Source: Escherichia coli (GTDB taxonomy: Bacteria; Pseudomonadota; Gammaproteobacteria; Enterobacterales; Enterobacteriaceae). From it: a stretch of DNA of 64,000 bases. The stretch lies in the NCBI GenBank assembly GCA_005400705.1, contig GCA_005400705.1_4079.1; one strand, given 5' to 3'. Below, in pieces: positions 1 to 64,000 of this stretch. Under the pieces are notes generated by a model. The model was not told where the DNA came from. It worked only from the letters and a program-made list of their open reading frames with translations, and ran no database searches. The position numbers were made by a program, and so were the translations under genes. Within the stretch, counting starts at the first letter, position 1; the number at the start of each line of letters is the position of its first letter.

Positions 1-440
1 TTGTTTTCAGTAAAAATGGCAACATAATATGCGTGGTTAATAACTTGCTTCATCCCAGCATCAATAACTTCCTGTGGAATATGATCAGTAACATCCAACC
101 AATCAAGGTTAGATGATGCAATATCTGGAGTACTGAATTTGTCAAATCTAGTTGAGCCACAAACTAGCACTCTATCATCATTTGTCAAAGCCACTGTGCT
201 AGTCTGCATATTAGAACTGAATGATTTAACATTACTAATGTTAGACTTGTACCAACCCTTATCAGCAGCACCCACCGTGAATCCGGTTCCCATTGATCCA
301 CTTGTACTTGTACCATAAGCCCACATCTCACCACTATATGTTAGTGCCATACAGTGGCTTCCATTTGCTTGGAAATCCTTTATACCAGTGGGAGCAACCA
401 CTGTATTCCCATAATCAAACATTCTAACAAAAGGTAACAT
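1..440 (-). CDS. RCC1-like repeat protein paralog (partial, C-terminus beyond left edge)
   Basis: ATG at 438-440 on minus strand encodes MLPFVRMFDYGN, identical to the four paralogs to the right; frame open to position 1. Confidence 0.6.
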   Translation of the reverse strand, partial: MLPFVRMFDYGNTVVAPTGIKDFQANGSHCMALTYSGEMWAYGTSTSGSMGTGFTVGAADKGWYKSNISNVKSFSSNMQTSTVALTNDDRVLVCGSTRFDKFSTPDIASSNLDWLDVTDHIPQEVIDAGMKQVINHAYYVAIFTEN

Positions 441-473
441 AACTAAAATCTCCATATAATAATTATAATGTAT

Positions 474-511
474 TTACAAAAAAATACCAGTACATATTTC
501 AGTACTGGTAT
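474..511 (-). terminator. Rho-independent terminator downstream of CDS 516-1688
   Basis: Inverted repeat ataccagtac/gtactggtat (484-511) followed on minus strand by a T-run (plus A-run 475-483). Confidence 0.5.
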
Positions 512-515
512 AATG

Positions 516-1688
516 TTATGGTAAAATAATAGCTTGTAACGAACTCATACCCAATGTTGGGACACTCGCCTGTGGTGCTGGTGCATTCACTTTTGGTGAT
601 GAAACCGCATAAGTCATTCCTGTACCCAAATCTGGATCAAAAACTACAGAACAATAATCCCCATTGTATATAAGTCCATTAGTATATCCTTGTGCACTTT
701 GAATGCATTTCGTGAACGTACCAATGTCAGTAGTGGCATTTATTAAGTTCCTCCCACGGTAGCCACAGGTGTATATGAAATTATCAACACCTATGTACAT
801 ACTCGCAGAACCAGAAGAACTACATAGATAAGACATATAAGCACGCATGTTTTTAGGAGCAACTGACAATGTACCAGCATAGAATTTATTATTCATACTC
901 GAAATATCACCATCACCCAAAGCACCAAAACTCCCCCAACCAGTACCATAATATCTCTTATCACTCAAGAATATAATACAGTTGTTATTACACATCTTGA
1001 CTTGATATATCAATGAAGGATCAACCCCAGGGAATGATTCAGTGTATGTTAGAACAGCCAGATCAGTACTAGCATTACATTGATGATATGTATTAGTACC
1101 AGCGGACAATATTGTACCATCAACTAATAGAATCCTCGAAGTGCCAGTACCAGCAATACAAGCAACAGCATTACCTGTATATATTTGTCTGAAAGTAAAG
1201 AAACCAACAGTCTTACTCCCCTGTCCACTCCAACCAGTATTATCAACACCACATGCCCATACTGAACCATCTTGCATGATCATCATTACACCATAGCGTT
1301 CTATCGAAATATAGACAATCTTCGTAGTATCAACTGCACTAAATCTAGAAGTTATATCAGTCCAAACCTTTACACTCACCGCCGTCGCACCGAAAGTAGG
1401 ATCTTCCCCTGCTATCATTATCCTACCATTGTTAGTCAGATACATTGTCTGACTATAACCAGTACTACAAAACTTAACACTATCAGTCTCTGGAACTTTT
1501 AACCACTCGTTGTAACGTGTTACGTTAGTGTTATTACCTAACTGATAATAGTTATTCATCCCAGATACATATAACACACCATCCTTTATTAAACTATAAG
1601 TCGCACTATAGTCACTACAGGTATAACGTGTACCCACAGGTCGCTCAACGACGTTCCCATAATCAAACATTCTAACAAAAGGTAACAT
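516..1688 (-). CDS. RCC1-like repeat (beta-propeller) protein paralog
   Basis: 390 aa ORF; N-terminus MLPFVRMFDYGN; repeated G-x-N-x-x-G-x-LG-x-G-like motifs (YVSGMNNYYQLGNN, YYGTGWGSFGALGDGD); SD upstream. Confidence 0.7.
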   Translation of the reverse strand: MLPFVRMFDYGNVVERPVGTRYTCSDYSATYSLIKDGVLYVSGMNNYYQLGNNTNVTRYNEWLKVPETDSVKFCSTGYSQTMYLTNNGRIMIAGEDPTFGATAVSVKVWTDITSRFSAVDTTKIVYISIERYGVMMIMQDGSVWACGVDNTGWSGQGSKTVGFFTFRQIYTGNAVACIAGTGTSRILLVDGTILSAGTNTYHQCNASTDLAVLTYTESFPGVDPSLIYQVKMCNNNCIIFLSDKRYYGTGWGSFGALGDGDISSMNNKFYAGTLSVAPKNMRAYMSYLCSSSGSASMYIGVDNFIYTCGYRGRNLINATTDIGTFTKCIQSAQGYTNGLIYNGDYCSVVFDPDLGTGMTYAVSSPKVNAPAPQASVPTLGMSSLQAIILP

Positions 1689-1724
1689 AATTAAATCTCC
1701 AAAATTAAAATAATTAGATAGTAT

Positions 1725-1761
1725 TTACAAAAAATACCAGTACATATTTCAGTACTGGTAT
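1725..1761 (-). terminator. Rho-independent terminator downstream of CDS 1769-2911
   Basis: Inverted repeat ataccagtac/gtactggtat with 8 nt loop, T-run on minus strand. Confidence 0.5.
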
Positions 1762-1768
1762 CGTAGCG

Positions 1769-2911
1769 TTAAAATGGCATCTTAACCTCTTTATATACTA
1801 ATATATCACCGGATAAACCAGGAAACGCAGAACCATTACCACATGCATATATAGTACTATCATTCCACACTGCTTGATGGTAATTGCCTATAGTACATTT
1901 ATAATTCGATAAATCAGTCACACCAGGTGTTAGTACATAATATACTGGTCCACTAGGTAAATTAAAATCAAATCTACCAAAGTAGTTCAAACCAGATGAA
2001 TAGGACTTGTCATTAGCAAATATTACAGTACCATCTTCTGTAAAAGAACTGTGAGAAATGTCTTTGAGATTGTTCACAACACCAGACGGTATTGATGTAT
2101 TCAACGTAAAGGACGTCAATGGTGCTGCACTTGGTGTGTTGTTCGCCGTGTAACCATAATATGCATAACCAGCTACATATACACTCGAATCTGAACAAAA
2201 TAAAAATGCACTCCTATAACCCAACCTAATACTCTCTATAGTCTTACTAAAAGTAACTTTAGTAAAGGTAGGAACTAAACCACTATATCCTACCCCACAT
2301 GTACCAAAATCATTCTTCCCAGTACTGTACAATTCGTTATTATTTGTAAGGTAAAATGACGCAGCAGCACCGCTATCTAAAGTACTGTAAACGTCTTTTA
2401 CATTACTCGCAATCAATTTAAATGCACTCAATACGGTAGCCGAACCATTGTTAGACAGCGTTGTTGAATCCGTGCCTTGTCCTATTGTATATAAATCTCC
2501 AGTACTAGTCAAAACAAATATACCATTAGTCGCCATAACAATTCTGTCATTCTTTAAATTAAATGAACTAAAAAGTGTACTTATATCAGTAAAGGTAGTA
2601 TAACGCCCACTCTGCCCTATACTCGATAAATTCCCACTCAAATAAACCTTATTATCATTACCAACAGCTACATAACAACCCCACCCAGCATATATCTGAT
2701 CAATGCCTTGTATCGGTATTTGTAACCATTCACTACCAGTTACCGAAGCAGTACTTCCAGTTCCAAGTTCACCAGAGTTATTAGCTCCGAATACATATAA
2801 ATTCCCACTATCCGATAAAACAACTGTATTACCAACTCCAGTTTTTATATCCTTGATACCATTCTTAGGAGCAACATTCCCATAATCAAACATTCTAACA
2901 AAAGGTAACAT
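1769..2911 (-). CDS. RCC1-like repeat protein paralog
   Basis: 380 aa ORF; N-terminus MLPFVRMFDYGN; motifs YVFGANNSGELGTGS, YLSGNLSSIGQSG; conserved 5' UTR tataatgaataaaggagg upstream. Confidence 0.7.
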   Translation of the reverse strand: MLPFVRMFDYGNVAPKNGIKDIKTGVGNTVVLSDSGNLYVFGANNSGELGTGSTASVTGSEWLQIPIQGIDQIYAGWGCYVAVGNDNKVYLSGNLSSIGQSGRYTTFTDISTLFSSFNLKNDRIVMATNGIFVLTSTGDLYTIGQGTDSTTLSNNGSATVLSAFKLIASNVKDVYSTLDSGAAASFYLTNNNELYSTGKNDFGTCGVGYSGLVPTFTKVTFSKTIESIRLGYRSAFLFCSDSSVYVAGYAYYGYTANNTPSAAPLTSFTLNTSIPSGVVNNLKDISHSSFTEDGTVIFANDKSYSSGLNYFGRFDFNLPSGPVYYVLTPGVTDLSNYKCTIGNYHQAVWNDSTIYACGNGSAFPGLSGDILVYKEVKMPF

Positions 2912-2944
2912 ATTTCCCTCCTTTATTCATTATACTATATTTAA

Positions 2945-2976
2945 TCAAAAAGAAAAGCCAGTACTTGAGTACTGGC
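2945..2976 (-). terminator. Rho-independent terminator downstream of CDS 2984-4111
   Basis: Hairpin gccagtact-tga-gtactggc (2957-2976) followed on minus strand by T-rich run. Confidence 0.5.
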
Positions 2977-2983
2977 ATAGTTT

Positions 2984-4111
2984 TCAAAAAGGTAAATCAA
3001 TTTGCTTAGTAATAATAGTATCTAACGGTATTGAACACAATGAGAAATTCTTTCCACCCGTATTTTCAGGATTATATCCATTCATCCATACATTATTACC
3101 TTCGTAAAATGTATTCCAGTATAAAGCCCCACTATATCGTGTATTCGAATTGAACGATGGAAAGTTGAATTCTTGGAATGATGTAAAATATGGAATGGAA
3201 CTTGAACTACTTCCCGTAAATGGGGTATACCCAGTTGCTATTAGTTTGTTTGTATCTGCATTAATTAAAAATACAACACTAGTCGAATAGTCCAACGAAT
3301 CAGGATGATATATATTACTCATATCACCTATAGTAAAACCAACATCAAAAACTTTACTATGTGCACCACTACCAGCAAAAGTAGTTCCAGTTGCATATAT
3401 TTTATTATCAGATGTTATCATTACAAAACCAGCACCAGAAACAAAACTGCATTTTATATCATAAGATATATCATCAAACAACGGAACAAATGTGGTTGCA
3501 TCACCCGATGTTGCTTTAACTTGAAAGCTGTTATTTGAACCTGAACCATATACAGTTCCATCGTTTTTAATCTTAAACAATGTATCGCCAAGGTAACCGC
3601 CAAATATATTATCCACATTAGTGTCAAGTACAGTCCACGCTGAAACATAATTTTTATGTCCTAAACCTAATGCACCACTTCGATTCCATCCTCTTCCATA
3701 AAGTGTTCCGTCTTTCATTAATATAAATGCTGTATAACCACATAACATTTTTTTAATTTGGGTAACATCTATACCAGTGAAATACACACCCCAGTCAGTA
3801 TATCCTTGTTGGAAAGTATCAGAATTCGTGAATGCATATGTTGAACCTGAACCATATATTTTATCACCTTTAATAACAACGGAAAACAATCCTAACCATA
3901 AGTCATCAACTTCAGTTGTGATTTGTTGAACTGCTCCTAACGATACAAACTGTGTACTTAAACCCGCATTATAGTTTGAATCTTCACCGTGTGCATATAC
4001 AGTGCCATCTTGCATTAGAAACATTTCAAGAGTGTAACTAACAACACTTTTCTTTATATTATTAACTTCGATTATATTCCCATAATCAAACATTCTAACA
4101 AAAGGTAACAT
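2984..4111 (-). CDS. RCC1-like repeat protein paralog
   Basis: 375 aa ORF; N-terminus MLPFVRMFDYGN; motifs YGRGWNRSGALGLGHK, YGSGSNNSFQ. Confidence 0.7.
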   Translation of the reverse strand: MLPFVRMFDYGNIIEVNNIKKSVVSYTLEMFLMQDGTVYAHGEDSNYNAGLSTQFVSLGAVQQITTEVDDLWLGLFSVVIKGDKIYGSGSTYAFTNSDTFQQGYTDWGVYFTGIDVTQIKKMLCGYTAFILMKDGTLYGRGWNRSGALGLGHKNYVSAWTVLDTNVDNIFGGYLGDTLFKIKNDGTVYGSGSNNSFQVKATSGDATTFVPLFDDISYDIKCSFVSGAGFVMITSDNKIYATGTTFAGSGAHSKVFDVGFTIGDMSNIYHPDSLDYSTSVVFLINADTNKLIATGYTPFTGSSSSSIPYFTSFQEFNFPSFNSNTRYSGALYWNTFYEGNNVWMNGYNPENTGGKNFSLCSIPLDTIITKQIDLPF

Positions 4112-4149
4112 AATTCCCTCCTTTATTCATTATACTTTATTTAATACAA

Positions 4150-4177
4150 ATAAGAATTCCTGTATCGAGTACTGGCA
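4150..4177 (-). terminator. Possible weak terminator hairpin downstream of CDS 4184-5332
   Basis: Imperfect inverted repeat gaattcc/ggcattc around AGTACT; less convincing than the other three. Confidence 0.25.
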
Positions 4178-4183
4178 TTCAAT

Positions 4184-5332
4184 TTATTGTAAAAAGGACA
4201 TATCTACTTCTGTATAACTAAGAATGTTTTGACCAGCAATTCCACCCATTACTACTATTGCATACCCACAATAATATAATTTCCCAGTGTCCGTAAGTAT
4301 AAGTGAACCAGAAGGTGTTCTTACCAAATTACACGAACTATTAAAAGAAGTATACGAAGGAGTATAGGAGTACTGATCAATATTATTACCAACACCTAAT
4401 TGACCACCCCTATTCGAACCAGATGCATAAAGTACTTCATCTGCTTTGACAATATGTGATGCCATGTTACCAACACATGCATATACACCATATACCCCTG
4501 TACTCAATAATGTAGGAGTCTTGTATTGAATATCAGTACTAGTAGATGTTCCACCTGTGCCAAATTCATTACCATATTGTGCTCCGTACTGCTTCCCACA
4601 TGCGTACAAATTATTATCGGACTTAATAAAAAATGTACTCTGATAACTTACATCAAAATCTATAACATCCGAAGAAATCATCGTTACCCCAGTAATCGAA
4701 GTTTGATTACCAGTACCCAACTGGTAGTAATAGTTAAAACCACAACCCCATAAAGTATTATCTTCTCGCAAATAAATGTTACCAACAGCCTTTTTAACAG
4801 ATGTTATAGTACTGACCTTCTTGAAGGTATTAAATGAATCAATGTTAGTACCATCTCCAAAGGAGGATATGTTCGATGCGTTATTAGCACCACAACAATA
4901 TAATGTCCCATCCTTCAGTACTAAATTTACCTTCATATCATTAAAACTGCTCATATACTCAATATCAGATACACTAATACCACCTGATGTTATCCACGTA
5001 GTACAGTCCGTCCATAACGTCTTCCTATCAGTTACCCCAGTAAATGCCTCCGTGTTACCAGTGATAAACACTTTACCAGTACCCTTTTCTTCATACAATT
5101 GACAATCACTACTGTTATCTTCCAATAAAACCCTCTGTACATTCTCTGCACAAAGAATAAATTTACTCGATGCTACACCTGTTCCAGTACCCCAATTCGT
5201 CGCAGAAGATGCATACAACTTATGTGTTAGTGTATCATGCAAATACATAGAACCACTAGAATATATTTTAAAACGCCCAGAGTTGGTAGGTGCTTCATTC
5301 CCATAATCAAACATTCTAACAAAAGGTAACAT
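4184..5332 (-). CDS. RCC1-like repeat protein paralog
   Basis: 382 aa ORF; N-terminus MLPFVRMFDYGN; motifs YASGSNRGGQLGVGNN, YACGKQYGAQYGNEFGTG. Confidence 0.7.
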   Translation of the reverse strand: MLPFVRMFDYGNEAPTNSGRFKIYSSGSMYLHDTLTHKLYASSATNWGTGTGVASSKFILCAENVQRVLLEDNSSDCQLYEEKGTGKVFITGNTEAFTGVTDRKTLWTDCTTWITSGGISVSDIEYMSSFNDMKVNLVLKDGTLYCCGANNASNISSFGDGTNIDSFNTFKKVSTITSVKKAVGNIYLREDNTLWGCGFNYYYQLGTGNQTSITGVTMISSDVIDFDVSYQSTFFIKSDNNLYACGKQYGAQYGNEFGTGGTSTSTDIQYKTPTLLSTGVYGVYACVGNMASHIVKADEVLYASGSNRGGQLGVGNNIDQYSYTPSYTSFNSSCNLVRTPSGSLILTDTGKLYYCGYAIVVMGGIAGQNILSYTEVDMSFLQ

Positions 5333-5370
5333 AATTCCCTCCTTTATTCATTATATCATATTTACCCCAT
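5333..5370 (-). promoter_or_regulatory. Conserved 5' UTR/promoter of the RCC1-like gene (tataat plus SD aaggaggg)
   Basis: Minus-strand tataatgaataaaggaggg immediately upstream of ATG; same block precedes the genes ending at 2911 and 4111. Confidence 0.4.
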
Positions 5371-5375
5371 AACCC

Positions 5376-5404
5376 TTGACATCCTTTCAGTACTGGTGTA
5401 CTAT
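5376..5404 (+). promoter_or_regulatory. Sigma70-like promoter for the plus-strand small-gene array
   Basis: TTGACA (5376-5381), 17 nt spacer containing AGTACT, TACTAT (5399-5404); ATG at 5430. Confidence 0.45.
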
Positions 5405-5429
5405 AGAAGGAATATAAGGAGAACTACAC

Positions 5430-5657
5430 ATGACAGCTACACTTAAGTACTACATTAATACTCTAAATGAACTAGAGTACGCGAAGTTTCTCGCGGATTG
5501 TTCGTGGCTAATAGAGCTAAAAACACATAACAGTACTGGATGTAACCTTATGCTGAACAGTGCACTTGATACCCTTGTAGTGAGTATTTTACACAGCAAC
5601 ATCTGCGTGGATAGCAATAAACAATTATCAAAAATCTTAGTACTGGTAGCTATATGA
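5430..5657 (+). CDS. Family A small protein
   Basis: 75 aa; KYYIN near N-terminus, hydrophobic tail ILVLVAI. Confidence 0.55.
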   Translation: MTATLKYYINTLNELEYAKFLADCSWLIELKTHNSTGCNLMLNSALDTLVVSILHSNICVDSNKQLSKILVLVAI

Positions 5658-5866
5658 ACACTATGAACATTAAACAGTACTACATCGATGCACTACCAAC
5701 AAAAGGTCTACGAGAAAGCCTACTGTATACACAAAATAATTTTATACACTACAAACGTTATCCTAAACTCCTGAACTCGTACAGGAATAATAACATAAGA
5801 AATGCTTTACAAGGGGTAGAAAGTATGCAATACTATTACATCCTTACCCTTTTAATCGAGTACTAA
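5654..5866 (+). CDS. Family A small protein
   Basis: 70 aa; IKQYYIDALP, tail ILTLLIEY; start overlaps previous stop. Confidence 0.6.
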   Translation: MNTMNIKQYYIDALPTKGLRESLLYTQNNFIHYKRYPKLLNSYRNNNIRNALQGVESMQYYYILTLLIEY

Positions 5867-5867
5867 T

Positions 5868-6053
5868 ATGTATAAAGAATTCTACTGTAGTAAGCTGCAC
5901 AAACAATACAGAGATTCATTTCCCAATGAACCTATGGACATGAATAGTCCCTTTTATAATTTTGACTTCAGACTGGAGACACGTTATGCAATAGAACATC
6001 AATTTCCTGAAACTAAGTACTTAGCTATCATGAACCTCATCTTTAAGTTCTAA
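5868..6053 (+). CDS. Family A small protein
   Basis: 61 aa; MYKEFY, tail IMNLIFKF. Confidence 0.6.
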   Translation: MYKEFYCSKLHKQYRDSFPNEPMDMNSPFYNFDFRLETRYAIEHQFPETKYLAIMNLIFKF

Positions 6054-6065
6054 AAGAGTACTATA

Positions 6066-6277
6066 TGAAAACTATGAACATTCATCAGTACTACTTAGAT
6101 ATTCTCCCTAAAGATGTGCAGAACATCCTTAAACAAGAATTCAGTACTTTAAAAAAACCTTAAAAGATCCGCACCGAATGTACTCATCCTGCACCAAATA
6201 AATGTAGTTGATAATATTCTACAAGGTGTACCAGGAACCGAGTACTTTAATATAGTAAGGCTAATTACATTACAATG
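6066..6277 (+). pseudogene. Family A member disrupted by stop/frameshift
   Basis: ATG 6066 gives MKTMNIHQYYLDILP then stop after about 32 aa; family-like C-terminus (YFNIVRLITLQ) continues in another frame to about 6277. Confidence 0.4.
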
Positions 6278-6460
6278 AATCATATAAGCTACTATTACCA
6301 AAAACTATCCGACCGAGACAAGTACAGCCACAACTCCCATGTATGGTACTACAAACGCGGTAGTATAAGGGACAAACAACATTACTTCTGTACTGCTATA
6401 AAAGAAACACTAACAACTAAGTACACGTACAGAGCAGTACTGAAACTTATTGATATGTAA
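6275..6460 (+). CDS. Family A small protein
   Basis: 61 aa; YYYQKL, tail VLKLIDM. Confidence 0.6.
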   Translation: MNHISYYYQKLSDRDKYSHNSHVWYYKRGSIRDKQHYFCTAIKETLTTKYTYRAVLKLIDM

Positions 6461-6470
6461 AGAGAATACT

Positions 6471-6656
6471 ATGAATACATTTGAGTACTATACAAATAAA
6501 CTATCTATGCCAGAAAGATCTCATCTCTATGTGTGGAGAAATGCGTATAAAAGCGGCAATAAACTTATACAAAGAAATTCCCTTACAGTGTGTACAAATT
6601 TAATTAAAGCAGAGTACCGCACATATATTGAAGTACTGAAACTAATCTCTATCTAA
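6471..6656 (+). CDS. Family A small protein
   Basis: Track ORF 6450-6656 trimmed to ATG 6471 (MNTFEYY); tail VLKLISI. Confidence 0.6.
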   Translation: MNTFEYYTNKLSMPERSHLYVWRNAYKSGNKLIQRNSLTVCTNLIKAEYRTYIEVLKLISI

Positions 6657-6664
6657 GGTACTCT

Positions 6665-6844
6665 ATGCAAGAATTCTATATCTATAAACTTCAGCACAAA
6701 GATAGATACAACTATAATAAATTCCAAAGGTACTACACAGTCGGGAACAAAAGAGATAAAAAACGATACTTTCTATCATGTACAGTAGAAGCACAAAACG
6801 AAAAGTACACGTACAGAGAAGTACTGAAACTCATCTCAATCTAA
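6665..6844 (+). CDS. Family A small protein
   Basis: 59 aa, hand-translated (below track cutoff): MQEFYIYKL...REVLKLISI. Confidence 0.55.
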   Translation: MQEFYIYKLQHKDRYNYNKFQRYYTVGNKRDKKRYFLSCTVEAQNEKYTYREVLKLISI

Positions 6845-6852
6845 GGAATAAT

Positions 6853-7032
6853 ATGCAAGAATACTATATAGAACACATAAGCATTAAAGACCGTTTCATG
6901 TACGACACCTTCGTGAAGTACTACAACCTGGCAACTAACAGTACTAAAAATATTAATCTCAATAGCTGCATTCATCACGCACTAACAAAAGATAATCCCT
7001 TCAGGGAAATCCTCGCACTAGCATCTGTATAA
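6853..7032 (+). CDS. Family A small protein
   Basis: Track ORF 6778-7032 trimmed to ATG 6853 (MQEYYIEH); tail ILALASV. Confidence 0.6.
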   Translation: MQEYYIEHISIKDRFMYDTFVKYYNLATNSTKNINLNSCIHHALTKDNPFREILALASV

Positions 7033-7042
7033 AGGAAACCAA

Positions 7043-7702
7043 ATGAAACTTAATGCACACAGCAAACAATACCTTAAGCACTTTAAGTACCTCAACAGTA
7101 TTCAAGCAGAATCTATTACATCTGCATATACGTATCACCCTAATGTACTAAAGAAACGAAATAAAAAGAAAAAATCCAGAAATGTTCTCGTATCTAAGAA
7201 CCTCAAATCGTACTTGAAGAAAAATAATATAGCTCTTGCTTTTATTAATATCTATAATACTGATTTAAAAGTATTGAGTACTAATACCAGCACAAAAGCA
7301 CTAAAGAATGCATCTATCTATATACACATGGATAATATCCCGTGCACTATAATTCTATCTTTCGGGAATGTATACTTCTTCGGGAATTGTAATAGCACCC
7401 ATGATATCAGTACTGCACAATTCCAAATCGGCGATATGTACTGCATGGGTTCAGAAAAAATACACGATAACATGCACTTCTTCCAAAAGCAACGTACTAA
7501 CGAAACTGATACAGTACTGCAATTCCTCAAAGAATTACAAAACAAAGAATTATCCGAGGAAGAAGAATTCATGTACAGTACTGTAATCGATAATCCAGAA
7601 CTCTATAAAAACGCGTACAATCTAACAAAACATGTACAGGAACTTATCAGTACTGATAAGAAATTTCATCACCTCATTACGTATATTTCAAACTATGTAT
7701 AA
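7043..7702 (+). CDS. Hypothetical protein with family C-like motif (EEEFMYSTVID)
   Basis: 219 aa ORF inside the family A array; lysine-rich N-terminal half; C-terminal half has a variant of the family C core. Confidence 0.55.
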   Translation: MKLNAHSKQYLKHFKYLNSIQAESITSAYTYHPNVLKKRNKKKKSRNVLVSKNLKSYLKKNNIALAFINIYNTDLKVLSTNTSTKALKNASIYIHMDNIPCTIILSFGNVYFFGNCNSTHDISTAQFQIGDMYCMGSEKIHDNMHFFQKQRTNETDTVLQFLKELQNKELSEEEEFMYSTVIDNPELYKNAYNLTKHVQELISTDKKFHHLITYISNYV

Positions 7703-7877
7703 AGAATACTACAAAGATAAAATCCCAATGCATCTACAACACCATATACCAAACGTTGCATTGGGTATCAAAGATCACGCAAAGATAATGTTCCAACAAT
7801 GTACTAAGTACACGCTCATATACGATGATAATCCATATATGCTGTACTACGTAGTAATGCTAACATTCAGGTACTAA
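7695..7877 (+). CDS. Family A small protein
   Basis: Track ORF trimmed to ATG 7695 (MYKEYY); tail VVMLTFRY. Confidence 0.6.
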   Translation: MYKEYYKDKIPMHLQHHIPNVALGIKDHAKIMFQQCTKYTLIYDDNPYMLYYVVMLTFRY

Positions 7878-7878
7878 T

Positions 7879-8058
7879 ATGAATACTTATAAAGAATTCT
7901 ACCTCTCGTACCTTAATTCCGATATAGTAACATCCAATACATTCAGTACTAAAATTATCTATAATGAATTAATGAAAGAATGTATTAAAGGTGCTATTAA
8001 CCCTAAAGATACGTATGACTTGTACTATGCAGTACTAACCCTTGTTTTCACGAAATAA
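7879..8058 (+). CDS. Family A small protein
   Basis: 59 aa hand-translated: MNTYKEFYLSYL...YAVLTLVFTK. Confidence 0.55.
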   Translation: MNTYKEFYLSYLNSDIVTSNTFSTKIIYNELMKECIKGAINPKDTYDLYYAVLTLVFTK

Positions 8059-8066
8059 CACATAAT

Positions 8067-8258
8067 ATGAATAACCACAAAGAATACTACATAGAGAAAC
8101 TCCCAATGTATCTCCAACACCTTGTACCAACAGAACCATTGGGTATAGAAAAAAACTACGAAAAAGACTACTTCATTCAGTGCACTAAATCCTCGATATA
8201 TATTGAAGACTATAATCGAGTACTGTATCACATCCTTTTACTAATATATAGGTACTAA
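8067..8258 (+). CDS. Family A small protein
   Basis: 63 aa; MNNHKEYYIEKLP, tail ILLLIYRY. Confidence 0.65.
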   Translation: MNNHKEYYIEKLPMYLQHLVPTEPLGIEKNYEKDYFIQCTKSSIYIEDYNRVLYHILLLIYRY

Positions 8259-8259
8259 T

Positions 8260-8442
8260 ATGCACAAAGAATACTACACACAATTTCTCCCCAGCATTTT
8301 TGAACACTACGCCAGATACAAAGTCCCTATGGATAACGATTTGGCAGTACTGGGATTCAATAACTGCATAGAACGAAGTATAGAAAATAGTAGTAGTTAT
8401 GACCAGCTATATAACACTATCCTACTTATATTCAGGTACTAA
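8260..8442 (+). CDS. Family A small protein
   Basis: 60 aa; MHKEYYTQFLP, tail ILLIFRY. Confidence 0.65.
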   Translation: MHKEYYTQFLPSIFEHYARYKVPMDNDLAVLGFNNCIERSIENSSSYDQLYNTILLIFRY

Positions 8443-8443
8443 T

Positions 8444-8629
8444 ATGCATAAAGAATACTACACACAATTTGTTAAAGGGAACTACAAACATGCCGTACCC
8501 AGAACCCCTTTAAATTCTCATGACCCAAGTACTATATTCTTGTTTAATGACGCAATACGTACAGTACTCAATACTAAAGATGAAGATGTGCAGTACGTAT
8601 TCTTACTATTACTTATATACAGACACTAA
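8444..8629 (+). CDS. Family A small protein
   Basis: Track ORF trimmed to ATG 8444 (MHKEYYTQF); tail LLLLIYRH. Confidence 0.65.
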   Translation: MHKEYYTQFVKGNYKHAVPRTPLNSHDPSTIFLFNDAIRTVLNTKDEDVQYVFLLLLIYRH

Positions 8630-8634
8630 CTAAT

Positions 8635-8844
8635 ATGAATAAAGAACATAAAGAATTCTACTCCAAATACATAAGCCCCTCAGAACAAATGTTTCTAAGG
8701 ACTACTCCACCTTTAAGTACTAATACATTTTTCGGCAGAGTATGCTACAATAATTGTATTCAAATGACTTTAAACGCAAACGAAGATGGTAACAGTACTA
8801 ACCTGTACTCAGGTATCATAGGTATACTATTCCTGTATGAATAA
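8635..8844 (+). CDS. Family A small protein
   Basis: 69 aa; MNKEHKEFY, tail IGILFLYE. Confidence 0.6.
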   Translation: MNKEHKEFYSKYISPSEQMFLRTTPPLSTNTFFGRVCYNNCIQMTLNANEDGNSTNLYSGIIGILFLYE

Positions 8845-9025
8845 TTACAAAGACTTCTATTTGAATACACTACCTACTGTACTTTCTCTAAGTGCTCAAT
8901 GTAAAATCCCGCTGGATAATGCTTACGCCAGATATAGCTATTCCATAACTGTTAATCGATGTATAGAGAATCATTGCAGTACTAACCAGTACTATAACAT
9001 AATCCTACTTATATTCAGGTACTAA
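8837..9025 (+). CDS. Family A small protein
   Basis: 62 aa; MNNYKDFY, tail IILLIFRY. Confidence 0.65.
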   Translation: MNNYKDFYLNTLPTVLSLSAQCKIPLDNAYARYSYSITVNRCIENHCSTNQYYNIILLIFRY

Positions 9026-9026
9026 T

Positions 9027-9209
9027 ATGAATAAAGAACATAAAGAATTCTATATACGAAAACTAACATTCGTCCCCGTAAGAATATATAAAGAATGCGA
9101 CCCAAGATTATACCTATGGCACTTCAATGAGTGCATAAAAGATTCTATATACCATAAGAACTATAAAGAACAATTGTGCTCAGTACTAACACTAGTACTA
9201 TCATATTAA
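9027..9209 (+). CDS. Family A small protein
   Basis: 60 aa; MNKEHKEFY, tail LTLVLSY. Confidence 0.6.
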   Translation: MNKEHKEFYIRKLTFVPVRIYKECDPRLYLWHFNECIKDSIYHKNYKEQLCSVLTLVLSY

Positions 9210-9224
9210 TTAATAGAGAATACT

Positions 9225-9416
9225 ATGTATAAAAACTTCTATATAAGTAAACTAAAAGAAAATGAACAAGTATGGATTAGATCTATAATTCCACTGGCAT
9301 TTAATAGATATGCATTTAACAGATGTACCGAGATTGCTATAGACCCTTATAATATTAAAGAGAATGTACAGTATAATCAGTACTACTATATCTTAATGCT
9401 TATATATAGAAAGTAA
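9225..9416 (+). CDS. Family A small protein
   Basis: 63 aa; MYKNFYISKL, tail ILMLIYRK. Confidence 0.6.
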   Translation: MYKNFYISKLKENEQVWIRSIIPLAFNRYAFNRCTEIAIDPYNIKENVQYNQYYYILMLIYRK

Positions 9417-9693
9417 TTAAACACAAGTAGACAGGGGAAGCTCCTAGTGAACAACCTTTATGTACAGGCGAATTGTTAAAATTCAGCCTGGACAAATGCG
9501 ATCACTAGGATTCTCCCCAGGCTAAACCCCGTAATCATAGGTAGTCATAAGTAATCATATATAAACATTTATATGAGCACCGTAGAATCACAGAATGATT
9601 ATATATGATTCAGTACTGATTAGTATAGACAAGATTGCTCAAGAATGCACGGAAATGTGTGTGAATGATTCAGTACTGATATCCCACTAAGTA

Positions 9694-9720
9694 GGCAGAG
9701 GAAGTCTGCCGTACTTTTTA
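9694..9720 (+). terminator. Terminator-like hairpin
   Basis: ggcag-aggaagt-ctgcc followed by gtacttttt. Confidence 0.4.
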
Positions 9721-9826
9721 GTTTCCAAGCTCCTTTTCCATTTTTCAAATTACATCAAATGTAATCAAAAGTAATCACGCAATGATTAGTACTGAATTAT
9801 TACTTTCACCTTAATTACAATTACCC

Positions 9827-9846
9827 TTTTACCCTTCGGGGTAAAA
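9827..9846 (+). other. Perfect 8 bp stem with UUCG tetraloop
   Basis: ttttaccc-ttcg-gggtaaaa; no T-run after it. Confidence 0.5.
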
Positions 9847-10054
9847 TTCCATTACCCCTTGAGGCTCCAGCAAAAAGTTGGTTAGTACTCCATCCTAAAT
9901 CTCGATCCTAAAAATTTTGGAGTACCTATGAAATAAAAGTTGGATCTTCGAAAGTTGAAATTTACGTTGGGACGTTTATGATTTGTGGGATATAATGATG
10001 TTTGTAGTCGGGTAGTTCTCAAGAATATCAGTACTGAATGATGAAAGAAAGCTA

Positions 10055-10082
10055 TTGACTTTATGATTCAGTACTGTATAAT
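10055..10082 (+). promoter_or_regulatory. Sigma70-like promoter with no ORF downstream
   Basis: TTGACT (10055-10060), 16 nt spacer containing CAGTACTG, TATAAT (10077-10082), then gttttacat; following 150 bp non-coding and ends in a T-run near 10190. Confidence 0.45.
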
Positions 10083-10420
10083 GTTTTACATAGAGAGATG
10101 AGTTGCCGCAAACAATTCATTCACTCTACTTCCTGTCGTGAGACAGTACAGAAAGATAGTTCCTCCTATGGGTGGTACATCTTTTAGAACCTCTTTTTTC
10201 GTAATATGAACAGTACTGATATTAACAGAATGGTGTCAGTACTGATTTTAATTTAATGCATTATGCCACCAGCACAAGCTGGTGGATTCCCTCTAACAGT
10301 ATTCAGTACTACATGATGGTCTTCATCCTCCTAGGGTAACATAGTGAGGGCTATGATGGCAGTACTGAATACTCCCTTTCAAAAGATAGATCTATGGTAT
10401 AGTACTGACGGATTTTGGGC

Positions 10421-10600
10421 GTAGTTACCCTGGATGGATTTTGGACGTAGATATGTCTAGCCCTCCAGAAGTCTGGAAGTAAAGATGGCTATCCATCTAG
10501 ACGGCTAAACGGCTAGATTTCTGGATGGCTGGATGGCTAGACGTTTGGACGGCTAAACGGCTAGATGGTTACACGTCTGGAAGTATAGACGGCTAAATCA
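10421..10600. repeat. Iteron-like cluster of short direct repeats
   Basis: gacggctaaacggctagat x2, gtctggaagta x2, ggattttggRcgtag x2, ctggatgg x3, ggctag x4 within 180 bp. Confidence 0.6.
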
Positions 10601-11220
10601 AAATTTTATTTTGTTTTTTCCAATAGTTCCCCTACCGCGTGGGGATAGTTTCCCCGCAGTATCTGGAGTTAGATTTTTCTGAATCTGGAATCATTATCTT
10701 ATAAACTGGGGGCAATGTCAACCGCCTGGACGGATATTTTTAAAAATTTTTTCAGTACTGAATTTTGGGCGTAACTATGCACCCGGTGGGCTTGAGTCTT
10801 TCTCGACTTGATGGAACTATTATACAGTACTGGAAAAATAAAGCAATACCCTGGAAGCAAAAAAGTTTTAATTAATTTGCTTGCTATCCTGGGCCGGACT
10901 ATGGTACTATATTTCAGTACTGAGAAAGTGCGTTTACCTGCTAGGGTGCGGGAGTGTATCCTTTTTTTATATCTTGAATTTTGGGCGTAATTCCGCACCC
11001 TCTGGGGTTTCCGCTTTCTCGCGTCTATGTAGTAATTATACGCTTTTTCAGGATCAAGTCAATACCTAAAAACAAAATAATTGAAAATAATTTAACGCGT
11101 TTAAACGGCCCGTAAAGCCCTGGAATGATTGGAATGGTGCAAATGTATAGCTTAGGTGTATTAATGCGTTAGAATGCGTCTGAGGCCGTTTTACGGGGTA
11201 TAGGGATGATTTGGTGGATT

Positions 11221-11310
11221 GATTCAGTACTGAATGATAGTACTACTATATAGAAAGATAGTTCCCCTGAATGGTTGCAGTACTGAATGATAGTTCCCCT
11301 ATATAGAAAG
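11221..11310. repeat. Two direct repeats of about 45 bp (cagtactgaatgatag...tatatagaaag)
   Basis: Near-identical tandem copies immediately upstream of the first PeSL-type promoter. Confidence 0.5.
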
Positions 11311-11340
11311 AAAACTATTTTAAAAGTATTTGTAGAAAGT

Positions 11341-11402
11341 ACTTGCAAACTAAGTTTAACGGCGTATAATGTTTTACATCGAGAGCGGGAACACTTCCCG
11401 CT
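11341..11402 (+). promoter_or_regulatory. PeSL-type cassette: sigma70-like promoter plus 5' stem-loop
   Basis: aAGTACTTGCAaact, TATAAT at 11365-11370, gttttacatc, hairpin agcgggaa-cac-ttcccgct (11384-11402). Confidence 0.6.
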
Positions 11403-11425
11403 ACATATTACGAGAGATTAAAACG

Positions 11426-11788
11426 ATGGCGACTCAAATCACTAAAATTATTGCTAACCTGGTTAACTTTCGCGACGAGATGAAAGATCTTCCGGCAGAA
11501 ACGGTAAAAATTCACATTTCAGCTTATCGGGAACTTATTGCAATGTTACCGCTTAAGCGTGAACAATACGCCGCGACCGTGATGCTTGATGCGATGATCC
11601 ATAAGATGATCGCCAGTGATTTAACGATGGTTTATCAGTATATGGGCGAAAATTTCGCGGTGTATAGTAAACCAGTACCAGGAATGGAAAGTACAGAAGT
11701 ATTACACGGTTTAAATTTAAAACAAGATGCATGGGATAATATGCCTCGTTTCCTGGTATGGGCTGACAGTGGCAAGATTTACGAATAA
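11426..11788 (+). CDS. Hypothetical protein
   Basis: Track ORF 11369-11788 trimmed to first ATG after the hairpin (11426, MATQITK); 120 aa. Confidence 0.65.
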   Translation: MATQITKIIANLVNFRDEMKDLPAETVKIHISAYRELIAMLPLKREQYAATVMLDAMIHKMIASDLTMVYQYMGENFAVYSKPVPGMESTEVLHGLNLKQDAWDNMPRFLVWADSGKIYE

Positions 11789-11799
11789 GTTTTAGAAAG

Positions 11800-11861
11800 T
11801 ACTTGCAAACTAAGTTTAAAAGCGTATAATGTTTTACATCAGGTGGGGAATAGTTCCCCAC
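11800..11861 (+). promoter_or_regulatory. PeSL-type cassette
   Basis: agtacTTGCAAact, TATAAT 11825-11830, hairpin gtggggaa-tag-ttccccac. Confidence 0.6.
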
Positions 11862-11881
11862 TATATAAGAGGATTAAAAAA

Positions 11882-12121
11882 ATGGCTAAATCAAAAATGT
11901 TCTTAGGTCACAAAAACAAAACTCATTGGAATGTAAGCCTTTGGATTAATAACGATGAGTCATTGTACCGGTTGGCCCAGGACTTTATTAACGATAGCAC
12001 TAATCGCAATGATGCGGCCCGTCATATGATGTTATTTTTAGAACAGACTGGACAAGATAAAACACCGGACGGATTCAAATATAGCACTACTGCGATCCGT
12101 GCGGCGATGGTTGGAATGTAA
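11882..12121 (+). CDS. Hypothetical protein
   Basis: ATG 11882 (MAKSKMF) after SD aagagga; 79 aa. Confidence 0.65.
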   Translation: MAKSKMFLGHKNKTHWNVSLWINNDESLYRLAQDFINDSTNRNDAARHMMLFLEQTGQDKTPDGFKYSTTAIRAAMVGM

Positions 12122-12134
12122 TAGAATATATTTA

Positions 12135-12170
12135 AAGTACTATCGCAAAAAATGATAGTACTTTATAATA
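12135..12170 (+). promoter_or_regulatory. Promoter variant with AGTACT in spacer (degenerate -35)
   Basis: aaagtactatcgcaaaaaatgatAGTACTttataatag; homologous to the promoter at 23762-23796, which has a TTGACA -35. Confidence 0.4.
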
Positions 12171-12206
12171 GTGTTTTATTCATACACAAACGATAAGGGC
12201 AACAGC

Positions 12207-12473
12207 ATGAATATTAAGTATTTTGCGACGCGTGAACAAGCTCGGATCGCCGCACGCCAGGACGGGGCAACGTTTAAAGATATGGGCGTACAATCGGAAC
12301 GTGGTAAACGTTGGGCCATTATAAAGCGTAGTACCGCCAGATCATTACAGTACTGGTTAGCGGCGTTAAAAAGTCCTGATAGTGTATCGCGTCGAGTGGT
12401 AGAAATAAAGCTCGACCGAAAGGGCAACCGCGTGACCGTGTACCGTACTAAAAAGATAGCAGTACTTGAATAA
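12207..12473 (+). CDS. Hypothetical protein; paralog of 23839-24234
   Basis: ATG 12207 (MNIKYFATREQARIAARQDGATFKDMG...DRKGNRVTVYRTKK) matches KFYATREAARIVAREEGAAFKDMG...DRKGNSVTVFSKRR. Confidence 0.65.
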   Translation: MNIKYFATREQARIAARQDGATFKDMGVQSERGKRWAIIKRSTARSLQYWLAALKSPDSVSRRVVEIKLDRKGNRVTVYRTKKIAVLE

Positions 12474-12540
12474 AAGTACTTGCATACTATGTTTAAAGGC
12501 GTATAATGTTTTACATCGAGAGCGGGAACACTTCCCGCCT
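12472..12540 (+). promoter_or_regulatory. PeSL-type cassette
   Basis: aaagtacTTGCATact, TATAAT 12502-12507, hairpin gcgggaa-cac-ttcccgc. Confidence 0.6.
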
Positions 12541-12559
12541 ATAACCTGGAGTAATAAAA

Positions 12560-12790
12560 ATGACTAATATGTATATGACTGAAGTTAAAACTGTAAAAGA
12601 TACTACCACGAATAAAACTACTTACTTACAGCGGATCTGTGGTGTCTGGCAACGTATCAGCAAAATAAAGTACTATAAATTGACATCACATGCTAACCGT
12701 TCGGATTCATTCAGTACTGAAATAAAAGGTAATAAAGTACACCAATACGGCACTTATTATTATTATAGCCTGGATGCGATTGCAGTATAA
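12560..12790 (+). CDS. Hypothetical Thr/Tyr-rich protein
   Basis: 76 aa ORF after PeSL and SD ggag. Confidence 0.6.
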   Translation: MTNMYMTEVKTVKDTTTNKTTYLQRICGVWQRISKIKYYKLTSHANRSDSFSTEIKGNKVHQYGTYYYYSLDAIAV

Positions 12791-13034
12791 GCAGTTTACA
12801 AATCTTTACAATTGCCGGTATTGACTTATTTTGTCAGTACTGGCATAATGTATTCATTGGCAGATAAGCCGTAGCCCATAGGGTGCGGGAGTGTATCTAT
12901 AGAAAAAGTAGTTTATTACAGTTACAATTGTGCACCCGGTGGGTTAGCTGTTGTCATGGGGTATATTATACCAGTACTGGATAGTGCTGTCAATACCTTT
13001 TTACTATTCAGTACTGAAAACTATTTTTAAAAAG

Positions 13035-13066
13035 TACTTGCAAACTATGTTTAAAGGCGTATAATG
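13035..13066 (+). promoter_or_regulatory. PeSL-type promoter driving a structured leader
   Basis: aaagtacTTGCAAact, TATAAT 13060-13065. Confidence 0.55.
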
Positions 13067-13070
13067 TTTT

Positions 13071-13150
13071 ACATCAGGACGGGGAACGAAATAAGTAACT
13101 TCCCGTTAAGTAGCCCAGGAGTAAGGCACACGAAAAACTCCCCTGATAAA
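13071..13150 (+). ncRNA. Conserved structured RNA element, copy 1 (candidate cis-regulatory leader or small RNA)
   Basis: caggacggggaacgaaataagtaacttcccgttaagtagcccaggagtaaggcacacgaaaaactcccctg; identical copy at 22916-22990, diverged copy about 16030-16110; two predicted stem-loops. Confidence 0.35.
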
Positions 13151-13155
13151 ATAGT

Positions 13156-13183
13156 TTGACAAATGTTTTTAAAAGCGTATAAT
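13156..13183 (+). promoter_or_regulatory. Second sigma70-like promoter after the structured element
   Basis: TTGACA 13156-13161, 16 nt, TATAAT 13178-13183. Confidence 0.5.
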
Positions 13184-13215
13184 ACTTACATCAACTACTG
13201 AATGAGGGTTACAAA

Positions 13216-13827
13216 ATGAAAACTATCACTACTACTACTTTCGTTATGGCTTTTTCTGAATTGAACGCAGAACAACAAACGTCAGCTATCGAACTGGTTC
13301 GGGATCGGGAACGTTCAAGCGGTGATGATTTCTTTTCTGAGTCAGTGATCGAGTACTATAAAGAAACAGTACTACCAGAATATGGAATTGATGACGCTGA
13401 TTTGCAATTCAGTGGTTTTTGGTCGCAGGGTGACGGTGCATCAATCAGTACTGACCACGTTGACGCTGTGAAGTTTTTACGCAAGATTAAAGCATTAACT
13501 AAGTATCGTTCTATCCGTCACCTGCTGAATGAAGATGATTTGGCGATGAGTGTAAAGCGTTCTCACTCCCACTACTCGCATGAAAACACTGTAAGCGGGT
13601 ACATTGAATCGGGGTACACTGATTTAACCGCAAAACAAGAAACGTTAGTTAATGAGCTTGAGGAACTACTCACTGAAACTATTCGTGAATTATCCCGCAA
13701 GTTGTACCGTGATTTAGAGAATGCATATGAGGATCAATTCACTACTGAAAACATTACGGCACTGATTGAGGGTAACGAATATCAATTCAATGTTATTGAT
13801 GGCGTAGTAGAATCTATCGAATATTAA
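13216..13827 (+). CDS. Hypothetical acidic protein
   Basis: 203 aa ORF; SGFWSQGDGASIS motif; family not recognised. Confidence 0.7.
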   Translation: MKTITTTTFVMAFSELNAEQQTSAIELVRDRERSSGDDFFSESVIEYYKETVLPEYGIDDADLQFSGFWSQGDGASISTDHVDAVKFLRKIKALTKYRSIRHLLNEDDLAMSVKRSHSHYSHENTVSGYIESGYTDLTAKQETLVNELEELLTETIRELSRKLYRDLENAYEDQFTTENITALIEGNEYQFNVIDGVVESIEY

Positions 13828-13844
13828 TTCAGTACTGAATCAAT

Positions 13845-13863
13845 GGCGGGAGTGGTTCCCGCC
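13845..13863 (+). promoter_or_regulatory. 5' stem-loop without adjacent promoter
   Basis: ggcggga-gtgg-ttcccgcc then SD aggag and ATG 13884. Confidence 0.45.
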
Positions 13864-13883
13864 TATAACCAGGAGTAAGCATC

Positions 13884-14117
13884 ATGATCGAACAAATTCA
13901 AACGACCACAAGCCGGAGCGGAACGAAAGTACATTACATCGCTGATACTGATAAAGGTGTACCCTATTGTGCTGTACACGTAAATACTGACGGTGACTAT
14001 TGGTTAACTGTATACGGGCGTTACTCGTTTGCTTTTAGTGCACATTGTAAGATCCTGGAAGTAGTGAAGCCTACCGGTAAGAATATCACGCCGGGAAAAT
14101 GTTTTACTAAGCACTAA
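13884..14117 (+). CDS. Hypothetical protein; paralog of 15039-15275
   Basis: 77 aa; shared GVPYCAVHVNT(D/E)G(D/N)YW(L/F)TVYG...PTGKNIT. Confidence 0.7.
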   Translation: MIEQIQTTTSRSGTKVHYIADTDKGVPYCAVHVNTDGDYWLTVYGRYSFAFSAHCKILEVVKPTGKNITPGKCFTKH

Positions 14118-14118
14118 A

Positions 14119-14185
14119 AAGTACTTGCATACTAAGTTTAAAAGCGTATAATACTTTATATCGAGGCGGGGGAATGGTTCCCGCC
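14119..14185 (+). promoter_or_regulatory. PeSL-type cassette
   Basis: aaagtacTTGCATact, TATAAT 14147-14152, hairpin ggcggggga-atgg-ttcccgcc. Confidence 0.6.
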
Positions 14186-14203
14186 TTTACTGAGGATTAT
14201 CTA

Positions 14204-14491
14204 ATGAGCAAAGTAATTAACTATACAGTACTAAGCAAGTCATTATCTATTAGCCAGTGCACCGATGGTTTTTGGCTGTACGATGAAACGCGTGGCATGA
14301 ATTTAGCTATGCGGGAGAAAACTGCTGAGGCGGCGTATTTACAAGCCCTGGAATACTACCAGGAACGTTTAAAGGAAGTAGAAAACAATTATCAAAATTT
14401 AAAAGAGAAAGTAGATAATTTCGTTTGTCAATTCGTTGACGATGACGAGGAAGACGGGCACTACTGCAACCGTTGCGGATCTTACAATTAA
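14204..14491 (+). CDS. Hypothetical protein with C-terminal Cys pair (HYCNRCGSYN)
   Basis: Track ORF 14174-14491 trimmed to ATG 14204 (MSKVINYTV); 95 aa. Confidence 0.6.
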   Translation: MSKVINYTVLSKSLSISQCTDGFWLYDETRGMNLAMREKTAEAAYLQALEYYQERLKEVENNYQNLKEKVDNFVCQFVDDDEEDGHYCNRCGSYN

Positions 14492-14554
14492 GTACTTGCA
14501 ATTAGTTTTCAGTACTGTATAATGGTTTACATCAAAGGGAGAAATGGTTCTCCC
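14490..14554 (+). promoter_or_regulatory. PeSL-type cassette
   Basis: agtacTTGCAAttagttttcAGTACTgTATAAT, hairpin gggagaa-atgg-ttctccc. Confidence 0.6.
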
Positions 14555-14573
14555 TGGTAATGAGGAAAATAAA

Positions 14574-14795
14574 ATGGCTAATATCACTACTCTTTCCCAA
14601 CTGGAAGCACTGGTTAAATCTATGCGGGAACATGCCGACAAAATCGGCGTACAAGATCCAGCCGTTTGCTTCTGCGACGAATTGAATGATGATACCCTGG
14701 TAATAGCAGAAGTCCAGGACGTTTCTAACTATTCCTCGCGTTACACTGGCGGCGTAGCAAATAAAGGTGACTTCTGTTTATACCTTACAAAATAA
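14574..14795 (+). CDS. Hypothetical protein
   Basis: ATG 14574 (MANITTLSQ) after SD gaggaaa; 73 aa. Confidence 0.65.
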   Translation: MANITTLSQLEALVKSMREHADKIGVQDPAVCFCDELNDDTLVIAEVQDVSNYSSRYTGGVANKGDFCLYLTK

Positions 14796-14796
14796 C

Positions 14797-14830
14797 AACG
14801 CGGGGAGATAATAACTCCCCGTTACTTTTT
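14797..14830 (+). terminator. Rho-independent terminator
   Basis: cggggag-ataataa-ctccccg followed by ttacttttt. Confidence 0.55.
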
Positions 14831-14959
14831 CAGTACTGAATCATTTAATAGACGGATCTCGGCACCCGGTGGGTTAGTGACTGTTTCGTCTTGATGTAGT
14901 AATTATGCCAGTACTGGATGCACTTGTCAACAATTATTTTTCAAATACTTTTTATTAAA

Positions 14960-15018
14960 ATACTTGCAATTAGTTTTTAAACGCGTATAATGTTTTGCAT
15001 AGGGGGAGCGGTTCCCCT
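14960..15018 (+). promoter_or_regulatory. PeSL-type cassette
   Basis: aatacTTGCAAttag, TATAAT 14986-14991, hairpin ggggagcggttcccc. Confidence 0.55.
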
Positions 15019-15038
15019 GGTAACTAAGGAATAATAAA

Positions 15039-15275
15039 ATGCTTGAACAAATCAAATCAACGTCTTCGAATGTAACGGGAACGGTAGCACACTTTACTAG
15101 TGATGAATCGCGGGGCGTTCCCTATTGTGCTGTACATGTAAACACTGAGGGTAACTACTGGTTTACGGTTTACGGTTCATATTCATTTGGACGGCCAGGG
15201 CATCAAAAAATTCTGGATAAAGTACAGCCAACGGGTAAAAATATCACTGCTGAAATGTTTTATAAAAAATCATAA
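15039..15275 (+). CDS. Hypothetical protein; paralog of 13884-14117
   Basis: 78 aa ORF. Confidence 0.7.
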   Translation: MLEQIKSTSSNVTGTVAHFTSDESRGVPYCAVHVNTEGNYWFTVYGSYSFGRPGHQKILDKVQPTGKNITAEMFYKKS

Positions 15276-15340
15276 AGTACTTGCAATTAGTTTTTAGTAC
15301 TGTATAATATTTTACATCGCAAGGGGGAGCGGTTCCCCCT
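15276..15340 (+). promoter_or_regulatory. PeSL-type cassette
   Basis: aagtacTTGCAAttagtttttAGTACTgTATAAT, hairpin gggggagcggttccccc. Confidence 0.6.
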
Positions 15341-15359
15341 GGTAACTAAGGATAATCAA

Positions 15360-15659
15360 ATGAAAATTGCAATCATCGCCCTGGCTTTATCTGTTTCCTC
15401 TTTCGCTGTTAATGCGTCATTAGATGTAAGTAGTGAAAAATTCATTCAGTGCACTGTTGCAATGACCGATGAAAGTACTGGCGAGATTGTTTTAAAGGAT
15501 TTAGAGATCCAGCCCGAAGCATTTAAAAACGGGCCGTTCCATGAAGAAGACGAAAAAGGTAGCACGACAATTTATTACGATGCAAGTACTAAACGCGGTT
15601 CGGTCACTGTTATGGATACTGAGAAAGTAACTCATACTGGCGTTATTAATTGCCGTTGA
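15360..15659 (+). CDS. Small secreted or periplasmic protein (predicted signal peptide)
   Basis: 99 aa; N-terminus MKIAIIALALSVSSFAVNA is signal-peptide-like. Confidence 0.65.
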   Translation: MKIAIIALALSVSSFAVNASLDVSSEKFIQCTVAMTDESTGEIVLKDLEIQPEAFKNGPFHEEDEKGSTTIYYDASTKRGSVTVMDTEKVTHTGVINCR

Positions 15660-15680
15660 TAGATACTACGGGGTAACATC

Positions 15681-15911
15681 ATGACTAAGCGAATTGTTTT
15701 ACTTAACGAAAGCAGTACTACACAACTACTTAACGCCGTGCATTATGATATTGAAACGAGCGTTAATCTTATCAGTACTGTAGTACTGTTGGACACTGGA
15801 AAGGTCGCCAATGATAAAGCGATTGCAGGTATACTAACGGATCTTGAGCCTGGTAGCAGTGCACCAATAACGTTAAATGGTAAAGTGTTTAATATTTTAC
15901 TCACTGATTAA
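15681..15911 (+). CDS. Hypothetical protein
   Basis: 76 aa ORF after short gap, followed by a terminator. Confidence 0.6.
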   Translation: MTKRIVLLNESSTTQLLNAVHYDIETSVNLISTVVLLDTGKVANDKAIAGILTDLEPGSSAPITLNGKVFNILLTD

Positions 15912-15916
15912 GTACA

Positions 15917-15945
15917 TAGCCCACCTGGTGGGCTTTTTTGTTTTT
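15917..15945 (+). terminator. Rho-independent terminator
   Basis: agcccacc-t-ggtgggct then ttttttgtttttg. Confidence 0.6.
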
Positions 15946-15992
15946 GTAGTATCGTAGTACTGAGATACTTTGAAAATAGTTTTAAAAAATAG

Positions 15993-16020
15993 TTGACATT
16001 ACCGCAGAAAAGCGTAGAAT
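15993..16020 (+). promoter_or_regulatory. Sigma70-like promoter
   Basis: TTGACA 15993-15998, 16 nt, TAGAAT 16015-16020. Confidence 0.5.
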
Positions 16021-16029
16021 GTATTACAT

Positions 16030-16110
16030 CAAGACGGGGAGCACTAAGTAGACCGCCAGTAAGTCGAACGAAAAACTGGACACGTCGAGAAAACTTTGAT
16101 ACACTAATAA
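16030..16110 (+). ncRNA. Diverged third copy of the structured leader element
   Basis: agacggggagcactaagtagaccgccagtaagtcgaacgaaaaactggacacg shares gacgggga, agtaag and acgaaaaact with the element at 13071-13150. Confidence 0.25.
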
Positions 16111-16143
16111 ACGTAAACTAAACTTTAATTGAGGATTTATAAA

Positions 16144-16626
16144 ATGGCTAATGTAAAATCATTCATCAAAGCACTGGTAGCAAATGAAACTAACGTCGCG
16201 GCAGAGATCCTGGCTGATCTGGATAACGATACCATGAAAGCGGTACGCAATAATTTTAACATCGCTTATAGTACTGCGAAAGAACTACAAGCAAATAAAG
16301 CGGCAGAAATTGAAGCGGCAAAGGCGGCCCGTGAAGCAGAACTACAAGCAACAATTGAAAGTATCCAGGCGGCAGTAGTTGGATTGGATCTGGAAGTAGT
16401 TACAGAGATGGCACAAAAAGCCCTGGCGGTTAAGTATGGGGAAGATAAGCCGGAATCTAAGCCTAAAAAATGGATTCAAAAACGTGTAGCGGTAGTACTG
16501 GACAACGGGGAAGAATATCTGATTCCGGTGCGTGGTAACTGCATTGCGGTAGTACTGGATGCGATTAACTCCAGTGGTATGACTCGCGAGGAATGGATCG
16601 AAGCTCATCGCAAAGTTGAAGCATAA
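16144..16626 (+). CDS. Hypothetical protein with N-terminal coiled-coil
   Basis: Track ORF trimmed to ATG 16144 (MANVKSF); Ala/Glu-rich heptad-like stretch AAEIEAAKAAREAELQATIESIQAA; C-terminal internal repeat VAVVLDN/IAVVLDA. Confidence 0.65.
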   Translation: MANVKSFIKALVANETNVAAEILADLDNDTMKAVRNNFNIAYSTAKELQANKAAEIEAAKAAREAELQATIESIQAAVVGLDLEVVTEMAQKALAVKYGEDKPESKPKKWIQKRVAVVLDNGEEYLIPVRGNCIAVVLDAINSSGMTREEWIEAHRKVEA

Positions 16627-16645
16627 CAATTAAAGTACTGAATCA

Positions 16646-16678
16646 CTAGCCCACCTTAAACGGTGGGCTTTTTTGTGT
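16646..16678 (+). terminator. Rho-independent terminator
   Basis: agcccacc-ttaaac-ggtgggct then ttttttgtgttt. Confidence 0.65.
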
Positions 16679-16824
16679 TTATCGTTTACCAGGCCACCAG
16701 CACCGCCTAGAAACGATTCTAACGCATTAAACTGATTATCTGATGCATTGCCCTAGCTGGTGGCGTTAAGGCTGTAAGAACGCGATTGAGAGCGTTTAAA
16801 GTATTTTGCAAAAAGTAATAAAAA

Positions 16825-16885
16825 GTACTTGCACGATTAAGAGATTAGCGTATAATGTTTTACATCGAGAGGGGGAAACGGTTCT
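16825..16885 (+). promoter_or_regulatory. PeSL-type cassette (imperfect hairpin)
   Basis: aaaagtacTTGCACgat, TATAAT 16851-16856, GC-rich gggggaaacggttctcc. Confidence 0.5.
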
Positions 16886-16911
16886 CCTTCCAAATCAAAG
16901 GAATTAAAACA

Positions 16912-17139
16912 ATGGCTATCGTAATCACTCGCGTAACTGGTACTACTGGCAATTCTTCTACTGTTGCTGTAATTACTAATAAGAAAGGTGCGGAATTGCA
17001 TTTTGCAATGGATAAATGGGCCGTTAATGAGTTCGGTCAGTGGGCAAGTGTAGCATACATTGAAACCTATCAAGTGCCGTCGATTAGTTTAACTGATTTG
17101 GGCGTTGAGCGTATCCTTTGCCTGGATGAATTAAATTAA
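16912..17139 (+). CDS. Hypothetical protein
   Basis: Track ORF 16855-17139 trimmed to ATG 16912 (MAIVITRV); 75 aa. Confidence 0.65.
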   Translation: MAIVITRVTGTTGNSSTVAVITNKKGAELHFAMDKWAVNEFGQWASVAYIETYQVPSISLTDLGVERILCLDELN

Positions 17140-17142
17140 AAA

Positions 17143-17206
17143 AGTACTTGCAAAGTAAATCAGATAAAGTATAATACATTACATCAAGGGGAGAAATGGT
17201 TCTCCC
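17143..17206 (+). promoter_or_regulatory. PeSL-type cassette
   Basis: aaagtacTTGCAAagt, TATAAT 17170-17175, hairpin gggagaa-atgg-ttctccc. Confidence 0.6.
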
Positions 17207-17225
17207 TGATAATGAGGAAACTAAT

Positions 17226-17369
17226 ATGAAAACTTGTCAATGTGGTAAAAAATCTATTACTGGTTTAAAGCGGGGCGTTGCACTTTGCCAGTACCATTAT
17301 AATTTACAAGTATGGGGTAAAGAATGGGCCGACCAGGTGGAAGCAGCAAAGAAAGCAAAAAGTAAGTAA
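17226..17369 (+). CDS. Small Cys-rich protein (possible zinc ribbon)
   Basis: 47 aa hand-translated (below track cutoff): MKTCQCGKKSITGLKRGVALCQYHYNLQVWGKEWADQVEAAKKAKSK; PeSL and SD upstream. Confidence 0.5.
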   Translation: MKTCQCGKKSITGLKRGVALCQYHYNLQVWGKEWADQVEAAKKAKSK

Positions 17370-17384
17370 AAATATTATCACAGT

Positions 17385-17420
17385 ACTATTGACATAGTTT
17401 GATAGTACTGGCATAATAGA
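17385..17420 (+). promoter_or_regulatory. Sigma70-like promoter with AGTACT flanking -35 and in spacer
   Basis: cAGTACTatTGACAtagtttgatAGTACTggCATAAT (TTGACA 17389-17394, CATAAT 17412-17417). Confidence 0.5.
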
Positions 17421-17450
17421 TTTTATCAAGACAACTAAGAGGAAATTAAA

Positions 17451-17795
17451 ATGGCTAATATCAACACTATCGCAAAACAAAATATCAACCTGTCTTCTGT
17501 TGAAGTTGTACATATTGCCGCTCGGCGTTGGTTCCAGGCTTCATATGGTAACACTTATTTCTCTTTAAGTGTAGACGTAGAAATTGATGGTAATTTTATT
17601 GAAGTAGTAAACGTGCCGTTCCAATATGGATACGGGGATCACTTTGACACTGTAGCAATGGAAGAATTTAGCAAGGTTATTAATATGGAAGATAAGGAGT
17701 TTACACGCGGATCGTACCTTTCACGTTTTTGCCGTGATAATAATATCACTGTTTACAGTTCGGTAACTGATGTTAAACGCAAAAAAGATCTTTAA
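17451..17795 (+). CDS. Hypothetical protein; paralog of 23420-23743
   Basis: 114 aa; shared C-terminus (VTDVKRKKDL vs YYDVKRKKDM) and internal GYG motifs. Confidence 0.7.
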   Translation: MANINTIAKQNINLSSVEVVHIAARRWFQASYGNTYFSLSVDVEIDGNFIEVVNVPFQYGYGDHFDTVAMEEFSKVINMEDKEFTRGSYLSRFCRDNNITVYSSVTDVKRKKDL

Positions 17796-17875
17796 TTCGC
17801 TTTACTTTATGCAGATACTTTGATATAGTGTCTGCATAGGGGAAAGAAATTAAATTAACTTAAGAGGAACGTATA

Positions 17876-18145
17876 ATGAAAAATATCAGTACTTTAATCG
17901 ATGCAGGTACACATGTTCGGCGGTCAATGGTTGCAACCAGTACTACAAAACAAGTAGCGAGCGGTTATCTTGTATTTGTGCACGATGGTAAACTCCTGGA
18001 ACGTTCAATCAATTTTGATGTTAAAAACAATTGCCGTTTTATTATCTTTCGCCGTGAACAATATAAGATCGACATTCCAGCGAAGCCCATTAGCGGTGCG
18101 TACAACGTGCAATCATTGTTTGAGCGTCAACCATACACCTATTAA
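17876..18145 (+). CDS. Hypothetical protein
   Basis: 89 aa ORF after SD aagagga. Confidence 0.6.
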   Translation: MKNISTLIDAGTHVRRSMVATSTTKQVASGYLVFVHDGKLLERSINFDVKNNCRFIIFRREQYKIDIPAKPISGAYNVQSLFERQPYTY

Positions 18146-18196
18146 TCAAAACATCGTTAGCGGTTGATTTAGGCCGCTTATATTGAGGATTATACC

Positions 18197-18469
18197 ATGA
18201 ACGTTAATCAAGTACTGAATGAGATCGAAAGCATCATTAAACCGATGAAGCGTACTGATGCTATGTTAACACCGGAAGAATGCCGCCTATATGAGCGTTA
18301 TAGCGTCGAACAAGTCCAGGCAATGGCTATGGCTACCACAGCCGTTAAACCGCCTGAGAATGCGTTACAGGACGTTACAGGGGATTATATCATCAATCCA
18401 GTACTAGGGAAGATGGCTGCAATCACCGAAGATCAACAAGACTACTTAAGCCAGTACTTAAAAGGTTAA
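18197..18469 (+). CDS. Hypothetical protein
   Basis: 90 aa ORF after SD tgagga. Confidence 0.6.
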   Translation: MNVNQVLNEIESIIKPMKRTDAMLTPEECRLYERYSVEQVQAMAMATTAVKPPENALQDVTGDYIINPVLGKMAAITEDQQDYLSQYLKG

Positions 18470-18474
18470 TTAAT

Positions 18475-18684
18475 ATGCTTACTGTACAGGATAAGATCGA
18501 CATCTTAAAGGTTAATATGTATGTGATTGATGCCGTACCTGGTAAAGTATTTGCATACGATGATAGTACTGTAAGCGATTTCTACTATAGCCAGGACGTG
18601 GGGGATCTTTCTGTACAGTCGGTTATTGAAAACGTAGTTAATGCAGCGTATGAGCATTTACTTTCAAATAGTACTTGCAATTAG
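18475..18684 (+). CDS. Hypothetical protein
   Basis: 69 aa ORF. Confidence 0.55.
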   Translation: MLTVQDKIDILKVNMYVIDAVPGKVFAYDDSTVSDFYYSQDVGDLSVQSVIENVVNAAYEHLLSNSTCN

Positions 18685-18733
18685 TTTTTAAACGCGTATA
18701 ATGTTTTACATGAAGGGGAGAAATGATTCTCCC
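18670..18733 (+). promoter_or_regulatory. PeSL-type cassette
   Basis: agtacTTGCAAttag, TATAAT 18697-18702, hairpin ggggagaa-atga-ttctcccc. Confidence 0.6.
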
Positions 18734-18753
18734 CACTAATTAAGGAATATGAA

Positions 18754-18900
18754 ATGAAAGCATCAAAAAAGAGTAATACCAAGAAAGCATGTTCACCTTT
18801 CGCTGGGGTATTCCCTTTACGTTTCGTTGATGAAGTGGTTTCCTACCCGCCGGGCCTTACTCCTGAGATGGTAGAAAGTTTGCGTAAATCTAAAAAATAG
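18754..18900 (+). CDS. Small basic protein
   Basis: 48 aa hand-translated: MKASKKSNTKKACSPFAGVFPLRFVDEVVSYPPGLTPEMVESLRKSKK; PeSL and SD aaggaa upstream. Confidence 0.5.
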   Translation: MKASKKSNTKKACSPFAGVFPLRFVDEVVSYPPGLTPEMVESLRKSKK

Positions 18901-18963
18901 TACTTGCAATTAGTTTTCAGTACTGTATAATGTTTTACATGAAGGGGAGAAATGATTCTCCCC
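18899..18963 (+). promoter_or_regulatory. PeSL-type cassette
   Basis: tacTTGCAAttagttttcAGTACTgTATAAT, hairpin ggggagaa-atga-ttctcccc. Confidence 0.6.
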
Positions 18964-18981
18964 AATAACAGGAGAAACAAA

Positions 18982-19134
18982 ATGAAACAATACAACGCTC
19001 GGTTTGATGTTACTATCGGTAACGGCAAAGGTCAATTCTCTTTCAGTACTCGCAAAAGTTATACAGAAAACTTCCTGCGTAATTGTGCACTGACCGCCGC
19101 TCAAATTAAACATTACTTTCAGGCTAAAAAATGA
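18982..19134 (+). CDS. Small protein
   Basis: ATG 18982 (MKQYNARFD) after SD caggag; 50 aa. Confidence 0.55.
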   Translation: MKQYNARFDVTIGNGKGQFSFSTRKSYTENFLRNCALTAAQIKHYFQAKK

Positions 19135-19220
19135 AATCATTAGCTTACTATAGTTCGGCCCTGGTCGGTACATTGATCGCGGCATTGTTAGTAACCTATC
19201 TATTCTTTATGGTGATTTAA
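19131..19220 (+). CDS. Small hydrophobic (single transmembrane) peptide
   Basis: 29 aa MKSLAYYSSALVGTLIAALLVTYLFFMVI; ATG overlaps previous stop (ATGA). Confidence 0.4.
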   Translation: MKSLAYYSSALVGTLIAALLVTYLFFMVI

Positions 19221-19364
19221 ATGAATCCAACAGGTTTAAATTATAAAAGTTGTTCGGCGTTTACGAAAGCAAATAAAGCGAATGCACGTAAAGCGAAAGT
19301 ACAGGAATACATCAAGCAAGGCATGACGCGAAAGGCGGCGATTCTAAAAGCTAAAAATAAATGA
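19221..19364 (+). CDS. Small basic peptide
   Basis: 47 aa MNPTGLNYKSCSAFTKANKANARKAKVQEYIKQGMTRKAAILKAKNK; ATG adjacent to previous stop. Confidence 0.4.
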   Translation: MNPTGLNYKSCSAFTKANKANARKAKVQEYIKQGMTRKAAILKAKNK

Positions 19365-19373
19365 AAAAAGTGG

Positions 19374-19401
19374 TTGACTCCGGTCAGCCATTTTGCTATT
19401 A
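19374..19401 (+). promoter_or_regulatory. Promoter inside the repeated 100 bp element (copy 1)
   Basis: TTGACT 19374-19379, 16 nt, TATTAT 19396-19401; followed by agcccacagggtgcataagtgtatc. Confidence 0.45.
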
Positions 19402-19489
19402 TATATTCATTGAGAGATAGCTCACTAGCCCACAGGGTGCATAAGTGTATCTATTATATAAGTATTGAGTACTGAAAACTATTTTTAAA

Positions 19490-19554
19490 AAGTACTTGCA
19501 AACTATCTCAATTGGCGTATAATGTTTTACATCGCAAGGGGAAACGGTTTCCCC
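19490..19554 (+). promoter_or_regulatory. PeSL-type cassette
   Basis: aaagtacTTGCAAact, TATAAT 19518-19523, hairpin ggggaaac-g-gtttcccc. Confidence 0.6.
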
Positions 19555-19574
19555 TGGTAATAAGGAAACGAATC

Positions 19575-19916
19575 ATGACTATCTCAATTGCTCAATCTAA
19601 CTTTGAAAACGAAATCATCGCCCAGGCACTGCGTTTAAATGATGGTCGGGCCGAAATTAATTACGGTTTCAATTCAGGCGGTTGCGAAAAATATCAGTAC
19701 TTTGTAACGGCTGATGGCGGTGTCCTGGGGATCAATACAGTTATTGTAAACATTCAGAAAATTAATTTCAATGATCCAGAAGATAGCCAGTTTTACATCA
19801 CGGGCGTGAACGTGAACTATGAGGATGATTATCTAACTGATGATCACACTGGCGAGAAGTTAGAAAGTGCATACGGTGAAGATGATTATCAGTCCGGTCC
19901 AGAAGATTTTGAATAA
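19575..19916 (+). CDS. Hypothetical protein
   Basis: Track ORF 19512-19916 trimmed to ATG 19575 (MTISIAQ); 113 aa. Confidence 0.65.
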   Translation: MTISIAQSNFENEIIAQALRLNDGRAEINYGFNSGGCEKYQYFVTADGGVLGINTVIVNIQKINFNDPEDSQFYITGVNVNYEDDYLTDDHTGEKLESAYGEDDYQSGPEDFE

Positions 19917-19927
19917 TATTAAAAAAT

Positions 19928-19990
19928 AGTTTGACAATAGATTATAGTACTGTATAATAAGTTACATCAAGGGGAGAAATGATTCTCCCC
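19928..19990 (+). promoter_or_regulatory. PeSL-type cassette with TTGACA -35
   Basis: tagTTTGACAatagattatAGTACTgTATAAT, hairpin ggggagaa-atga-ttctcccc. Confidence 0.6.
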
Positions 19991-20010
19991 ACTAACAAAG
20001 AGAAAACAAA

Positions 20011-20223
20011 ATGGCTAATATCTGCACTGTACTGAAAAATGCAAAACAAGTTTTATTTTCTGATCATGAAAATTTCAACAAGGATATTACGGGCGTTCGG
20101 AATATCAAAGATGTAAAAAGTGTTATGGGTATCTATTGCAATATGAAACGTGTTGGTACGTTCGGCGACAAAGTACTATACCAGGCAGGGGATTATAACT
20201 TTACATTAACCATTATCAATTAA
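20011..20223 (+). CDS. Hypothetical protein
   Basis: 70 aa ORF (MANICTVLKN). Confidence 0.65.
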   Translation: MANICTVLKNAKQVLFSDHENFNKDITGVRNIKDVKSVMGIYCNMKRVGTFGDKVLYQAGDYNFTLTIIN

Positions 20224-20237
20224 AATATATTACCAGT

Positions 20238-20272
20238 ACTATTAACAATGATTGATAGTACTGGCATAATAA
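20238..20272 (+). promoter_or_regulatory. Promoter variant
   Basis: ccAGTACTaTTAACAatgattgatAGTACTggCATAAT. Confidence 0.4.
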
Positions 20273-20314
20273 CTTTTATCAACAGTAGTTAACTTAACAA
20301 AAGAGAGAAACAAA

Positions 20315-20458
20315 ATGATCGCACTAGATTCATTCATCGACGCAGTACTGGCAAAAACTGGCGAGGATCTGACCGCAGAACAATACGCGATGATCGAACA
20401 ATGTCAGCAAAACGGTAAATCGGTGAAAGATACTGTTAAGATTATCCGCAAGATGTAA
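20315..20458 (+). CDS. Small acidic protein
   Basis: 47 aa hand-translated MIALDSFIDAVLAKTGEDLTAEQYAMIEQCQQNGKSVKDTVKIIRKM; SD aagagag. Confidence 0.45.
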   Translation: MIALDSFIDAVLAKTGEDLTAEQYAMIEQCQQNGKSVKDTVKIIRKM

Positions 20459-20461
20459 GAT

Positions 20462-20494
20462 TATAGCCCACTGGTTAACGCTGGTGGGCTATAA
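20462..20494 (+). other. Long hairpin (10 bp stem) without a T-run
   Basis: tatagcccac-tggttaacgctg-gtgggctata; contains GCTGGTGG. Confidence 0.4.
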
Positions 20495-20563
20495 TTCATT
20501 ACCCTATACAATGCCAGTACTCAACCGTTTATCTCGTTAGAATGCGTTACAGGACGTTTACCA

Positions 20564-20761
20564 ATGATTAGCATGAAATCAGTACAAAAACAAATAGAAA
20601 CATTATCAAAAATTAAACGTAAACAGTACTCGTTAGAATATACAATCAATGGTAACTATCATCTAATGAAAGAGAATAATTTTATCGTCATTGATGAATC
20701 ATTGCAAGTTATTAGTATAGTACTGAAAGCATTAATCAATGACAGAAAAAAATTAAAATAA
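20564..20761 (+). CDS. Hypothetical protein
   Basis: 65 aa ORF. Confidence 0.5.
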   Translation: MISMKSVQKQIETLSKIKRKQYSLEYTINGNYHLMKENNFIVIDESLQVISIVLKALINDRKKLK

Positions 20762-20763
20762 TC

Positions 20764-20796
20764 TATTGACAATATCCTCCAGTACTGGCATAATAC
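20764..20796 (+). promoter_or_regulatory. Sigma70-like promoter
   Basis: TTGACA 20766-20771, 17 nt spacer with ccAGTACTgg, CATAAT 20789-20794; followed by about 290 bp of ORF-free leader. Confidence 0.5.
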
Positions 20797-20859
20797 TTAC
20801 ATCAAGACGAGAACGTCACCAACCCATAGGGTGCACAAATGTAACTATATAATATCGAT

Positions 20860-20950
20860 CAATAAATGATCAAAAAAGTACTGGATCAATTTAGCATAAG
20901 GCGTATAATTCTGATCAATTCTTGATCAAAGGCAATATACGCAGTTGAAT
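20860..20950. repeat. GATC / tGATCAa cluster
   Basis: Five GATC sites within about 85 bp (cgatcaataaatgatcaa...ggatcaat...ctgatcaattcttgatcaa). Confidence 0.55.
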
Positions 20951-21090
20951 TTATATAGACAGTACAAAGGCGTTACTATCCGTGGTAATGCTGGTGGATA
21001 TGTAGTATCATATGGTTTGAATAAGATAAACACTAGTAGTATTATTGTAGCATTACAGTACTATAGTATTTTTATAATGAGGTTAAAATA

Positions 21091-21348
21091 ATGGCAGTAG
21101 GATACGCGAAAGACGGGGCCGAACAAGACGAGATTCATGCAGTGATTCAGGCCGCCGTTAACCACGCTAGAAAGCAAATTAACGCACAAAGAGAATCACT
21201 GGTACATTGCCTCGACTGCGGCGATAAAATTCCTGAGAATCGACGCCAGGCCGTTATAGGGTGCATGTATTGTATTACTTGCCAGGAGGATCATGATAGT
21301 ACTTTTAAAAGAGATCCGCGTAATTGTTGGCATAGATCTATGAGATAA
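21091..21348 (+). CDS. TraR/DksA-family C4 zinc-finger protein
   Basis: 85 aa; CLDCGDKIPENRRQAVIGCMYCITC fits CxxCG-x2-IP-x2-R...CxxC of the TraR/DksA zinc finger. Confidence 0.65.
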   Translation: MAVGYAKDGAEQDEIHAVIQAAVNHARKQINAQRESLVHCLDCGDKIPENRRQAVIGCMYCITCQEDHDSTFKRDPRNCWHRSMR

Positions 21349-21352
21349 AAAG

Positions 21353-21386
21353 TAATTGACAGTACTGAAAGATAGTGTATAATGTT
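21353..21386 (+). promoter_or_regulatory. Sigma70-like promoter
   Basis: aaTTGACAgtactgaaagatagtgTATAATgttttatatc. Confidence 0.5.
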
Positions 21387-21412
21387 TTATATCTTAACTG
21401 AGGATAGAAATC

Positions 21413-21769
21413 ATGGGAATACAACATATCACGCGTACTACTGACAATGGCGAGATCACTGGTTATCAAGTACAGGGCAAAGTAGCACAATTGCAGTACT
21501 GGTTTGTTAAACGTGGAATCATTGCACCGGATCTTGATTATGACCGTGTAGCGTTTATTGATTCTCTTTATGTTGATCCTGATAGTCGGGGCAATGGTGA
21601 AGGTAACGAATTAATGAATGCCTTTATCGATGCCGCCGATGATTCAGATTGTATCATCTTAGAATGCGATACGGGAGAAGATAACGCCTTTAATCTTAAA
21701 GAATGGTACGAAGGTTTCGGATTCGAGGTATTGATAGATAGTGAATATCCTATCATGATTTTATCATAG
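21413..21769 (+). CDS. Small GNAT-like acetyltransferase (putative)
   Basis: 118 aa; LYVDPDSRGNGEGNELMNAF resembles GNAT motif A (V-x-P-x2-RG-x-G-x-G). Confidence 0.45.
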   Translation: MGIQHITRTTDNGEITGYQVQGKVAQLQYWFVKRGIIAPDLDYDRVAFIDSLYVDPDSRGNGEGNELMNAFIDAADDSDCIILECDTGEDNAFNLKEWYEGFGFEVLIDSEYPIMILS

Positions 21770-21830
21770 TACTTGCATTTAGTTTTCAGTACTGTTATAG
21801 TACTTGCATCAAGGGGAAACATCTTCCCCT
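21768..21830 (+). promoter_or_regulatory. PeSL-type cassette with weak -10
   Basis: tagtacTTGCATttagttttcAGTACTgttatag, hairpin ggggaaac-atc-ttcccc. Confidence 0.45.
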
Positions 21831-21847
21831 ACTAAGAGGAAATAAAA

Positions 21848-22036
21848 ATGGAAAACTTATCAAGTATTTTAGTACAAGATGATTTCGGTAATCCTGGAAG
21901 TGCTATCATTGTTCGGGGTAATAAAGCAACGTTTGTTATTGCTGGTGGACCCGTACAGCGTAGCATTAAAAATAATGCTGTTACCATTAATAATGTACGC
22001 TATCGCTTAGATAAAGAATTGATTCATAAACTGTAA
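21848..22036 (+). CDS. Hypothetical protein
   Basis: 62 aa ORF after SD agagga. Confidence 0.6.
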   Translation: MENLSSILVQDDFGNPGSAIIVRGNKATFVIAGGPVQRSIKNNAVTINNVRYRLDKELIHKL

Positions 22037-22039
22037 AAA

Positions 22040-22104
22040 AGTACTGGACAATAGATTATAGTACTGTATAATAAGTTACATGAAGGGGAGAAATGATTCT
22101 CCCC
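22040..22104 (+). promoter_or_regulatory. PeSL-type cassette
   Basis: agtacTGGACAatagattatAGTACTgTATAAT, hairpin ggggagaa-atga-ttctcccc. Confidence 0.55.
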
Positions 22105-22122
22105 AGTACTGAGGAAAGAAAA

Positions 22123-22335
22123 ATGCAAGGTCAACTAATCGTTCGTAAATGGTCTGATACTAACGCTAAACCGTGGGATGTACAATACATCGGCCCCAAT
22201 GGTGAATCCAGATATCAACCAGGTGTAACGCATAGTACTGAGCAATTCGCCGCCGCTCATCGTGAACGTCTGTTACAATCAATGCAGCAAGGTTCCGGTG
22301 AAAAATTCATTCAGGATCATTGGCTGAAAGATTAA
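22123..22335 (+). CDS. Hypothetical protein
   Basis: ATG 22123 (MQGQLIVRK) after SD gaggaaag; 70 aa. Confidence 0.65.
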   Translation: MQGQLIVRKWSDTNAKPWDVQYIGPNGESRYQPGVTHSTEQFAAAHRERLLQSMQQGSGEKFIQDHWLKD

Positions 22336-22337
22336 AA

Positions 22338-22401
22338 AGTACTTGCACAGTACTGAATAAAGTGTATAATGTTTTATATCGAGAGGGGAATAGTTCCCCT
22401 C
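22338..22401 (+). promoter_or_regulatory. PeSL-type cassette
   Basis: aagtacTTGCACAGTACTGaataaagtgTATAAT, hairpin gaggggaa-tag-ttcccctc. Confidence 0.6.
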
Positions 22402-22421
22402 CTAACAAAAAGGAAAGTATA

Positions 22422-22595
22422 ATGATCCAAGTAGAATTATCAGTACTGAAAGATCTATTTTATCGGTTAGGTACTAATGGCGAGTATCCTAAAAGTGATA
22501 CCGCAAAACTTTTTGTATCACTCGACTTATGGCAACGCGAACAATTAGTAATGTCGTGGCGTAAAGGTAAAGCAGATCGCGAGGTGAAAGCATGA
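22422..22595 (+). CDS. Small protein
   Basis: ATG 22422 (MIQVELSVL) after SD aaggaa; 57 aa. Confidence 0.55.
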   Translation: MIQVELSVLKDLFYRLGTNGEYPKSDTAKLFVSLDLWQREQLVMSWRKGKADREVKA

Positions 22596-22741
22596 AAGAA
22601 TTCTTATTTGAAGTAGTGTTTCAAGGTGTCGGTAATAACCAACTGATTCGATCAAGTGGTTATAATGTTAACCAGGCATGGAATAACATTAAACAAATGT
22701 ACCCTAACGCTATCACCTATCGCAACCCGAAAGAAGTTTAA
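22592..22741 (+). CDS. Small protein
   Basis: 49 aa hand-translated MKEFLFEVVFQGVGNNQLIRSSGYNVNQAWNNIKQMYPNAITYRNPKEV; ATGA overlap with previous stop. Confidence 0.45.
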   Translation: MKEFLFEVVFQGVGNNQLIRSSGYNVNQAWNNIKQMYPNAITYRNPKEV

Positions 22742-22758
22742 AAATAATTGAAAAAGGG

Positions 22759-22787
22759 ATTGACTCCGGTCAGTCCCTTTGCTATTA
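22759..22787 (+). promoter_or_regulatory. Promoter inside the repeated 100 bp element (copy 2)
   Basis: gggaTTGACTccggtcagtccctttgcTATTAT; -35 sits in near-palindrome gggattgac/gtcagtccc. Confidence 0.5.
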
Positions 22788-22874
22788 TATACGCATAGAA
22801 ACAAATCAGCCCACCGGGTGCATAAATGTATCTATTGTTTGCTGGTGGCTAGTACTGAAAACTATTTTTAAAAA

Positions 22875-22906
22875 GTACTTGCATTGTACTTAGAATCAAG
22901 TATAAT
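22875..22906 (+). promoter_or_regulatory. PeSL-type promoter driving structured leader (copy 2)
   Basis: aaagtacTTGCATtgtacttagaatcaagTATAAT. Confidence 0.55.
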
Positions 22907-22915
22907 GTTTTACAT

Positions 22916-22990
22916 CAGGACGGGGAACGAAATAAGTAACTTCCCGTTAAGTAGCCCAGGAGTAAGGCACACGAAAAACTCCCCTGATAA
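22916..22990 (+). ncRNA. Conserved structured RNA element, copy 2
   Basis: Identical over about 90 bp to 13071-13160. Confidence 0.35.
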
Positions 22991-22996
22991 AATAGT

Positions 22997-23024
22997 TTGA
23001 CAATAGAAAGTAAACGAGTATAAT
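22997..23024 (+). promoter_or_regulatory. Second promoter after the structured element
   Basis: TTGACA 22997-23002, 16 nt, TATAAT 23019-23024. Confidence 0.5.
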
Positions 23025-23057
23025 ACTTACATCAACCACTGATAAGGAAACATTAAA

Positions 23058-23333
23058 ATGCGGATTCTACTGACAGCTAACGAAATCGAACAAGTACTGA
23101 CTACTAACCTGGAACAATGGAAACGTGATGCAGATATCCAGGCGGTTCAATGGCTTAACGATAAGTTAACGCCGGATGACTTAAGCAAGATTGTAGATCC
23201 TCAATTCTACGAAGATATCCACGACACCGCGTTAAGCGTCGAGGATGTACTTGATAAGCACTACATTGATACTGATTTACAGGTTTACGGTCGTAAAAAC
23301 TTTATCACTATCCACGACATTTACAATAATTAA
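23058..23333 (+). CDS. Hypothetical acidic protein
   Basis: 91 aa ORF after SD aaggaaa. Confidence 0.65.
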   Translation: MRILLTANEIEQVLTTNLEQWKRDADIQAVQWLNDKLTPDDLSKIVDPQFYEDIHDTALSVEDVLDKHYIDTDLQVYGRKNFITIHDIYNN

Positions 23334-23398
23334 GTATTGACAAAGTATCTTAGTACTGTATAATAGTTTACATCAAGTGAGGGGAAACGGTTCCCCTC
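23334..23398 (+). promoter_or_regulatory. PeSL-type cassette (tattgacaaagta class)
   Basis: gTATTGACAAAGTAtcttAGTACTgTATAAT, hairpin gaggggaaac-g-gttcccctc. Confidence 0.6.
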
Positions 23399-23419
23399 CT
23401 AACAAAGAGAGAAATAAAA

Positions 23420-23743
23420 ATGGCTATGATCCTTACCCAGAAAGTAGAACTGAAAATTGTAACCTCCTTTGACATTAAAGTTAATCGCTGGACTGATCGG
23501 AACGGCAATACTTACCACTCTTGCTACGTGTCTGCATTGATTGGTGATCGTTGGGAAGACCTGGGACACGAAACTTTTACATACGGTTACGGTACGCAAG
23601 GCGAATACACGGGCTTGGAGATCATTAAAGAAACCGTTATAGGTTTCAACCCGAAAGAAAAAGTTATTCACCGCATCGAAAAAGAGATTAACAAAGAAAT
23701 AACAGTTCGCTACTACGATGTAAAACGTAAGAAAGACATGTAA
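23420..23743 (+). CDS. Hypothetical protein; paralog of 17451-17795
   Basis: 107 aa ORF. Confidence 0.7.
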   Translation: MAMILTQKVELKIVTSFDIKVNRWTDRNGNTYHSCYVSALIGDRWEDLGHETFTYGYGTQGEYTGLEIIKETVIGFNPKEKVIHRIEKEINKEITVRYYDVKRKKDM

Positions 23744-23761
23744 TAGAATCCATTTAAAGTA

Positions 23762-23796
23762 CTATTTGACATTACACAGATAGTACTTTATAATAG
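23762..23796 (+). promoter_or_regulatory. Sigma70-like promoter (homolog of 12135-12170)
   Basis: aaAGTACTaTTTGACAttacacagatAGTACTtTATAAT. Confidence 0.55.
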
Positions 23797-23838
23797 ACTC
23801 TAGCTTGTAGTACTAACTTAACTAATAGGATGTATACC

Positions 23839-24234
23839 ATGATTACTAAATTCTACGCTACCCGTGAAGCTGCCCGTATTGTTGCACGCGAGGAAGGAGC
23901 AGCATTTAAAGACATGGGCAAAGATGCACCGAAAGGCCAACGCTGGGCCGTACAGTTCAAAGAGATCTCTGATATTGTGAATTCACCGGAGCCAGTACTG
24001 ACAGCAGCAGAACAGAAGAAAGCTGATGAACTGTCAGCAGTTCTTAACGCTCAAGATGACTTTATCGCGGGTTCTGATATTAAAGTTTCCGTAAATTCGA
24101 ATGCATGGACTCACGCGGATCATCTGGCTAACTTGAAGCGTCCAAGTGTACTGATTCGCAACCAACGAGAGATCCGCCACGACCGCAAGGGAAACAGTGT
24201 TACTGTATTCAGTAAACGCCGCCAGGTTATCTAA
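23839..24234 (+). CDS. Hypothetical protein; paralog of 12207-12473 with central insertion
   Basis: ATG 23839 (MITKFYATREAARIV...); 131 aa. Confidence 0.65.
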   Translation: MITKFYATREAARIVAREEGAAFKDMGKDAPKGQRWAVQFKEISDIVNSPEPVLTAAEQKKADELSAVLNAQDDFIAGSDIKVSVNSNAWTHADHLANLKRPSVLIRNQREIRHDRKGNSVTVFSKRRQVI

Positions 24235-24256
24235 TAACTTGCAGTACTAACAACAC

Positions 24257-24284
24257 GGCGGGTTCAGTTCCCGCCTTTTTTTTA
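24257..24284 (+). terminator. Rho-independent terminator
   Basis: ggcggg-ttcagtt-cccgcc then tttttttt. Confidence 0.7.
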
Positions 24285-24298
24285 TAGGATAAACTAAA

Positions 24299-24553
24299 AT
24301 GATGAAGGTACAACTATCTAAAGATAATATCTTGCGGGTACACTATAAAGCACCACAGAGAATCATCACAAAGGCCGTACAGCTTGCTAATGAGTTTATT
24401 AATGGTAGTCTATTACCCAGGAAGTTAAGCAACGGGAAACTACGTGTTATCGATGTAGACACTAACAATAGAATAGTAATTGAGAGTACTGGAAAAATTA
24501 ATCTATATGAACACCAACAATACAATAAAAAAATAAAACTAATATCACGTTGA
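24299..24553 (+). CDS. Hypothetical protein
   Basis: 84 aa ORF. Confidence 0.5.
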   Translation: MMKVQLSKDNILRVHYKAPQRIITKAVQLANEFINGSLLPRKLSNGKLRVIDVDTNNRIVIESTGKINLYEHQQYNKKIKLISR

Positions 24554-24580
24554 CAGTACTCAATTGTTTTAGTATTATGT
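24548..24580 (+). promoter_or_regulatory. Sigma70-like promoter (duplicate module A)
   Basis: TTGACAgtactcaattgttttagTATTAT; near-identical to 24824-24856. Confidence 0.5.
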
Positions 24581-24606
24581 ACACATACCAACACGGGAGA
24601 AACAAA

Positions 24607-24825
24607 ATGAAATTATCTAAAATCGAAAAGAAAACTATTGATGAAGCAGTTAAGCACGGTTATACCTTTCGTAATGATTCACATTTTACCAATTTTCAAC
24701 AAGGGTATCGTACTATTAAAAAACTAATTGACAAAGGTTTATTAGTTGAAGTCAATAACGGCAATGGCATTGAGTATCAACCAACACAGGACGCATTTTA
24801 TTTTAAGAAATATAATATTATCTAA
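24607..24825 (+). CDS. Hypothetical protein
   Basis: Track ORF 24550-24825 trimmed to ATG 24607 (MKLSKIEKK); 72 aa. Confidence 0.6.
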   Translation: MKLSKIEKKTIDEAVKHGYTFRNDSHFTNFQQGYRTIKKLIDKGLLVEVNNGNGIEYQPTQDAFYFKKYNII

Positions 24826-24856
24826 TTGACAGTACTCAAATGTTTTAGTACTATAT
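24824..24856 (+). promoter_or_regulatory. Sigma70-like promoter (duplicate module B)
   Basis: TTGACAgtactcaaatgttttagTACTAT; same leader accaacacggg(g/a)a(a/g)aaacaaaATG as at 24580-24606. Confidence 0.5.
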
Positions 24857-24883
24857 GTACATACCAACACGGGGAAAAACAAA

Positions 24884-25126
24884 ATGATTACTTTAGAAAA
24901 ACGTATCAAAGAAACTACATCGCTGGTGGAACTGTTAACAGTACTGAAATGTAAAACAACACCATTCAGCACGCCGGACTTTATTAATATGGTTGATGTT
25001 AATGGTCGCTATCGCATCACGGTCGAACAAGGAGCGGCGAAAGTATTCAGTACTAAAAACACCAAGGAAGTGATCCACGCCGTTAATGTTAAAAAAGTAG
25101 TTGCCATTGATAGTAAAGTACTGTAA
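24884..25126 (+). CDS. Hypothetical protein
   Basis: 80 aa ORF. Confidence 0.6.
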   Translation: MITLEKRIKETTSLVELLTVLKCKTTPFSTPDFINMVDVNGRYRITVEQGAAKVFSTKNTKEVIHAVNVKKVVAIDSKVL

Positions 25127-25157
25127 TATAGTTTCATTAACTCAAGGAGAACATGCA

Positions 25158-25742
25158 ATGCGTAATTATACTAAATTCATCCGTACACTGTCAGAAATGG
25201 AAACCAACAAAGAGATCCTTTCAGCTTGTCGGTTAGCTGGCCTGGAGATCATCGGTGCTGGTTCTTCCCGTATAGTATTCGCTTTAAATGATCGGTTAGT
25301 GATTAAGGTCGCGAATTGTGATGCGGGTGTAGAACAAAATGAAACTGAATGTAAGGTATGGAATTTTTTAGACTATGACCGCCCTCAGTTGAAACAGTAC
25401 TTTGCAAAGGTGCATATGCATTTATGCGATCCTGATAATATGTTTATCGTTATGGATCGGTTGAGTACTGCAAGCAAAGGCAGTGTGAAGCACGTTAACG
25501 CGTGCAATGAATTAAAGTACAATATTAAACGTAATGCCATTGAACGCCAGCACCGCTTTGCTGATGCACTACAACACGTTGATGATACCTTATCAACACT
25601 AACTATAAGAGATATCAGAAAACAGAATATCGGCCAGGATCGCAACGGCTTGATTAAAGTACTTGATTACGGTTTAACCCGCAATATCTGGAATCAGTAC
25701 TATAAAAAGCGTGATGTAAAAGCCGTAACTATAACACGATAA
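25158..25742 (+). CDS. Putative minimal protein-kinase-like protein
   Basis: Track ORF trimmed to ATG 25158 after SD aaggaga; 194 aa with kinase-like motifs in canonical order: IGAGSSRIVF, VIKV, FIVMDRL, RDIRKQN, VLDYG. Confidence 0.45.
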   Translation: MRNYTKFIRTLSEMETNKEILSACRLAGLEIIGAGSSRIVFALNDRLVIKVANCDAGVEQNETECKVWNFLDYDRPQLKQYFAKVHMHLCDPDNMFIVMDRLSTASKGSVKHVNACNELKYNIKRNAIERQHRFADALQHVDDTLSTLTIRDIRKQNIGQDRNGLIKVLDYGLTRNIWNQYYKKRDVKAVTITR

Positions 25743-25760
25743 AAAAGATTAAAAAAGGGA

Positions 25761-25789
25761 TTGACTCCGGTCAGTCCCTTTGCTATTAT
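25761..25789 (+). promoter_or_regulatory. Promoter inside the repeated 100 bp element (copy 3)
   Basis: gggaTTGACTccggtcagtccctttgcTATTAT. Confidence 0.5.
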
Positions 25790-25872
25790 ATATGCATGAA
25801 AACAATCTAACCCACCGGGTGCATAAATGTATCTATTATATAAGTATTCAGTACTGAAAACTATTTTTAAAA

Positions 25873-25937
25873 AGTACTTGCATACTATCTCAATTCGCGT
25901 ATAATGTTTTATATCGAGAGGGGGAAATGGTTCTCCC
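25873..25937 (+). promoter_or_regulatory. PeSL-type cassette
   Basis: aaagtacTTGCATact, TATAAT 25900-25905, GC-rich hairpin agggggaa-atgg-ttctccct. Confidence 0.6.
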
Positions 25938-25959
25938 TGGTACATTAAGGAATAAAATC

Positions 25960-26367
25960 ATGACTACTACCAATCAAGCTCGGAACATCACCAACGATAA
26001 AAATCATGCTGCAATGGTCGCTGGATACATTGAAGCTATGCAATTCAGTACTGTATACAATGAGAACGGCGATTACCTGGAAGATTATGAATTATCAGAG
26101 CAAGCCCATCAAGCGGCAGTGATTGCATGTTCACGTTTCCTTGCTGTACATGGTGAAGATATGGAAACAGTACAAAAACACCATAATCCTGATTATACTT
26201 ATAATCATGCAGGTCATGATCTCTTTCTTACTCGCGAAGGTCACGGCACTGGCTTTTGGGATCGTGATATCGGTCACTATGACGATGTATTCACTAAGTA
26301 CTGCGAAGAAATCAACGTTTGCGATCCCTATGTAGGCGATGATAATCTAATCTATATGGGCGAATAA
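25960..26367 (+). CDS. Hypothetical protein (His/Asp-rich)
   Basis: Track ORF 25927-26367 trimmed to ATG 25960 (MTTTNQARN); 135 aa. Confidence 0.65.
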   Translation: MTTTNQARNITNDKNHAAMVAGYIEAMQFSTVYNENGDYLEDYELSEQAHQAAVIACSRFLAVHGEDMETVQKHHNPDYTYNHAGHDLFLTREGHGTGFWDRDIGHYDDVFTKYCEEINVCDPYVGDDNLIYMGE

Positions 26368-26369
26368 AA

Positions 26370-26432
26370 GTATTTGACAAAGTATATCAGTACTGTATAA
26401 TAGTTTACATCAAGGGGAGAATAGTTCTCCCC
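26370..26432 (+). promoter_or_regulatory. PeSL-type cassette (tattgacaaagta class)
   Basis: TATTTGACAAAGTAtatcAGTACTgTATAAT, hairpin ggggagaa-tag-ttctcccc. Confidence 0.6.
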
Positions 26433-26456
26433 ACACCAATAAAAGGAAACAAAATT

Positions 26457-26729
26457 ATGTCCAGCTACTCCGCTACTATGATCATTAAAGATATGAACGG
26501 TAATCCTACTTCTGCTGGTGGATCATTTGGAAATATTAACTTAGATGGGCGGTTATCCATGCAATCAGCCATTGATGCAGCGAAAGAAGTTTTTAAGAAT
26601 GAATGTACTGTAAGTAAGCTGGATTATATGGGATTCGCTATCGAGAAAACTAATCGTTTTGTGAACTACAAAAATCCACTGATGATCGATACTAACCTGA
26701 AAGCAAACGAAGTGGAATACTTATTATGA
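26457..26729 (+). CDS. Hypothetical protein
   Basis: 90 aa ORF after SD aaaggaaa. Confidence 0.65.
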   Translation: MSSYSATMIIKDMNGNPTSAGGSFGNINLDGRLSMQSAIDAAKEVFKNECTVSKLDYMGFAIEKTNRFVNYKNPLMIDTNLKANEVEYLL

Positions 26730-26917
26730 CAGTTGAAGAAGTTAAAAAAGTACTGGCAGTACTACGCTATCATAATCATTGTAAGGTGAAGAATGATCCT
26801 GATTATGTTGATTCATCCCTGGAGGAAGACACCTTAAACGCGATAAGCCATATGCAAACATTAGCAAAGCGTATGACCGAAAAGAATAGGCCGGACTATA
26901 TCGGAAATAAAATTTAA
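26726..26917 (+). CDS. Hypothetical protein
   Basis: 63 aa ORF; ATGA overlap with previous stop. Confidence 0.55.
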   Translation: MTVEEVKKVLAVLRYHNHCKVKNDPDYVDSSLEEDTLNAISHMQTLAKRMTEKNRPDYIGNKI

Positions 26918-26918
26918 A

Positions 26919-26986
26919 AAGTACTTGCATTGTAGTTAGATTAACGTATAATGTTTTATATCGAGAGGGGGAAATGGTTTCCCCTC
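26919..26986 (+). promoter_or_regulatory. PeSL-type cassette
   Basis: aaagtacTTGCATtgtag, TATAAT 26947-26952, hairpin gagggggaaa-tg-gtttcccctc. Confidence 0.6.
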
Positions 26987-27004
26987 AAGTCCAGGAGATA
27001 CACC

Positions 27005-27268
27005 ATGAACGCTATTGAAATCACTATCAATGCACACGTATACGACAACGTAGTACTGCAAACTACTATGACCGCTAACGATACCAGTACTTTGCGGAAT
27101 ACTGTTATTAGTGCTGTATGTGCCGCTATCGGTGATGTCGCCCTGGAAAATGCAAAACACGTAAACGATGGTTTCACTATGTGCAAACGTGATAACGCAA
27201 AACATATCATCGTAGAAGGTTACGGCGGTGTAGAATATAATGTTTATATGAAAAAAGTACTTGCATAG
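27005..27268 (+). CDS. Hypothetical protein
   Basis: Track ORF 26951-27268 trimmed to ATG 27005 (MNAIEITINA); 87 aa; 3' end overlaps next promoter. Confidence 0.65.
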   Translation: MNAIEITINAHVYDNVVLQTTMTANDTSTLRNTVISAVCAAIGDVALENAKHVNDGFTMCKRDNAKHIIVEGYGGVEYNVYMKKVLA

Positions 27269-27317
27269 TACTGAATAAAGCGTATAATGTTTTGCATAGG
27301 GGGAGATATCCTCCCCC
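27255..27317 (+). promoter_or_regulatory. PeSL-type cassette
   Basis: aaagtacTTGCATAGTACTGaataaagcgTATAAT, hairpin gggggag-atatc-ctccccc. Confidence 0.6.
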
Positions 27318-27335
27318 ACTAAAAGGAGTATTAAA

Positions 27336-27560
27336 ATGGCTAACTTTGATGAACTGATGCGGGAAGTAGCTAACCTGGCAGAAGAGAAGAAATCATTCGA
27401 TTCTATCTATAACACCGCTCACCGTGATTCAGTACTGGCATGTAACCAGGATCAAAAAGATGAACTAATCGCCACATATCATGAAGCATGGAAGTACTAC
27501 CGACAATGGGAGAAAGAAGAAAGCGAGTCTACCATCGAAGGTATCAATAATCTAATCTAA
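27336..27560 (+). CDS. Hypothetical acidic protein
   Basis: 74 aa ORF after SD aaaggag. Confidence 0.65.
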   Translation: MANFDELMREVANLAEEKKSFDSIYNTAHRDSVLACNQDQKDELIATYHEAWKYYRQWEKEESESTIEGINNLI

Positions 27561-27577
27561 AAGTTTTATTTCAGTAC

Positions 27578-27612
27578 TATTGACATAGCTTGATAGTACT
27601 GATATGATAACT
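27578..27612 (+). promoter_or_regulatory. Sigma70-like promoter (same class as 17385-17420)
   Basis: cAGTACTaTTGACAtagcttgatAGTACTgaTATGAT. Confidence 0.5.
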
Positions 27613-27635
27613 TTACTAACTAAAGGGGAAACATA

Positions 27636-27893
27636 ATGGAACAGTTCACACAATATCGGGTAAATCCAATTGCTACAGCCTACGTAGAAGACCATAAAAC
27701 GTTACCAGTACTGCAACCAGTTAAAGGCCGTATCTATCGTGGCCTTGCCTGGGATACGGCCCAGGATGGATATAAAACCGTCGCCGTGGGGATGTATTGC
27801 GGGAATGGTGAATGGTTTGATCCTAACAATCCGATTGCACTTGACAGTACTGAAAAAATGAAATGGTCCGACTACATCGAAGATATTTCATAA
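27636..27893 (+). CDS. Hypothetical protein
   Basis: 85 aa ORF after SD aagggga. Confidence 0.65.
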   Translation: MEQFTQYRVNPIATAYVEDHKTLPVLQPVKGRIYRGLAWDTAQDGYKTVAVGMYCGNGEWFDPNNPIALDSTEKMKWSDYIEDIS

Positions 27894-27897
27894 AAAC

Positions 27898-27962
27898 TAT
27901 TTGACAGTACTAACCAGTAATGTATAATGTTTTACATAGAGCGGGGGAATAGTTCTCCCGCC
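27898..27962 (+). promoter_or_regulatory. PeSL-type cassette
   Basis: TTGACAgtactaaccagtaatgTATAAT, hairpin gcggggga-atag-ttctcccgc. Confidence 0.6.
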
Positions 27963-27983
27963 AATAGTTTGGAGTAAAACATT

Positions 27984-28184
27984 ATGTCTATCGCTATCGC
28001 CCTGGTTGAAGTACTGAAAGAAGCTAAAGCCAACCTTATCGATGTACAGATTAAGGAATTGCAAAACGGCTTAATCGGCTGTACTTGTACCGCTGGTGGA
28101 GCGGCAGACTATCGAGAACACGAATCACTCGAATCACTGGTTCGGTATCTTACCATGATCGTTGATGATTGGAGAATCATCTAA
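27984..28184 (+). CDS. Hypothetical protein
   Basis: 66 aa ORF after SD ggag. Confidence 0.6.
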   Translation: MSIAIALVEVLKEAKANLIDVQIKELQNGLIGCTCTAGGAADYREHESLESLVRYLTMIVDDWRII

Positions 28185-28205
28185 CAAAAAAGAATAAAAA
28201 AGGGA

Positions 28206-28234
28206 TTGACTCAGGTCAGTCCCTTTGCTATTAT
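28206..28234 (+). promoter_or_regulatory. Promoter inside the repeated 100 bp element (copy 4)
   Basis: gggaTTGACTcaggtcagtccctttgcTATTAT. Confidence 0.5.
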
Positions 28235-28343
28235 ATACGCATAGACAAAAACTAGCCCACAGGGTGCATAAGTGTATCCAAAATATATAGTTAATAACGG
28301 TGAGTAACTATCTGCTGGTGGAGTGAAAACTATTAATAAAAAA

Positions 28344-28378
28344 AGTATTGACAAAGTATATCAGTACTGCGATAATGT
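28344..28378 (+). promoter_or_regulatory. Sigma70-like promoter (tattgacaaagta class)
   Basis: gTATTGACAAAGTAtatcAGTACTgcGATAAT. Confidence 0.5.
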
Positions 28379-28429
28379 ATCTCGTAGGGCGGCAATGGTG
28401 CGACGGCCCACAAAGTTAGGAGATTCAAA

Positions 28430-28762
28430 ATGACTACTTCAATCGCTATCGTTAAAGCTTTCATCCGTACTAATGTTTCCTCTGTATTCATCGACGGCCT
28501 CGACCGTAACGTAGAATACTCAATCATTATCGCACAAACGGCAAACGGTTCTCGGTACATCCTGAATGATAGTGAAGCAAATCACTACTACTTCACTAAA
28601 GCCACTGGCTTTAAACGCATCGATGCTGATGTAGTATACGCTAAGATGAATAAGCTGGTAGACAAGATTAACGCGAAAGGTACTATCGATTTACAGTACT
28701 GGACCGAAACCGATCCAGAATATGGATCACACCGCTACCTGAATCCAGGTATCAAAATGTAA
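28430..28762 (+). CDS. Hypothetical protein
   Basis: 110 aa ORF after SD aggag. Confidence 0.65.
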   Translation: MTTSIAIVKAFIRTNVSSVFIDGLDRNVEYSIIIAQTANGSRYILNDSEANHYYFTKATGFKRIDADVVYAKMNKLVDKINAKGTIDLQYWTETDPEYGSHRYLNPGIKM

Positions 28763-28763
28763 A

Positions 28764-28831
28764 AAGTACTTGCATAGTACTTAGATTCATGTATAATGTT
28801 TTACATAGAGAGGGGGAAATGGTTCTCCCTC
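28764..28831 (+). promoter_or_regulatory. PeSL-type cassette
   Basis: aaaagtacTTGCATAGTACTtagattcatgTATAAT, hairpin gagggggaa-atgg-ttctccctc. Confidence 0.6.
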
Positions 28832-28851
28832 CTAAATTAAGGAGTTTTATC

Positions 28852-29253
28852 ATGACCTTCTCAATCACTTCCTTCGCTGACGTTTTAGTACTGGCTCGGA
28901 CTTTTGGTAAAGATGCACTGGAGTACGCTGTAAGTAATGGCACTATCCAACCGGAACAGTGCCGCATCATTGGAAACTGCAAACGTTGGGCGGTATCCAA
29001 TACTATTGCACTGGAAAACTTCAACGATGGCAACAATGAATATTCTGTTGATGCAGTATTCGAAGCCGTAGACCTGGGCGGTATCTATAACACTAACCTG
29101 AATGATGTGCGTATCGTTCGCACTGGCTTCGGTGCTTATGATGTATCTATCCGTGAAGCTATGGACAAGGGATACATTAGCAAGGACCAGTTAGCTTACA
29201 TCATGCAGCAAACTAAGGAGCGTAACGAAGCCCGTACTATCTTAGGGTTGTAA
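28852..29253 (+). CDS. Hypothetical protein
   Basis: Track ORF 28789-29253 trimmed to ATG 28852 (MTFSITSF); 133 aa. Confidence 0.65.
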   Translation: MTFSITSFADVLVLARTFGKDALEYAVSNGTIQPEQCRIIGNCKRWAVSNTIALENFNDGNNEYSVDAVFEAVDLGGIYNTNLNDVRIVRTGFGAYDVSIREAMDKGYISKDQLAYIMQQTKERNEARTILGL

Positions 29254-29277
29254 GCGTTACACATCACCAAACATCAT

Positions 29278-29297
29278 AGGCCGCCTTGTAGCGGCCT
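29278..29297 (+). terminator. Hairpin, possible weak terminator
   Basis: aggccgc-cttgta-gcggcct; no clear T-run. Confidence 0.3.
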
Positions 29298-29321
29298 TAA
29301 CTATATCAGGAGTACATACAC

Positions 29322-29531
29322 ATGATCTATACAGTATATAGCGTTCTAGGTACTATTGCAGGCGTACACGATAACGTCGATAGTGCTATGCGTACAGTAC
29401 TGCAACAGGTTCCACTAAAGCCTAAGACCATTAAGCAGATGACAGCACGACTAACCAGGGCGACGGCTGGCGTGGAAGTATGGCAGGACTATGGGGATAC
29501 ACAGATAATCGTAAGCGTAACGAAGGATTAA
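29322..29531 (+). CDS. Hypothetical protein
   Basis: 69 aa ORF after SD caggag. Confidence 0.6.
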   Translation: MIYTVYSVLGTIAGVHDNVDSAMRTVLQQVPLKPKTIKQMTARLTRATAGVEVWQDYGDTQIIVSVTKD

Positions 29532-29566
29532 TGCGTAAAAGGATTTAGTACTGATTCAGAAAAAAG

Positions 29567-29628
29567 TCAAGGCGTTTTTAAAATTATGCGTTAAAAAAAT
29601 GCATAGGTAATCCCTTGACTTTTTTGAA
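29567..29628. other. 14 bp inverted repeat flanking a 30 nt loop
   Basis: gaaaaaagtcaagg ... ccttgacttttttg. Confidence 0.4.
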
Positions 29629-29722
29629 ATAAAAGGGATTGGACTATGGCAAAATGCGTAGGGGGGCTAAAGTGCGGGTAACTTAGCGACTTCGATAAAA
29701 GGGTATTACGAATAAAATGTTA

Positions 29723-29750
29723 TTGACTTTTTATATAAATCGTATAAAAT
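29723..29750 (+). promoter_or_regulatory. Candidate promoter at head of family B array
   Basis: TTGACT 29723-29728 then tataaaat; spacer 14-16 nt depending on which -10 hexamer is used. Confidence 0.35.
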
Positions 29751-29780
29751 ATGATTGATAATAATTTTAAGGGAGTCCCT

Positions 29781-29978
29781 GTGCGTATTTTAACTCAAGC
29801 AGAACACCACGAAAGACTTATCAATAACATGGCTATGATAATGTATAAGTCCCATGAACGTGGTATTGCCTATAAGCGTGAATTAGTACTGGAACTATTC
29901 ATTGGAACTAACTTTCAGGAAAGGTATGTCAACGATTGGATTTGGTATTTAATTGAAGATATAACGAGTAAACTATGA
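29781..29978 (+). CDS. Family B small protein
   Basis: Track ORF 29751-29978; start moved to GTG 29781 after SD aagggag because ATG 29751 abuts the -10; core IGTNFQERYV. Confidence 0.5.
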   Translation: MRILTQAEHHERLINNMAMIMYKSHERGIAYKRELVLELFIGTNFQERYVNDWIWYLIEDITSKL

Positions 29979-30169
29979 TAATTTTAACTAAAAAAGAATA
30001 TCAAGAACTGTTACGTAAAAACTACGTAAAGATTTACAATACAGACACACACGTAGAACGAATGGAGTTATACCTTTTGATTACATTGGGAACTAACTAT
30101 CAGGAAAGATGGGTGATTCAATATATGGATACATTGAAAAATAAAATATTGTCCACGAGGAAACAATGA
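29975..30169 (+). CDS. Family B small protein
   Basis: 64 aa; core LGTNYQERWV. Confidence 0.65.
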   Translation: MIILTKKEYQELLRKNYVKIYNTDTHVERMELYLLITLGTNYQERWVIQYMDTLKNKILSTRKQ

Positions 30170-30375
30170 AAATCATAACACACAGACAAGCATTGGGTCG
30201 TATGGTGAAGTATCTTGAATTGATGGTGTCTATACCAAAGAGCTTACCAAAAACTGAAAGAGCGATACATTCAGCAGAGTATCGTCTGTTAGCAGTACTG
30301 AATACTAACTACCAAGATGAATATGTTGACGATTGGATTCTATCATTAATAGAAGATATAAAGAGTAAACTATGA
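30166..30375 (+). CDS. Family B small protein
   Basis: 69 aa; core LNTNYQDEYV. Confidence 0.65.
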   Translation: MKIITHRQALGRMVKYLELMVSIPKSLPKTERAIHSAEYRLLAVLNTNYQDEYVDDWILSLIEDIKSKL

Positions 30376-30584
30376 TTTTTTTAACACCAGAAGAATATAA
30401 GATACGTTTTGTTTCTGTCCAGAATAAAATCTTAATTATATACAATTCAAATGCAGACCTTAACTTATCAAGGGTATTAGAAAAAGATTTACTTATGGGT
30501 GCATTTTTGGATACAGACTTTCAGGAGTATTATGTAGGGGAATACTTAATTGCACTCAAGAATTATATTAAGAGTAAACTATGA
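30372..30584 (+). CDS. Family B small protein
   Basis: 70 aa; core LDTDFQEYYV. Confidence 0.65.
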   Translation: MIFLTPEEYKIRFVSVQNKILIIYNSNADLNLSRVLEKDLLMGAFLDTDFQEYYVGEYLIALKNYIKSKL

Positions 30585-30796
30585 ATATCATTGCAAACTC
30601 AAATCAATATACCGAACGCGTCGCTGCAAGACAACTTGAAATTCTCATAGTATACGAAGAGACTTCTGATTTAAACTTAGCCGAGGTATTGGAAAATGAT
30701 ATACTATTGGGTGCATTCCTCGGCACAGACTATCAGGAGCACTTCTTGAATGAGTATATAATTGCACTCCAGAAATACATTAAGAGCAAACTATGA
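30581..30796 (+). CDS. Family B small protein
   Basis: 71 aa; core LGTDYQEHFL. Confidence 0.65.
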   Translation: MNIIANSNQYTERVAARQLEILIVYEETSDLNLAEVLENDILLGAFLGTDYQEHFLNEYIIALQKYIKSKL

Positions 30797-31029
30797 AACA
30801 TTTAAGTAATTCCGAGAAGAATAAAATTATCGTTGCTGCAATAAACAAATATTTTACACTTCCTCACACAGAAGGTTTATGTGTAAGAGAACACAGGATA
30901 AACACCACCGATATACGCATGATGGCTGTACTGGGGACTAACTTTCAGAAGGAGTATGTTGATGCACACATTACCGCACTGATGAACTTTATAATGGGAA
31001 AGGTAAATGAAACACTTAACACTAGATGA
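30793..31029 (+). CDS. Family B small protein
   Basis: 78 aa; core LGTNFQKEYV. Confidence 0.65.
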   Translation: MKHLSNSEKNKIIVAAINKYFTLPHTEGLCVREHRINTTDIRMMAVLGTNFQKEYVDAHITALMNFIMGKVNETLNTR

Positions 31030-31264
31030 ATATGAAACTATAGTCCGTAAACTAACCCCTATAGCAAGGATAGTCTACGATGACCCCAGCCTTACATGGA
31101 ACCAAATGCGAGCTAAAGTTAATGAGCTATGGTTGCTGTACTTTATGGGAACGCAATATCAAGATAAGTTTTGCACAGAATATGTCGAACAATTAATGAA
31201 TGTTATACAGGATAAACTAGATGATTATTGGCTCGCAAAACATGAAGACTTTATCAGGAGTTGA
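31007..31264 (+). CDS. Family B small protein
   Basis: 85 aa; core MGTQYQDKFC. Confidence 0.6.
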   Translation: MKHLTLDEYETIVRKLTPIARIVYDDPSLTWNQMRAKVNELWLLYFMGTQYQDKFCTEYVEQLMNVIQDKLDDYWLAKHEDFIRS

Positions 31265-31493
31265 GTATCAAACTGCCCTATTCTCTTTAATCCATACCCT
31301 TAGAAAAAACAATGCCTTACATGGTGCACCTGAAGTGGATGTTATCAACGGTGAACTTTATCTGATGAAATTCATTGGAACAAACTATCAAGATCTGTTC
31401 ATTCAACGATACCTATCAGCATTAAGAAACCAAATCCAATATAAAACCATCAAGGCCAAAAAAGAATGGAATAAACAATGCGACACAGACTAA
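31221..31493 (+). CDS. Family B small protein (start uncertain, 31221 or 31242)
   Basis: core IGTNYQDLFI. Confidence 0.55.
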   Translation: MIIGSQNMKTLSGVEYQTALFSLIHTLRKNNALHGAPEVDVINGELYLMKFIGTNYQDLFIQRYLSALRNQIQYKTIKAKKEWNKQCDTD

Positions 31494-31729
31494 ATCACAA
31501 AATGTATTGTAAACTATTGCAGACACTGGCACAGAAACACTATGACACGGTATCTGAAATATTACCCTATGATATCATGCGTTTACTTCACTGTGAGGCC
31601 GAGATGCTTGTACTGATGACAGGCACAGATAAAAAAGCAATTGCCAAATCAATAGATATGTTCATCGAAGCACAATGTCAACACATTAGAACCGAGATAT
31701 GGAGGCGAGAGAATGATAACCCTAAATGA
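31478..31729 (+). CDS. Family B-like small protein (degenerate core)
   Basis: 83 aa; core TGTDKKAIAK. Confidence 0.5.
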   Translation: MRHRLNHKMYCKLLQTLAQKHYDTVSEILPYDIMRLLHCEAEMLVLMTGTDKKAIAKSIDMFIEAQCQHIRTEIWRRENDNPK

Positions 31730-31928
31730 GTATCAGTATCATTGGAGGTTACAAGCTATAAGAAGGAAAGTTGTTAGTATTTCTTTAGACAAGTCTATTG
31801 CACAAGAGGACAAATGTGTTATAATAGCTGAAATGAAGTTGGGTGTTTTCGTAGGGACAAACTATCAAAACATCTACACTGACGTATTGTTAAGTGTCTT
31901 ACGTAACAAGGTGATATCAAAAGAATGA
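31713..31928 (+). CDS. Family B small protein
   Basis: 71 aa; core VGTNYQNIYT. Confidence 0.65.
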   Translation: MITLNEYQYHWRLQAIRRKVVSISLDKSIAQEDKCVIIAEMKLGVFVGTNYQNIYTDVLLSVLRNKVISKE

Positions 31929-32143
31929 GAAAATTACAAGGCTTTGAATACATCAGGCTCCTGAAAACATGTGGCAGCAGAAGGAGAATGATATCAAGCG
32001 ATAAGAGCATCTCTATTGACCTGAAGCACGCAATGAAAGCTGAACTCTATGTAGGAGCACTATTGGGGACAAACTATCAACAAATGTATGTAGACCTATG
32101 GATTGATGCATTAGTCAAGGAGGTCCAAAGTAAATGCAAATGA
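31925..32143 (+). CDS. Family B small protein
   Basis: 72 aa; core LGTNYQQMYV. Confidence 0.65.
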   Translation: MRKLQGFEYIRLLKTCGSRRRMISSDKSISIDLKHAMKAELYVGALLGTNYQQMYVDLWIDALVKEVQSKCK

Positions 32144-32352
32144 TTAATTTAAGTAAAGATGAATTTTATGTTCTACTGGCGAAAACTTATTCATTACGCA
32201 AGGCCGTTTATGATAGTCACATTATTGAACCAACAAAGAAGTTGATTTTAGTATCTGAGATAAAGATGCTTTCAGTCTTAGGAACAAACTACCAAGAGAA
32301 TGCTGTACTGTTGTTAATTGATGCCCTCAAGAGAGAGATACAAAGTAAATGA
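32134..32352 (+). CDS. Family B small protein
   Basis: 72 aa; core LGTNYQENAV. Confidence 0.65.
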   Translation: MQMINLSKDEFYVLLAKTYSLRKAVYDSHIIEPTKKLILVSEIKMLSVLGTNYQENAVLLLIDALKREIQSK

Positions 32353-32588
32353 TTCATTTATCTTACCATGATTATCAAAAACGTTTAAATGCATCAAGGG
32401 ATATAAGAATTCAAATCTTCAATAACAAAAAATTGAAACCTGACACCAGAAGAATCAAAATAATCGAAGCAGAGTTATGCAACTTCCTGGGGACGAACTA
32501 TCAGGCAGGTAAGGTAAAAAACTATCTTAGAGAACTCATGAATTGTATCGAAAATAAATGCGATGCTTTGGAGGATAAAAATGATTAA
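32349..32588 (+). CDS. Family B small protein
   Basis: 79 aa; core LGTNYQAGKV. Confidence 0.65.
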   Translation: MIHLSYHDYQKRLNASRDIRIQIFNNKKLKPDTRRIKIIEAELCNFLGTNYQAGKVKNYLRELMNCIENKCDALEDKND

Positions 32589-32838
32589 TTTAAATTCTGA
32601 TGAATATCATGAACGCATGGCTAAAATCTCAACTAAACGAAATGAAATCTATCACAACCCAGAAATTCAACACAGTAAGAAAATGATTATGATGCGTGAG
32701 TTAAAGTTGGGTGTATTCTTAGGAACAAACTATCAAGAACCAGAGGTCCAACGCGTATTAAATGAATTACTAATGGAAATCAGAGGTAAGCTTTACTTTC
32801 ATCAAATGACCCAACCACTGAGGTGTACTGTGAAATGA
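32581..32838 (+). CDS. Family B small protein
   Basis: Track ORF trimmed to ATG 32581 after SD ggagga; core LGTNYQEPEV. Confidence 0.65.
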   Translation: MINLNSDEYHERMAKISTKRNEIYHNPEIQHSKKMIMMRELKLGVFLGTNYQEPEVQRVLNELLMEIRGKLYFHQMTQPLRCTVK

Positions 32839-33050
32839 TCAACATCACATTACAAGAAAGATTCATCCGAATCAACTATGCAATTTCCAAATTAGATGCT
32901 ACAATAGGATTTCAAAGTCTACCGTTCAAAACCAGAATGATATTAGAGTGCGAAGCCAGGTTAGGTGTACTGTTAGGGACGCAACACCAACAACGATATG
33001 TGGAAATCTGGATTGATCTTTTAACCCAAAATGCACATGAGAGAATGTAA
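32835..33050 (+). CDS. Family B small protein
   Basis: Track start 32823 is GTG; ATG 32835 overlaps previous stop; core LGTQHQQRYV. Confidence 0.6.
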   Translation: MINITLQERFIRINYAISKLDATIGFQSLPFKTRMILECEARLGVLLGTQHQQRYVEIWIDLLTQNAHERM

Positions 33051-33281
33051 ATGCAAAATGAAATGATATACTTAACACATGATGAATTTCAAGAGAAGAT
33101 GTTAAAAGCCAATAACATTACTCTTAAGTTCGTTCCAAATCAATCAATATATGAAATGTCTGCGAATGTATTGTTTGAGAAGCTACCATACGTTCTTGGA
33201 ACTGATAAACAAGAATTTATGGTTCAAAATATGATTGAGCATCTTGCAATGAGTATTATGGAAAAAGTAAATGCAAAATGA
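33051..33281 (+). CDS. Family B small protein
   Basis: 76 aa; core LGTDKQEFMV. Confidence 0.6.
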   Translation: MQNEMIYLTHDEFQEKMLKANNITLKFVPNQSIYEMSANVLFEKLPYVLGTDKQEFMVQNMIEHLAMSIMEKVNAK

Positions 33282-33531
33282 AATGAAATACTTAACATAT
33301 AATGAATACGTCGAGAGATTAGTTAGTGCCAAGAGATATGCCAATCAACTTCCTAATGATCCAAACCAAACCCCAGAGGAAAAGAATGCGGAAGCTCTAT
33401 TCCAAGCACTACCATACCTTCTTGGAACTGATAGGCAGGAGTATCACGTTGAACGTATAATTAAATCTCTTAAAATCACTATTAAGGAAAAAGTAAATGC
33501 AAAAGGAAATGATATACTTAACAGACGATGA
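33271..33531 (+). CDS. Family B small protein
   Basis: 86 aa; core LGTDRQEYHV. Confidence 0.6.
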   Translation: MQNEMKYLTYNEYVERLVSAKRYANQLPNDPNQTPEEKNAEALFQALPYLLGTDRQEYHVERIIKSLKITIKEKVNAKGNDILNRR

Positions 33532-33754
33532 GTTAAAAGAACGATTAATTAAATCCAGAAAACTTACAAATCAACTTCCAAACGACACAAACAAGTCACC
33601 TGCCGAAAGGAGTGCAGAAGTTTTATACATTCAACTCATGTACTTTCTTGGAACTGACAGACAAGAGTATTACATTGAAAGTATGCTTCGATATCTTAAA
33701 TTCTCTATAAAGGAAAAGATACATGCTCAAGAATTTAAAAATCCTAACAGCTAA
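33497..33754 (+). CDS. Family B small protein
   Basis: 85 aa; core LGTDRQEYYI. Confidence 0.6.
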   Translation: MQKEMIYLTDDELKERLIKSRKLTNQLPNDTNKSPAERSAEVLYIQLMYFLGTDRQEYYIESMLRYLKFSIKEKIHAQEFKNPNS

Positions 33755-33980
33755 TGAATATCATAAGATTGTAATGGAAACTAATAGTGCTTACGCTAAA
33801 AAATCAAACCCAAAGTATATACTGGAACACACATTTGAAGAACGTCAATTAGCTCTAGTTGAAGCAAAACTTCTTGCACTATTAGGAACAAACTATCAGG
33901 AAGAATACAATAGAAAACTAATATACCTTTTAACTAAACACATCAGGAAAAGAAAAAAGCATGAAACACTTGACAGATGA
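33723..33980 (+). CDS. Family B small protein
   Basis: 85 aa; core LGTNYQEEYN. Confidence 0.6.
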   Translation: MLKNLKILTANEYHKIVMETNSAYAKKSNPKYILEHTFEERQLALVEAKLLALLGTNYQEEYNRKLIYLLTKHIRKRKKHETLDR

Positions 33981-34191
33981 TGAACATGGGCTTATAGTAA
34001 TGGATGTAATCAACATCGAATTCAAAAAGTTGATACGCTACCGTTGTTATGAAGATAAGCAACTCGTTCTAGCAGAACAGAAGTTGTTTCGACTCTTAAA
34101 CACAAACTACCAAGCACAATACGAAGAATCGTATATGTACCTTTTGGCGAGGAAAGCAAAAAGAGATTATGAAAATTTTAAGCCACGATAA
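33961..34191 (+). CDS. Family B small protein
   Basis: 76 aa; core LNTNYQAQYE. Confidence 0.6.
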   Translation: MKHLTDDEHGLIVMDVINIEFKKLIRYRCYEDKQLVLAEQKLFRLLNTNYQAQYEESYMYLLARKAKRDYENFKPR

Positions 34192-34384
34192 ACAAACAGA
34201 ATTGTTAATCTTTAATACAAGTAAATTCTTAAACATAACATTGTCTGATATAGATGAGGATGAAAAAGAGTTACTTAGAGCAGATTTAAGAGTTCTTTTA
34301 TATATTGGAACTAACTTCCAAGAGCAATTCGTTGAGGACTACATCGATGAACTTAAAGAATCTGTACTGAGAACATGCAAATGA
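34169..34384 (+). CDS. Family B small protein
   Basis: 71 aa; core IGTNFQEQFV. Confidence 0.65.
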   Translation: MKILSHDKQTELLIFNTSKFLNITLSDIDEDEKELLRADLRVLLYIGTNFQEQFVEDYIDELKESVLRTCK

Positions 34385-34626
34385 AAATCCTTTCACCAAG
34401 TGAATACCACGAACTATTAAGTAGTTTAATTCTAAAATTGTATATAGCAAAGACCACAGATTTACCAGATGAAGAAAAAAATATTCTAATGAGTGAAATC
34501 TATGTTAATTCTACCCTAGGGACTAACTATCAAGAATGTAATATTAATGATTACATCAAAGAACTAAAAAGGTTTATCCAATGCAAATGCGAATCATTAC
34601 CGGAGAAGAATACCGAACAATCATAA
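34375..34626 (+). CDS. Family B small protein
   Basis: 83 aa; core LGTNYQECNI. Confidence 0.65.
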   Translation: MQMKILSPSEYHELLSSLILKLYIAKTTDLPDEEKNILMSEIYVNSTLGTNYQECNINDYIKELKRFIQCKCESLPEKNTEQS

Positions 34627-34823
34627 ATGGACTGTTTTTGAAGTTATTTGCCATTAACACATCAAAACTACCAGATACGGATAAAATTATTAAGTTAAAT
34701 GAAATCTACGTTCAAGCAACTCTAGGAACTAACTATCAAGAAGCCAATGTTTATAATTACATTAATACACTTAAAAGGGTAATACAATTAAAATGCACAG
34801 ACAGCACATACACAAACCCCTAG
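34581..34823 (+). CDS. Family B small protein
   Basis: 80 aa; core LGTNYQEANV. Confidence 0.65.
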   Translation: MQMRIITGEEYRTIINGLFLKLFAINTSKLPDTDKIIKLNEIYVQATLGTNYQEANVYNYINTLKRVIQLKCTDSTYTNP

Positions 34824-35023
34824 GAACAGCAGAATACATTGAACTAATGGCAGCAAACTTCTCATCCTTTCAGAAACTGATGCAAGAATCAAATAATGAT
34901 TTAGAATATCATATCAAAAGTTCAGATTTAAGATTGTTACTCACTCTAGGAACAGACAGTCAGTACAAATTCGTACAGGAGCATATTAGAGCACTTTTAA
35001 ATGGCATCAGGAATAAACTATGA
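34793..35023 (+). CDS. Family B small protein
   Basis: 76 aa; core LGTDSQYKFV. Confidence 0.6.
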   Translation: MHRQHIHKPLGTAEYIELMAANFSSFQKLMQESNNDLEYHIKSSDLRLLLTLGTDSQYKFVQEHIRALLNGIRNKL

Positions 35024-35235
35024 AGGTAATATCAAACCAAGAGTACTTGGCACTATTCAGAAAAAATAGTCAAGAATTTCTGAATCTTGATACAAGAACT
35101 GATATAAGTGAACTTGAAAAAAATCTTTTGCGTTCAGAGATGATAGTACTGACACTCTTAGGAACACAGCACCAAGAGAGAACTGTTAATTCACACATAG
35201 GGATTCTTATACAGATAGTACAGGAAAAGATATGA
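35020..35235 (+). CDS. Family B small protein
   Basis: 71 aa; core LGTQHQERTV. Confidence 0.65.
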   Translation: MKVISNQEYLALFRKNSQEFLNLDTRTDISELEKNLLRSEMIVLTLLGTQHQERTVNSHIGILIQIVQEKI

Positions 35236-35453
35236 GAATCATAACACAACAAGATATTCTTAAGTTCACAAGGGTTCATGCATCTGAATTTGATGCTATA
35301 TTATCAAAAAGTTACAACAACCCTTATACAGAAGATGTACACTACAGTGAATTATGGGTGTATATACTTTTAGGTACAGATCATCAAGAGCAAGCAGTAC
35401 AGAAGTATTTGTTAGCGTTAAGTACTGCTACTGCTAATGGAGTATGTGTTTAA
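35232..35453 (+). CDS. Family B small protein
   Basis: 73 aa; core LGTDHQEQAV. Confidence 0.65.
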   Translation: MRIITQQDILKFTRVHASEFDAILSKSYNNPYTEDVHYSELWVYILLGTDHQEQAVQKYLLALSTATANGVCV

Positions 35454-35697
35454 TATGAAAGTACTGACAGAATTAGAAATGTATCATAGATTTAATAAGT
35501 ACTATCATTTACTTAAACCTATACAGAGGATTAAGTGTCCCTTTGTAGTGAAACAGGTATTAATTTATGAGCATAAGTTATTTGTATCATTAGGTACGAA
35601 TGAACAAGAGTATTATTTGAAGTTGTACTTAATTACTTTAATTGAATTGATTAATTACAAAACTCAGAAAGCGAAGAAATCTAAAAATGAAAACTAA
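35437..35697 (+). CDS. Family B small protein
   Basis: 86 aa; core LGTNEQEYYL. Confidence 0.6.
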   Translation: MEYVFNMKVLTELEMYHRFNKYYHLLKPIQRIKCPFVVKQVLIYEHKLFVSLGTNEQEYYLKLYLITLIELINYKTQKAKKSKNEN

Positions 35698-36028
35698 AAT
35701 TCAACTCAGGGTATACATATCGTATGAAAATATATACGTTAAAAGTAGTCTATGTAAAGATGTAATGGACTACAAAGGTAAACCATTCACAGTTACTTAC
35801 AGTTTAACAGGAGGTTTATATATCTCTTTTGCTAATTACGAAAATAATATGTACGAACACATTGACATTGAAGATTTAAGTACTTTATCACCAGAGGAAT
35901 ACTTCCAGGAATCATTAGTATGGGATTTAGAGTTCCCTATGCCATTAGTACATAAGATGATAGTACTAATGAAAGAATCTAAACAGGAGCCTAATAGTGC
36001 TTATGAAGAACACATTATTGAGTATTAA
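35687..36028 (+). CDS. Family C protein (embedded in family B array)
   Basis: 113 aa; core EEYFQESLVWD. Confidence 0.65.
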   Translation: MKTKIQLRVYISYENIYVKSSLCKDVMDYKGKPFTVTYSLTGGLYISFANYENNMYEHIDIEDLSTLSPEEYFQESLVWDLEFPMPLVHKMIVLMKESKQEPNSAYEEHIIEY

Positions 36029-36040
36029 GAGTACTGATAT

Positions 36041-36256
36041 ATGAAAAGATTATCATACAAAGATTACAGTAAACTTATCAGTACTTTACAACCAGAAATT
36101 AGAAGAATTAATTATCTTCCTATATCTAACGAAGAACGTGTAGTACTGAAAAATGAGTTAATCTTAAAACGCACAGTAGGTACTAACTATCAAGATAATA
36201 GTGTTCGCGATTTAATTAGAGGGTTAATGATCACAATAAAGGCCAAGTGCTATTGA
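36041..36256 (+). CDS. Family B small protein
   Basis: 71 aa; core VGTNYQDNSV. Confidence 0.65.
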   Translation: MKRLSYKDYSKLISTLQPEIRRINYLPISNEERVVLKNELILKRTVGTNYQDNSVRDLIRGLMITIKAKCY

Positions 36257-36262
36257 CAGTAC

Positions 36263-36291
36263 TTGACGGAGCTTTTCATTACTGATATAGT
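36263..36291 (+). promoter_or_regulatory. Internal sigma70-like promoter
   Basis: TTGACG 36263-36268, 17 nt, TATAGT 36286-36291. Confidence 0.4.
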
Positions 36292-36320
36292 GCATCAACG
36301 TTAATCATAGGGTACAGATT

Positions 36321-36566
36321 ATGTTAAAATTTTTAAATTTCCTTATCGTCTTGTGTATTGTTCTTGGAATTGCACCGTTTGTATTAGCGTATCTGGATTC
36401 AGATGAAATGCAGAAGATGAATTGCACAAAGACAGGACAGAGTAGAGAAGAGACGGTTATGATGCCTGTAACGGTTATTGTGAATAACATACCAATTACG
36501 AACATGATTCCTACCCTAACGACAACGTACCAGTACTCTTGTGCTGACGGAGAGAGGTGGAGATGA
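36321..36566 (+). CDS. Small membrane protein
   Basis: 81 aa; hydrophobic N-terminus MLKFLNFLIVLCIVLGIAPFVLAYL. Confidence 0.55.
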   Translation: MLKFLNFLIVLCIVLGIAPFVLAYLDSDEMQKMNCTKTGQSREETVMMPVTVIVNNIPITNMIPTLTTTYQYSCADGERWR

Positions 36567-36874
36567 AATTTAATATAGCAAAAACATCGAGTATATGTAT
36601 TTTTGGTTATTCCTATGAATTGGGTGATATTGACATTCTATTGTACAAAACGAATGGTGTTATGCATTTCAAGTACCAGGATGAAGAGGCAGACAATTAT
36701 CTTTTACCTAATTTAGTACAAATGCAGGAAGAGGAATTATTCCAGTACAGCTTAATATACGACATTGATATTTGCACGATGCCAGTATTAATTAGTATTC
36801 AAAAAGTGATGCTCGATATGTATGATAAGCTAATACAAGGTATGTCAGGGAGGATCATTGAAATCGATATATAA
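36557..36874 (+). CDS. Family C protein
   Basis: 105 aa; core EELFQYSLIYD. Confidence 0.65.
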   Translation: MEMKFNIAKTSSICIFGYSYELGDIDILLYKTNGVMHFKYQDEEADNYLLPNLVQMQEEELFQYSLIYDIDICTMPVLISIQKVMLDMYDKLIQGMSGRIIEIDI

Positions 36875-37070
36875 GAATTTACCTAATGAATATTTGTTGA
36901 AGTACAAAGAGTTTATTAAAGATGTATATGTAGATCCTTTTAATATCAAATTTGCAGAGTTCGAAGTATCATTTTATCTAGGGACAATAGTACAGGACCA
37001 ATACGTTGATAATCTAATAAGGTGTTTGAAAAAGGAGATACAATGCAGACCCAAATGTACAAAAAAATAA
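36858..37070 (+). CDS. Family B small protein
   Basis: 70 aa; core LGTIVQDQYV. Confidence 0.6.
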   Translation: MKSIYKNLPNEYLLKYKEFIKDVYVDPFNIKFAEFEVSFYLGTIVQDQYVDNLIRCLKKEIQCRPKCTKK

Positions 37071-37306
37071 ACTGTTATTTGTATGCATCAAAGTACAGGG
37101 ATTTTTGTTTACGAGGGGGAGAGGAAGATTTTGCTCTGAGATTATCGGAATTTAATATGTTATTTTATCTTGGTACATCAGTACAAGAAGAAATGGTACA
37201 GAAATTTATCAATCACCTTGTACAAAAAATTAATATGCAAATTTTGATGCTTGAGTTACAGAATGAGATAAACAAATATGAACCCAACAATAGTACAGGA
37301 TCTTAA
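37043..37306 (+). CDS. Family B small protein
   Basis: Track ORF trimmed to ATG 37043 after SD aaaggag; core LGTSVQEEMV. Confidence 0.6.
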   Translation: MQTQMYKKINCYLYASKYRDFCLRGGEEDFALRLSEFNMLFYLGTSVQEEMVQKFINHLVQKINMQILMLELQNEINKYEPNNSTGS

Positions 37307-37667
37307 ACAAGTAATATTCCTTTTGAATACAAGAAGTGAAATGTATACAGAGTTTAAAGAGATTAATGCATTTTATCAGAATTTTGTAATTCAAGAGTTC
37401 AGTGATTTAATTACAGATGCATTATTTGAATTATCGGAAAAATACAAAGGAACAGAGTTCAGTGTTAAAAATGTATTACGTTCTTTATCAACGCGTATAA
37501 TAAAATTAGATCATTTCAAATTTGAAAATAAAGATTTATTCAGTCACAATCCAAGTACAGCTTTATATTTTATTCCTGATTCAGACAAAAATCATCCTAT
37601 TCATTACGGATGGATTTTGTCGTACATAGTACAAGGAAAGGAGTATCCTATTAAATGGAACGATTAG
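37278..37667 (+). CDS. Hypothetical protein
   Basis: 129 aa ORF, no family motif. Confidence 0.5.
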   Translation: MNPTIVQDLKQVIFLLNTRSEMYTEFKEINAFYQNFVIQEFSDLITDALFELSEKYKGTEFSVKNVLRSLSTRIIKLDHFKFENKDLFSHNPSTALYFIPDSDKNHPIHYGWILSYIVQGKEYPIKWND

Positions 37668-37815
37668 GGCGATTAGATTATTACACAATTAATACAAATT
37701 ATTTGTTGCGTAATATAAAATCCGATTACAAAATATGGATAAAGAACAGAGATAGTATGTGTTATGAATTTTATTTAGATTATGCCATCAAACGCTTTTT
37801 AAGAGAAGAACATTA

Positions 37816-38007
37816 ATGCACACACCGCACAAAGAGCACAAAAATACAAAAACGATAAATGTTTTAAATGATTCTTTATTGGTGAGTATAAATTTATATT
37901 ATAAAATTCATTTAAATGGTGGTATTGAAAATTTTAGTTATTATTTGAGTGCAATATCGCAAGAGCATTTAATATACCAAGATCATTTATTGCACCCGAA
38001 TCCATAA
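37816..38007 (+). CDS. Hypothetical small protein
   Basis: 63 aa ORF, low complexity. Confidence 0.3.
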   Translation: MHTPHKEHKNTKTINVLNDSLLVSINLYYKIHLNGGIENFSYYLSAISQEHLIYQDHLLHPNP

Positions 38008-38015
38008 GGCGAATT

Positions 38016-38561
38016 ATGAATGAGATAGAATTATTAGCACACAAGATTAGTACAATAATGCTTATCCTAAATAACAACCATCCTATATCGCAGATAGATG
38101 GAATCCTGAGTCAGAGGACAGGTGGTAGTTTATATTTGACATTAACAGAGGTTATCGCAAGGAATTACATTGATATTGAAATCGAGAACAGTGATGCATC
38201 AGGAAAGGTTGATGTAGGTGCATTAATCAGTTCAAATCCAGTATCAGCATCCCCATTGACCAAAGGTGTTAGTACAGGATTCGAAGGGTATTTGTGGTAC
38301 AATACCAATGATGATTATTTTATATATCAGCATTCCAATACAAATTATGATGAAGACAAATTTCAGTTCATAGACCCTTATGATGAAGCTGAAGTATTTC
38401 AAAAATCATTAATCACAAAACCGCATGAGATGATGTATCTAATGTTATTCAGTACAATGCATTTGAATCCATTAATTAAAGGTTTAAAATTTTATATTCA
38501 ATTAAATTTAGTCCATGTAGTTTATGATTTATTAATGCAAGGATATAGTTATGAAGTATAA
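38016..38561 (+). CDS. Family C protein
   Basis: 181 aa; core EAEVFQKSLITK. Confidence 0.65.
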   Translation: MNEIELLAHKISTIMLILNNNHPISQIDGILSQRTGGSLYLTLTEVIARNYIDIEIENSDASGKVDVGALISSNPVSASPLTKGVSTGFEGYLWYNTNDDYFIYQHSNTNYDEDKFQFIDPYDEAEVFQKSLITKPHEMMYLMLFSTMHLNPLIKGLKFYIQLNLVHVVYDLLMQGYSYEV

Positions 38562-38862
38562 AATGATGTATACCCCAGATATGATTTATGTTGAATTAGA
38601 AGATGATGACGATGGGTGGAATTTGATTTATTCAAGAAGTTCAGGTTGGTACATGGCACATTTAAATGATTCGATAGTTACAGATTATTTTGTAGATTTC
38701 AATACATTATCCGATGAAGAATTGTTCCAACAGCAATTAGTGATTGACACGGGTGGTTATGATGTCTTATTATTAAAAAAGATACAAAAAGCTGTTATTG
38801 ATTTTAAGCCCATGATATGGCAAAGGAAATATTATGACCTCGAAGTACCATACCAGCAATGA
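38551..38862 (+). CDS. Family C protein
   Basis: 103 aa; core EELFQQQLVID. Confidence 0.65.
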   Translation: MKYKMMYTPDMIYVELEDDDDGWNLIYSRSSGWYMAHLNDSIVTDYFVDFNTLSDEELFQQQLVIDTGGYDVLLLKKIQKAVIDFKPMIWQRKYYDLEVPYQQ

Positions 38863-39400
38863 AATTCAGTACACCTACGCTAATGCAATCCTTATGGGAC
38901 AAAAGTTAGCTTGTATTGTTGCAGCCTTATATAATGCCCAGAAATATCACAAGCGTCATTTCCACAAATGTATTGGTATTATTCCATCGAAGTACAATAC
39001 ATATATTGCGTGCACGAGTCATTTTGATAAACGATTCAATACACCTGATACCCCAAATGCCAGTAGTGTTATTGGTCTTTTGGATTTCGCACCTGGTGCT
39101 GTTATTGGAAAGAATGATTTAGAGTACACATGGTATAATAAAAATGCCCCGTTAGTAATGGGAAAATATGATACAGAAACGAATAAAACAATAGAGTACA
39201 ATACATATAAATCAGAGGAAGAATTTTTCCAAGGTTCATTGCTTGTACCAGTGCGTTTGTTGTTTTATAATGTCCTTATTAGTACAGTACACAATAGTCC
39301 ATTACACAAGAATCACAAAATTAATTTCAATTTTTGTGCTTATGCGATTGATGGTGTGTATGAGTGTTTAATGGAGGTATTGAGCTATGAAGCTGAATAA
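38834..39400 (+). CDS. Family C protein
   Basis: 188 aa; core EEFFQGSLLVP. Confidence 0.65.
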   Translation: MTSKYHTSNEIQYTYANAILMGQKLACIVAALYNAQKYHKRHFHKCIGIIPSKYNTYIACTSHFDKRFNTPDTPNASSVIGLLDFAPGAVIGKNDLEYTWYNKNAPLVMGKYDTETNKTIEYNTYKSEEEFFQGSLLVPVRLLFYNVLISTVHNSPLHKNHKINFNFCAYAIDGVYECLMEVLSYEAE

Positions 39401-39728
39401 TACATTTGATATTAATAAGTTAAGAGAATGGTTTTATAGTATTGAAATTGAAGCCATCCCGTATCATAGATATGAACAATATAATTTAACCAGTATTGAT
39501 ATCCGTGAGTTGTACGCGTATTATCAAAGTGCATTAGAGATGCATAAGTTATTTTTGAGTACAGATTTTGTTATAAATTACAATTTTGAGGAATTTAATA
39601 ATTATAATTTAGTACAGAAATATGTAGTAGCAAAGTACATGTACCTTCAAGGAATTACAAGTAATTTGGAATTCAATACAGTCCTGGCTTTAGTTGAGGT
39701 AATTTTATGCAGTACATGTATGATTTAG
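39387..39728 (+). CDS. Hypothetical protein
   Basis: 113 aa ORF; no clear family core. Confidence 0.5.
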   Translation: MKLNNTFDINKLREWFYSIEIEAIPYHRYEQYNLTSIDIRELYAYYQSALEMHKLFLSTDFVINYNFEEFNNYNLVQKYVVAKYMYLQGITSNLEFNTVLALVEVILCSTCMI

Positions 39729-40213
39729 AGTTTAGTTTAGATGCTGCCTTTAAATTTGTTCACAAGATAGAAACAATATACAGTACATTATGTGCAATAC
39801 AATCAGTATCATCTGAGTTTGATGTTGGTGAAAAATATCAGGTATGGAATAATACATTTCTAAACAAAGAACGTTGCTCTACGGGGTTTAATATTTTAAC
39901 ATTTAACCCCAGCAATTGTTACCCAGAGAAGCATGAACGTTATCCGAATGACGACATGTGGTTTGATTACACAAAAGATGGTGATATGTCATCCCTTGTA
40001 GTTCCTGATGATTTTAATGCCGAAGATTTAACGAAAGAGTGGTGGTTTCAACAGAATTTAGTACACGATGATATTGATTTATTTTTTTATGTAGTATTTA
40101 AAATGCTTTACCACAACAATATATTAAAAGATAGTGTGTTTTTTTCATGTCTATATATTGATGATTTGTACAATGAAATCCAAATCAACATGCCCAGAAC
40201 GCCTGTATCGTAA
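39707..40213 (+). CDS. Family C protein
   Basis: 168 aa; core KEWWFQQNLVHDD. Confidence 0.65.
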   Translation: MQYMYDLEFSLDAAFKFVHKIETIYSTLCAIQSVSSEFDVGEKYQVWNNTFLNKERCSTGFNILTFNPSNCYPEKHERYPNDDMWFDYTKDGDMSSLVVPDDFNAEDLTKEWWFQQNLVHDDIDLFFYVVFKMLYHNNILKDSVFFSCLYIDDLYNEIQINMPRTPVS

Positions 40214-40239
40214 GATATGGGCTTTTTTCGTTTTGGTAT

Positions 40240-40268
40240 TGACAAAGAAGTGCAAAGCTGTTATCATG
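40240..40268 (+). promoter_or_regulatory. Internal sigma70-like promoter (tattgacaaag class)
   Basis: gTATTGACAAAGaagtgcaaagctgtTATCAT; preceded by gggcttttttcg. Confidence 0.5.
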
Positions 40269-40295
40269 TGTAATCATTTTAAAGGAGAACATATA

Positions 40296-40817
40296 GTGAG
40301 TTTCATAATCCCAAGTACATACGAAGATGCATCAAGTGCAGTGTATAAGGTTCATTATATTTTTAATTTAATTATTAGTGCATCAAAAAATAAAATGTAT
40401 GCACCTCTTGTGAAATATGATAAAAATGAGGAAATTTTTGTTAGCACAGAACAAACGATTTTTCCATATTTCAAAGAAGATAGATTGTGGTTCATGCATT
40501 CAGTCGCATTACAAAGATATAATATAACAAGGTCCAATGAGCATGATTATTTGGATATACAATTAGATCAACCCGATATTGGAGAGGATGAATATTTTCA
40601 GTACAGCACAGTACACCACCATGAAGATATCTTTGCTGCTATGCTTATTGCTAAATTGAACACCGTTGATTTGGAGCAGCACAAATACAATAATAAATCA
40701 TGTAAGATCATAATCCCTGCATTCATTGCTCTTTATGATTACATTGTGCATAACAAAAAAGATGATACATATGCTTTCAATGAAGAGTATTTGAATTTTT
40801 TTAAGGAGAACATATGA
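40296..40817 (+). CDS. Family C protein (probable GTG start)
   Basis: Track ORF 40134-40817; ATG 40266 lies in the -10; in-frame GTG 40296 follows SD aaaggag; core DEYFQYSTVHHHE. Confidence 0.5.
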   Translation: MSFIIPSTYEDASSAVYKVHYIFNLIISASKNKMYAPLVKYDKNEEIFVSTEQTIFPYFKEDRLWFMHSVALQRYNITRSNEHDYLDIQLDQPDIGEDEYFQYSTVHHHEDIFAAMLIAKLNTVDLEQHKYNNKSCKIIIPAFIALYDYIVHNKKDDTYAFNEEYLNFFKENI

Positions 40818-41341
40818 GCAGTGAAGTGCTGAAATCAATGACATTCAATGAAATTGGTGCATTTAAAGATAAGATCATTGATTGCATTGAATACATGATT
40901 TGTAGTAATATCGAAAGTATTGAGATATTTAACAAGACAAATCGCTCTTACCATATGATGTACATTGCAAACAATAATGGTATCATTCCATTTATTTCGG
41001 ATAGTACAATATGGTACGCATGTGATACGAAAAAAACCACAATAGGTTTACATTCATTTGAGACACATTATGATCTAATTATTCCTGAACATTGTATGCA
41101 AGAAGAAGAATATTTTCAAATGCAATGTATACATTCACCATTAGTGTTGTTTAGTTTATATATTATACCTTATATCACCAAATGTGTTCATGAGAATAAA
41201 GCTCCGTGGAATCATGAATTTGTATCGTTGAAGTTATTGTATAATGTATTAGTAGAATATTATGATTACAGGCACAATGGTACAATCAGTGATGTATGGG
41301 ATTTTGAATCGCTAAGGGTGAAAACATACACAGGTGAATGA
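40814..41341 (+). CDS. Family C protein
   Basis: 175 aa; core EEEYFQMQCIHS. Confidence 0.65.
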   Translation: MSSEVLKSMTFNEIGAFKDKIIDCIEYMICSNIESIEIFNKTNRSYHMMYIANNNGIIPFISDSTIWYACDTKKTTIGLHSFETHYDLIIPEHCMQEEEYFQMQCIHSPLVLFSLYIIPYITKCVHENKAPWNHEFVSLKLLYNVLVEYYDYRHNGTISDVWDFESLRVKTYTGE

Positions 41342-41957
41342 TATGACCAGAATTAAAATGTATGATTTGATGCAGTACAGTAAAATTGCCATTCCAGTGC
41401 TTAATAAAGTGCTGGATGCATTCATTGCCAAATACCCTGAGAATTCAGTGTTATGTATTCCATTTAGTGTTCCAGATAAAGATGATATATTCCAAGTGAA
41501 TGTCAGTACACGTGGTATTACATTGCAGCAGAAATACATGGATACGGAATATTATGGAATAAAGTTGGATTCAGTACAGGGTTCAAAATCAGCCTATGAT
41601 TTTTTTGTTCCTAATAATATAGAGTCATGGGAAACAAACATTTCAAAGAAAGATGAAAATGATGTTCCTATTAGTGGTGTGTTCAACAATAAAGTTTTTT
41701 ATTATTACGAAACCGACAAATTCCCTGAAGAGTTATATTACAATTCAGAAATGAATGAAGATGTAGATGCATTCATGTTTCAATTATCGTTAGTACATGA
41801 TATCATTGATGTTCAAGAGTTAAGAGCAGAAATCAATTTAGCTAAAGAGTTATCGGACATGCTGCCACCGTTTAGTATGCTTTTTTGTGAAGGAGGTTAT
41901 TTTTCAAAAGAAGTGTTTGAACATTTCGTAGATGTTGTAAAAGGGTTGGATATATAG
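41334..41957 (+). CDS. Family C protein
   Basis: 207 aa; core DAFMFQLSLVHD. Confidence 0.65.
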   Translation: MNDMTRIKMYDLMQYSKIAIPVLNKVLDAFIAKYPENSVLCIPFSVPDKDDIFQVNVSTRGITLQQKYMDTEYYGIKLDSVQGSKSAYDFFVPNNIESWETNISKKDENDVPISGVFNNKVFYYYETDKFPEELYYNSEMNEDVDAFMFQLSLVHDIIDVQELRAEINLAKELSDMLPPFSMLFCEGGYFSKEVFEHFVDVVKGLDI

Positions 41958-41958
41958 T

Positions 41959-42153
41959 ATGCTTACAGTTGATGTTAAACAAAAATACCGTAAGTTTGAT
42001 TGGTTCACCGACAGTTTCCAGCTTGAATTATTACATTTGAATATCTGTGAAACATTATGTGCAGAAACACAAGATGAATTTGATGATAGAGTGCTTCACA
42101 TCGTAGTTCTTTCTTGCTTTAAACATTTTGGTTATTTTTTCGGACAGAATTGA
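41959..42153 (+). CDS. Hypothetical small protein (possible truncated family C)
   Basis: 64 aa; DSFQLELLHLN. Confidence 0.4.
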   Translation: MLTVDVKQKYRKFDWFTDSFQLELLHLNICETLCAETQDEFDDRVLHIVVLSCFKHFGYFFGQN

Positions 42154-42161
42154 GGTAAAAA

Positions 42162-42680
42162 ATGCATCAACACAAGCATCATTCATATGATTTTGCAATT
42201 AACATTATGAAGTTCATTCGAGCGTTGGAGGATGGGAAGCTTAGTCATAAGTACACCAAAGTGGGTGACAATTGGTTCAGAAATGATGATGATGAGTTCA
42301 GAAGTCATAAGATTGTTTACAGCAATAATTACAGTGCCAATTACCTACAAGATGTAGTGATGTGTTTTGAATACGTGTTACAGTTCAGGGGTTCCATCAG
42401 TCCTGAGCTAAGAGAACACATGTACATTCGATACCTACCAATGCTTAAGGATGAGAAATCAATATTCAATTCAGTACACCACAGAGTACGAGAGAGAACA
42501 TTCAGAGATATTTTGGAAGATGAAGCTGCCTATTTTCAGCAATCATTGATTGATGCTCCTGATGTGTTACAGATGCAGAATTTGTATAATGTATTAGATG
42601 CGAACATCGATACGGATATCTTTTTTTCCTTAAGTGATTATGAAACATTTTTGGAAGATTTAAAGGAAATAGGATTATGA
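42162..42680 (+). CDS. Family C protein
   Basis: 172 aa; core EAAYFQQSLIDA. Confidence 0.65.
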   Translation: MHQHKHHSYDFAINIMKFIRALEDGKLSHKYTKVGDNWFRNDDDEFRSHKIVYSNNYSANYLQDVVMCFEYVLQFRGSISPELREHMYIRYLPMLKDEKSIFNSVHHRVRERTFRDILEDEAAYFQQSLIDAPDVLQMQNLYNVLDANIDTDIFFSLSDYETFLEDLKEIGL

Positions 42681-43021
42681 GTAGATTTTCAGTTTATATA
42701 GTAAACGTCAGTAAAGATGGTAGTTTAATTGAATTTGATGTAGTTGATAACAATGATAATTCATATGGTATTAAGGTACAGGACAATGATGTACAGTTCA
42801 GTACAAGGACAAATTTTGAGAATCCAGTCCAAGTTCCGAATTTCATAGAAGATGAAGCTGCACGATTCCAATACGAAACGGCCTTTGATAATTTAGCGAT
42901 GCATATTATTATGCAAGAAAGTTTAGTTCAATTGCTTCAGGTATTCAGACAAAATATATATGTACATGAAGTGTCGATTAATGGCATTCAAAGTTCCGTT
43001 TTGTTCGGTACAAATATGTAA
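42677..43021 (+). CDS. Family C protein
   Basis: 114 aa; core EAARFQYETAFD. Confidence 0.6.
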   Translation: MSRFSVYIVNVSKDGSLIEFDVVDNNDNSYGIKVQDNDVQFSTRTNFENPVQVPNFIEDEAARFQYETAFDNLAMHIIMQESLVQLLQVFRQNIYVHEVSINGIQSSVLFGTNM

Positions 43022-43031
43022 GGAAAGTACA

Positions 43032-43586
43032 ATGAGTTCAATGAGTTTATTAGATACATTAGAAAAAGACAGAAGTGCCATTAAGAGATTAAAAAATCTT
43101 GTCCAGAGCATTGCGAACAACGCTGAGAAGTTCAGTGACAATCTTAGTATAGGTGATATAACCAGTACAGGAATAAAATCCCTGAAGTCAGATTTATTAA
43201 TTCATAAGGAAGATAAATTATTATTTGTATTGAGTTCAGATTTAATGGTTGCAAGTAATGGTTTCAATTCGATATCAACACAAGATGGTAGCACAGGATT
43301 ATATCTATCACAGGGTGTCCAGACGAACGAACAGAAGTGTTTTAGTTCAGGAGTACAGAATCCCTTTAAGTTCAGTACAGAACAAGCTACAGAGCTTTTA
43401 GAGGCTTCAGAAGAGATGTTATTTCAGTACAAAACGGTTCATACAGATTTTGAATTACGATGCATGTACGCTGTTAAGCATTATGTTCAGGAGTTCGAGG
43501 ATTTAAGTTATCTTTTAGTTCGAACGAATACAAAGAACATTGGTGCATTAGAAGATTACATTTCAAAAGTTGTTAAAGGTTGTTAA
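43032..43586 (+). CDS. Family C protein
   Basis: Track ORF 42960-43586 trimmed to ATG 43032 after SD aaggaaag; core EEMLFQYKTVHTD. Confidence 0.6.
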   Translation: MSSMSLLDTLEKDRSAIKRLKNLVQSIANNAEKFSDNLSIGDITSTGIKSLKSDLLIHKEDKLLFVLSSDLMVASNGFNSISTQDGSTGLYLSQGVQTNEQKCFSSGVQNPFKFSTEQATELLEASEEMLFQYKTVHTDFELRCMYAVKHYVQEFEDLSYLLVRTNTKNIGALEDYISKVVKGC

Positions 43587-43749
43587 AGGGTGCTGATGAA
43601 AGAGTTATTTGAAGAACAGTTCGATACATATGTGGATAATATTCTTTATTCTAGCCGTGCTAGTCAACGAGGAAATCGTGCTTACAACATAGATTACCTA
43701 TTAACGGTGCTGAGTTCACAGTACACCTACGCTGTACAGAGGACATATT

Positions 43750-43953
43750 ATGAATAATTTTAGAGATGTTGCAAAGGAGAAGTTCAAGTGCAGTTTAGAT
43801 TACGGTTTAAATGATTTTCTTACATGCACAATGTACAGGAATGATGATTATGAGCAATCCGTAATTTCGTTGCACAGATATTTCGAAATAATTTACGCAA
43901 GATATCTTAGAAGGTTAGATGGGATAGGGGATTGGAATTATGATTACGTTTGA
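43750..43953 (+). CDS. Hypothetical small protein
   Basis: 67 aa ORF. Confidence 0.45.
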   Translation: MNNFRDVAKEKFKCSLDYGLNDFLTCTMYRNDDYEQSVISLHRYFEIIYARYLRRLDGIGDWNYDYV

Positions 43954-44164
43954 AGAGCCGGAAGTGGTATATTGCTTTAGTGTGAAAGGTTTTGAATACA
44001 TGATGGATTCGATTTTGAAGGATACATATTTGGTTCAGATTGCAGTTACAGATAATACAGATAATGCATTACAGCGTGTAATGAATATGTACGAGAAGAC
44101 AAGTCGAAGGCTTTGTGCAATGAAAAGGATTGAAGAAATCAAGGTTTCTAGGCTGAATAAATAG
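43940..44164 (+). CDS. Hypothetical small protein
   Basis: 74 aa ORF. Confidence 0.45.
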   Translation: MITFEEPEVVYCFSVKGFEYMMDSILKDTYLVQIAVTDNTDNALQRVMNMYEKTSRRLCAMKRIEEIKVSRLNK

Positions 44165-44364
44165 AGACGTTTCATTTTGACAGGCCGCAGGGGGGTCAAA
44201 AAAATTTCCGCTGAAAAACATGCTAAGGTATATGTTTAATATAAAGTTTTATATTGTGTTTTTCAGAGTACAGTTTATGTTTCCTGAAACAAAAAAAAAA
44301 TACCCCGCCACCGAACGTGCTCCTTATATTGGAGTTTACCTTATTAATTATAGTAGAGATTAAG

Positions 44365-44742
44365 ATGGAAATAAAATATAATGAATTTTGTGCAAGGACA
44401 TGGATGTACACTGGTGAGTTAGTTACGCACTCTAACTTATACAAGGGTGATTTAAACTACGCTAGGGACAAGATTTTAAAGTACTGGAATGCTGACTTTT
44501 ATTTGATGGATTTTAGTACTGGGTTTAGGGGTAAAGCAACCGAGATGTTGGACTATACAGTACTTGATGATGCTGCACTGTTTCAGGAGGCATTAGTATT
44601 TGATAAGAAGTACATCTGTACATTAGAAGAGATGATTGAATTACAGCGTAGAATTAAATGTATTCACAGGGAATGTATAGATATCTGGTGCAGTACTGGT
44701 GAAGTTGATTTTTGTAATCATTTCAATCTAGGGGAAGTGTGA
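44365..44742 (+). CDS. Family C protein
   Basis: Track ORF 44254-44742 trimmed to ATG 44365 (MEIKYNEF); core DAALFQEALVFDKKYICT. Confidence 0.6.
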   Translation: MEIKYNEFCARTWMYTGELVTHSNLYKGDLNYARDKILKYWNADFYLMDFSTGFRGKATEMLDYTVLDDAALFQEALVFDKKYICTLEEMIELQRRIKCIHRECIDIWCSTGEVDFCNHFNLGEV

Positions 44743-45098
44743 TGGAATTTGATTTTTTAATATCAGTACATTCTTTTAAGCACAGTTTTCAGTACTTTTG
44801 TAATTTAAACAAAGGTGATTTAATGCACAGTGCGAATGAGTATATTCATTTTACTGATGGTAAATTCTCATTTATTGATTACAGTTCATTAGATTTTCCA
44901 TACACTGATATGCCGGACTATACATTGATGGATGCTGGTGAACTATTTCAAGCTGCATTAGTATTTGACAAGAAGTACATCTGTACATTTGAAGAAGTAA
45001 TTACTATACAAAATGAAATGAAGGTGTATGCATCGTTGAATAAACCTAATGAATGTATTAATCAAGAATACAAATTCAATATAGGAATTCCAAAATGA
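44739..45098 (+). CDS. Family C protein
   Basis: 119 aa; core GELFQAALVFDKKYICT. Confidence 0.7.
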   Translation: MMEFDFLISVHSFKHSFQYFCNLNKGDLMHSANEYIHFTDGKFSFIDYSSLDFPYTDMPDYTLMDAGELFQAALVFDKKYICTFEEVITIQNEMKVYASLNKPNECINQEYKFNIGIPK

Positions 45099-45454
45099 CA
45101 TATGATTATTCTATGTACTATTATAAGTTACCTAAAGGATGGGACTTGTGCTGTAATCTTATTAAGGGAGACTCGGAACATGAGTTGAGTTTATATATGC
45201 ACTACAAAGATTCTTGTTTTAAATTTATTCATGTATTACATGATGGCTATGACTATGAATCTGAGAGTCTTATAGATTATACAGTACTGGACGATGGTGA
45301 ACTATTTCAGGAAGCATTAGTGTTTGATAAGAATAAGTACTCCTGTACATTTGAAGAAATGGTTTCTTTGCAAAATGAAATGAAGAGATTTGAAAAAGAA
45401 AACGTATTTAATCCATCCCCATCAAGAACGAATAATTATTATTTCAATATATGA
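45095..45454 (+). CDS. Family C protein
   Basis: 119 aa; core GELFQEALVFDKNKYSCT. Confidence 0.7.
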   Translation: MTYDYSMYYYKLPKGWDLCCNLIKGDSEHELSLYMHYKDSCFKFIHVLHDGYDYESESLIDYTVLDDGELFQEALVFDKNKYSCTFEEMVSLQNEMKRFEKENVFNPSPSRTNNYYFNI

Positions 45455-45463
45455 GATTATAAA

Positions 45464-45958
45464 ATGACATTACAGAGTTCATTGGAAAAAGCAAAGAAGA
45501 TTCATGAGTACATGAATATGGCAAAAGAAGGTTCAGTTTACGGTGTTTTCAAAGACACAAGTACTCAATATTATGTGCCGGATAACCTCCTTTATAATGA
45601 CTGCTCAGATACAGAAACGTGCGTACTGGATACAGAAACGTGCATACTAGATACCGACCCTAATGATTATGAATGTTTCATTGATATGCATAATGAGTAC
45701 ATGGTCTATATTAATGATGCAGATATTACCATATACAGTACTGACTGCGATTCCGATGACATTATAATTCCGAGTGAAGTACTAGAAGGTCAGTGGGATA
45801 GTGAAGAGTATTACTTCCAACAAAGTACTGTTTACGATGATGAAGTACTTGAAGTATTAGTTATTATGTGGTACTTTAAAAGTATTGGTTCTGGGAACTT
45901 CTATTTCGATTACAGATACGTAACGAAAACTGTAGATAACGGTATTAACAGGGGTTGA
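45464..45958 (+). CDS. Family C protein
   Basis: 164 aa; core EEYYFQQSTVYDDEVLEVLVIMWYFK. Confidence 0.7.
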   Translation: MTLQSSLEKAKKIHEYMNMAKEGSVYGVFKDTSTQYYVPDNLLYNDCSDTETCVLDTETCILDTDPNDYECFIDMHNEYMVYINDADITIYSTDCDSDDIIIPSEVLEGQWDSEEYYFQQSTVYDDEVLEVLVIMWYFKSIGSGNFYFDYRYVTKTVDNGINRG

Positions 45959-45959
45959 A

Positions 45960-46430
45960 ATGAGTTTAGAAAGAGCATTAGAGATTGCGAAGTTAATTGA
46001 TTTATGCAGCAAAGAAATTGTATCAAATTGTCTCAATGGATATCTATTCAAGGAAGGTAAATCATATTGTCGAATGATATACGATGACAGTAGTGAATAT
46101 ATCCATATGTATGAAGAAAACTTAGATGATTCTGACATAGTACTCACAGGATGTGATGTTAATTTGGAAGATAATTACATGTACTTCTGCCGTGATGCTG
46201 ATATTTTAATCCAAGATTCATTAATTCAAACAGGTGCACCAGAGGTATATCTTCCGTATTCAGTACTGGATAATAACTGGGGTAGTGAAGATTACTATTT
46301 CCAGCAGAGTACTATATATAATGAAGATATACTTGACAAACTTGTTATTTCTTGGTACTTTCATAACACGGATTATAGTAGCTTCTACATAGACTTGGAT
46401 CTACTAAGAGTACTTAAAGAGGATATATGA
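45960..46430 (+). CDS. Family C protein
   Basis: 156 aa; core EDYYFQQSTIYNEDILDKLVISWYF. Confidence 0.7.
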   Translation: MSLERALEIAKLIDLCSKEIVSNCLNGYLFKEGKSYCRMIYDDSSEYIHMYEENLDDSDIVLTGCDVNLEDNYMYFCRDADILIQDSLIQTGAPEVYLPYSVLDNNWGSEDYYFQQSTIYNEDILDKLVISWYFHNTDYSSFYIDLDLLRVLKEDI

Positions 46431-46867
46431 GTTTAGAAAAAGCACTAGAACTAGCCAACAAAATACATCAGTACCATGATAAAATAAAAAGTGGGTTCTA
46501 TGCTGATAAAGTACATGCATATGGGAATGAATATTACCTCACTGGAGTAAAGAGATACTCTAATGATATTTTACTTATGGGTCATGATAAAGACAATAAT
46601 ATACAGTACTCTTCATGTAGTCAATATACTAGTTTTATGGTATATATTCCTGGTACTAAGATTACTTTTGACACATCAAATACACCTGTTGACTTCGGAG
46701 TACTTGATGGCCCGTGGGGTACTGAAGAGTATTACTTCCAACAGAGTCTCATTTTTAACCAAGAAATGCTTGATTCCTTGGTTGTGTTGTGGTACTTTAA
46801 GGAATTGAATTTTGAACCATTCTTTCTTGACTGGGGATCATGTGAGTATTTAATTTCAGGGGAATAA
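46427..46867 (+). CDS. Family C protein
   Basis: 146 aa; core EEYYFQQSLIFNQEMLDSLVVLWYFK. Confidence 0.7.
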   Translation: MSLEKALELANKIHQYHDKIKSGFYADKVHAYGNEYYLTGVKRYSNDILLMGHDKDNNIQYSSCSQYTSFMVYIPGTKITFDTSNTPVDFGVLDGPWGTEEYYFQQSLIFNQEMLDSLVVLWYFKELNFEPFFLDWGSCEYLISGE

Positions 46868-46869
46868 TA

Positions 46870-47358
46870 ATGTCATTACAAAGTGCATTGAAAGAAGCAA
46901 AGAAAATTCATGAGTACATGATTATGGTACAGGAAGGTTCAGTACCAGGTGTATACAAAACATCAGATACGGAATTCTTCGTTAAGGATAGAGATGATTA
47001 TGACGAATCAGAGGTATGTGCAGAAACATTAGTACTGCACACTGATACTGGTGACAGTGATAACTGTGAATATCATATGTACAACCAGTACATTAGTTAT
47101 TGCCGTAATGAAGATATTACCATCTACAACACAGATAGTGATGCTGATGACACTATCATTCCTTATTCAGTACTGGAAGGTCAGTGGGATAGTGAAGAAT
47201 ATTACTTCCAGAATAGTACTATCTACAATGAAGAAGAACTGGATGTTATTGTGATTATGTGGTATTTCAAAAGTATTGACTCCAGTAGTTTCTATTTTGA
47301 TTATGAATATGTAGAGAATACAGTAGGAGAAGGTAATGTCATTACAAAGTGCTCTTGA
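46870..47358 (+). CDS. Family C protein
   Basis: 162 aa; core EEYYFQNSTIYNEEELDVIVIMWYFK. Confidence 0.7.
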   Translation: MSLQSALKEAKKIHEYMIMVQEGSVPGVYKTSDTEFFVKDRDDYDESEVCAETLVLHTDTGDSDNCEYHMYNQYISYCRNEDITIYNTDSDADDTIIPYSVLEGQWDSEEYYFQNSTIYNEEELDVIVIMWYFKSIDSSSFYFDYEYVENTVGEGNVITKCS

Positions 47359-47788
47359 AAAAGCAAAAGAACTACATGGATACTTTGAAGATATAAAGGC
47401 CGGAAAGTTCAAAGAAGTGTACAAAGCCGAGAACGGTAACTACTACAAAGATGAAATGTATAATAACTCCGTTAGTGTAAGGGTTATTCTTGGGTTGAAT
47501 TCCAATAGTCCTATATCGTTTTCTGAATACAATAGAGATGCAGAATTTATTAGTTATGTTGAAAATGGTAGCATTCGTTTTATTAATAGACAAAAACCAT
47601 TAATTTTGAATTATGAAGTACTGAATGGTCCGTGGAATAGTGAAGAGTATTACTTCCAAAACAGTACTGTATATGATGATGAAGTACTTGAAGCATTAGT
47701 TATTATGTGGTACTTCAAGAGTGTTAGCTGTCCTCGATTTTATTTGGATTTCGAAGATCTTCGTAAAGATCCAGAAGGTATAGAATGA
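47336..47788 (+). CDS. Family C protein
   Basis: 150 aa; core EEYYFQNSTVYDDEVLEALVIMWYFK. Confidence 0.7.
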   Translation: MSLQSALEKAKELHGYFEDIKAGKFKEVYKAENGNYYKDEMYNNSVSVRVILGLNSNSPISFSEYNRDAEFISYVENGSIRFINRQKPLILNYEVLNGPWNSEEYYFQNSTVYDDEVLEALVIMWYFKSVSCPRFYLDFEDLRKDPEGIE

Positions 47789-48099
47789 AAAACTTATTCA
47801 GTGTTCAGTACGTTCCTGGTGAAATTGGTTTATTGTATCTATTTGACCATGATAATTCATTATTACTAGTAGTGAAGAAATGCCAAGCTAGTTCGTTTGT
47901 TGAATACATTCACGATAGTGAATACATTCCTGATTTCCTAGAGTGTGATTATCACGATGAACATGAATCATTTATTTTTCAGGAATCACTCGTTTGGAAT
48001 AAGTCTATTAACTTCTTTACGTTAATTGAATTACAAAAGCAGGTGAAGTATCATTGGGATTACTTAATTACACAGGATTACATTGAGATAGAAATATAA
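47785..48099 (+). CDS. Family C protein
   Basis: 104 aa; core ESFIFQESLVWN. Confidence 0.65.
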   Translation: MKNLFSVQYVPGEIGLLYLFDHDNSLLLVVKKCQASSFVEYIHDSEYIPDFLECDYHDEHESFIFQESLVWNKSINFFTLIELQKQVKYHWDYLITQDYIEIEI

Positions 48100-48407
48100 T
48101 GACTAAAAATGAATTTGATTCACTTTGTACGGTTTATAATTCATTGACAGAAATACCTGACTTTATTAATTACATTTCAGCTTTAAATCAAATTATGCAT
48201 AGTTTTGAACAATCGTTTGAAGAGAAATATGCAGGTAGAAAAGTTCTATGTCATATGTCAATGTACTTGGGAGATGGTGAGCCTTACACTACCAGTACTA
48301 CATGTGAAATAAAAAAATATAATATATTATTGGGGACAATAGAATTCAAGGTATCCAATGGTGGTAGTTATATGTACTTTAGAGATGGAGTGGTTGAATT
48401 ATTATGA
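48099..48407 (+). CDS. Hypothetical protein
   Basis: 102 aa ORF without family core. Confidence 0.5.
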   Translation: MTKNEFDSLCTVYNSLTEIPDFINYISALNQIMHSFEQSFEEKYAGRKVLCHMSMYLGDGEPYTTSTTCEIKKYNILLGTIEFKVSNGGSYMYFRDGVVELL

Positions 48408-48853
48408 GTTACGAAAGTGCAATCAAGAAAGCAAATGATATTCTAAAAGTTGTTAAGTTCTTCAAAGAAAATCCTGAATACTTAGCTGATGAAAACCATG
48501 ATCACGATGAGAGATTGAGACGAAAAATTGTTTCTTTATTTGACACTAATGCAGATAATTATAGTCTAATTGAGTTAGCATACGATTATATTTCATTGAA
48601 CCGAAACGGAAATTTAGTTAATATAGAAAGACATGAGAGTGAAGAATCTTTTAAAATTTCAGACATTTTATCCCTGAGTACTGAAGAAGGGTACTTCCAG
48701 GGTAGTACTGTTTATGAACAAGGAACACTTGACAATCTATGCACATTCAGTGTAATATATCAGAAATCAGTACTGGATGTATTTTATCTTGACACTGCTG
48801 AACTGGATACACTAACCAATTTTGTTACTACTGAAGAGGCCACATTCGAGTGA
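48404..48853 (+). CDS. Family C protein
   Basis: 149 aa; core EEGYFQGSTVYE. Confidence 0.65.
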   Translation: MSYESAIKKANDILKVVKFFKENPEYLADENHDHDERLRRKIVSLFDTNADNYSLIELAYDYISLNRNGNLVNIERHESEESFKISDILSLSTEEGYFQGSTVYEQGTLDNLCTFSVIYQKSVLDVFYLDTAELDTLTNFVTTEEATFE

Positions 48854-49386
48854 TGAAAGTTAACATCAATGACTTTGATGCATTACAAGATTTATCAAAA
48901 AAGATTCGTATCATCGTACCAGTACTAAAAAAATGCAGTACTGGTTTAATTGATCCTAGTACTGTTGTTAATGAGAAGTACAATTTTCATCGTGTATTAC
49001 AGGGTACAGGTGCATTTCAGAAGTGTGATGTACGTGAGAAACACGTAATTGATACATCATTGTTTTCTATTGGTGCACCTGTGTCGAATAATTCTATTTT
49101 CTTGGATAACGCAGGAAATATTCAACAATTAACATTTAAGAAAAGGAAAAAGAACAATAACATTGGTGTGTACGCGATGAAGTGGGGGCAACCTGATTTG
49201 AAGCGTGAAATTCACATCCCTAAGTACAATTACAATGCATTTGACGAACAGTGTTTTCAACTATCGTGTACTGACCCTGACTATGCAATCATTCAGTTCT
49301 ATATGGAATTGCAGATAGCATTTAATAGTAATTTGTATATTAACTTATTGGCGATGAACATCGATGAAGTATTCAAAAACATTTAA
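48850..49386 (+). CDS. Family C-like protein
   Basis: 178 aa; core DEQCFQLSCTD. Confidence 0.55.
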   Translation: MMKVNINDFDALQDLSKKIRIIVPVLKKCSTGLIDPSTVVNEKYNFHRVLQGTGAFQKCDVREKHVIDTSLFSIGAPVSNNSIFLDNAGNIQQLTFKKRKKNNNIGVYAMKWGQPDLKREIHIPKYNYNAFDEQCFQLSCTDPDYAIIQFYMELQIAFNSNLYINLLAMNIDEVFKNI

Positions 49387-49582
49387 TCGAATTGAATACA
49401 TGAGAACTGTGAGTGCAGTGTGGGATATATGGTTCACTACTAAACCAAAAATGGATTACCATGACTTTAAGCTATTGTTCTTCATTGGCTCTAACAAACA
49501 GGATGTTGCAATGAAGGGTTATATTCAGCACTTACAGGAACTAATACAGAAGAGGGTTAATGAAAATAATAGACCAAGATGA
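49364..49582 (+). CDS. Family B small protein (embedded in family C array)
   Basis: 72 aa; core IGSNKQDVAM. Confidence 0.55.
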   Translation: MKYSKTFNRIEYMRTVSAVWDIWFTTKPKMDYHDFKLLFFIGSNKQDVAMKGYIQHLQELIQKRVNENNRPR

Positions 49583-49751
49583 TATTGCTAAACTATTCAA
49601 TATATATTCTACTAGAATGATGCAAACAGACTCATATAGTACTGAATTCAAAGAGTTGAAAGTACTGATGTACTTGGGAACCCAATATCAGGAACAAGTT
49701 ATTTTGGAATATATTAATTCGTTGAAGAAGGATATCCGTTATGTACGATGA
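49560..49751 (+). CDS. Family B small protein (embedded in family C array)
   Basis: 63 aa; core LGTQYQEQVI. Confidence 0.6.
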   Translation: MKIIDQDDIAKLFNIYSTRMMQTDSYSTEFKELKVLMYLGTQYQEQVILEYINSLKKDIRYVR

Positions 49752-50301
49752 TTTAGATCTTGCGTTTGAACGTATGGTAATTTTAATGCAATGTGCAGAA
49801 ATGCATGAAACAATCCGTCGCACCAAAGGGATTGAATATACAAGTAAACTATTCTCATACGAAAGTCGTCGAGGGATGGATCATTTTTACTGCACTGATT
49901 GTTCAAAGTTTTCAGTACTGAAATATTATCATCCTACTGTTTCCAATAATAGTTTAATATCCACATATGATGGTGATCTGTTTAGTGTAATGTATGACAC
50001 ATTACATCCATCAATTTCAATCTATAAAGATTGCGATAGTAGTTTATCGTATATAATTGAAGATTACTTATCTCCTAATACTGAAGAGAATATTTTTCAG
50101 AACAGTGTGTTGCATGATGAATTAAGTATAAAATGCATCTATATGTTCAATAAGTTAAAAGAGTACGCCGATAATAATTACTTCATTGATGATTTAGCGG
50201 TATTGTCTGTTTCCGTTTTTAATACAAATGATATTGATATGAAATACTATAATGAGATTTGTAAAGTACATCATATGTATAAGGAACTATTATGTCAATA
50301 A
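49741..50301 (+). CDS. Family C protein
   Basis: 186 aa; core EENIFQNSVLHD. Confidence 0.65.
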   Translation: MYDDLDLAFERMVILMQCAEMHETIRRTKGIEYTSKLFSYESRRGMDHFYCTDCSKFSVLKYYHPTVSNNSLISTYDGDLFSVMYDTLHPSISIYKDCDSSLSYIIEDYLSPNTEENIFQNSVLHDELSIKCIYMFNKLKEYADNNYFIDDLAVLSVSVFNTNDIDMKYYNEICKVHHMYKELLCQ

Positions 50302-50894
50302 ATGCAAATAAATGTTGTAGTGCAAATGTGCATTTGTTTTTTAAGAAATTAGCAAATGATATTATATATATGCAGGAAATGATTTATCACAAACGAGCGG
50401 ATTTAGAAAAAGCATTAGTACAGTTCTCATTTATGCTTGATGGTGATATATTTCTAGAGAGTGATGCATTGCGAATAGTATTAGACAAAAATGCTAAAAG
50501 ATTTTTATTTCATATAGATAATAAATTATGTTCCTCCGTATGTCGTACTTTTTATAATCGTGATTCGGACTTATATCAATTCCTTTATTCCAAAGGTGCA
50601 GTAGAAGCATCATATGGTGATGGTTATGCCCTAGGAAAGAGTATTCCATTTATGAAATCATTTAAAATAGAACACATCAGTACTGATGAAGATGCAATGT
50701 TCACAAATGATATAACTATGGGACGTGAAGATGCAATGCGATATATTACAAATTCTATGCATACATTCTTTCAACGAACAGAATTTGATAATGTATATAT
50801 ATCAAATGTAAATATTTTCAATGACCTGTGTCAGTACTTGAGAAGTGTTTGTGACTTCGATGAAAGTTATTGTAAGCTATACACTGAGGTATAA
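50292..50894 (+). CDS. Hypothetical protein (degenerate family C core)
   Basis: 200 aa; DEDAMFTNDITMG at the expected position. Confidence 0.5.
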   Translation: MSINANKCCSANVHLFFKKLANDIIYMQEMIYHKRADLEKALVQFSFMLDGDIFLESDALRIVLDKNAKRFLFHIDNKLCSSVCRTFYNRDSDLYQFLYSKGAVEASYGDGYALGKSIPFMKSFKIEHISTDEDAMFTNDITMGREDAMRYITNSMHTFFQRTEFDNVYISNVNIFNDLCQYLRSVCDFDESYCKLYTEV

Positions 50895-50899
50895 AACAA

Positions 50900-51262
50900 A
50901 TGAACACATTAAGTATTACATACTATACAACTAAAAAATTAGTTACTTGTTTAATATCTTTGAAGACAAACCATGATGATATGTTTGATATGGCTGCATA
51001 TGAATTAGAATTATCAGAAGATGGCTTCAAGAGCTATGAATTATATAGCTATGTCCGTGAAGATGTAATTGACACTACACTAATGCAAGAGGATGAGTTA
51101 TTCCAAGAAAGTTTAGTATGGGATAATAAGTACGATTGTAACTTTGATTTCTTATGTTTAATCCAGAAAGAAATGAAAAGAATCTTTGATAATTATCCAA
51201 TCAAACGTTTCAGTACTGCACCTGAGCAATATAAAAGGATTATATTCACCTATGAAGATTGA
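50900..51262 (+). CDS. Family C protein
   Basis: 120 aa; core DELFQESLVWDNKYDCNF. Confidence 0.65.
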   Translation: MNTLSITYYTTKKLVTCLISLKTNHDDMFDMAAYELELSEDGFKSYELYSYVREDVIDTTLMQEDELFQESLVWDNKYDCNFDFLCLIQKEMKRIFDNYPIKRFSTAPEQYKRIIFTYED

Positions 51263-51629
51263 ATTTGAAGTTATTACATATAGTATAGGTGATGGTATCC
51301 GTTGCTATGTACAAGCAAGGCATATGGTTCCTGATGATAAACTGTCACCCAAAAGCTTCTGTATCACACAAGATCTCTTAGATATCAACGGAGAGTACAA
51401 GTACATATATTATCTTACTAAGGGTTATTGTAGTACACGTGGTTTTAATATTGTAGCTGTTTCTAGAGATGAAATTGATGATTTAACTGAGTACGGGGAA
51501 GAAGAGATGTTCCAGTACAGTACTGTTTTTAATGAACTGGATGTGTTTCTGTTACGAAAAATACAACACATTATGCAAAAATGTTTGCATCATAAGAGAG
51601 GTATTGTATGCGACGTGAATCTGAATTAG
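51252..51629 (+). CDS. Family C protein
   Basis: Track ORF 51186-51629 trimmed to ATG 51252 (MKIEFEV); core EEMFQYSTVFNE. Confidence 0.6.
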   Translation: MKIEFEVITYSIGDGIRCYVQARHMVPDDKLSPKSFCITQDLLDINGEYKYIYYLTKGYCSTRGFNIVAVSRDEIDDLTEYGEEEMFQYSTVFNELDVFLLRKIQHIMQKCLHHKRGIVCDVNLN

Positions 51630-51949
51630 TTAAAGTAATGTACGCTACTCATATTAAACTACTACTTGTTAAATTTGATTATAATAAAAAACATAATGAT
51701 TTCTATACTTTAATTCGTGATGAAAATACATTCTCCTTGCGATGCAACAATATACCCTTGAAGATAAATGATTTTACTTCACTTGACGAGGGGGAATTAT
51801 TTCAAGAATCATTAGTTTTTAATAGTAATATAAAAATTGATATAGAAGTTATTAAAAAATACCAGATTCTATTGAACAAAATTATGAATTGTTATCCATG
51901 TGAAATAGGTGGTCATATGCAGTTCAAATCAAAAATGTATGAATTATGA
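51608..51949 (+). CDS. Family C protein
   Basis: 113 aa; core GELFQESLVFNS. Confidence 0.65.
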   Translation: MRRESELVKVMYATHIKLLLVKFDYNKKHNDFYTLIRDENTFSLRCNNIPLKINDFTSLDEGELFQESLVFNSNIKIDIEVIKKYQILLNKIMNCYPCEIGGHMQFKSKMYEL

Positions 51950-52493
51950 GGTTTATATGTTAGATAAAAAAATGAACTCTGGAACCCAATATAATCATCT
52001 TAAGTTGGATACATTCGAATCAGCTATCAGTACAGCACAAGATATAATTGATATTATCAAGTTCATTAAAGAAGATAAGTTCAAATGTTTGAAAATACTA
52101 AATCGTTCAATGTACCGTGATAAAAATATTCATGTATCAGTACGTAGACCGAAAGATCAAGAAAGTGGGAGAGATTTCTATAACAACAGTGAGCAGTTCG
52201 AATGTGAATATGATCCAGAATTTAGAGGTGGTTTCATGTGTTACTGTATGAAGGATACCTCACACATTGAGATACGTTCATCGAAAGGTGGCATACGTAC
52301 ATTAGAGTTTATTGATATAGTTTTAAATCAGGAATACTACTTTCAACTATCATTATTGTTTCCTGCATACGATTTAGGAGTTCTATTCATGTATAAGTAC
52401 TTTTATGAGCACTGGAATGAAGACTTCTATCTGGACTTAGAAGATTACCAATTAGTTTGGAAAGAAATGGTAAAACTTCGCAACCCATCTTGA
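51909..52493 (+). CDS. Family C protein
   Basis: 194 aa; core QEYYFQLSLLFP. Confidence 0.6.
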   Translation: MVICSSNQKCMNYEVYMLDKKMNSGTQYNHLKLDTFESAISTAQDIIDIIKFIKEDKFKCLKILNRSMYRDKNIHVSVRRPKDQESGRDFYNNSEQFECEYDPEFRGGFMCYCMKDTSHIEIRSSKGGIRTLEFIDIVLNQEYYFQLSLLFPAYDLGVLFMYKYFYEHWNEDFYLDLEDYQLVWKEMVKLRNPS

Positions 52494-52519
52494 CACCCTC
52501 CGATTCTTTGTGATATAAT
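52490..52519 (+). promoter_or_regulatory. Internal sigma70-like promoter within an inverted repeat
   Basis: TTGACA 52490-52495, 18 nt, TATAAT 52514-52519; tgtgatataa (52508-52517) pairs with ttatatcaca (52541-52550). Confidence 0.45.
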
Positions 52520-52552
52520 CTCTTTATATTAATTGTAAAGGGTTATATCACA

Positions 52553-53035
52553 ATGTCCAAAGACCTATCATTTAGCAATGCACAAAAAATCGCACAAAAT
52601 ATCATTAAACTTCATAAGTTCCTTTTAACAGTTAAAGAGAATATAATTCTCCCACGATGCACACTTTATGCGTACAAAAATTATTTGTCAATGAATAGCA
52701 ATTTGTTGCATACTACAGATGAGAATTTCTGTGGTATTCGTGTACTTGACGATGCACCAACAGGGGATTTTATCTCATATTGTTTCCATACATCTGATAG
52801 TTTTAAGTACTATCATCCTAGATTTAATGATGATGAATATGAATATGACACATTTAATGTTAGATCAGAAGAAGAATTCTTCCAGTACAGTACTTTGTAC
52901 AATGAGAGAATCGTGTTTAGTTCTACAATTTTTACAGTACTTAAAGATGAACTCAATGACGCAGATGATAGATTCTATATGGATTTAAACTTCGTAGATG
53001 AAATCATTGAGTACATGGAGAAAAATGGTCTATGA
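52553..53035 (+). CDS. Family C protein
   Basis: 160 aa; core EEEFFQYSTLYNE. Confidence 0.65.
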   Translation: MSKDLSFSNAQKIAQNIIKLHKFLLTVKENIILPRCTLYAYKNYLSMNSNLLHTTDENFCGIRVLDDAPTGDFISYCFHTSDSFKYYHPRFNDDEYEYDTFNVRSEEEFFQYSTLYNERIVFSSTIFTVLKDELNDADDRFYMDLNFVDEIIEYMEKNGL

Positions 53036-53514
53036 TTACAACAGAATATGATTACGATGGTGTTTTAGAATTTGCATCTAACATTCATCGCATTGCAAAG
53101 GAGTTCAGAAGTCCCCAACCTTTCGGTGGAATGCCTTTTGGTGGAATGTTCCAATATGACCAATTCAGTTCAACCAAAGGAAGACTTGCCTTTAAAAATA
53201 ATAAGGGCAATCAAGTATATGCTGAGTTCTTTGACGATAATGACTTTCACTACAGAGCTGAATATATTTCATATTGTCAAGGGTCTGATTTGAAGATTAA
53301 CATTGATACATTTAGAGATTCAGTGTTTATCCCTTATAGTGAGTTAGTTTTCATGACAGAAGAAATGTACTTCCAAGGGTCTTGTATTCATGATGCAAAA
53401 GTACTTAATGCTATATTACTTTATGGTGCACTACTTCATCATTACAAATACAAACAACGATTCTTTATAGATTTAGTTGTATACCATCAATGCGTGGATT
53501 ATTTGAATGCATAA
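53032..53514 (+). CDS. Family C protein
   Basis: 160 aa; core EEMYFQGSCIHD. Confidence 0.65.
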   Translation: MITTEYDYDGVLEFASNIHRIAKEFRSPQPFGGMPFGGMFQYDQFSSTKGRLAFKNNKGNQVYAEFFDDNDFHYRAEYISYCQGSDLKINIDTFRDSVFIPYSELVFMTEEMYFQGSCIHDAKVLNAILLYGALLHHYKYKQRFFIDLVVYHQCVDYLNA

Positions 53515-53869
53515 TACAACAACAATTCAGTACATGACGGATGGCAATGATTGCTTTGCTTCAAGATATGAATTCATCAAGAACCATTTCGTAACCTATA
53601 TCCCTGAATATAATCAGTTTTATCTACAGATTTACCAAAATGATTCATATATGAATGAGATATATTCTGAAATAAAAATCCCTGATTATAGTACTTTATC
53701 AGAAGAGGAATTGTTTCAGGAGAGCACTGTCAATACTGAAGATGTGTACGAACTAATGGAATACCAGAAGGTACTTAAATATTTCCATGAAGTTCAGGAT
53801 ATACAAATGGATAGTGTTAAAACGTGGAATTATAACACATACGAGGTAAATTATGTTCGAAATGATTAA
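53507..53869 (+). CDS. Family C protein
   Basis: 120 aa; core EELFQESTVNTE. Confidence 0.65.
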   Translation: MHNTTTIQYMTDGNDCFASRYEFIKNHFVTYIPEYNQFYLQIYQNDSYMNEIYSEIKIPDYSTLSEEELFQESTVNTEDVYELMEYQKVLKYFHEVQDIQMDSVKTWNYNTYEVNYVRND

Positions 53870-54266
53870 AATTATGCAACGATGCATTGTTGACCAACAT
53901 GGAATATATGGATATAGTTTAAGTGCAGCTATTGACAAAAACAAAACAACCTATGTAAGATATAATGCAGTACTTGGATTTGATATATTCATTGATGCTA
54001 ACAATAAAATCAAACAAGCTAAGGATGTGTCTATAATGACCCCTGACGAGTTATTTCAGTACAGCTTAGTTCTGCCCACCTGTATTGATTTACAACGCCT
54101 AGGAGCTATACAGAAGGTTTTACGCGAACATAAAGTACAACCAAATAAAATTACACACATCCCAGAAACATTCTACAAACCAATAGAAGTAGAAACACCT
54201 GATTATATGTTAAGTGATGATGAGTTCTACAAGAAACACTTCCCTGGTAAAGTTTGGAGAGAATAA
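53853..54266 (+). CDS. Family C protein
   Basis: 137 aa; core DELFQYSLVLP. Confidence 0.65.
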   Translation: MFEMIKIMQRCIVDQHGIYGYSLSAAIDKNKTTYVRYNAVLGFDIFIDANNKIKQAKDVSIMTPDELFQYSLVLPTCIDLQRLGAIQKVLREHKVQPNKITHIPETFYKPIEVETPDYMLSDDEFYKKHFPGKVWRE

Positions 54267-54748
54267 TGAACAGAAAGTACAGAGAAACTATGAAGTTCGC
54301 TAAGGAGTGTTTAGAGACAGTTGATTTCATTTTCGATAACAAAGACTCATTGGGTCGCCACTTCGTAATTACAAAGAAAGAAGATAAGAGATACAAATGT
54401 CAACGATTAGGATACAGTATTGAGTTCTCCTTAATGATTGACGGAATGATAAACTCCTTATATGAATGTGGTAAGACTGATTACATTTCATTTAGATCAT
54501 GGAGTGAAGGTATCATGTTCTTGAGAACAAATGGAGTTATATATCCTTTTATTGATGATTTATCAGAAGAAAGTTACTTTCAAAATACTTTAATTTACAC
54601 AGAAAAAGAACTCAAGATGCTATTCATTATGTCGTACTTTAAAAAGTACTGCAAATTTAAATCATTAGCTTTTGAGATTTCTGCAATGAAAGTATTCATT
54701 AAAAATGTAAAAGAATTAAAGAGGATTTACGATGTACATAGAAAATGA
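54254..54748 (+). CDS. Family C protein
   Basis: 164 aa; core EESYFQNTLIYTE. Confidence 0.65.
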   Translation: MERIMNRKYRETMKFAKECLETVDFIFDNKDSLGRHFVITKKEDKRYKCQRLGYSIEFSLMIDGMINSLYECGKTDYISFRSWSEGIMFLRTNGVIYPFIDDLSEESYFQNTLIYTEKELKMLFIMSYFKKYCKFKSLAFEISAMKVFIKNVKELKRIYDVHRK

Positions 54749-55274
54749 TAATGTAAAATGCATTACTGACATTTGTATAAAATTAATGAAAATTTTCATT
54801 AACCCAAAATACAAGACTCGTTCTTTACGTCATAACATTGATGATCATTGTGTAATTACTATTCTAGGTAGTATGCTTGATGTAAAATACGATGGTAAAT
54901 TGTTATTCGGTGTCCGAGAAGAGAAGATAGATGATGCATTCTTTTCCTGTAAAGATAAATTTGAACCTTCTGATTATAAAGTAATTATTCGTGATGATAG
55001 CATCTACATTAGTAGTGATTATTCAAATTACTTCGATAAAATATACACTGAAAACGTTGACTACCATTATGAAATGATAGATTTACCAGTAACAGACATT
55101 GATATGGAGAGAATCAAATTTTCATTATCAGATAATGAGTACTTAGGTATACAAACATATTATTCACTACAAGGAAAGATTCCACCTGCTATGTATATAA
55201 GGATTGAGATTGGTAATGTATTCAATGATAAGGTTATATCAATTGCTGATAAAATATTGAGGGTTGAATTATGA
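54732..55274 (+). CDS. Hypothetical protein (degenerate family C)
   Basis: 180 aa ORF in array, no FQ core. Confidence 0.5.
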   Translation: MYIENDNVKCITDICIKLMKIFINPKYKTRSLRHNIDDHCVITILGSMLDVKYDGKLLFGVREEKIDDAFFSCKDKFEPSDYKVIIRDDSIYISSDYSNYFDKIYTENVDYHYEMIDLPVTDIDMERIKFSLSDNEYLGIQTYYSLQGKIPPAMYIRIEIGNVFNDKVISIADKILRVEL

Positions 55275-55834
55275 ATATCAATGATTACCAATTTCATAGG
55301 CTTGAATTTCGTCATTGTGTTGCATTTGCAAAAACATTGATGTGCATCATTGACACTCTTTCATCCAAACAATTTCGTAAGGATAATGATTTATTTCTGA
55401 AAAAAGGTCGTGTAACATCAACTGATATCGGTATTGAACTATTTGTTGATATCAGTGTTGATACCGGAGACAGTACAAGGGTTGGTTGTATAGGTCATAT
55501 TGGTACACATTGCTTCACATGGAATCCAAATACAAGTCAAGTGCGAATTGATTATAGAAATTCACGTTGGGTTGATCTTAGTACTGAATCAGATTTAGAA
55601 TCAGCTATGTTCCAGCTAAGTTTAATTCATAATCCTAATGAACTTCTTTACATTATTACTTTCAGTTATCTGTTACAAAACTACGATAATCCATCAGGGT
55701 TTTTCATGGAATCGGATATAGAAGAAATTATGGCAGTGTTTCCTAGTTTAAAGGATATTCTGGAAGAAAAAGATTTCTATGAAGACTTCAGAGATTTATA
55801 CGACATGCACTTGGAGTTATTTAAGAATGGATAA
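55271..55834 (+). CDS. Family C protein
   Basis: 187 aa; core ESAMFQLSLIHN. Confidence 0.65.
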   Translation: MNINDYQFHRLEFRHCVAFAKTLMCIIDTLSSKQFRKDNDLFLKKGRVTSTDIGIELFVDISVDTGDSTRVGCIGHIGTHCFTWNPNTSQVRIDYRNSRWVDLSTESDLESAMFQLSLIHNPNELLYIITFSYLLQNYDNPSGFFMESDIEEIMAVFPSLKDILEEKDFYEDFRDLYDMHLELFKNG

Positions 55835-56345
55835 AGATGATATTCTAATTAGACTAATTAATAGTTTAATAAAGTTCTCAAATAATGATGTCGATACATA
55901 CAAAGTAGGGGATATTGAATTTAAATCATTTGGTATGTACGGTGAGGATAAAACATATTATGCGTCAATGAAATTTCAAGATTTTCACGAGATGTTAATA
56001 TCGTTATCATATGAAGATGTTGATCCAAGATGGAGTTCCAGTATTTCACTATCGAGAATGGTAATTCGTAGTAAGCATCGTTATATTTCGTCAAAGAATA
56101 CTCCTAACTTGATTAATATTGTGTTGAATGAAAATACAAATCCCCTATCTAAACATGATATCGTACCGTTAACCGATGAAGTTCTTTTTCAATTGAGTAC
56201 CATTTGTGATGAAGATGTGATATCATGTATGAAAATTTATGAGAAGGTTGGGAGTGATATTCCCATGAACTATTACCTAACTATAGATGGAACGTACCTT
56301 CGAGATGAGGTTCTAGCGTACATTGACAGTGTTTTACCAAAATAA
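55827..56345 (+). CDS. Family C protein
   Basis: Track ORF 55779-56345 trimmed to ATG 55827 (MDKDDILIRL); core DEVLFQLSTICDE. Confidence 0.6.
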   Translation: MDKDDILIRLINSLIKFSNNDVDTYKVGDIEFKSFGMYGEDKTYYASMKFQDFHEMLISLSYEDVDPRWSSSISLSRMVIRSKHRYISSKNTPNLINIVLNENTNPLSKHDIVPLTDEVLFQLSTICDEDVISCMKIYEKVGSDIPMNYYLTIDGTYLRDEVLAYIDSVLPK

Positions 56346-56368
56346 AGACCCGTATGGGTCTTTTTGTG
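56346..56368 (+). terminator. Rho-independent terminator inside the family C array
   Basis: agaccc-gtat-gggtct then ttttgtgttt. Confidence 0.6.
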
Positions 56369-56375
56369 TTTATGG

Positions 56376-56404
56376 CTTTACAAGAGCATTCAGGTGTGTT
56401 ATAC
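56376..56404 (+). promoter_or_regulatory. Internal sigma70-like promoter
   Basis: TTTACA 56376-56381, 17 nt, TATACT 56399-56404; SD ggagg before ATG 56433. Confidence 0.4.
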
Positions 56405-56432
56405 TTGATTTTAAATAGAGTTGGAGGAATCT

Positions 56433-56999
56433 ATGAGTACTGAATTAATTAAAGAAGTCACATTACTTCTGAAGCATTGTTTTAAGTTCATTCCTGATAC
56501 TGGTTCCCGCCAGTACATTAAAGTCAATGAGAAATATAACATCAATATCCTTGCATCCGAAACTGCAAGCAGTTATGCTAACATTGAGTTGGATTCTGAA
56601 GAAAAATATACAGTATTACAAATCATATCAGATGTACAACGTAAACAAGATTATCGTTCTTCATTTTACAACGATCATCTGTGTGTTTGCTCAAACTTCA
56701 GTGAGAATAAAATTGTGTATACGAATTTATACACACATGAAGTGATTGATACATATAATTATAAAATTTCATCTGATGAATACAATGTTCTAATGTTCAA
56801 CGCAAACCTTTTGTATGATGCCAGTACTGTACGCTGTTTAGAGTTAGCATATAAAATTCCAAAGATCATGGAAAGAAAAGATTTGATTCACTTTAAAACT
56901 ATTTTAAAATACAGTACAAAAGAATTAGAGGATTTAGTACAGGCTCTTAAGAATTTCATTAATGAACATGTACCTGTTAAATTCGAGGATGCACAATGA
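56433..56999 (+). CDS. Family C-like protein (degenerate core)
   Basis: Track ORF trimmed to ATG 56433 (MSTELIKE) after SD ggagg; DEYNVLMFNANLLYD. Confidence 0.55.
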   Translation: MSTELIKEVTLLLKHCFKFIPDTGSRQYIKVNEKYNINILASETASSYANIELDSEEKYTVLQIISDVQRKQDYRSSFYNDHLCVCSNFSENKIVYTNLYTHEVIDTYNYKISSDEYNVLMFNANLLYDASTVRCLELAYKIPKIMERKDLIHFKTILKYSTKELEDLVQALKNFINEHVPVKFEDAQ

Positions 57000-57580
57000 A
57001 CCATATCAGAACTAAAATTTTGAGACTCATGCATGACATTGCAGAACTTTCAGAGATTCATGACATTACGGAAATTGTTGAATTTGATAATTATCGACTG
57101 AAAATTGAAAACAAATCCAAACATCGTTTTGGTTCAGTTCAGTTGGATGTATATAAAACTTATGAATTTTCTAAAAAAATTAAAAGTTCATGGGATACGA
57201 TTACTATGTACATTCGCACATCCAGAAATCGTGAACGTATTGGTTCTATTTCTTATAATATGGTATTTGCGAATGCATTACATGAAAAAATGAATAAAAT
57301 TGTAGAATCTAATTTCAGTGAAGATGATGGTTTTATTGGTTTGGAAGTTCCACCAGAATTAGACCAAAGTGAAGATATTCGAGATGCATTCATTTTCCAG
57401 AAATCATTGTTGGACAATTACAAAGAATTCGAGTACTTAATGCTTTGTTACGATACTGCAAAAGTTCTTGATTGTGGTGAACTAGTTATGTACAATGATT
57501 TTATCAATTGCAAGACTGATGTTCTGAATACACTACTTCAAAATATAGAATCTGTTAAGGAAAAATATGAACGCTTATAG
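56996..57580 (+). CDS. Family C protein
   Basis: 194 aa; core RDAFIFQKSLLDN. Confidence 0.65.
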   Translation: MNHIRTKILRLMHDIAELSEIHDITEIVEFDNYRLKIENKSKHRFGSVQLDVYKTYEFSKKIKSSWDTITMYIRTSRNRERIGSISYNMVFANALHEKMNKIVESNFSEDDGFIGLEVPPELDQSEDIRDAFIFQKSLLDNYKEFEYLMLCYDTAKVLDCGELVMYNDFINCKTDVLNTLLQNIESVKEKYERL

Positions 57581-58145
57581 TTATATGACAGAACGCCATC
57601 AGTTATTATATGATATCAGTAAAAAAATGCTATCAATTGTTGGTAGTGCGAAAGAAATTGAAAAACAATCTCTCATCCGTGATGTAGCAATTTCATCTAA
57701 ATGTTGGTCAAATGAATATTACGACCACGGTATTCTTACTATTTCTGGGGCCAGAAATATTTGTATTGTAAAAAATAAAAGTAAAAGTAATGAAGAGTGT
57801 GAGATTAGAACCGATATACAAATTAAGGATGATGGAAGTTTTTCACATCACCCATTCCATATTAGTACTGTTGGTGTTTTATATAATATTAAAGTTCTAT
57901 TCGGTGATGAAGAGTATGTGTTAAAAGCTATCAATCCAGATTCAAGTACAGTTGAAGAAGAACTGTTCCAGATGAGCACTGTTATACCTGAAGAGGTTCT
58001 TAGTACTGTTATTTTTTGTAGTTTAATTTATCATGAATACAAAAAGAACCAGTTCGATTTCCACATGTTAGGAACGTACATCTTCAATAATTTGAATGTA
58101 GATCGTTTAAAAGCATTAAATTCAGCAATGGATAAGGTGCTATAA
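57567..58145 (+). CDS. Family C protein
   Basis: 192 aa; core EEELFQMSTVIPE. Confidence 0.65.
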   Translation: MNAYSYMTERHQLLYDISKKMLSIVGSAKEIEKQSLIRDVAISSKCWSNEYYDHGILTISGARNICIVKNKSKSNEECEIRTDIQIKDDGSFSHHPFHISTVGVLYNIKVLFGDEEYVLKAINPDSSTVEEELFQMSTVIPEEVLSTVIFCSLIYHEYKKNQFDFHMLGTYIFNNLNVDRLKALNSAMDKVL

Positions 58146-58573
58146 TGACAAGAGATGATTGTTTGTACATATGGGATATAATTGAAACTACACTTTCAAA
58201 TCCAGAAAATTATAAAACACAAAAAAGACAACGACACAAAACATGGATAGATTTGTTCGTTGAGGACATACACGCAGTGACTATTTGGGATTCACCGAGG
58301 ACATCAGCATCTACTCTGTTGGACAATGAATGCATTGATTGTATTAATTCCACTTTTCATCTCCACGGTACTACAATTTTTGGTACATTTCTGGATATTG
58401 AAAGTAAAGATGATATTGATTCACTTGCGTTACAATACCAAGTACTGTATAATACTAAATTAATTTACGATTTAGTACTAGCTTCTTATGTGTATAAATT
58501 AATGATGAAATATAATCATATTTCTGTTTCAGTTTATACTAAGGATATTCTTTCATTAAGAGACAAAACATGA
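58145..58573 (+). CDS. Family C-like protein (degenerate core)
   Basis: 142 aa; SLALQYQVLYN. Confidence 0.5.
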   Translation: MTRDDCLYIWDIIETTLSNPENYKTQKRQRHKTWIDLFVEDIHAVTIWDSPRTSASTLLDNECIDCINSTFHLHGTTIFGTFLDIESKDDIDSLALQYQVLYNTKLIYDLVLASYVYKLMMKYNHISVSVYTKDILSLRDKT

Positions 58574-59079
58574 GTTTATTAAATGCACGCGAATTGGTTG
58601 AGATGTATGAGATTTTGTCTTCATATAAAAATTCTCATGGAGATGTGATTCTCGACAAAAAGTTCCATGTCAGTGTTGAAAATATATCAAATATAGATAT
58701 GATTTCTTTGGTGGAAAGTAATAAGTCAGGTCTTGAACGCGATATCATGCGTTTGATTTATATTCCCAAACCATCATATACTAATGATAGTTCAATTAGT
58801 AATGAGACATTCATGTATAGTCCTGGTACGGATTCTACTATAGTATCGCTGTCCAATAAATCAATGGGTACTTTCCAATTCATCTATACCAGTACTGATA
58901 ACATTGAAGAAATTGAATTTCAAAACAATACATTAAGTCCATGTAGTAGTGTTATAACCTTTATGTCATATCTATGGTCAACTAAAACAAGTGCTGTTGT
59001 ATATAGTTCAAATTATACACAAGATAGTATTGTTGAATCATATAAAGTTCTAAAGGAATACTATGAAAATAACAAATGA
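58570..59079 (+). CDS. Family C protein
   Basis: 169 aa; core EEIEFQNNTLSP. Confidence 0.6.
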   Translation: MSLLNARELVEMYEILSSYKNSHGDVILDKKFHVSVENISNIDMISLVESNKSGLERDIMRLIYIPKPSYTNDSSISNETFMYSPGTDSTIVSLSNKSMGTFQFIYTSTDNIEEIEFQNNTLSPCSSVITFMSYLWSTKTSAVVYSSNYTQDSIVESYKVLKEYYENNK

Positions 59080-59644
59080 TTTTATTAAAAGTGTAGTACA
59101 CCCTATGCTTAGTATTATGAAAAAAATACAGAATCTACCGGAAGATAACGATTACAAGTTTAATCGTTTTGATTCAGATGTGTTTTGTATTGAAATTGAA
59201 ATTAATAACAATCGCAATTTACATTTAAAATTCAAAGAATCGTCAAGTCCGTACTACAACTTTGATATGAATTTTAAAATAGATACTGACATTGAAGAAA
59301 ACGTAATATCAAATCATACTAGCAAAAATGGTTTTATGCATAGAACTACTATGTACAATAATAAAAATAGTATTATATCTAAATGGAATCATCAATTCAC
59401 TAAAATTTGTGAAATTGTATATAGTGATTTTGGTGAAGAGAATTACTTTCAGTTAAGTACAATTCATGAACTTCCACCGTATGATTATGTTAAAACATGG
59501 TTTGATATTCATAATATAATTGATGATGCAATCAAACTTCCATTTGGTGTGTCAATATCATATACTGCTCCTAAAACATTTGTTTTTACTGAAGATATGA
59601 TTATGAAAAAGATATGGGCAATTATCCCACTTATGATGGATTAA
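59063..59644 (+). CDS. Family C protein
   Basis: 193 aa; core EENYFQLSTIHE. Confidence 0.65.
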   Translation: MKITNDFIKSVVHPMLSIMKKIQNLPEDNDYKFNRFDSDVFCIEIEINNNRNLHLKFKESSSPYYNFDMNFKIDTDIEENVISNHTSKNGFMHRTTMYNNKNSIISKWNHQFTKICEIVYSDFGEENYFQLSTIHELPPYDYVKTWFDIHNIIDDAIKLPFGVSISYTAPKTFVFTEDMIMKKIWAIIPLMMD

Positions 59645-59658
59645 ATTCGTACCAGGGG

Positions 59659-59687
59659 TTGACTCTGGTATTTTTGTATGATACATT
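59659..59687 (+). promoter_or_regulatory. Candidate internal promoter
   Basis: TTGACT 59659-59664, 17 nt, TACATT 59682-59687; overlapping inverted repeat accag/ctggt. Confidence 0.3.
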
Positions 59688-59705
59688 GTCCTAAAGGAGA
59701 ATTTT

Positions 59706-60257
59706 ATGAACTACAATCATGATCTTTTTACATTATGTGCATCCAAATGTGTTGATGGATGGACAGATAAAATCAATACCATAATTCATCGATATCTGGT
59801 CTTTAGTTCTCGTGCACGAAGTGAGGGGGCTATGGATTTCAAATATACACTATCTATTGATGGTGTAACTATCCATGCAGACGAAGAACGTCTGAGCATT
59901 AATTTGTATGATTCCTGTGTATTTGCTATTCACCAAAAGATGGGGAAAGGATGGGGTTGTAATAACATTAACTCAAAAGCTATCTTTTGGGTTGGTCACC
60001 ACCAGACAGTACTTGATCCTTCAATCAAATCTAATCTTTTATCCGATAATATGGTTTATGATTTATTGTACTCCGAAGAACAACATTTTCAGTTAAGTAC
60101 ATTACATGATCTGGCACAGTACGAGGATTGTTACAAAACATTAGAACTATGCCATTCCCTTGAACTTAAAGATAAATTGATACAAGTTTACCCTTCATTC
60201 TTTCATGAAGAAGTACAAAGTACACTAGATCATATTTTATATGGATACGATAAATGA
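59706..60257 (+). CDS. Family C protein
   Basis: 183 aa; core EEQHFQLSTLHD. Confidence 0.65.
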   Translation: MNYNHDLFTLCASKCVDGWTDKINTIIHRYLVFSSRARSEGAMDFKYTLSIDGVTIHADEERLSINLYDSCVFAIHQKMGKGWGCNNINSKAIFWVGHHQTVLDPSIKSNLLSDNMVYDLLYSEEQHFQLSTLHDLAQYEDCYKTLELCHSLELKDKLIQVYPSFFHEEVQSTLDHILYGYDK

Positions 60258-60856
60258 GAAAAAGTTATCAAGAAGCTATTGACTTAATTCGTGAAGTTAT
60301 CAAGGTGGCTCCTGCTGCTATTGAGTTCAAGAAGTCCATATACAAGAAGTATGGTTCAATGTCGAGTATGTGCTTTCAAAAGAAACGTAGAGCATTCACT
60401 ACCCAGTACTGGAATGATTCTATCATCCTGAGCAATGAGACTCAGCGTATTTTAACACTAGAATCTGAACCTAATGAGTACGGGGAAGGGAACATTTGTG
60501 TACCTGATTATGATGAAATTAACTTCAACTGCGGTGATTTTGAAACAACATTATTACTTCATGAGGGTTATCCAGAAGGTGATGTATTAGCTGAGTACAA
60601 TCCAAAAACTAAAATTCTCAAAAGAGGAATCCAGTTCACTATTAATAACAAAGATGATGTTCAAGCAGCACTGATGCAACTGAGTACAAGTGAACCTATC
60701 ACTATTAGTGTAGAAGAGTTATGGGGAATTATTTCAGTACTCAATGAGTGCTATAAAGTAAAATCATTGCGTAAACACAGCATTATATTACATACCAATA
60801 TGGCAAATATAAAATGTAAGCACATTCAAGAAATGGTGGTTCCAGATGGACTTTAA
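60254..60856 (+). CDS. Family C-like protein
   Basis: 200 aa; core QAALMQLSTSEP. Confidence 0.55.
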   Translation: MRKSYQEAIDLIREVIKVAPAAIEFKKSIYKKYGSMSSMCFQKKRRAFTTQYWNDSIILSNETQRILTLESEPNEYGEGNICVPDYDEINFNCGDFETTLLLHEGYPEGDVLAEYNPKTKILKRGIQFTINNKDDVQAALMQLSTSEPITISVEELWGIISVLNECYKVKSLRKHSIILHTNMANIKCKHIQEMVVPDGL

Positions 60857-61430
60857 AGAAATTGAAAGTAAATTAAAGTACTTCAAAGATATCAAACTTC
60901 TTTGGGAAAAGTATAAAGTTGATTACAATTTCAGTGATGATGACACTGTAAAAACAATTGAGATTAATATCAAAATCAAGTTCAAGAATAATAATTATGG
61001 TGAAGTAACCTTAAATCATACTGGTATATCACTCAAGGACTATGATGGTTCAACACTCGCATATTTTGACTTCACACCAGAACCAGGTGAAACACTACTT
61101 AGTGAGATAAATTCCTATGACATGGAAGTGTTCGGCGGGAATCCGTTACTGTTCCGACTTTCTGAAGATTGGAGTGAAGAATACTACACTTACAAAGATG
61201 GTGTAGTACTTGACATTAATGGTGAAGTTGTGAATGACTTGGAAGAACGCTTGTTCCAAGAATTGTGTGTTTCAAATACTTCATATGCATACAATCATAT
61301 CCTTGACATGTTTGATTTATATAGTAAAATAGATGCTGAAATGAATGCACATGGTATTCATTATCTTACAATCAACGACTATGCTCAACTTGAAACTGTA
61401 GTGAAAGCATTGACTAAAGTACTGAAATAG
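60846..61430 (+). CDS. Family C protein
   Basis: 194 aa; core EERLFQELCVSN. Confidence 0.6.
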   Translation: MDFKEIESKLKYFKDIKLLWEKYKVDYNFSDDDTVKTIEINIKIKFKNNNYGEVTLNHTGISLKDYDGSTLAYFDFTPEPGETLLSEINSYDMEVFGGNPLLFRLSEDWSEEYYTYKDGVVLDINGEVVNDLEERLFQELCVSNTSYAYNHILDMFDLYSKIDAEMNAHGIHYLTINDYAQLETVVKALTKVLK

Positions 61431-61439
61431 GAATGAAAT

Positions 61440-61853
61440 ATGAAACTGTATCATGCGAGTACTGTAAAAATTGATAACTTTTATATCCCGTATGGTGGTC
61501 TTCATATGGGAGGTAAACACAGTGCTTTGGAAGCTGCATTACGCAAGCTCAGAAGTCCACTGAACGTAGTAGACGCATGTACAGTATACTTGCATACCTT
61601 AGAAGTTGATGTTGATAACGTGCTTCTGTGTGAAGATTTAGGCAGTGATGATGAGTGGCGTTCACTTATTGAGAATTGCACTGCTCAAGGTTATGATGCT
61701 GTTCAGTACAAAAATGATTACGAGCCAGACAATGTTCCTAGTTTTATGATTTGGGATGCATCTAAAGTTCGCATCATTGAAGTTGATGCTATGCATATGG
61801 ATGAAGCTGAAATGATTATCGAAGATTTTCTTGATGAATATGAAGGTGTATAA
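61440..61853 (+). CDS. Hypothetical protein
   Basis: 137 aa ORF without family core. Confidence 0.5.
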   Translation: MKLYHASTVKIDNFYIPYGGLHMGGKHSALEAALRKLRSPLNVVDACTVYLHTLEVDVDNVLLCEDLGSDDEWRSLIENCTAQGYDAVQYKNDYEPDNVPSFMIWDASKVRIIEVDAMHMDEAEMIIEDFLDEYEGV

Positions 61854-62371
61854 TGATTGAACCTATGACAGTACTAGCACGTACTAAATTATTATTGAGG
61901 ATTGGTGAGATATTCACTGATATTTTGTACAGTGGGATTGATATACTTGAATTAGGCATTAAGCAACCGTGGGAATTAACCAAGTTCTCTGCGTTCCATC
62001 GTTTATCCTATAAAGGGGAAACGGTTCTTGACTTGAACCCCAAAGCCAGATTCATGGACTATGCAGCTTTATATGGAACATGTGGAGGAATAACAAATGA
62101 TTTCAAAGAAATTAAAGTTCAAACAGCGTCACATGAATTTAATGATTTATTATATCCAGAATTTAAGTTAACAGAAGAATCATTCTTCCAGTACTCATTG
62201 ATTTTAAAAGATCTTAATGATTTAGAGTACTACAAAGAGTTAGTAGATATTTTTATTAATACACGACTTTCAAAAGATATTGTGATATTCTGGTATACAG
62301 AGCATGTTACGGAGGAATTGCTTACTGAATTTCTTCTAAATATGACAGCTATAAAGGAGAAGTTATGTTAG
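61853..62371 (+). CDS. Family C protein
   Basis: 172 aa; core EESFFQYSLILKD. Confidence 0.65.
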   Translation: MIEPMTVLARTKLLLRIGEIFTDILYSGIDILELGIKQPWELTKFSAFHRLSYKGETVLDLNPKARFMDYAALYGTCGGITNDFKEIKVQTASHEFNDLLYPEFKLTEESFFQYSLILKDLNDLEYYKELVDIFINTRLSKDIVIFWYTEHVTEELLTEFLLNMTAIKEKLC

Positions 62372-62838
62372 ATATTTTAGGAAACATCGACACTGCAAAT
62401 TATTTTATTCAAGATGCATTGTTTAATACAGTACAACAAGGTTTAGAAGTTCACCACAATGTTTATCAGGGTGATGGATATTTTGTTGATATTATCGAGA
62501 CACGTAAAAATACATTTAATGTTAACATTACGACGCTTGGAAGACAGAACATTGCACGAATTTTAGTAAGTAAAGATGAAATAGTACTGAGATACAGTGC
62601 TAAGTTTATGTTGACTTATAAGAAAAAAACTGATATGTTCAGTACTAATTTATTTGATGAGCCATTTGACCTTGAAGATATTGAAGCTACTTTCTTTACT
62701 CAAAGTACTATGGTAAAATACACTGATGTTCAATTTTCTGCTGATGTAATGTCAGAAACATTACAAATGATCAAGGTATTATTTTATGCATTTGAGCAAT
62801 TTAGAGAAGAAAGAAACAAGGTTAACAACCACAGATGA
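62365..62838 (+). CDS. Family C-like protein
   Basis: 157 aa; core EATFFTQSTMVKY. Confidence 0.55.
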   Translation: MLDILGNIDTANYFIQDALFNTVQQGLEVHHNVYQGDGYFVDIIETRKNTFNVNITTLGRQNIARILVSKDEIVLRYSAKFMLTYKKKTDMFSTNLFDEPFDLEDIEATFFTQSTMVKYTDVQFSADVMSETLQMIKVLFYAFEQFREERNKVNNHR

Positions 62839-63199
62839 ACTAATAGAGGCGATCACTAAGGAGTCAAAATACCATAAAGGTATTCGTCTATACTTTATAG
62901 ATACTGGTTCGATGGAAGGTACATACATTTATGGTTCACAATCGTTGTCTTATGATGCAATGCCAAATAAACATGTTAAAATCTTTTTAGGTTCAAGTAA
63001 TAAAACTTTCTTGACAATTAATGATAGCAGTGTTATTATGAATTCGTTGGGTCATGATAAGGTGGAAATTGATCTAAACACGCTGGAGGATATTGATTTT
63101 TTTCAATACGAGTGTTTAGGTGTTGACTTACATGGCATTAGTAGCGATATGATAAAATCATTAATCAAATATTTCGAAGGTGTTCATAAATGTATCTAA
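62786..63199 (+). CDS. Family C-like protein (start uncertain)
   Basis: 137 aa; core DIDFFQYECLGVD; 52 nt overlap with previous ORF. Confidence 0.5.
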   Translation: MHLSNLEKKETRLTTTDELIEAITKESKYHKGIRLYFIDTGSMEGTYIYGSQSLSYDAMPNKHVKIFLGSSNKTFLTINDSSVIMNSLGHDKVEIDLNTLEDIDFFQYECLGVDLHGISSDMIKSLIKYFEGVHKCI

Positions 63200-63687
63200 C
63201 TAAATCAATGAAAAATTCATTTGATAAAATCAAGAGTTGTCTTGATGGAGAAAATATTACAAGTGTTACACAAACTGCTGACCAAATTCAAAGCAGTTCA
63301 AGTGATTGCACTGTTATTTTTGGTTTACATAGTCTGCGTTTATCAATAGTAAATAATATTGACAACACTGCTATTGTAATCACACCATGCAATATTCAAA
63401 ATGAGAATGGTGTATATCTTCATCACATGGGAACAGTATTTCACATTTTCAATTCAAACGAAAACATTGTTAAGGAATACAATACTCTTAATATTGATTC
63501 AGGTGAATTATTTCAAATGAGTACTTTGTACTCATGTAATTTTACAGATACTTCATGTATTTTGCCATTTTTCTTGGAAATTATTAAGAAAATGGAAAAT
63601 TTAAAACGTGAATACAATAAAGAAATGGTTCCTGAAGCTATATTAAATATTACTAATGCTATAGAGAAGTATAATGCAGTGACTTAA
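63190..63687 (+). CDS. Family C protein
   Basis: 165 aa; core GELFQMSTLYS. Confidence 0.65.
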   Translation: MYLTKSMKNSFDKIKSCLDGENITSVTQTADQIQSSSSDCTVIFGLHSLRLSIVNNIDNTAIVITPCNIQNENGVYLHHMGTVFHIFNSNENIVKEYNTLNIDSGELFQMSTLYSCNFTDTSCILPFFLEIIKKMENLKREYNKEMVPEAILNITNAIEKYNAVT

Positions 63688-63729
63688 TAAAAACGCACAT
63701 GGAGTGCATTAGAAGATCAAGGATAGATC

Positions 63730-64000
63730 ATGGAGATTAAAACTGTTGAAAATGGGAAAATTGATGACATTTTAGAGTTGGACGCATTCAAAGTTCATGA
63801 TATAATGTTTAATGTGAAGGACATTATTCAATGTCTATTTTTGTGTAGCAAGACAATGCATGATTTTTTTCACAACCCAAATACTAACGTTTTTATACTA
63901 ACAATCAGTACTGAAAACTCGTTTATCATGGGTATGCCTATGAGTACAAATGAACAATATATTGATTGTGTTATTCGTAATAACGATAGTATTACGCCAC
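63730..64000 (+). CDS. Hypothetical protein (partial, continues beyond right edge)
   Basis: ATG 63730 (MEIKTVENGKIDD...) open to end of window, hand-translated with no stop. Confidence 0.5.
   Translation, partial: MEIKTVENGKIDDILELDAFKVHDIMFNVKDIIQCLFLCSKTMHDFFHNPNTNVFILTISTENSFIMGMPMSTNEQYIDCVIRNNDSITP

Follow-up and report, generated by a model that had tools for sequence, protein, structure and literature searches.

A conserved, gene-free leader of putative cis-acting sites at the physical end of a jumbo coliphage genome

Long terminal repeats of jumbo phages are routinely reported, but as a length alone. Gene-free DNA next to a genome end is also known from smaller phages. In T5, Repeat Region 3 of the left terminal repeat is a candidate injection stop signal; it is 1.2 kb long, untranslated, rich in repeats and overruns 270 bp into unique DNA (Davison, bioRxiv 10.1101/866236). 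In T7, 925 bp at the left end are free of genes; the terminal repeat is followed by the SRL array of short repeats, the leftward promoter A0, the orphan promoter phiOL and the early promoters A1-A3, and then by gene 0.3. Among the jumbo phages, the Pseudomonas phage PA5oct has early repeat genes that are read by host RNA polymerase. Here, we describe a gene-free region in a 64-kb window (the whole stretch of DNA analysed, 64,000 nt) from an Asteriusvirus, a PBECO4/121Q-like jumbo coliphage.

Window position 9690 is the exact start or end of nine related linear records carrying both repeat copies, several of which may owe their identical termini to homology with earlier records rather than to independent measurement. 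Since these records start or end there, the ORF-free region spans the left-hand boundary of the direct terminal repeat (DTR). The other boundary, 29684, is where both the right end of fEgEco12 and the left end of G17 map. For fEgEco12, the termini were determined with PhageTerm and restriction digests (PMC13070987), those of Sharanji and of RaK2/Muenster were defined by PhageTerm, and the G17 repeat by read coverage. In the published Asteriusvirus DTRs (G17, fEgEco12, vB_Ec-M-J and Sharanji), the terminus is identical to that of the window, to the base. The fEgEco12 and Sharanji papers, the text of which was searched for terms denoting promoters or non-coding regions, give the repeat length and mention neither. 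Placed through the records of its relatives, the physical end of this phage is at 9690. All DTR genes lie on the plus strand and read away from the ORF-free region; in the orientation of G17, they read leftward from it, the same layout as in T5. The features of the region are collected in Table 1.

Table 1. Features in and around the gene-free region, in window coordinates; promoter and protein-binding assignments are predictions
Feature	Position	Strand	Match or conservation
Gene-free stretch on the unique side, ~270 nt, running from the last gene of the unique region (9225-9416) to the repeat boundary	9417-9689	.	
Conserved flank immediately outside the cut, GAATGATTCAGTACTGATATCCCACTA^	9663-9689	+	near-identical in Klebsiella phage RaK2/Muenster
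First base of the direct terminal repeat (AGTAGGCAGAGG...), physical left end of the virion DNA	9690	.	record ends of nine relatives
Direct terminal repeat (DTR), ~20 kb, 19,995 bp as mapped	9690-29684	+	ends of relatives
Hairpin GGCAGA-GGAAG-TCTGCC, 5 nt from the end	9694-9710	+	in all nine termini
TCAAATGTAA tandem repeat (GTAATCA repeats)	9745-9777	+	mirrors the 9531-9559 copies across the cut
Perfect hairpin TTTTACCC-TTCG-GGGTAAAA, 8-bp stem, TTCG loop	9827-9846	+	
Conserved block ...CTCCATCCTAAATC...AAAATTTTGGAGTACC	9884-9930	+	0.92-0.97 column identity in Asteriusvirus
P1, predicted "orphan" sigma-70-type promoter TTGACT-16-TATAAT, CAGTACTG in spacer	10055-10082	+	11/12 consensus positions
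GC-rich hairpin CCACCAGC-ACAA-GCTGGTGG, ~190 nt downstream of P1	10266-10285	+	annotated terminator in G17
Two GAYGGATTTTGGRCGTAG boxes	10407-10453	+	further copies at 10757-10777 and 10973-10993
Array of 19 contiguous 8-bp units, consensus AGAYGKCT, MetJ "met box"-like	10443-10594	.	
Conserved block TTTTCCAATAG...CCGCG...GCAGTATC with hairpins	10614-10665	.	0.95 column identity
P2, leftward promoter-like site TTGACA-17-GATAAT, facing the array	10693-10721	-	11/12
P3, weak rightward promoter-like site TTGCTA-18-TACTAT	10881-10910	+	8/12
Inverted repeat AGGGTGCGG ... CCGCACCCT, between facing P3 and P4	10943-11001	.	
P4, leftward promoter-like site TTGACT-16-TATAAT, then TACTACATAGAC	11035-11062	-	11/12
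Box AATGCGTTAGAATGCGTCTGAGGCCGTTTTACGG	11163-11202	+	resembles T5 9266-9299 in Repeat Region 3
Two 44-nt direct repeats, each with CAGTACTGAATGATAG	11215-11311	+	copy number and length differ among relatives
First standard early promoter TTGCAA-16-TATAAT + GTTTTACAT + 5' hairpin	11343-11370	+	
First terminal-repeat gene, 120 aa	11426-11788	+	phrog_7352, E 1e-58

The first 1.74 kb of the DTR are without a gene. A first-pass annotation of the sequence had seen no plausible protein-coding ORF here, and this holds when the ORFs are compared among relatives and searched against PHROGs and Pfam. Of seven ORFs of 42-99 aa, all but one are interrupted by stops or frameshifts in one or more of five relatives; the exception, 10981-11115, is uninterrupted yet lacks third-codon-position bias (9/9/11), and none of the region's ORFs matches a PHROGs or Pfam family. 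On these grounds we rejected a protein-coding reading, and the 6-8 "hypothetical proteins" called here in several GenBank records are almost certainly spurious. The first gene of the repeat is annotated with the same start in 121Q, CRJP21 and A4; its product has no Pfam match.

Gene-free as it is, much of the region is well conserved. Column identity at 10300-11180 reaches 0.90-0.99, compared with 0.79-0.90 in the flanking genes, and two stretches, 9420-9660 and 11180-11300, are variable with indels among relatives. The order of elements is common to the window and the terminal regions of three other jumbo-phage genera: a cut site is followed by a host-type promoter ~270-370 nt in, a hairpin, a repeat array and facing promoter pairs. 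Ordered plus/plus matches connect the window with the first 1.3-1.8 kb of Munch, pEa12 and Muenster, in genera that otherwise share, with that of the window, only about 23-30% ANI (PMC13070987 table). These comparisons show the 1.74 kb past the cut to be a conserved non-coding leader of apparently cis-acting sites, in an order kept across four genera. We think that the region is probably a cis-acting terminal control region of a long-terminal-repeat phage, serving end formation and offering landing sites for host factors and at promoters. It might instead be debris of decayed gene cassettes, in which promoter and terminator modules are functionless leftovers. The two variable stretches would fit such decay, as would the recurrence elsewhere in the repeat of the promoter modules and of the facing-promoter/inverted-repeat module. 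However, debris should hardly be better conserved than the neighbouring genes or keep its element order between genera so diverged, and this already disfavoured reading is highly improbable.

On the unique side of the cut, the gene-free stretch varies among relatives except for the last ~30 nt. An inverted repeat lies in it with arms at 9428-9450 and 9502-9524, as do repeats of GTAATCATAA at 9531-9559 and one CAGTACTG site each at 9611 and 9671. The 27-nt cut flank has the counterpart GAATGATTAAGTACTGATATGCCACTA^AGT in RaK2/Muenster, while EJP2 and Munch carry a related flank, CAGTACTGA-N-CACTA^ / CGCTA^; the junction across the cut reads CAGTACTGATATCCCACTA^AGT. We consider 9663-9689 a candidate recognition sequence of the end-forming nuclease or terminase. 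Just inside the repeat, a different palindrome takes the place of the 9694-9710 hairpin in other terminus types (Munch, pEa12). The perfect UUCG hairpin reported at first pass is present as described; it is kept in close relatives only, and none was seen in the other genera. The block at 9884-9930 is 93% identical over 43 nt to Salmonella phage Munch (86-128 from the Munch end) and also occurs in Erwinia phage pEa12.

Further inward, promoter-like sites recur at corresponding positions. P1, which the first-pass annotation had singled out as a consensus-like promoter with no gene downstream, is confirmed as such a match; it points inward 366 nt from the end, and its initial transcribed sequence GTTTTACAT is the same as that of the standard early promoters, a module with at least 15 copies in the terminal repeat. 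Syntenic promoter-like sites are found in Muenster (271-299, 12/12), Munch (331-359, 11/12) and pEa12 (269-297, 10/12), and the GC-rich hairpin downstream of P1 appears in Munch at 482-505. The block at 10614-10665 has collinear matches in Munch and pEa12 and, by eye, similar sequence in Muenster. P2 has a syntenic site in Munch (922..894) and by eye in pEa12 (CTTGCA-17-GATAAT), the counterparts of P3 match better in the other genera (Muenster 1217-1246, Munch 947-975, pEa12 949-978), and P4 corresponds to sites in Muenster (1404..1377) and Munch (1146..1118). The inverted repeat between P3 and P4 is the top cross-genus conserved block (70.6% over 235 nt with Muenster, E 9e-31), with arm cores AGGGTGC and CACCC that are invariant in 5 aligned sequences from four genera. 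The count of promoter-like sites is not above shuffled expectation (12 vs 12.3); the case for predicted promoter activity rests on position conserved across genera, not on site numbers.

These same elements could form a small-RNA locus, an option raised at first pass, in which P1 would drive a 120-200-nt ncRNA ending at the GC-rich hairpin, the facing P3 and P4 would yield short sense and antisense RNAs over the inverted repeat, and conservation would reflect RNA function. The combination of P1 with a hairpin 105-200 nt downstream in four genera, fold z-scores of -4.7, -3.2 and -4.9, and two abundant ncRNAs inside the terminal repeat of the distant relative PA5oct speak for this possibility. 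The z-scores are, however, inflated through DNA palindromes, and the P1 transcript region does not align between genera. Covariance scans, a check suggested with the first-pass annotation, gave no match: searches for tRNA, tmRNA and Rfam families (covariance models and ARAGORN, at the gathering threshold and at E up to 5) returned nothing credible in the region. The conserved stems are invariant and so offer no covariation by which RNA pairing could be judged. A small-RNA locus would be compatible with a cis-acting terminal control region, and we rate it as rather unlikely.

The leader also contains a repeat array. The direct repeats listed in the first-pass annotation, GACGGCTAAACGGCTAGAT (10500, 10548), GTCTGGAAGTA (10471, 10575) and CTGGATGG (10430, 10521, 10529), lie where it had located them, but they are not separate: all are pieces of a single 19-unit array with an 8-bp period. 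Its units resemble the met box, for which a consensus and tandem MetJ binding are documented (PMC4239095). In one and the same register, all 19 units resemble AGACGTCT, agreeing with it at 4-7 positions out of 8 and at 5.8 on average. In a register test on 17 units, the mean match to AGACGTCT was 5.65/8 compared with 0.8-1.9 in the other seven registers, and the genuine E. coli metJ-metB operator scores 7/6/6/6 of 8 on the same measure. The array shares with E. coli MetJ operators a contiguous 8-bp period, a consensus that is the same at all eight positions and a per-unit match similar to metJ-metB. It differs in having 19 boxes instead of the 4-5 of the metJ-metB operator and in lying away from any met-regulon promoter: no promoter-like site is closer than 85 nt and, because no met-regulon gene is nearby, it is not a conventional MetJ operator. 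No second run of this kind occurs in the 64-kb window or in 30 kb of G17 beyond that phage's own copy of the array, and no run at all was found in 50 kb of fEgEco12 or in 45 kb of PA5oct.

Similar arrays are found in T5-like Aeromonas, Vibrio and Providencia phages, in the T7-like PGT2, phiKT and KPV811 and in further genera of jumbo phages. Many, among them most of those in jumbo-phage and Vibrio records, lie no more than 1 kb from the end of the record. Phages of Enterobacterales, Vibrio or Aeromonas, MetJ-bearing orders, account for 83 of the 84 records with an array match, a correlation with host range that is partly a by-product of an E. coli phage query and a collection rich in enterobacterial phages. 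Two observations count against MetJ as the ligand: Xanthomonas phage XbC2 carries a similar array although Xanthomonadales have no MetJ, and about half of the units have a G at box position 6 (AGACGGCT). A phage-encoded MetJ was rejected, as no homologue turned up among 50,697 phage records. Among the repeat genes, a Pfam search detected no SAM-degrading enzyme, only a GNAT acetyltransferase and sub-threshold kinase-like matches, and none of the literature searched ties met boxes or MetJ to phage genome ends. Taken as it stands, the array looks like binding sites for host MetJ, and we predict that MetJ binds it. Of the functions proposed at first pass, a packaging or regulatory protein-binding array comes closest, as the exact genome end lies inside the region and the array matches a known operator, although protein binding is itself a prediction.

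Binding might serve another end than control of the terminus. Array copies, multiplied to hundreds by replication, could act as a sponge that titrates MetJ, or Fur in sister genera, and thereby de-represses methionine/SAM synthesis or iron uptake to the benefit of the phage, the position near the end being incidental. Nineteen boxes twice per genome far exceed the 4-5-box E. coli metJ-metB operator, and different genera hold different host-regulator-like boxes in the same slot, as a sponge would allow. Yet titration leaves unexplained why three unrelated phage groups carry such arrays at or close to the ends of their genomes and why the neighbouring elements keep their order, and we find it quite unlikely.

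The first-pass annotation had also considered an origin of replication. Transcripts from the orphan promoters would act as primers or open up the duplex, in the manner of T7 phiOL/phiOR or T4 oriF/oriG, and the array would bind an initiator. Gene-less promoters, a short-repeat array and AT-rich stretches are all present, the left end of T7 likewise has an orphan promoter, phiOL, which has been linked to replication, and plus-strand GC skew switches sign at ~9.5-10 kb. In fEgEco12, however, where the analysis took in an additional 50 kb to the left, skew is positive over 304-330 kb. It is negative only over 330-353.7 kb, a stretch of ~23 kb taken up largely by a minus-strand gene block, and for the most part it follows minus-strand RCC1-like genes. 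The switch is therefore merely local and lends no support to an origin, and we rejected the argument from skew. Typical iterons measure ~17-22 bp, and the contiguous 8-bp period of the array is unlike them; no rep-like gene adjoins it, the neighbouring ORFs have no family match, and the same array type lies 40-114 nt from the end of a T7-like phage. A scan of 9300-11450 found no exact DnaA box, no Fur box and one IHF-like site. With 17-22 bp iterons, an initiator gene, DnaA boxes and replication-linked skew all missing, this part of the first-pass interpretation gains no positive support, and an origin here is as doubtful as a sponge.

Other repeats in the region are less specific to it. The palindromic repeat noted at first pass in at least five copies is present as the AATGATTCAGTACTGA family (9604-10062): besides the exact copy at 9664 there are two near-copies (9604, 10062), one copy in inverted orientation (10028) and one that lacks a single base (9781). 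CAGTACTG occurs 12 times in the region versus 2.1 expected from the window average (P = 2.6e-6) and ~0.02 from base composition, and window-wide there are 71 copies versus 0.85 expected, with 278 of AGTACT versus 21.5. CAGTACTG is a genome-wide motif, merely enriched here. As SlmA sites (GTGAGTACTCAC; G1, T2, A4, G5 and a purine at 3), these palindromes were rejected: the 278 AGTACT gave 0 full matches and 1 half match, and position 3 is mostly C. At the GAYGGATTTTGGRCGTAG boxes (10407-10453), GAWTTTTGGGTGTAC is kept in Munch and pEa12.

How, then, does the locus compare with the T5 and T7 ends? Like Repeat Region 3, it is an untranslated region of more than 1 kb, rich in repeats, palindromes and inverted repeats, that lies across the boundary of a long terminal repeat, overruns ~270 bp into unique DNA and is better conserved than neighbouring ORFs. 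Both also hold arrays of host-regulator-like boxes: the T5 AAATGAGAATCATTATCATT boxes recur in sister-genus phage Muenster (E 5e-10), and the met-box-like array of the window recurs in the T5-like phage AhSzq-1, adjoining the A1/A2 genes. In contrast to T5, the window has no DnaA boxes, so that paired boxes (TTWTNCACA) in large inverted repeats are absent, and, without a dedicated search, neither the 131-bp IRD'/IRC' pair nor the DRD repeats were noticed. The only similarity found in sequence spans 41 nt (83%, E 1e-3 in a small search space), at the 11163-11202 box, and is a weak lead. T5 is moreover a siphovirus, whereas the phage of the window is a 350-kb myovirus. With the left end of T7, the region shares a gene-free leader beside the physical end, a short-period array, inward host-polymerase promoters, a leftward promoter and a gene-less promoter, the promoters of the window being predicted. 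In the T7-like phage PGT2, an array of the same 8-bp unit lies 46-117 nt from the end. The repeats of T7 itself are CCTAAAG-type, more widely spaced and not met-box-like, its terminal repeat measures 160 bp, compared with 20 kb here, and the window region lacks phage RNA polymerase promoters.

We propose the following course of events for a terminal control region of this kind. At the cut positions shown by the ends of relatives, replicated DNA would be cleaved between 9689/9690 (...CCACTA^AGTAGG) and between 29684/29685 by the end-forming nuclease or terminase, so that every virion DNA begins at 9690 and carries 9690-29684 at both ends. The 1.74-kb leader past the cut would present cis-acting sites rather than genes. 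It would serve host proteins, presumably the sole DNA-binding proteins available when the DNA arrives, bar any co-injected ones: sigma-70 RNA polymerase could land at inward P1 and at the two leftward promoters, and the host MetJ-SAM repressor could assemble cooperatively on the 19 boxes. In sister genera and in T5, Fur-box-like arrays occupy the position of the array. The resulting nucleoprotein complex at the repeat boundary would control the fate of the DNA end. Its role may be that of a gate or a pause for genome entry and early transcription, comparable to what has been proposed for T5 Repeat Region 3 and is known for the T7 left end, and it may also mark the boundary for concatemer processing. 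A bolder version, in which host metabolic repressors (MetJ-SAM here, Fur in sister genera and T5) lock the incoming DNA as a roadblock that pauses entry or early transcription until release, is in our estimate unlikely, if slightly less so than a sponge or an origin.

For jumbo phages, the comparison provides a base-precise cut site with a cross-genus flank, a map of non-coding elements across four genera and a candidate ligand of the array, host MetJ with SAM. Should the lock exist, release would come from conditions or early phage products, and a checkpoint would be common to T5-like, T7-like and jumbo phages of MetJ-bearing hosts. The phage described here would then be a jumbo myovirus with T5-like staged DNA transfer, its 20-kb repeat being the first-step DNA. 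If host repressors are indeed the readers of these sites, the cis-acting "injection stop" of T5, a decades-old problem, would become directly testable.

The 1.9-kb ORF-free stretch at about 9420-11340 (the hub) matches 42 phage records by megablast, the best of them, at 94-97% identity over the full length, coming from Asteriusvirus jumbo coliphages (PBECO4, 121Q, G17 and fEgEco12 among others). The region is present twice in relatives' records of 366-384 kb and once in those of ~350 kb; in G17 the two copies lie 350,149 bp apart and the right record end falls inside the ORF-free stretch. Window position 9690 is the exact end of nine records (AGTAGGCAGAGGAAGTCTGCC...; G17, ELP-22, CRJP21, E9.1, fEgEco12, vB_Ec-M-J, BF17, WPEC3 and WPEC5), and the other end of both fEgEco12 and G17 falls at 29684. 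Since relatives' records end at these two positions, comparison maps the direct terminal repeat (DTR) to window 9690-29684 and indicates that the hub spans its left boundary, with ~270 nt outside the repeat, in unique DNA, and no gene in the initial 1,736 nt of the repeat. All repeat genes, and every gene for at least 54 kb rightward, are + strand genes pointing away from the hub. The DTR and its ends are already published for Asteriusvirus: PhageTerm located the termini of fEgEco12, restriction digests confirmed them, and its repeat is 20,993 bp long (PMC13070987). The Sharanji repeat measures 20,668 bp by PhageTerm, and that of G17 was analysed by read coverage.

The hub is truly non-coding, as the first-pass annotation had proposed. 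Across five relatives, stops or frameshifts break six of its seven ORFs (42-99 aa) in one relative or more; the seventh (10981-11115) is uninterrupted but lacks third-position bias. By codon position, the 99-aa minus-strand ORF carries 39/28/29 substitutions and a real comparison gene (9225-9416) 9/3/14. A PHROGs and Pfam search matched none of the seven; the first flanking gene (11426-11788) matches phrog_7352 at 1e-58. Because the hub ORFs fail both the comparative and the PHROGs/Pfam tests, the six to eight "hypothetical proteins" that some GenBank records place here are almost certainly spurious. G17-style annotation (window 11369-11788) starts the first repeat gene at an ATG inside the -10 box of its promoter (TATAATG); the start at 11426, as in 121Q, CRJP21 and A4, is more plausible. 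Among the few repeat genes with a family match is a GNAT acetyltransferase (21413-21769; Pfam E 4e-9), and ORF 25101-25742 gives protein-kinase-like matches below threshold only. Scans for tRNAs and structured RNAs, put forward earlier as a check, returned no tRNA (ARAGORN) and no Rfam match at gathering thresholds in the whole window, and nothing credible in 9300-11500 with Rfam relaxed to E up to 5. A small-RNA locus is possible and compatible with a role at the DNA end, but has neither a family match nor covariation to its credit.

Immediately outside the repeat, the window and the Klebsiella phage RaK2 share a nearly identical 27-nt flank, located in RaK2 at the position equivalent to base 1 of the Klebsiella phage Muenster; the two genera share an ANI of only ~30%. 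With GGGTAACTT^AGCGAC at the second junction of the window, both cuts fall 5' of AG. In the Asteriusvirus EJP2, everything left of ~9896 is swapped for an end of the type found in the Salmonella phage Munch, CAGTACTGA-N-CACTA^TATCTTCT, which suggests that the end-forming site is an exchangeable module passed between genera. EJP2 660-1270, set against window 9420-9896, has the Munch/Eneladusvirus-type CACTA^TATCTTCT... in place of the AGTAGGCAG type.

Among six Asteriusviruses, per-column identity reaches 0.90-0.99 at 10300-11180 and 0.92-0.97 at 9900-9980, with lower values in the flanking genes (0.79-0.90); the variable stretches are 9420-9460, 9580-9660 and 11180-11300. This conservation contradicts the idea that the hub consists of decayed cassettes. 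In a sensitive search, hub blocks recurred near the record starts of other jumbo-phage genera. The records of Muenster (Alcyoneusvirus) and Munch were reopened at PhageTerm-defined repeat boundaries, and that of the Erwinia phage pEa_SNUABM_12 (pEa12; Eneladusvirus) starts with TATCTTCTC, as in Munch. Each of the three opens with 1.3-1.8 kb of gene-free DNA, and their matches to the window, counted from the terminus, are plus/plus and collinear, with elements in a shared order (Table). P1, the "orphan" promoter, matches the consensus at 11 of 12 positions in the window, 12 in Muenster, 11 in Munch and 10 in pEa12. Promoter-like sites are no commoner in any of these AT-rich regions than in shuffled sequence, and the evidence for these putative promoters is their conserved position, not their count.

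Table. Features of the hub and of the collinear terminal regions (^, cut site; distances in nt from the terminus)
Feature	Window	Munch	Sequence or detail
Cut-site flank, window			GAATGATTCAGTACTGATATCCCACTA^AGTAGG
Cut-site flank, RaK2			GAATGATTAAGTACTGATATGCCACTA^AGTCCG
AATGATTCAGTACTGA family	9604, 9664, 9781, 10028 (inverted), 10062
Direct repeats	10500/10548; 10471/10575; 10430/10521/10529
Perfect TTCG-loop hairpin	9827-9846
Promoter	10055-10082		TTGACT-16-TATAAT
Collinear match	167-307 nt	127-263 nt
Collinear match	519-598 nt	424-505 nt
Collinear match	926-1032 nt	814-922 nt
Collinear match	1302-1405 nt	1074-1178 nt
Collinear match	1633-1705 nt	1203-1275 nt
Shared element 1			cut site and terminal palindrome
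Shared element 2			AAAWTTTGGAGTACC block
Shared element 3			inward sigma-70-type promoter P1, 270-370 nt from end
Shared element 4			GC hairpin 105-200 nt downstream of P1
Shared element 5			GAWTTTTGGGYGTA box
Shared element 6			repeat array
Shared element 7			conserved hairpin block
Shared element 8			leftward promoter
Shared element 9			rightward and leftward promoters facing across inverted repeat AGGGTGC...GCACCCT
Shared element 10			first standard early promoter, then first gene

Two modules recur within the repeat. An early-promoter cassette at 11322-11400 recurs at no fewer than 15 further sites (12473-28818); it consists of AAAAGTACTTGCA-N-TATAATGTTTTACAT, then a GC hairpin (e.g. GGGGAGAA-ATGA-TTCTCCCC) and a ribosome-binding site. 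The facing-promoter/inverted-repeat module (CCCATAGGGTGCGGGAGTGT ... GCACCCGGTGGG ... TATAAT on the minus strand) is found again between genes at 12815-13030 and 14826-14918.

Every feature listed in the first-pass annotation was recovered where it had been placed, yet two were reinterpreted. The CAGTACTG motif is indeed enriched in the hub (12 copies; P = 2.6e-6 relative to the mean of the window and 1.5e-4 relative to the remainder of the repeat) but is not special to it, being a genome-wide motif with 71 copies in the 64-kb window against 0.85 expected (AGTACT, 278 against 21.5) that lies in promoter spacers, 5' of -35 elements and within genes. Both are dense at 4000-30300 and 44700-51500, genic and intergenic alike, and missing from 30301-44690. 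In promoter spacers CAGTACTG often abuts the -10 element (tttCAGTACTGtataat), the -35 region being AAAAGTACTTGCA. In the terminal regions of Muenster, Munch and pEa12, AGTACT reaches the same density (6-9 per kb), but it is nearly missing from the Pseudomonas relative PA5oct (0.09 per kb). A candidate identity of CAGTACTG as a SlmA site was rejected. The direct repeats are likewise present, but not as separate elements: all three are pieces of one array with an 8-bp period.

That period is not iteron-like, and the proposal that the hub is an origin of replication found no positive support: the hub lacks DnaA boxes, no initiator gene adjoins it, and the GC-skew sign change at 9.5-10 kb is only local. 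In fEgEco12, positive skew at 304-330 kb gives way to negative skew at 330-353.7 kb only, an interval made up mostly of a minus-strand block of RCC1-like paralogues, together with 4.6 kb of small + strand ORFs.

Left of the boundary, window 5400-9416 is a tight array of ~60-aa + strand ORFs with a GC skew of -0.13 to -0.2 and a strongly positive AT skew, opposite to the + strand genes right of the boundary; strand composition therefore changes there without a change in gene direction. The minus strand at 516-5332 encodes four paralogues in tandem (375-390 aa) that contain RCC1-like repeats and go by the name "DNA condensation protein" in other annotations. In fEgEco12, 14 minus-strand genes, mostly RCC1-like paralogues and including these four, end the unique region; Munch has 13.

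The array comprises 19 contiguous 8-mers in one register (10443-10594) with the position-wise consensus A-G-A-Y-G-K-C-T. MetJ operators are built of tandem 8-bp "met boxes", AGACGTCT (PMC4239095), and at the level of sequence the two consensuses are the same. Over 17 array units the mean match to AGACGTCT is 5.65/8 in register and 0.8-1.9 in the other seven registers; by this measure the genuine E. coli metJ-metB operator (AGACGTCA ATACATCT GGACATCT AAACTTCT), taken from a bacterial fragment filed among phages, scores 7/6/6/6. Four-unit runs of operator quality occur nowhere else in the 64-kb window; 30 kb of G17 hold only the homologous array, and 50 kb of fEgEco12 none. MetJ homologues were absent from all phages of a 50,697-record collection, and the reader would therefore be the host protein. 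Binding of MetJ to the array is inferred from sequence.

Met-box-like arrays are also found in other jumbo genera (~725-845 from the record start in Erwinia and Serratia phages, 38-144 in Yersinia phages), in T5-like Demerecviridae of Aeromonas, Vibrio and Providencia, and in T7-like podoviruses (PGT2, 46-117 nt from the left end; phiKT; KPV811, near the right end). The T5-like AhSzq-1 carries 29 units in the gene-free gap beside the A1/A2 pre-early genes, where a Fur-like box and a DnaA box adjoin them. Phages of Enterobacterales, Vibrio or Aeromonas, orders with MetJ, account for 83 of the 84 records with an array match, and 45 kb of PA5oct contained no met-box run. The exception is Xanthomonas phage XbC2 (OP292654.1, 647-819), attributed to a host order without MetJ; either this attribution or the MetJ reading needs checking. 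In Muenster and Munch the syntenic slot holds Fur-box-like arrays of GAGAATGATTCTCATT type, with 3-5 mismatches to GATAATGATAATCATTATC. In T5 Repeat Region 3 these same boxes make up the direct-repeat-C/palindrome E-I elements (E 5e-10). Such AAATGAGAATCATTATCATT-type arrays lie at 783-917 and 1058-1096 in Muenster, 695-800 and 1036-1057 in Munch, and 468-640 in the T5 sequence compared. The pattern is one of arrays that resemble host-regulator sites and hold a fixed slot in the gene-free region at a long-repeat boundary; a repressor sponge would leave this genome-end position unexplained.

Comparison with relatives shows that the DNA end is made at 9689/9690 and that a conserved leader without genes fills the next 1.74 kb. 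The terminal hairpin and the flank, which contains a CAGTACTG palindrome and CCACTA, would guide the end-forming nuclease; the leader would bring in host sigma-70 RNA polymerase and MetJ-SAM, and the resulting nucleoprotein complex would act at the DNA end. One hub copy sits at the far left end of each virion DNA and a second at the inner border of the right repeat, so two geometries fit. In the window's orientation the likeness is to the T7 left end, with 925 gene-free bp, a repeat array, leftward A0, the orphan phiOL and inward A1-A3, which would make P1 the first promoter inside the cell. Read in G17's orientation, the hub resembles T5 Repeat Region 3, a candidate injection stop: 1.2 kb of untranslated DNA that lies mostly within the repeat, extends 270 bp into the unique side and shows better conservation than the ORFs (bioRxiv 10.1101/866236). 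Window 11163-11202 and T5 9266-9299, in Repeat Region 3, share a 41-nt similarity (AAYGCGTTAGAATGCG-TCT-AGGMCGTTTTA; E 1e-3), which may be chance given the small search space and the differing orientation to the repeat boundary. In PA5oct, a distant relative, the repeat genes are early, host-polymerase-dependent and read nearly all from one strand, and two abundant ncRNAs map within the repeat.

The literature searched, the coverage of which was incomplete, yielded no account of the gene-free leader, of its element map across genera, of the conserved flank at the cut site or of the met-box reading. Cis-acting terminal regions of terminal-repeat phages are a kind of element known from T5 and T7; this one comes with a testable and potentially surprising twist.

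What the first reader, a model, noticed from the sequence alone, without database searches (positions are those of the whole stretch)
11340..63687. Compositional split between the promoter-cassette block and the tandem arrays
By eye the genes in 11.3-29.5 kb are noticeably more GC-rich with enterobacteria-like codons (for example atggcgactcaaatcactaaaattattgctaacctggtt) than the very AT-rich family B and C arrays. This suggests different ages or origins for the two accessory blocks.
Basis: seen in the sequence. Interest (0 to 1): 0.35.

Follow-up and report, generated by a model that had tools for sequence, protein, structure and literature searches.

The report
GC step marks phage terminal repeat
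The GC-rich block is real and matches the roughly 20-kb terminal repeat of a jumbo E. coli phage, a strip of small early genes with host-type promoters that are shared with unrelated coliphages, while the AT-rich gene arrays next to it occur only in this phage lineage.

Summary
GC is 0.387 in window 9,690-29,684, against 0.345 upstream and 0.322 downstream. It is higher at all three codon positions (family-level p about 1e-10).

The window comes from an Asteriusvirus jumbo coliphage (relatives 121Q, PBECO4, fEgEco12). The GC-rich block maps base for base onto the 20,993-bp direct terminal repeat (DTR) of fEgEco12, whose ends were confirmed experimentally. The best-fit GC change point (29,694) lies 10 bp from the mapped DTR end.

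In 121Q the same two stretches are the most GC-rich 20 kb and the most AT-rich 34 kb of the whole genome.

The DTR holds about 51 small genes. About 22 of them sit behind one conserved cassette: A-rich upstream element, sigma-70-type promoter, 8-9-bp G/C hairpin in the leader, ribosome-binding site. The same cassette, and at least 19 of the genes, occur in unrelated coliphages of about 145 kb (local GC 0.395). None of the 91 array genes does.

DTR codon usage matches those foreign cassette genes (r 0.88) and is closer to E. coli (0.61, against -0.11 to 0.12 for the arrays).

"Different origins" is supported. "Different ages" is not: polarised substitutions place each block near its own GC equilibrium (0.39 against 0.32-0.34). 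The finding is useful and incremental.

The parts
9690..29684 (+). Homologue of the direct terminal repeat (DTR) of Asteriusvirus jumbo phages, present here as one collapsed copy. This is the GC-rich block (GC 0.387).
   Evidence: Position 1 of fEgEco12 aligns to window 9,690. The right-end copy aligns across its inner boundary (353,741) and stops at window 29,682, two bases short of the record end. The two fEgEco12 copies (20,993 bp) are identical, and its termini were confirmed by restriction digests (PMC13070987). GC change points fall at 10,264 and 29,694.
9690..11340 (.). ORF-poor left end of the DTR. It contains a terminal inverted repeat (9,694-9,710), many CAGTACTG palindromes, an 8-nt tandem-repeat array (10,435-10,594) and a first promoter at 10,055.
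   Evidence: Sequence read. Repeat family D10. Hairpin and promoter. No long ORF.
11329..28855 (+). Twenty-two copies of one regulatory cassette. Each has an A-rich upstream element (AAAAAGTAC), TTGCAA or TTGACA, a 16-nt spacer, (TG)TATAAT, GTTTTACAT, an 8-9-bp G/C hairpin at about +5 to +28 of the predicted transcript, a Shine-Dalgarno sequence, and an ATG about 45-49 nt from the predicted start. The -35 hexamers start at 11343, 11803, 12480, 14125, 14496, 14964, 15281, 16829, 17148, 18675, 18904, 19496, 19931, 22045, 22343, 23337, 25878, 26374, 26925, 27261, 27901 and 28770.
   Evidence: Repeat families D1-D9. Alignment A2 with three A5-4 copies. Hairpins of -11 to -16 kcal/mol. Compensatory pairs. 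Promoter-like sites number 93 against 65.7+-8.8 in shuffles, and terminator-like sites 28 against 13.5+-3.4.
11426..29531 (+). About 51 small genes (mean 86 aa), all on the + strand, mostly one gene per promoter, nearly all of unknown function. Mean GC is 0.395. Recognisable ones: 21091-21348 DksA/TraR zinc finger, 21413-21769 GNAT acetyltransferase, 25158-25742 weak protein-kinase match.
   Evidence: Gene calls and start refinement. Pfam. PHROGs, all of unknown function. Median intergenic gap is 78 nt, against -4 to -11 nt in the arrays.
17451..17795 (+). Mosaic gene. The promoter flank and the last ~40 nt of the gene are almost identical to fEgEco12, but the body of the gene is about 80% identical to the allele in the unrelated phages SF1-1 and A5-4 and only 35% (protein) to the fEgEco12/121Q allele.
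   Evidence: Four-way alignment A1. tblastn results.
29723..29750 (+). Sigma-70-like promoter (TTGACT, 16-nt spacer, TAAAAT) just inside the unique region, ahead of the first array.
   Evidence: (family D3, last row).
29751..38007 (+). Array 1: 36 tightly packed genes with overlapping stops and starts. Thirty-one genes of the window, all but two of them in this array, belong to one ~75-aa paralogue family. GC is 0.326.
   Evidence: All-against-all blastp. Composition. Same layout in 121Q and fEgEco12.
38016..63687 (+). Array 2: about 55 genes of 100-200 aa in long operons, including paralogue families of 10 and 9 members. GC is 0.320. Terminator and/or promoter-like sites break the operons at about 40,201-40,267, 52,490, 56,344-56,405 and 59,649.
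   Evidence: No Pfam match. Small PHROG families of unknown function. 98% covered at 95% identity in 121Q.
516..9416 (.). Context: the unique DNA that lies just before the right-hand DTR copy in a packaged genome. It holds four RCC1-like paralogues on the - strand (516-5,332) and small + strand paralogues (5,430-9,416). GC is 0.345.

Best explanation
The GC step marks the edge of the phage's long direct terminal repeat.

Shown:
- The window comes from an Asteriusvirus jumbo coliphage assembled with the two repeat copies collapsed into one, at 9,690-29,684.
- This repeat is packed with small genes. About 22 sit behind one conserved cassette of host-type (sigma-70) promoter, 5' leader hairpin and ribosome-binding site; others sit behind further promoter-like sites.
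- The cassette and many of the genes also occur in unrelated coliphages of about 145 kb. There they have the same GC (about 0.395) and the same codon preferences, although that genome is at 0.41 and this one at 0.34.
- The neighbouring arrays are lineage-specific paralogue operons. Their proteins are poor in Gly, Ala, Arg and Pro, and their codons include ones rare in E. coli (AGA, ATA, GGA).
- Each block sits near its own GC equilibrium.

Inferred:
- The repeat is the immediate-early, host-takeover region. It is probably the first DNA to enter the cell and is read by unmodified host RNA polymerase, as in the T5 pre-early region and the SPO1 host-takeover module.
- The shared cassettes act as portable homology, so that genes are swapped by recombination during mixed infections, as described for PeSLs in T4-type phages.
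- The higher GC is held in place by continuing exchange with that gene pool, by selection for translation with host tRNAs before phage tRNAs are made, or by both.
- The leader hairpin most likely stabilises the mRNA 5' end. It is probably not a terminator, because no T-run follows it.
For: Identity of the phage.

DTR mapping: fEgEco12 position 1 aligns to window 9,690. The right-end copy runs through its inner boundary and stops at 29,682. The two copies are identical. The termini were shown experimentally (PMC13070987). Records E9.1 and CRJP21, at about 367 kb (about 347 kb plus 20 kb), start at the same point. The GC change point at 29,694 is 10 bp from the mapped end. The fEgEco12 DTR has GC 0.385 against 0.327 in the next 9 kb.

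Genome context: the DTR equivalent is the GC maximum of 121Q and the arrays are its minimum.

Cassettes.

Cross-family sharing:
- The same cassette occurs in A5-4 and SF1-1, with gene matches at 66-89% nucleotide identity.
- 26 of 28 whole-genome blastn matches between 121Q and A5-4 fall in 121Q 137,071-155,134.
- 19 of 51 DTR genes against 0 of 91 array genes have relatives there (Fisher p = 3e-10).
- The DTR protein at 11,882-12,121 is found in 237 records of many phage types and is 95% identical to one in a ~150-kb phage. An array protein is found in only 36 jumbo-phage records.
- The gene at 17,451-17,795 is a mosaic.
- Breaks in the alignment to fEgEco12 fall at cassettes.

Composition: codon-preference (RSCU) correlation is 0.88 with A5-4 cassette genes and 0.61 with E. 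coli, against -0.11 to 0.12 for the arrays. 121Q core GC3 is 0.208, against 0.375 in the DTR. The A5-4 cassette region is at 0.3955 in a genome of 0.412.

Equilibrium GC: 0.393 in the DTR against 0.323 and 0.335 in the arrays.

Generality: the distant relative CBB has a 22.5-kb DTR with the same promoter type and GC 0.378, against 0.350 in the DNA next to it.
Against: - Terminal redundancy of this particular phage is inferred from homology. No reads or read depth are available.
- Early timing, promoter activity and hairpin function are untested. No transcriptome for an Asteriusvirus was found.
- DTR genes with and without a detected foreign relative have the same GC (0.396 against 0.394). Horizontal origin is therefore demonstrated for only about 40% of the genes, and the shared composition could come from location or expression instead.
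- The arrays also start with sigma-70-like promoters. A simple early-versus-late split therefore does not separate the blocks.
- The confidence intervals of the two equilibrium GC values touch (0.352-0.436 against 0.304-0.365). Some 'substitutions' may be recombination patches.
- Only one complete foreign genome (A5-4) and one 14-kb fragment (SF1-1) were compared in detail.
Confidence: 0.72

Rival explanations
1. One reading: the block is a recent import from a GC-richer donor that has not yet decayed to the phage's AT-rich composition, and the arrays are old residents.
For: The composition is atypical for the genome. Foreign relatives exist at 66-89% nucleotide identity in phages with 39-41% GC (PMC6563267).
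Against: Polarised changes in 17,088 three-way aligned sites are balanced (S>W 249, W>S 260). Equilibrium GC is 0.393, against 0.384 now, and at third codon positions it is 0.410. The block, with the same composition, is present in all relatives examined: 121Q at 0.382, fEgEco12 at 0.385, and more weakly in CBB. It is therefore old in the lineage.
Confidence: 0.1
2. Selection alone. Immediate-early genes must be translated with the host's tRNA pool before phage tRNAs appear, so they keep host-like, GC-richer codons. No horizontal origin is needed.
For: DTR genes avoid AGA, ATA and GGA and use CTG, CGT, ATC and CCG, unlike the arrays. The 121Q tRNAs (Gly-TCC, Thr-TGT, Ser-TGA, annotated Leu-TAA, and a CAT tRNA) read codons enriched in the arrays: GGA, ACA and, slightly, TTA; TCA was not tabulated. 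Third-position GC is at equilibrium. Shared and unshared DTR genes have the same GC.
Against: It does not explain the 7-8-point difference at codon positions 1 and 2. GC3 of 0.375 is far from E. coli at 0.49-0.56. Horizontal exchange is directly visible. The arrays also carry sigma-70-like promoters. It is most plausible as a contributor.
Confidence: 0.2
3. A local mutational or repair bias. The terminal repeat recombines in every cycle, and GC-biased repair of heteroduplex DNA raises its GC.
For: The step coincides with the DTR edge to within 10 bp. The CBB DTR is also 2.7 points above the adjacent DNA. Equilibrium GC of non-coding DTR sites is 0.364, with a wide interval.
Against: The same genes and cassettes have the same GC (0.3955) in A5-4, where the region is internal and slightly below that genome's mean of 0.412. 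phAPEC8-like phages have only short terminal repeats (328 bp in Schickermooser; PMC6563267). The excess is larger in coding than in intergenic DNA.
Confidence: 0.08
4. Artefact: the contrast comes from GC-rich hairpins, intergenic DNA, gene length, or non-independence of paralogues.
For: The hairpins are G/C-rich. The arrays contain large paralogue families.
Against: Coding GC (0.395) exceeds intergenic GC (0.352) in the block. The family-collapsed test still gives p = 1e-10. The same step is seen in 121Q and fEgEco12.
Confidence: 0.01

Closest known systems
PeSLs (promoter-early stem-loops) of T4-type phages (Arbiol et al. 2010, PMC2839356; Comeau et al. 2014, PMC4122927)
   Same: A repeated composite motif made of an A/T-rich upstream stretch, a consensus sigma-70 promoter, a G-run/C-run stem-loop, and a Shine-Dalgarno sequence with start codon. 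It flanks small genes of unknown function in a variable region. Differences between close relatives are whole-gene insertions, deletions and replacements bounded by the motif.
   Different: Here the stem-loop always lies downstream of the -10 box, inside the predicted transcript (about +5 to +28), and no T-run follows it. In phi1/RB49 it mostly lies between or over the -35 and -10 boxes and acts as a terminator. The host phage is a Rak2-like jumbo phage and not a T4-type phage. The cassettes fill a terminal repeat. The same cassette is shared with a different phage family. That last point was not found in the papers searched.
SPO1 host-takeover module in the 13.2-kb terminal redundancy (PMC10531801)
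   Same: A long terminal redundancy filled almost entirely with a cluster of small genes of unknown or host-shutoff function. Those genes have strong early promoters and ribosome-binding sites (the promoters and binding sites are from my own knowledge; the location and the 24 genes are).
   Different: It has a different host (Bacillus) and a different phage family, and there is no sequence relationship. No compositional step or cross-family cassette sharing is known to me for SPO1.
T5 pre-early (first-step-transfer) region in the ~10-kb terminal repeat (bioRxiv 10.1101/866236; PMC7472727)
   Same: The terminal repeat carries the genes expressed first, by host sigma-70 RNA polymerase (abstracts). 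The left end of the repeat contains an untranslated stretch with repeats.
   Different: Two-step injection is a T5 speciality and was not tested here. T5 has few pre-early genes and no gene-by-gene cassette.
Published terminal repeats of Rak2-like jumbo phages: fEgEco12 20,993 bp, Sharanji 20,668 bp, CBB 22,456 bp (PMC13070987, PMC11895373, PMC5259590)
   Same: It is the same structure. The window's block is the orthologue of the fEgEco12 repeat. The CBB authors noted RpoD-like promoters with UP elements, three of them in its repeat.
   Different: In the passages retrieved by keyword search, none of these papers mentions the GC step, the leader hairpins, the codon-usage difference or the sharing with ~145-kb coliphages. 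Only those passages were read, not the full texts.

Membership tests
Long direct terminal repeat carrying immediate-early or host-takeover genes (T5, SPO1, Rak2-like phages) | The same sequence is present at both physical ends of the packaged genome | tested here: inconclusive
   Met in the orthologous genome fEgEco12: the copies are identical and the ends were confirmed by digests. Both boundaries map precisely onto the window at 9,690 and 29,684. For this phage itself no reads are available, so it rests on homology.
Long direct terminal repeat carrying immediate-early or host-takeover genes (T5, SPO1, Rak2-like phages) | A dense set of strong host-type promoters in front of small genes, all in one direction | tested here: met
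   There are 35 + strand sites matching at least 10 of 12 consensus positions, 8 of them perfect. The overall count is 93 against 65.7+-8.8 in shuffles. The arrays are not above their shuffles. All 51 genes are on the + strand.
Long direct terminal repeat carrying immediate-early or host-takeover genes (T5, SPO1, Rak2-like phages) | The genes are expressed first after infection and act on the host | not testable with these tools
   No transcriptome was found. The only hints are a DksA/TraR zinc finger, a GNAT acetyltransferase and a weak kinase match.
PeSL regulatory cassettes | Sigma-70 consensus promoter with an A/T-rich upstream region | tested here: met
   The consensus is AAAAAGTAC-TTGCAA/TTGACA-16 nt-TATAAT in 22 aligned copies.
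PeSL regulatory cassettes | An adjacent G-run/C-run stem-loop that acts as terminator or attenuator for upstream transcription | tested here: inconclusive
   The stem-loop is present (8-9 bp, -11 to -16 kcal/mol, compensatory changes). It lies in the leader after the predicted start and has no T-run. Terminator function is therefore doubtful and was not tested.
PeSL regulatory cassettes | The cassettes flank genes of unknown function in a variable region and bound the insertions and replacements seen between close relatives | tested here: met
   Alignment blocks to fEgEco12 break at cassettes, for example at 13,829/14,490, 17,435/17,770, 22,036/22,060 and 25,899/25,967. The gene at 17,451-17,795 is a mosaic.
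PeSL regulatory cassettes | The host genome is a T4-type phage | tested here: not met
   The genome is an Asteriusvirus (Rak2-like). It has only distant T4-like core genes. It works like a PeSL system but should not be filed as one of the described PeSL sets.
PeSL regulatory cassettes | Recombination between cassettes gives excised mini-circles | not testable with these tools
   This needs PCR or reads from infected cells or virions.
Horizontally exchanged gene block recognised by composition | GC and codon usage are atypical for the resident genome and similar to those of the foreign relatives | tested here: met
   Block GC3 is 0.375 against 0.208 in core genes. Codon-preference (RSCU) correlation is 0.88 with A5-4 cassette genes. 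The block is the genome-wide GC maximum.
Horizontally exchanged gene block recognised by composition | Composition is decaying toward that of the resident genome (amelioration) | tested here: not met
   Equilibrium GC is 0.393 [0.352-0.436], against 0.384 now.

The most novel reading that the evidence does not exclude
The terminal repeat of Asteriusvirus jumbo phages is a compositionally self-maintaining exchange zone for immediate-early genes. One portable promoter-hairpin cassette, shared with unrelated ~137-152-kb coliphages (phAPEC8-like and rV5-like), supplies the homology for gene-by-gene recombination during co-infection. This would extend the PeSL mechanism across phage families and would keep the block at its own GC equilibrium (about 0.39) inside a 0.34 genome.
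Probability: 0.45. Interest if true: 0.55.

Novelty: new variant of a known kind. Interest (0 to 1): 0.4.

Why it matters
- **Locating the repeat.** The GC step gives a read-free way to place the terminal-repeat boundary in collapsed assemblies of these jumbo phages. Here it lands within 10 bp. Many deposited Asteriusvirus genomes have no determined ends.
- **Finding takeover genes.** It picks out about 50 small genes as the likely first-expressed, host-takeover set of a phage group in which more than 80% of genes have no known function. That is a sensible place to look for inhibitors of host processes and for anti-defence proteins.
- **Gene flow between phage families.** Early-gene cassettes move between jumbo phages and mid-sized coliphages that share a host. 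This matters for phage taxonomy, for the safety and stability of therapeutic cocktails that mix such phages, and for understanding how accessory gene pools are structured.
- **Reading atypical composition.** The balanced substitution spectrum is a caution against treating atypical GC as evidence of a recent import.

Tried and rejected
- **tRNA genes.** I looked for tRNA genes in the window as a local cause of the codon differences. There are none.
- **Known RNA families.** An Rfam scan of 9-31 kb at E <= 0.1 for the hairpins and the second repeated element found nothing.
- **Function of the array proteins.** Pfam gave no significant match for 10 array proteins. PHROGs gave only families of unknown function for both blocks. 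Function could not be used to explain composition.
- **Foreign genes as the GC-rich ones.** I tested whether DTR genes with a detected foreign relative are the GC-rich ones. They are not (0.396 against 0.394, p = 0.84). The simple reading that only the imported genes are GC-rich is rejected.
- **Start codons in the hairpin loop.** In about 7 cassettes the longest ORF starts at an ATG inside the hairpin loop. That frequency (about 27%) is what chance in-frame placement would give. All 22 cassettes have a proper Shine-Dalgarno sequence plus ATG about 45-49 nt from the predicted start, so I moved the starts there.
- **'Hyperplastic region' overstated.** The low coverage (35-52%) at first suggested very high gene turnover. 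That figure is only the best joined 'place'. Protein-level comparison shows nearly all DTR genes are present in both relatives: all but one in fEgEco12 and all but five in 121Q. Turnover is real but modest between close relatives.
- **Literature.** Searches for a prior report of the CAGTACTG motif, or of promoter-hairpin cassettes in rV5/phAPEC8-like or Asteriusvirus phages, found nothing.

Full report
**1. The observation**

A sliding profile and direct counts confirm the split. GC is 0.388 for 11,340-29,500 and 0.320 for 38,000-64,000. Likelihood segmentation cuts the window into 1-10,090 (0.344), 10,091-32,130 (0.384) and 32,131-64,000 (0.320). Refined change points are 10,264 and 29,694.

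I called genes and corrected their starts. Gene-level composition is:

| Region | Genes | Mean GC | GC1 / GC2 / GC3 |
|---|---|---|---|
| GC-rich block | 51 | 0.395 | 0.474 / 0.344 / 0.367 |
| 29.7-38 kb | 36 | 0.326 | 0.396 / 0.263 / 0.318 |
| 38-63.7 kb | 55 | 0.320 | 0.399 / 0.272 / 0.288 |

The arrays consist largely of paralogues, with families of 31, 10 and 9 members. I therefore collapsed genes into families. The result, 48 against 38 families, still gives p = 1e-10.

The excess lies in coding DNA (0.395) and not in the intergenic cassettes (0.352). The G/C hairpins are therefore not the cause.

**2. What the window is**

All parts of the window match Asteriusvirus jumbo coliphages such as 121Q, PBECO4, phAPEC6 and fEgEco12. 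The arrays are 98% covered at 95% identity in 121Q and match only 36 records, all Escherichia or Salmonella jumbo phages. The GC-rich block matches 200 records, including many phages of about 137-152 kb from other groups.

I rebuilt the complete 121Q genome from eight fetched pieces. Its GC is 0.341. The 20-kb window with the highest GC in all 348 kb is 135,501-155,500 (0.382, z = +3.0), which is the equivalent of the block. The 34-kb window with the lowest GC is 159,001-193,000 (0.320), which is the arrays.

**3. The block is the direct terminal repeat**

The fEgEco12 paper reports a 20,993-bp direct terminal repeat found with PhageTerm and confirmed by restriction digests (PMC13070987). Sharanji has a repeat of 20,668 bp and CBB one of 22,456 bp.

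The mapping onto the window is precise:
- Position 1 of fEgEco12 aligns to window 9,690.
- The right-hand copy aligns without interruption from the unique DNA across its inner boundary (353,741) and stops at window 29,682, two bases before the end of the record.
- The two copies are identical.
- The left-hand copy continues past its inner boundary into the arrays.

The window therefore reads: right-end unique DNA (1-9,689), one collapsed repeat copy (9,690-29,684), then left-end unique DNA. The independent GC change point at 29,694 is 10 bp from the mapped boundary.

In fEgEco12 the repeat has GC 0.385 and the next 9 kb 0.327. Two further records of about 367 kb (E9.1 and CRJP21) start at the same base. 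For this particular phage the redundancy is inferred from homology, because no reads are available.

**4. Anatomy of the block**

After an ORF-poor 1.65 kb come about 51 small + strand genes. The median gap between them is 78 nt, against overlapping stops and starts in the arrays.

Twenty-two gaps hold one cassette:
- an A-rich upstream element (AAAAAGTAC);
- TTGCAA or TTGACA, a 16-nt spacer, and (TG)TATAAT;
- GTTTTACAT;
- an 8-9-bp G/C hairpin;
- a Shine-Dalgarno sequence and an ATG.

If transcription starts about 7 nt after the -10 box, the hairpin occupies about +5 to +28 of a 45-49-nt leader. The hairpins fold at -11 to -16 kcal/mol in the same place in every copy. Their stems differ between copies by compensatory changes. 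No T-run follows. I therefore read the hairpin as a 5'-end stabiliser and not a terminator; this is an inference.

Promoter-like sites number 93 against 65.7 +/- 8.8 in shuffles. Terminator-like sites number 28 against 13.5 +/- 3.4. In the arrays neither count exceeds its shuffles, and only a handful of terminator/promoter pairs divide long operons.

Recognisable products are few: a DksA/TraR zinc finger, a GNAT acetyltransferase and a weak kinase match. Nothing in the arrays matches Pfam. PHROGs gives only families of unknown function for both blocks.

**5. Shared with unrelated phages**

Two phages of about 145 kb carry the same cassette in front of small genes with the same spacing. These are A5-4 (filed under Vequintavirinae) and SF1-1. 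Many of their genes match block genes at 66-89% nucleotide identity.

- A whole-genome blastn of 121Q against A5-4 gives 28 matches. Of these, 26 lie in 121Q 137,071-155,134 and A5-4 77,190-89,341. The other two are a tRNA and nrdD.
- At protein level, 19 of 51 block genes have a relative in A5-4 or in the 14-kb SF1-1 fragment. None of the 91 array genes does (Fisher p = 3e-10).
- The block protein at 11,882-12,121 occurs in 237 phage records of many kinds and is 95% identical to one in a ~150-kb phage. An array protein occurs in 36 jumbo-phage records only.
- The gene at 17,451-17,795 is a clear mosaic. Its promoter flank and last ~40 nt are nearly identical to fEgEco12. Its body is about 80% identical to the SF1-1/A5-4 allele and only 35% (protein) to the fEgEco12 allele.
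- Breaks in the alignment to fEgEco12 fall at cassettes.

This is the pattern described for PeSLs in T4-type phages (PMC2839356).

**6. Why the composition differs**

The contrast has two separate components.

*Third codon positions.* Core genes of 121Q are extremely AT-rich (GC3 0.208). The arrays are at 0.29-0.32 and the block at 0.375. Block codon preferences (RSCU) correlate with other gene sets as follows:

| Compared with | Correlation with block genes |
|---|---|
| A5-4 cassette genes | 0.88 |
| 121Q core genes | 0.73 |
| E. coli genes (ordinary set) | 0.61 |
| Arrays | 0.42-0.59 |

The arrays correlate with E. coli at only -0.27 to +0.12. Block genes use CTG, CGT, ATC and CCG and avoid AGA, ATA and GGA. 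The arrays do the opposite.

*First and second codon positions.* Here the block resembles core proteins (Gly+Ala+Arg+Pro 20%) and the arrays are the odd ones (12-13%).

*Comparison with A5-4.* The A5-4 cassette region has GC 0.3955 in a genome of 0.412. phAPEC8-like phages average 39% (PMC6563267). The cassette genes therefore have the same composition in a 0.34 genome and in a 0.41 genome. This fits a common pool or a common selective regime. It does not fit a bias peculiar to the terminal repeat.

**7. Age**

I polarised substitutions in three-way alignments of the window, fEgEco12 and 121Q.

| Region | Aligned sites | S>W | W>S | Equilibrium GC | GC now |
|---|---|---|---|---|---|
| Block | 17,088 | 249 | 260 | 0.393 [0.352-0.436] | 0.384 |
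| Arrays 29.7-38 kb | 4,518 | 148 | 141 | 0.323 [0.274-0.376] | 0.335 |
| Arrays 38-64 kb | 23,032 | 405 | 427 | 0.335 [0.304-0.365] | 0.319 |

Third positions alone give 0.410 for the block against 0.294 and 0.335 for the arrays.

The block is therefore not sliding toward the genome mean, and the difference is being maintained. This removes the support for 'younger import'.

It leaves open what does the maintaining: continuing exchange with the pool, selection for host-like codons in the first-expressed genes, or both. The 121Q tRNAs read GGA, ACA and TTA, which are enriched in the arrays, and TCA, which I did not tabulate. A repair bias in the repeat is a weaker third option.

Caveats: the intervals touch, the method is parsimony on three taxa, and some differences may be recombination patches.

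**8. Generality**

The distant relative CBB (Mimasvirus, host Pectobacterium) has the same layout. Minus-strand structural paralogues are followed by a 22.5-kb repeat, which begins with an ORF-poor stretch and continues with small + strand genes behind AAAGTACTTGCA...AGTACTnTATAAT promoters. Its repeat has GC 0.378 against 0.350 in the preceding 26 kb. Most of its leaders lack the hairpin.

**9. Comparison with what is known**

Long terminal repeats that carry first-expressed, host-takeover genes are classic in SPO1 and T5. The repeat itself is published for Asteriusvirus. PeSLs are published for T4-type phages.

Four points were not found in the papers searched:
- the coincidence of the genome's sharpest GC step with the repeat boundary;
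- the leader position of the hairpin;
- the sharing of one cassette and many genes between jumbo and mid-sized coliphage families;
- the separate GC equilibria.

I file the feature as a new variant of a known kind. It is of moderate interest.

Noticed in passing
whole window; densest in 9,690-29,684: The palindrome CAGTACTG occurs 71 times against 0.85 expected. AGTACT occurs 278 times against about 21. Density is 2.05 per kb in the terminal repeat, 1.3 per kb upstream and 0.5 per kb in the arrays. Thirty-two copies lie in the 16% of the window that is non-coding, typically as TTCAGTACTGAA. The motif is also hugely enriched in 121Q (194 and 903 copies) and in CBB (35 and 221 in 48 kb). It is depleted in A5-4 (0 and 9 copies, against 1.9 and 46 expected). 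It forms part of the promoter cassette. Its function is unknown and no literature hit was found.
   Followed up: partly
window 10,435-10,594: A tandem array of about 20 imperfect 8-nt units (GGATGGCT / AGACGGCT / AAACGGCT) sits in the ORF-poor left end of the terminal repeat. It could be a set of protein-binding sites, for example for replication, packaging or an injection stop.
   Followed up: no
window 10,779-28,267, ten copies on both strands (e.g. 19,331-19,464; 22,717-22,836; 25,718-25,846; 28,163-28,291; minus strand at 12,932, 14,862, 10,779): A second repeated element. In the four long + strand copies (19,331; 22,717; 25,718; 28,163) a promoter has its -35 box inside a 12-bp hairpin (AAAGGGATTGACTCCGGTCAGTCCCTTT, then TATTAT), and about 20 nt downstream lies the conserved box CCCAYNGGGTGC(A)TAARTGTATC. 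The box occurs 10 times against 0.31 expected, all inside the repeat. No ORF follows directly and there is no Rfam match. It may be a small RNA or an operator.
   Followed up: partly
window ~9,000-10,500: GC skew changes sign, from about -0.2 to +0.1, close to the mapped physical terminus at 9,690. Yet the genes at 5.4-9.4 kb are already on the + strand. The skew is therefore not explained by transcription direction alone.
   Followed up: no
window 516-5,332 (- strand): Four tandem RCC1-like paralogues (375-390 aa) abut the repeat. They belong to a larger array of such genes in 121Q (genes 234-248 carry this annotation). CBB has kelch-like and structural paralogues in the same position.
   Followed up: no
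window 11,369; 14,174; 17,196; 22,093; 25,927; 28,789 and the matching genes in fEgEco12 (e.g. g01 at 1,689): Longest-ORF starts fall inside the -10 box (TATAATG) or the hairpin loop (GGAGAAATGA). The deposited annotation of fEgEco12 has the start in the -10 box for at least its first gene (g01). The real starts are most likely the ATGs preceded by a Shine-Dalgarno sequence, 30-60 nt further on.
   Followed up: partly
window 5,868-9,416: A seven-member family of ~60-aa paralogues lies in the unique DNA just before the repeat. Its GC is 0.33 and it has the most AT-skewed amino-acid composition in the window (Phe+Tyr+Met+Ile+Asn+Lys 42%).
   Followed up: no
window 40,201-40,267; 52,490-52,519; 56,344-56,405; 59,649-59,671: There are a few intrinsic-terminator-like and sigma-70-like sites inside the arrays: a terminator plus promoter at about 40.2 kb and at about 56.4 kb, a promoter alone at 52,490 and a terminator alone at 59,649. 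They suggest that the arrays are about five long operons, also read by host-type RNA polymerase.
   Followed up: no
one search hit list: Several ~146-151-kb records labelled as Campylobacter, Pseudomonas or Klebsiella phages (for example Campylobacter phage C3 and Pseudomonas phage PsgM04F) share 86-91% identical pieces of the block with coliphages. Either these phages have very broad host ranges or their host labels are doubtful.
   Followed up: no
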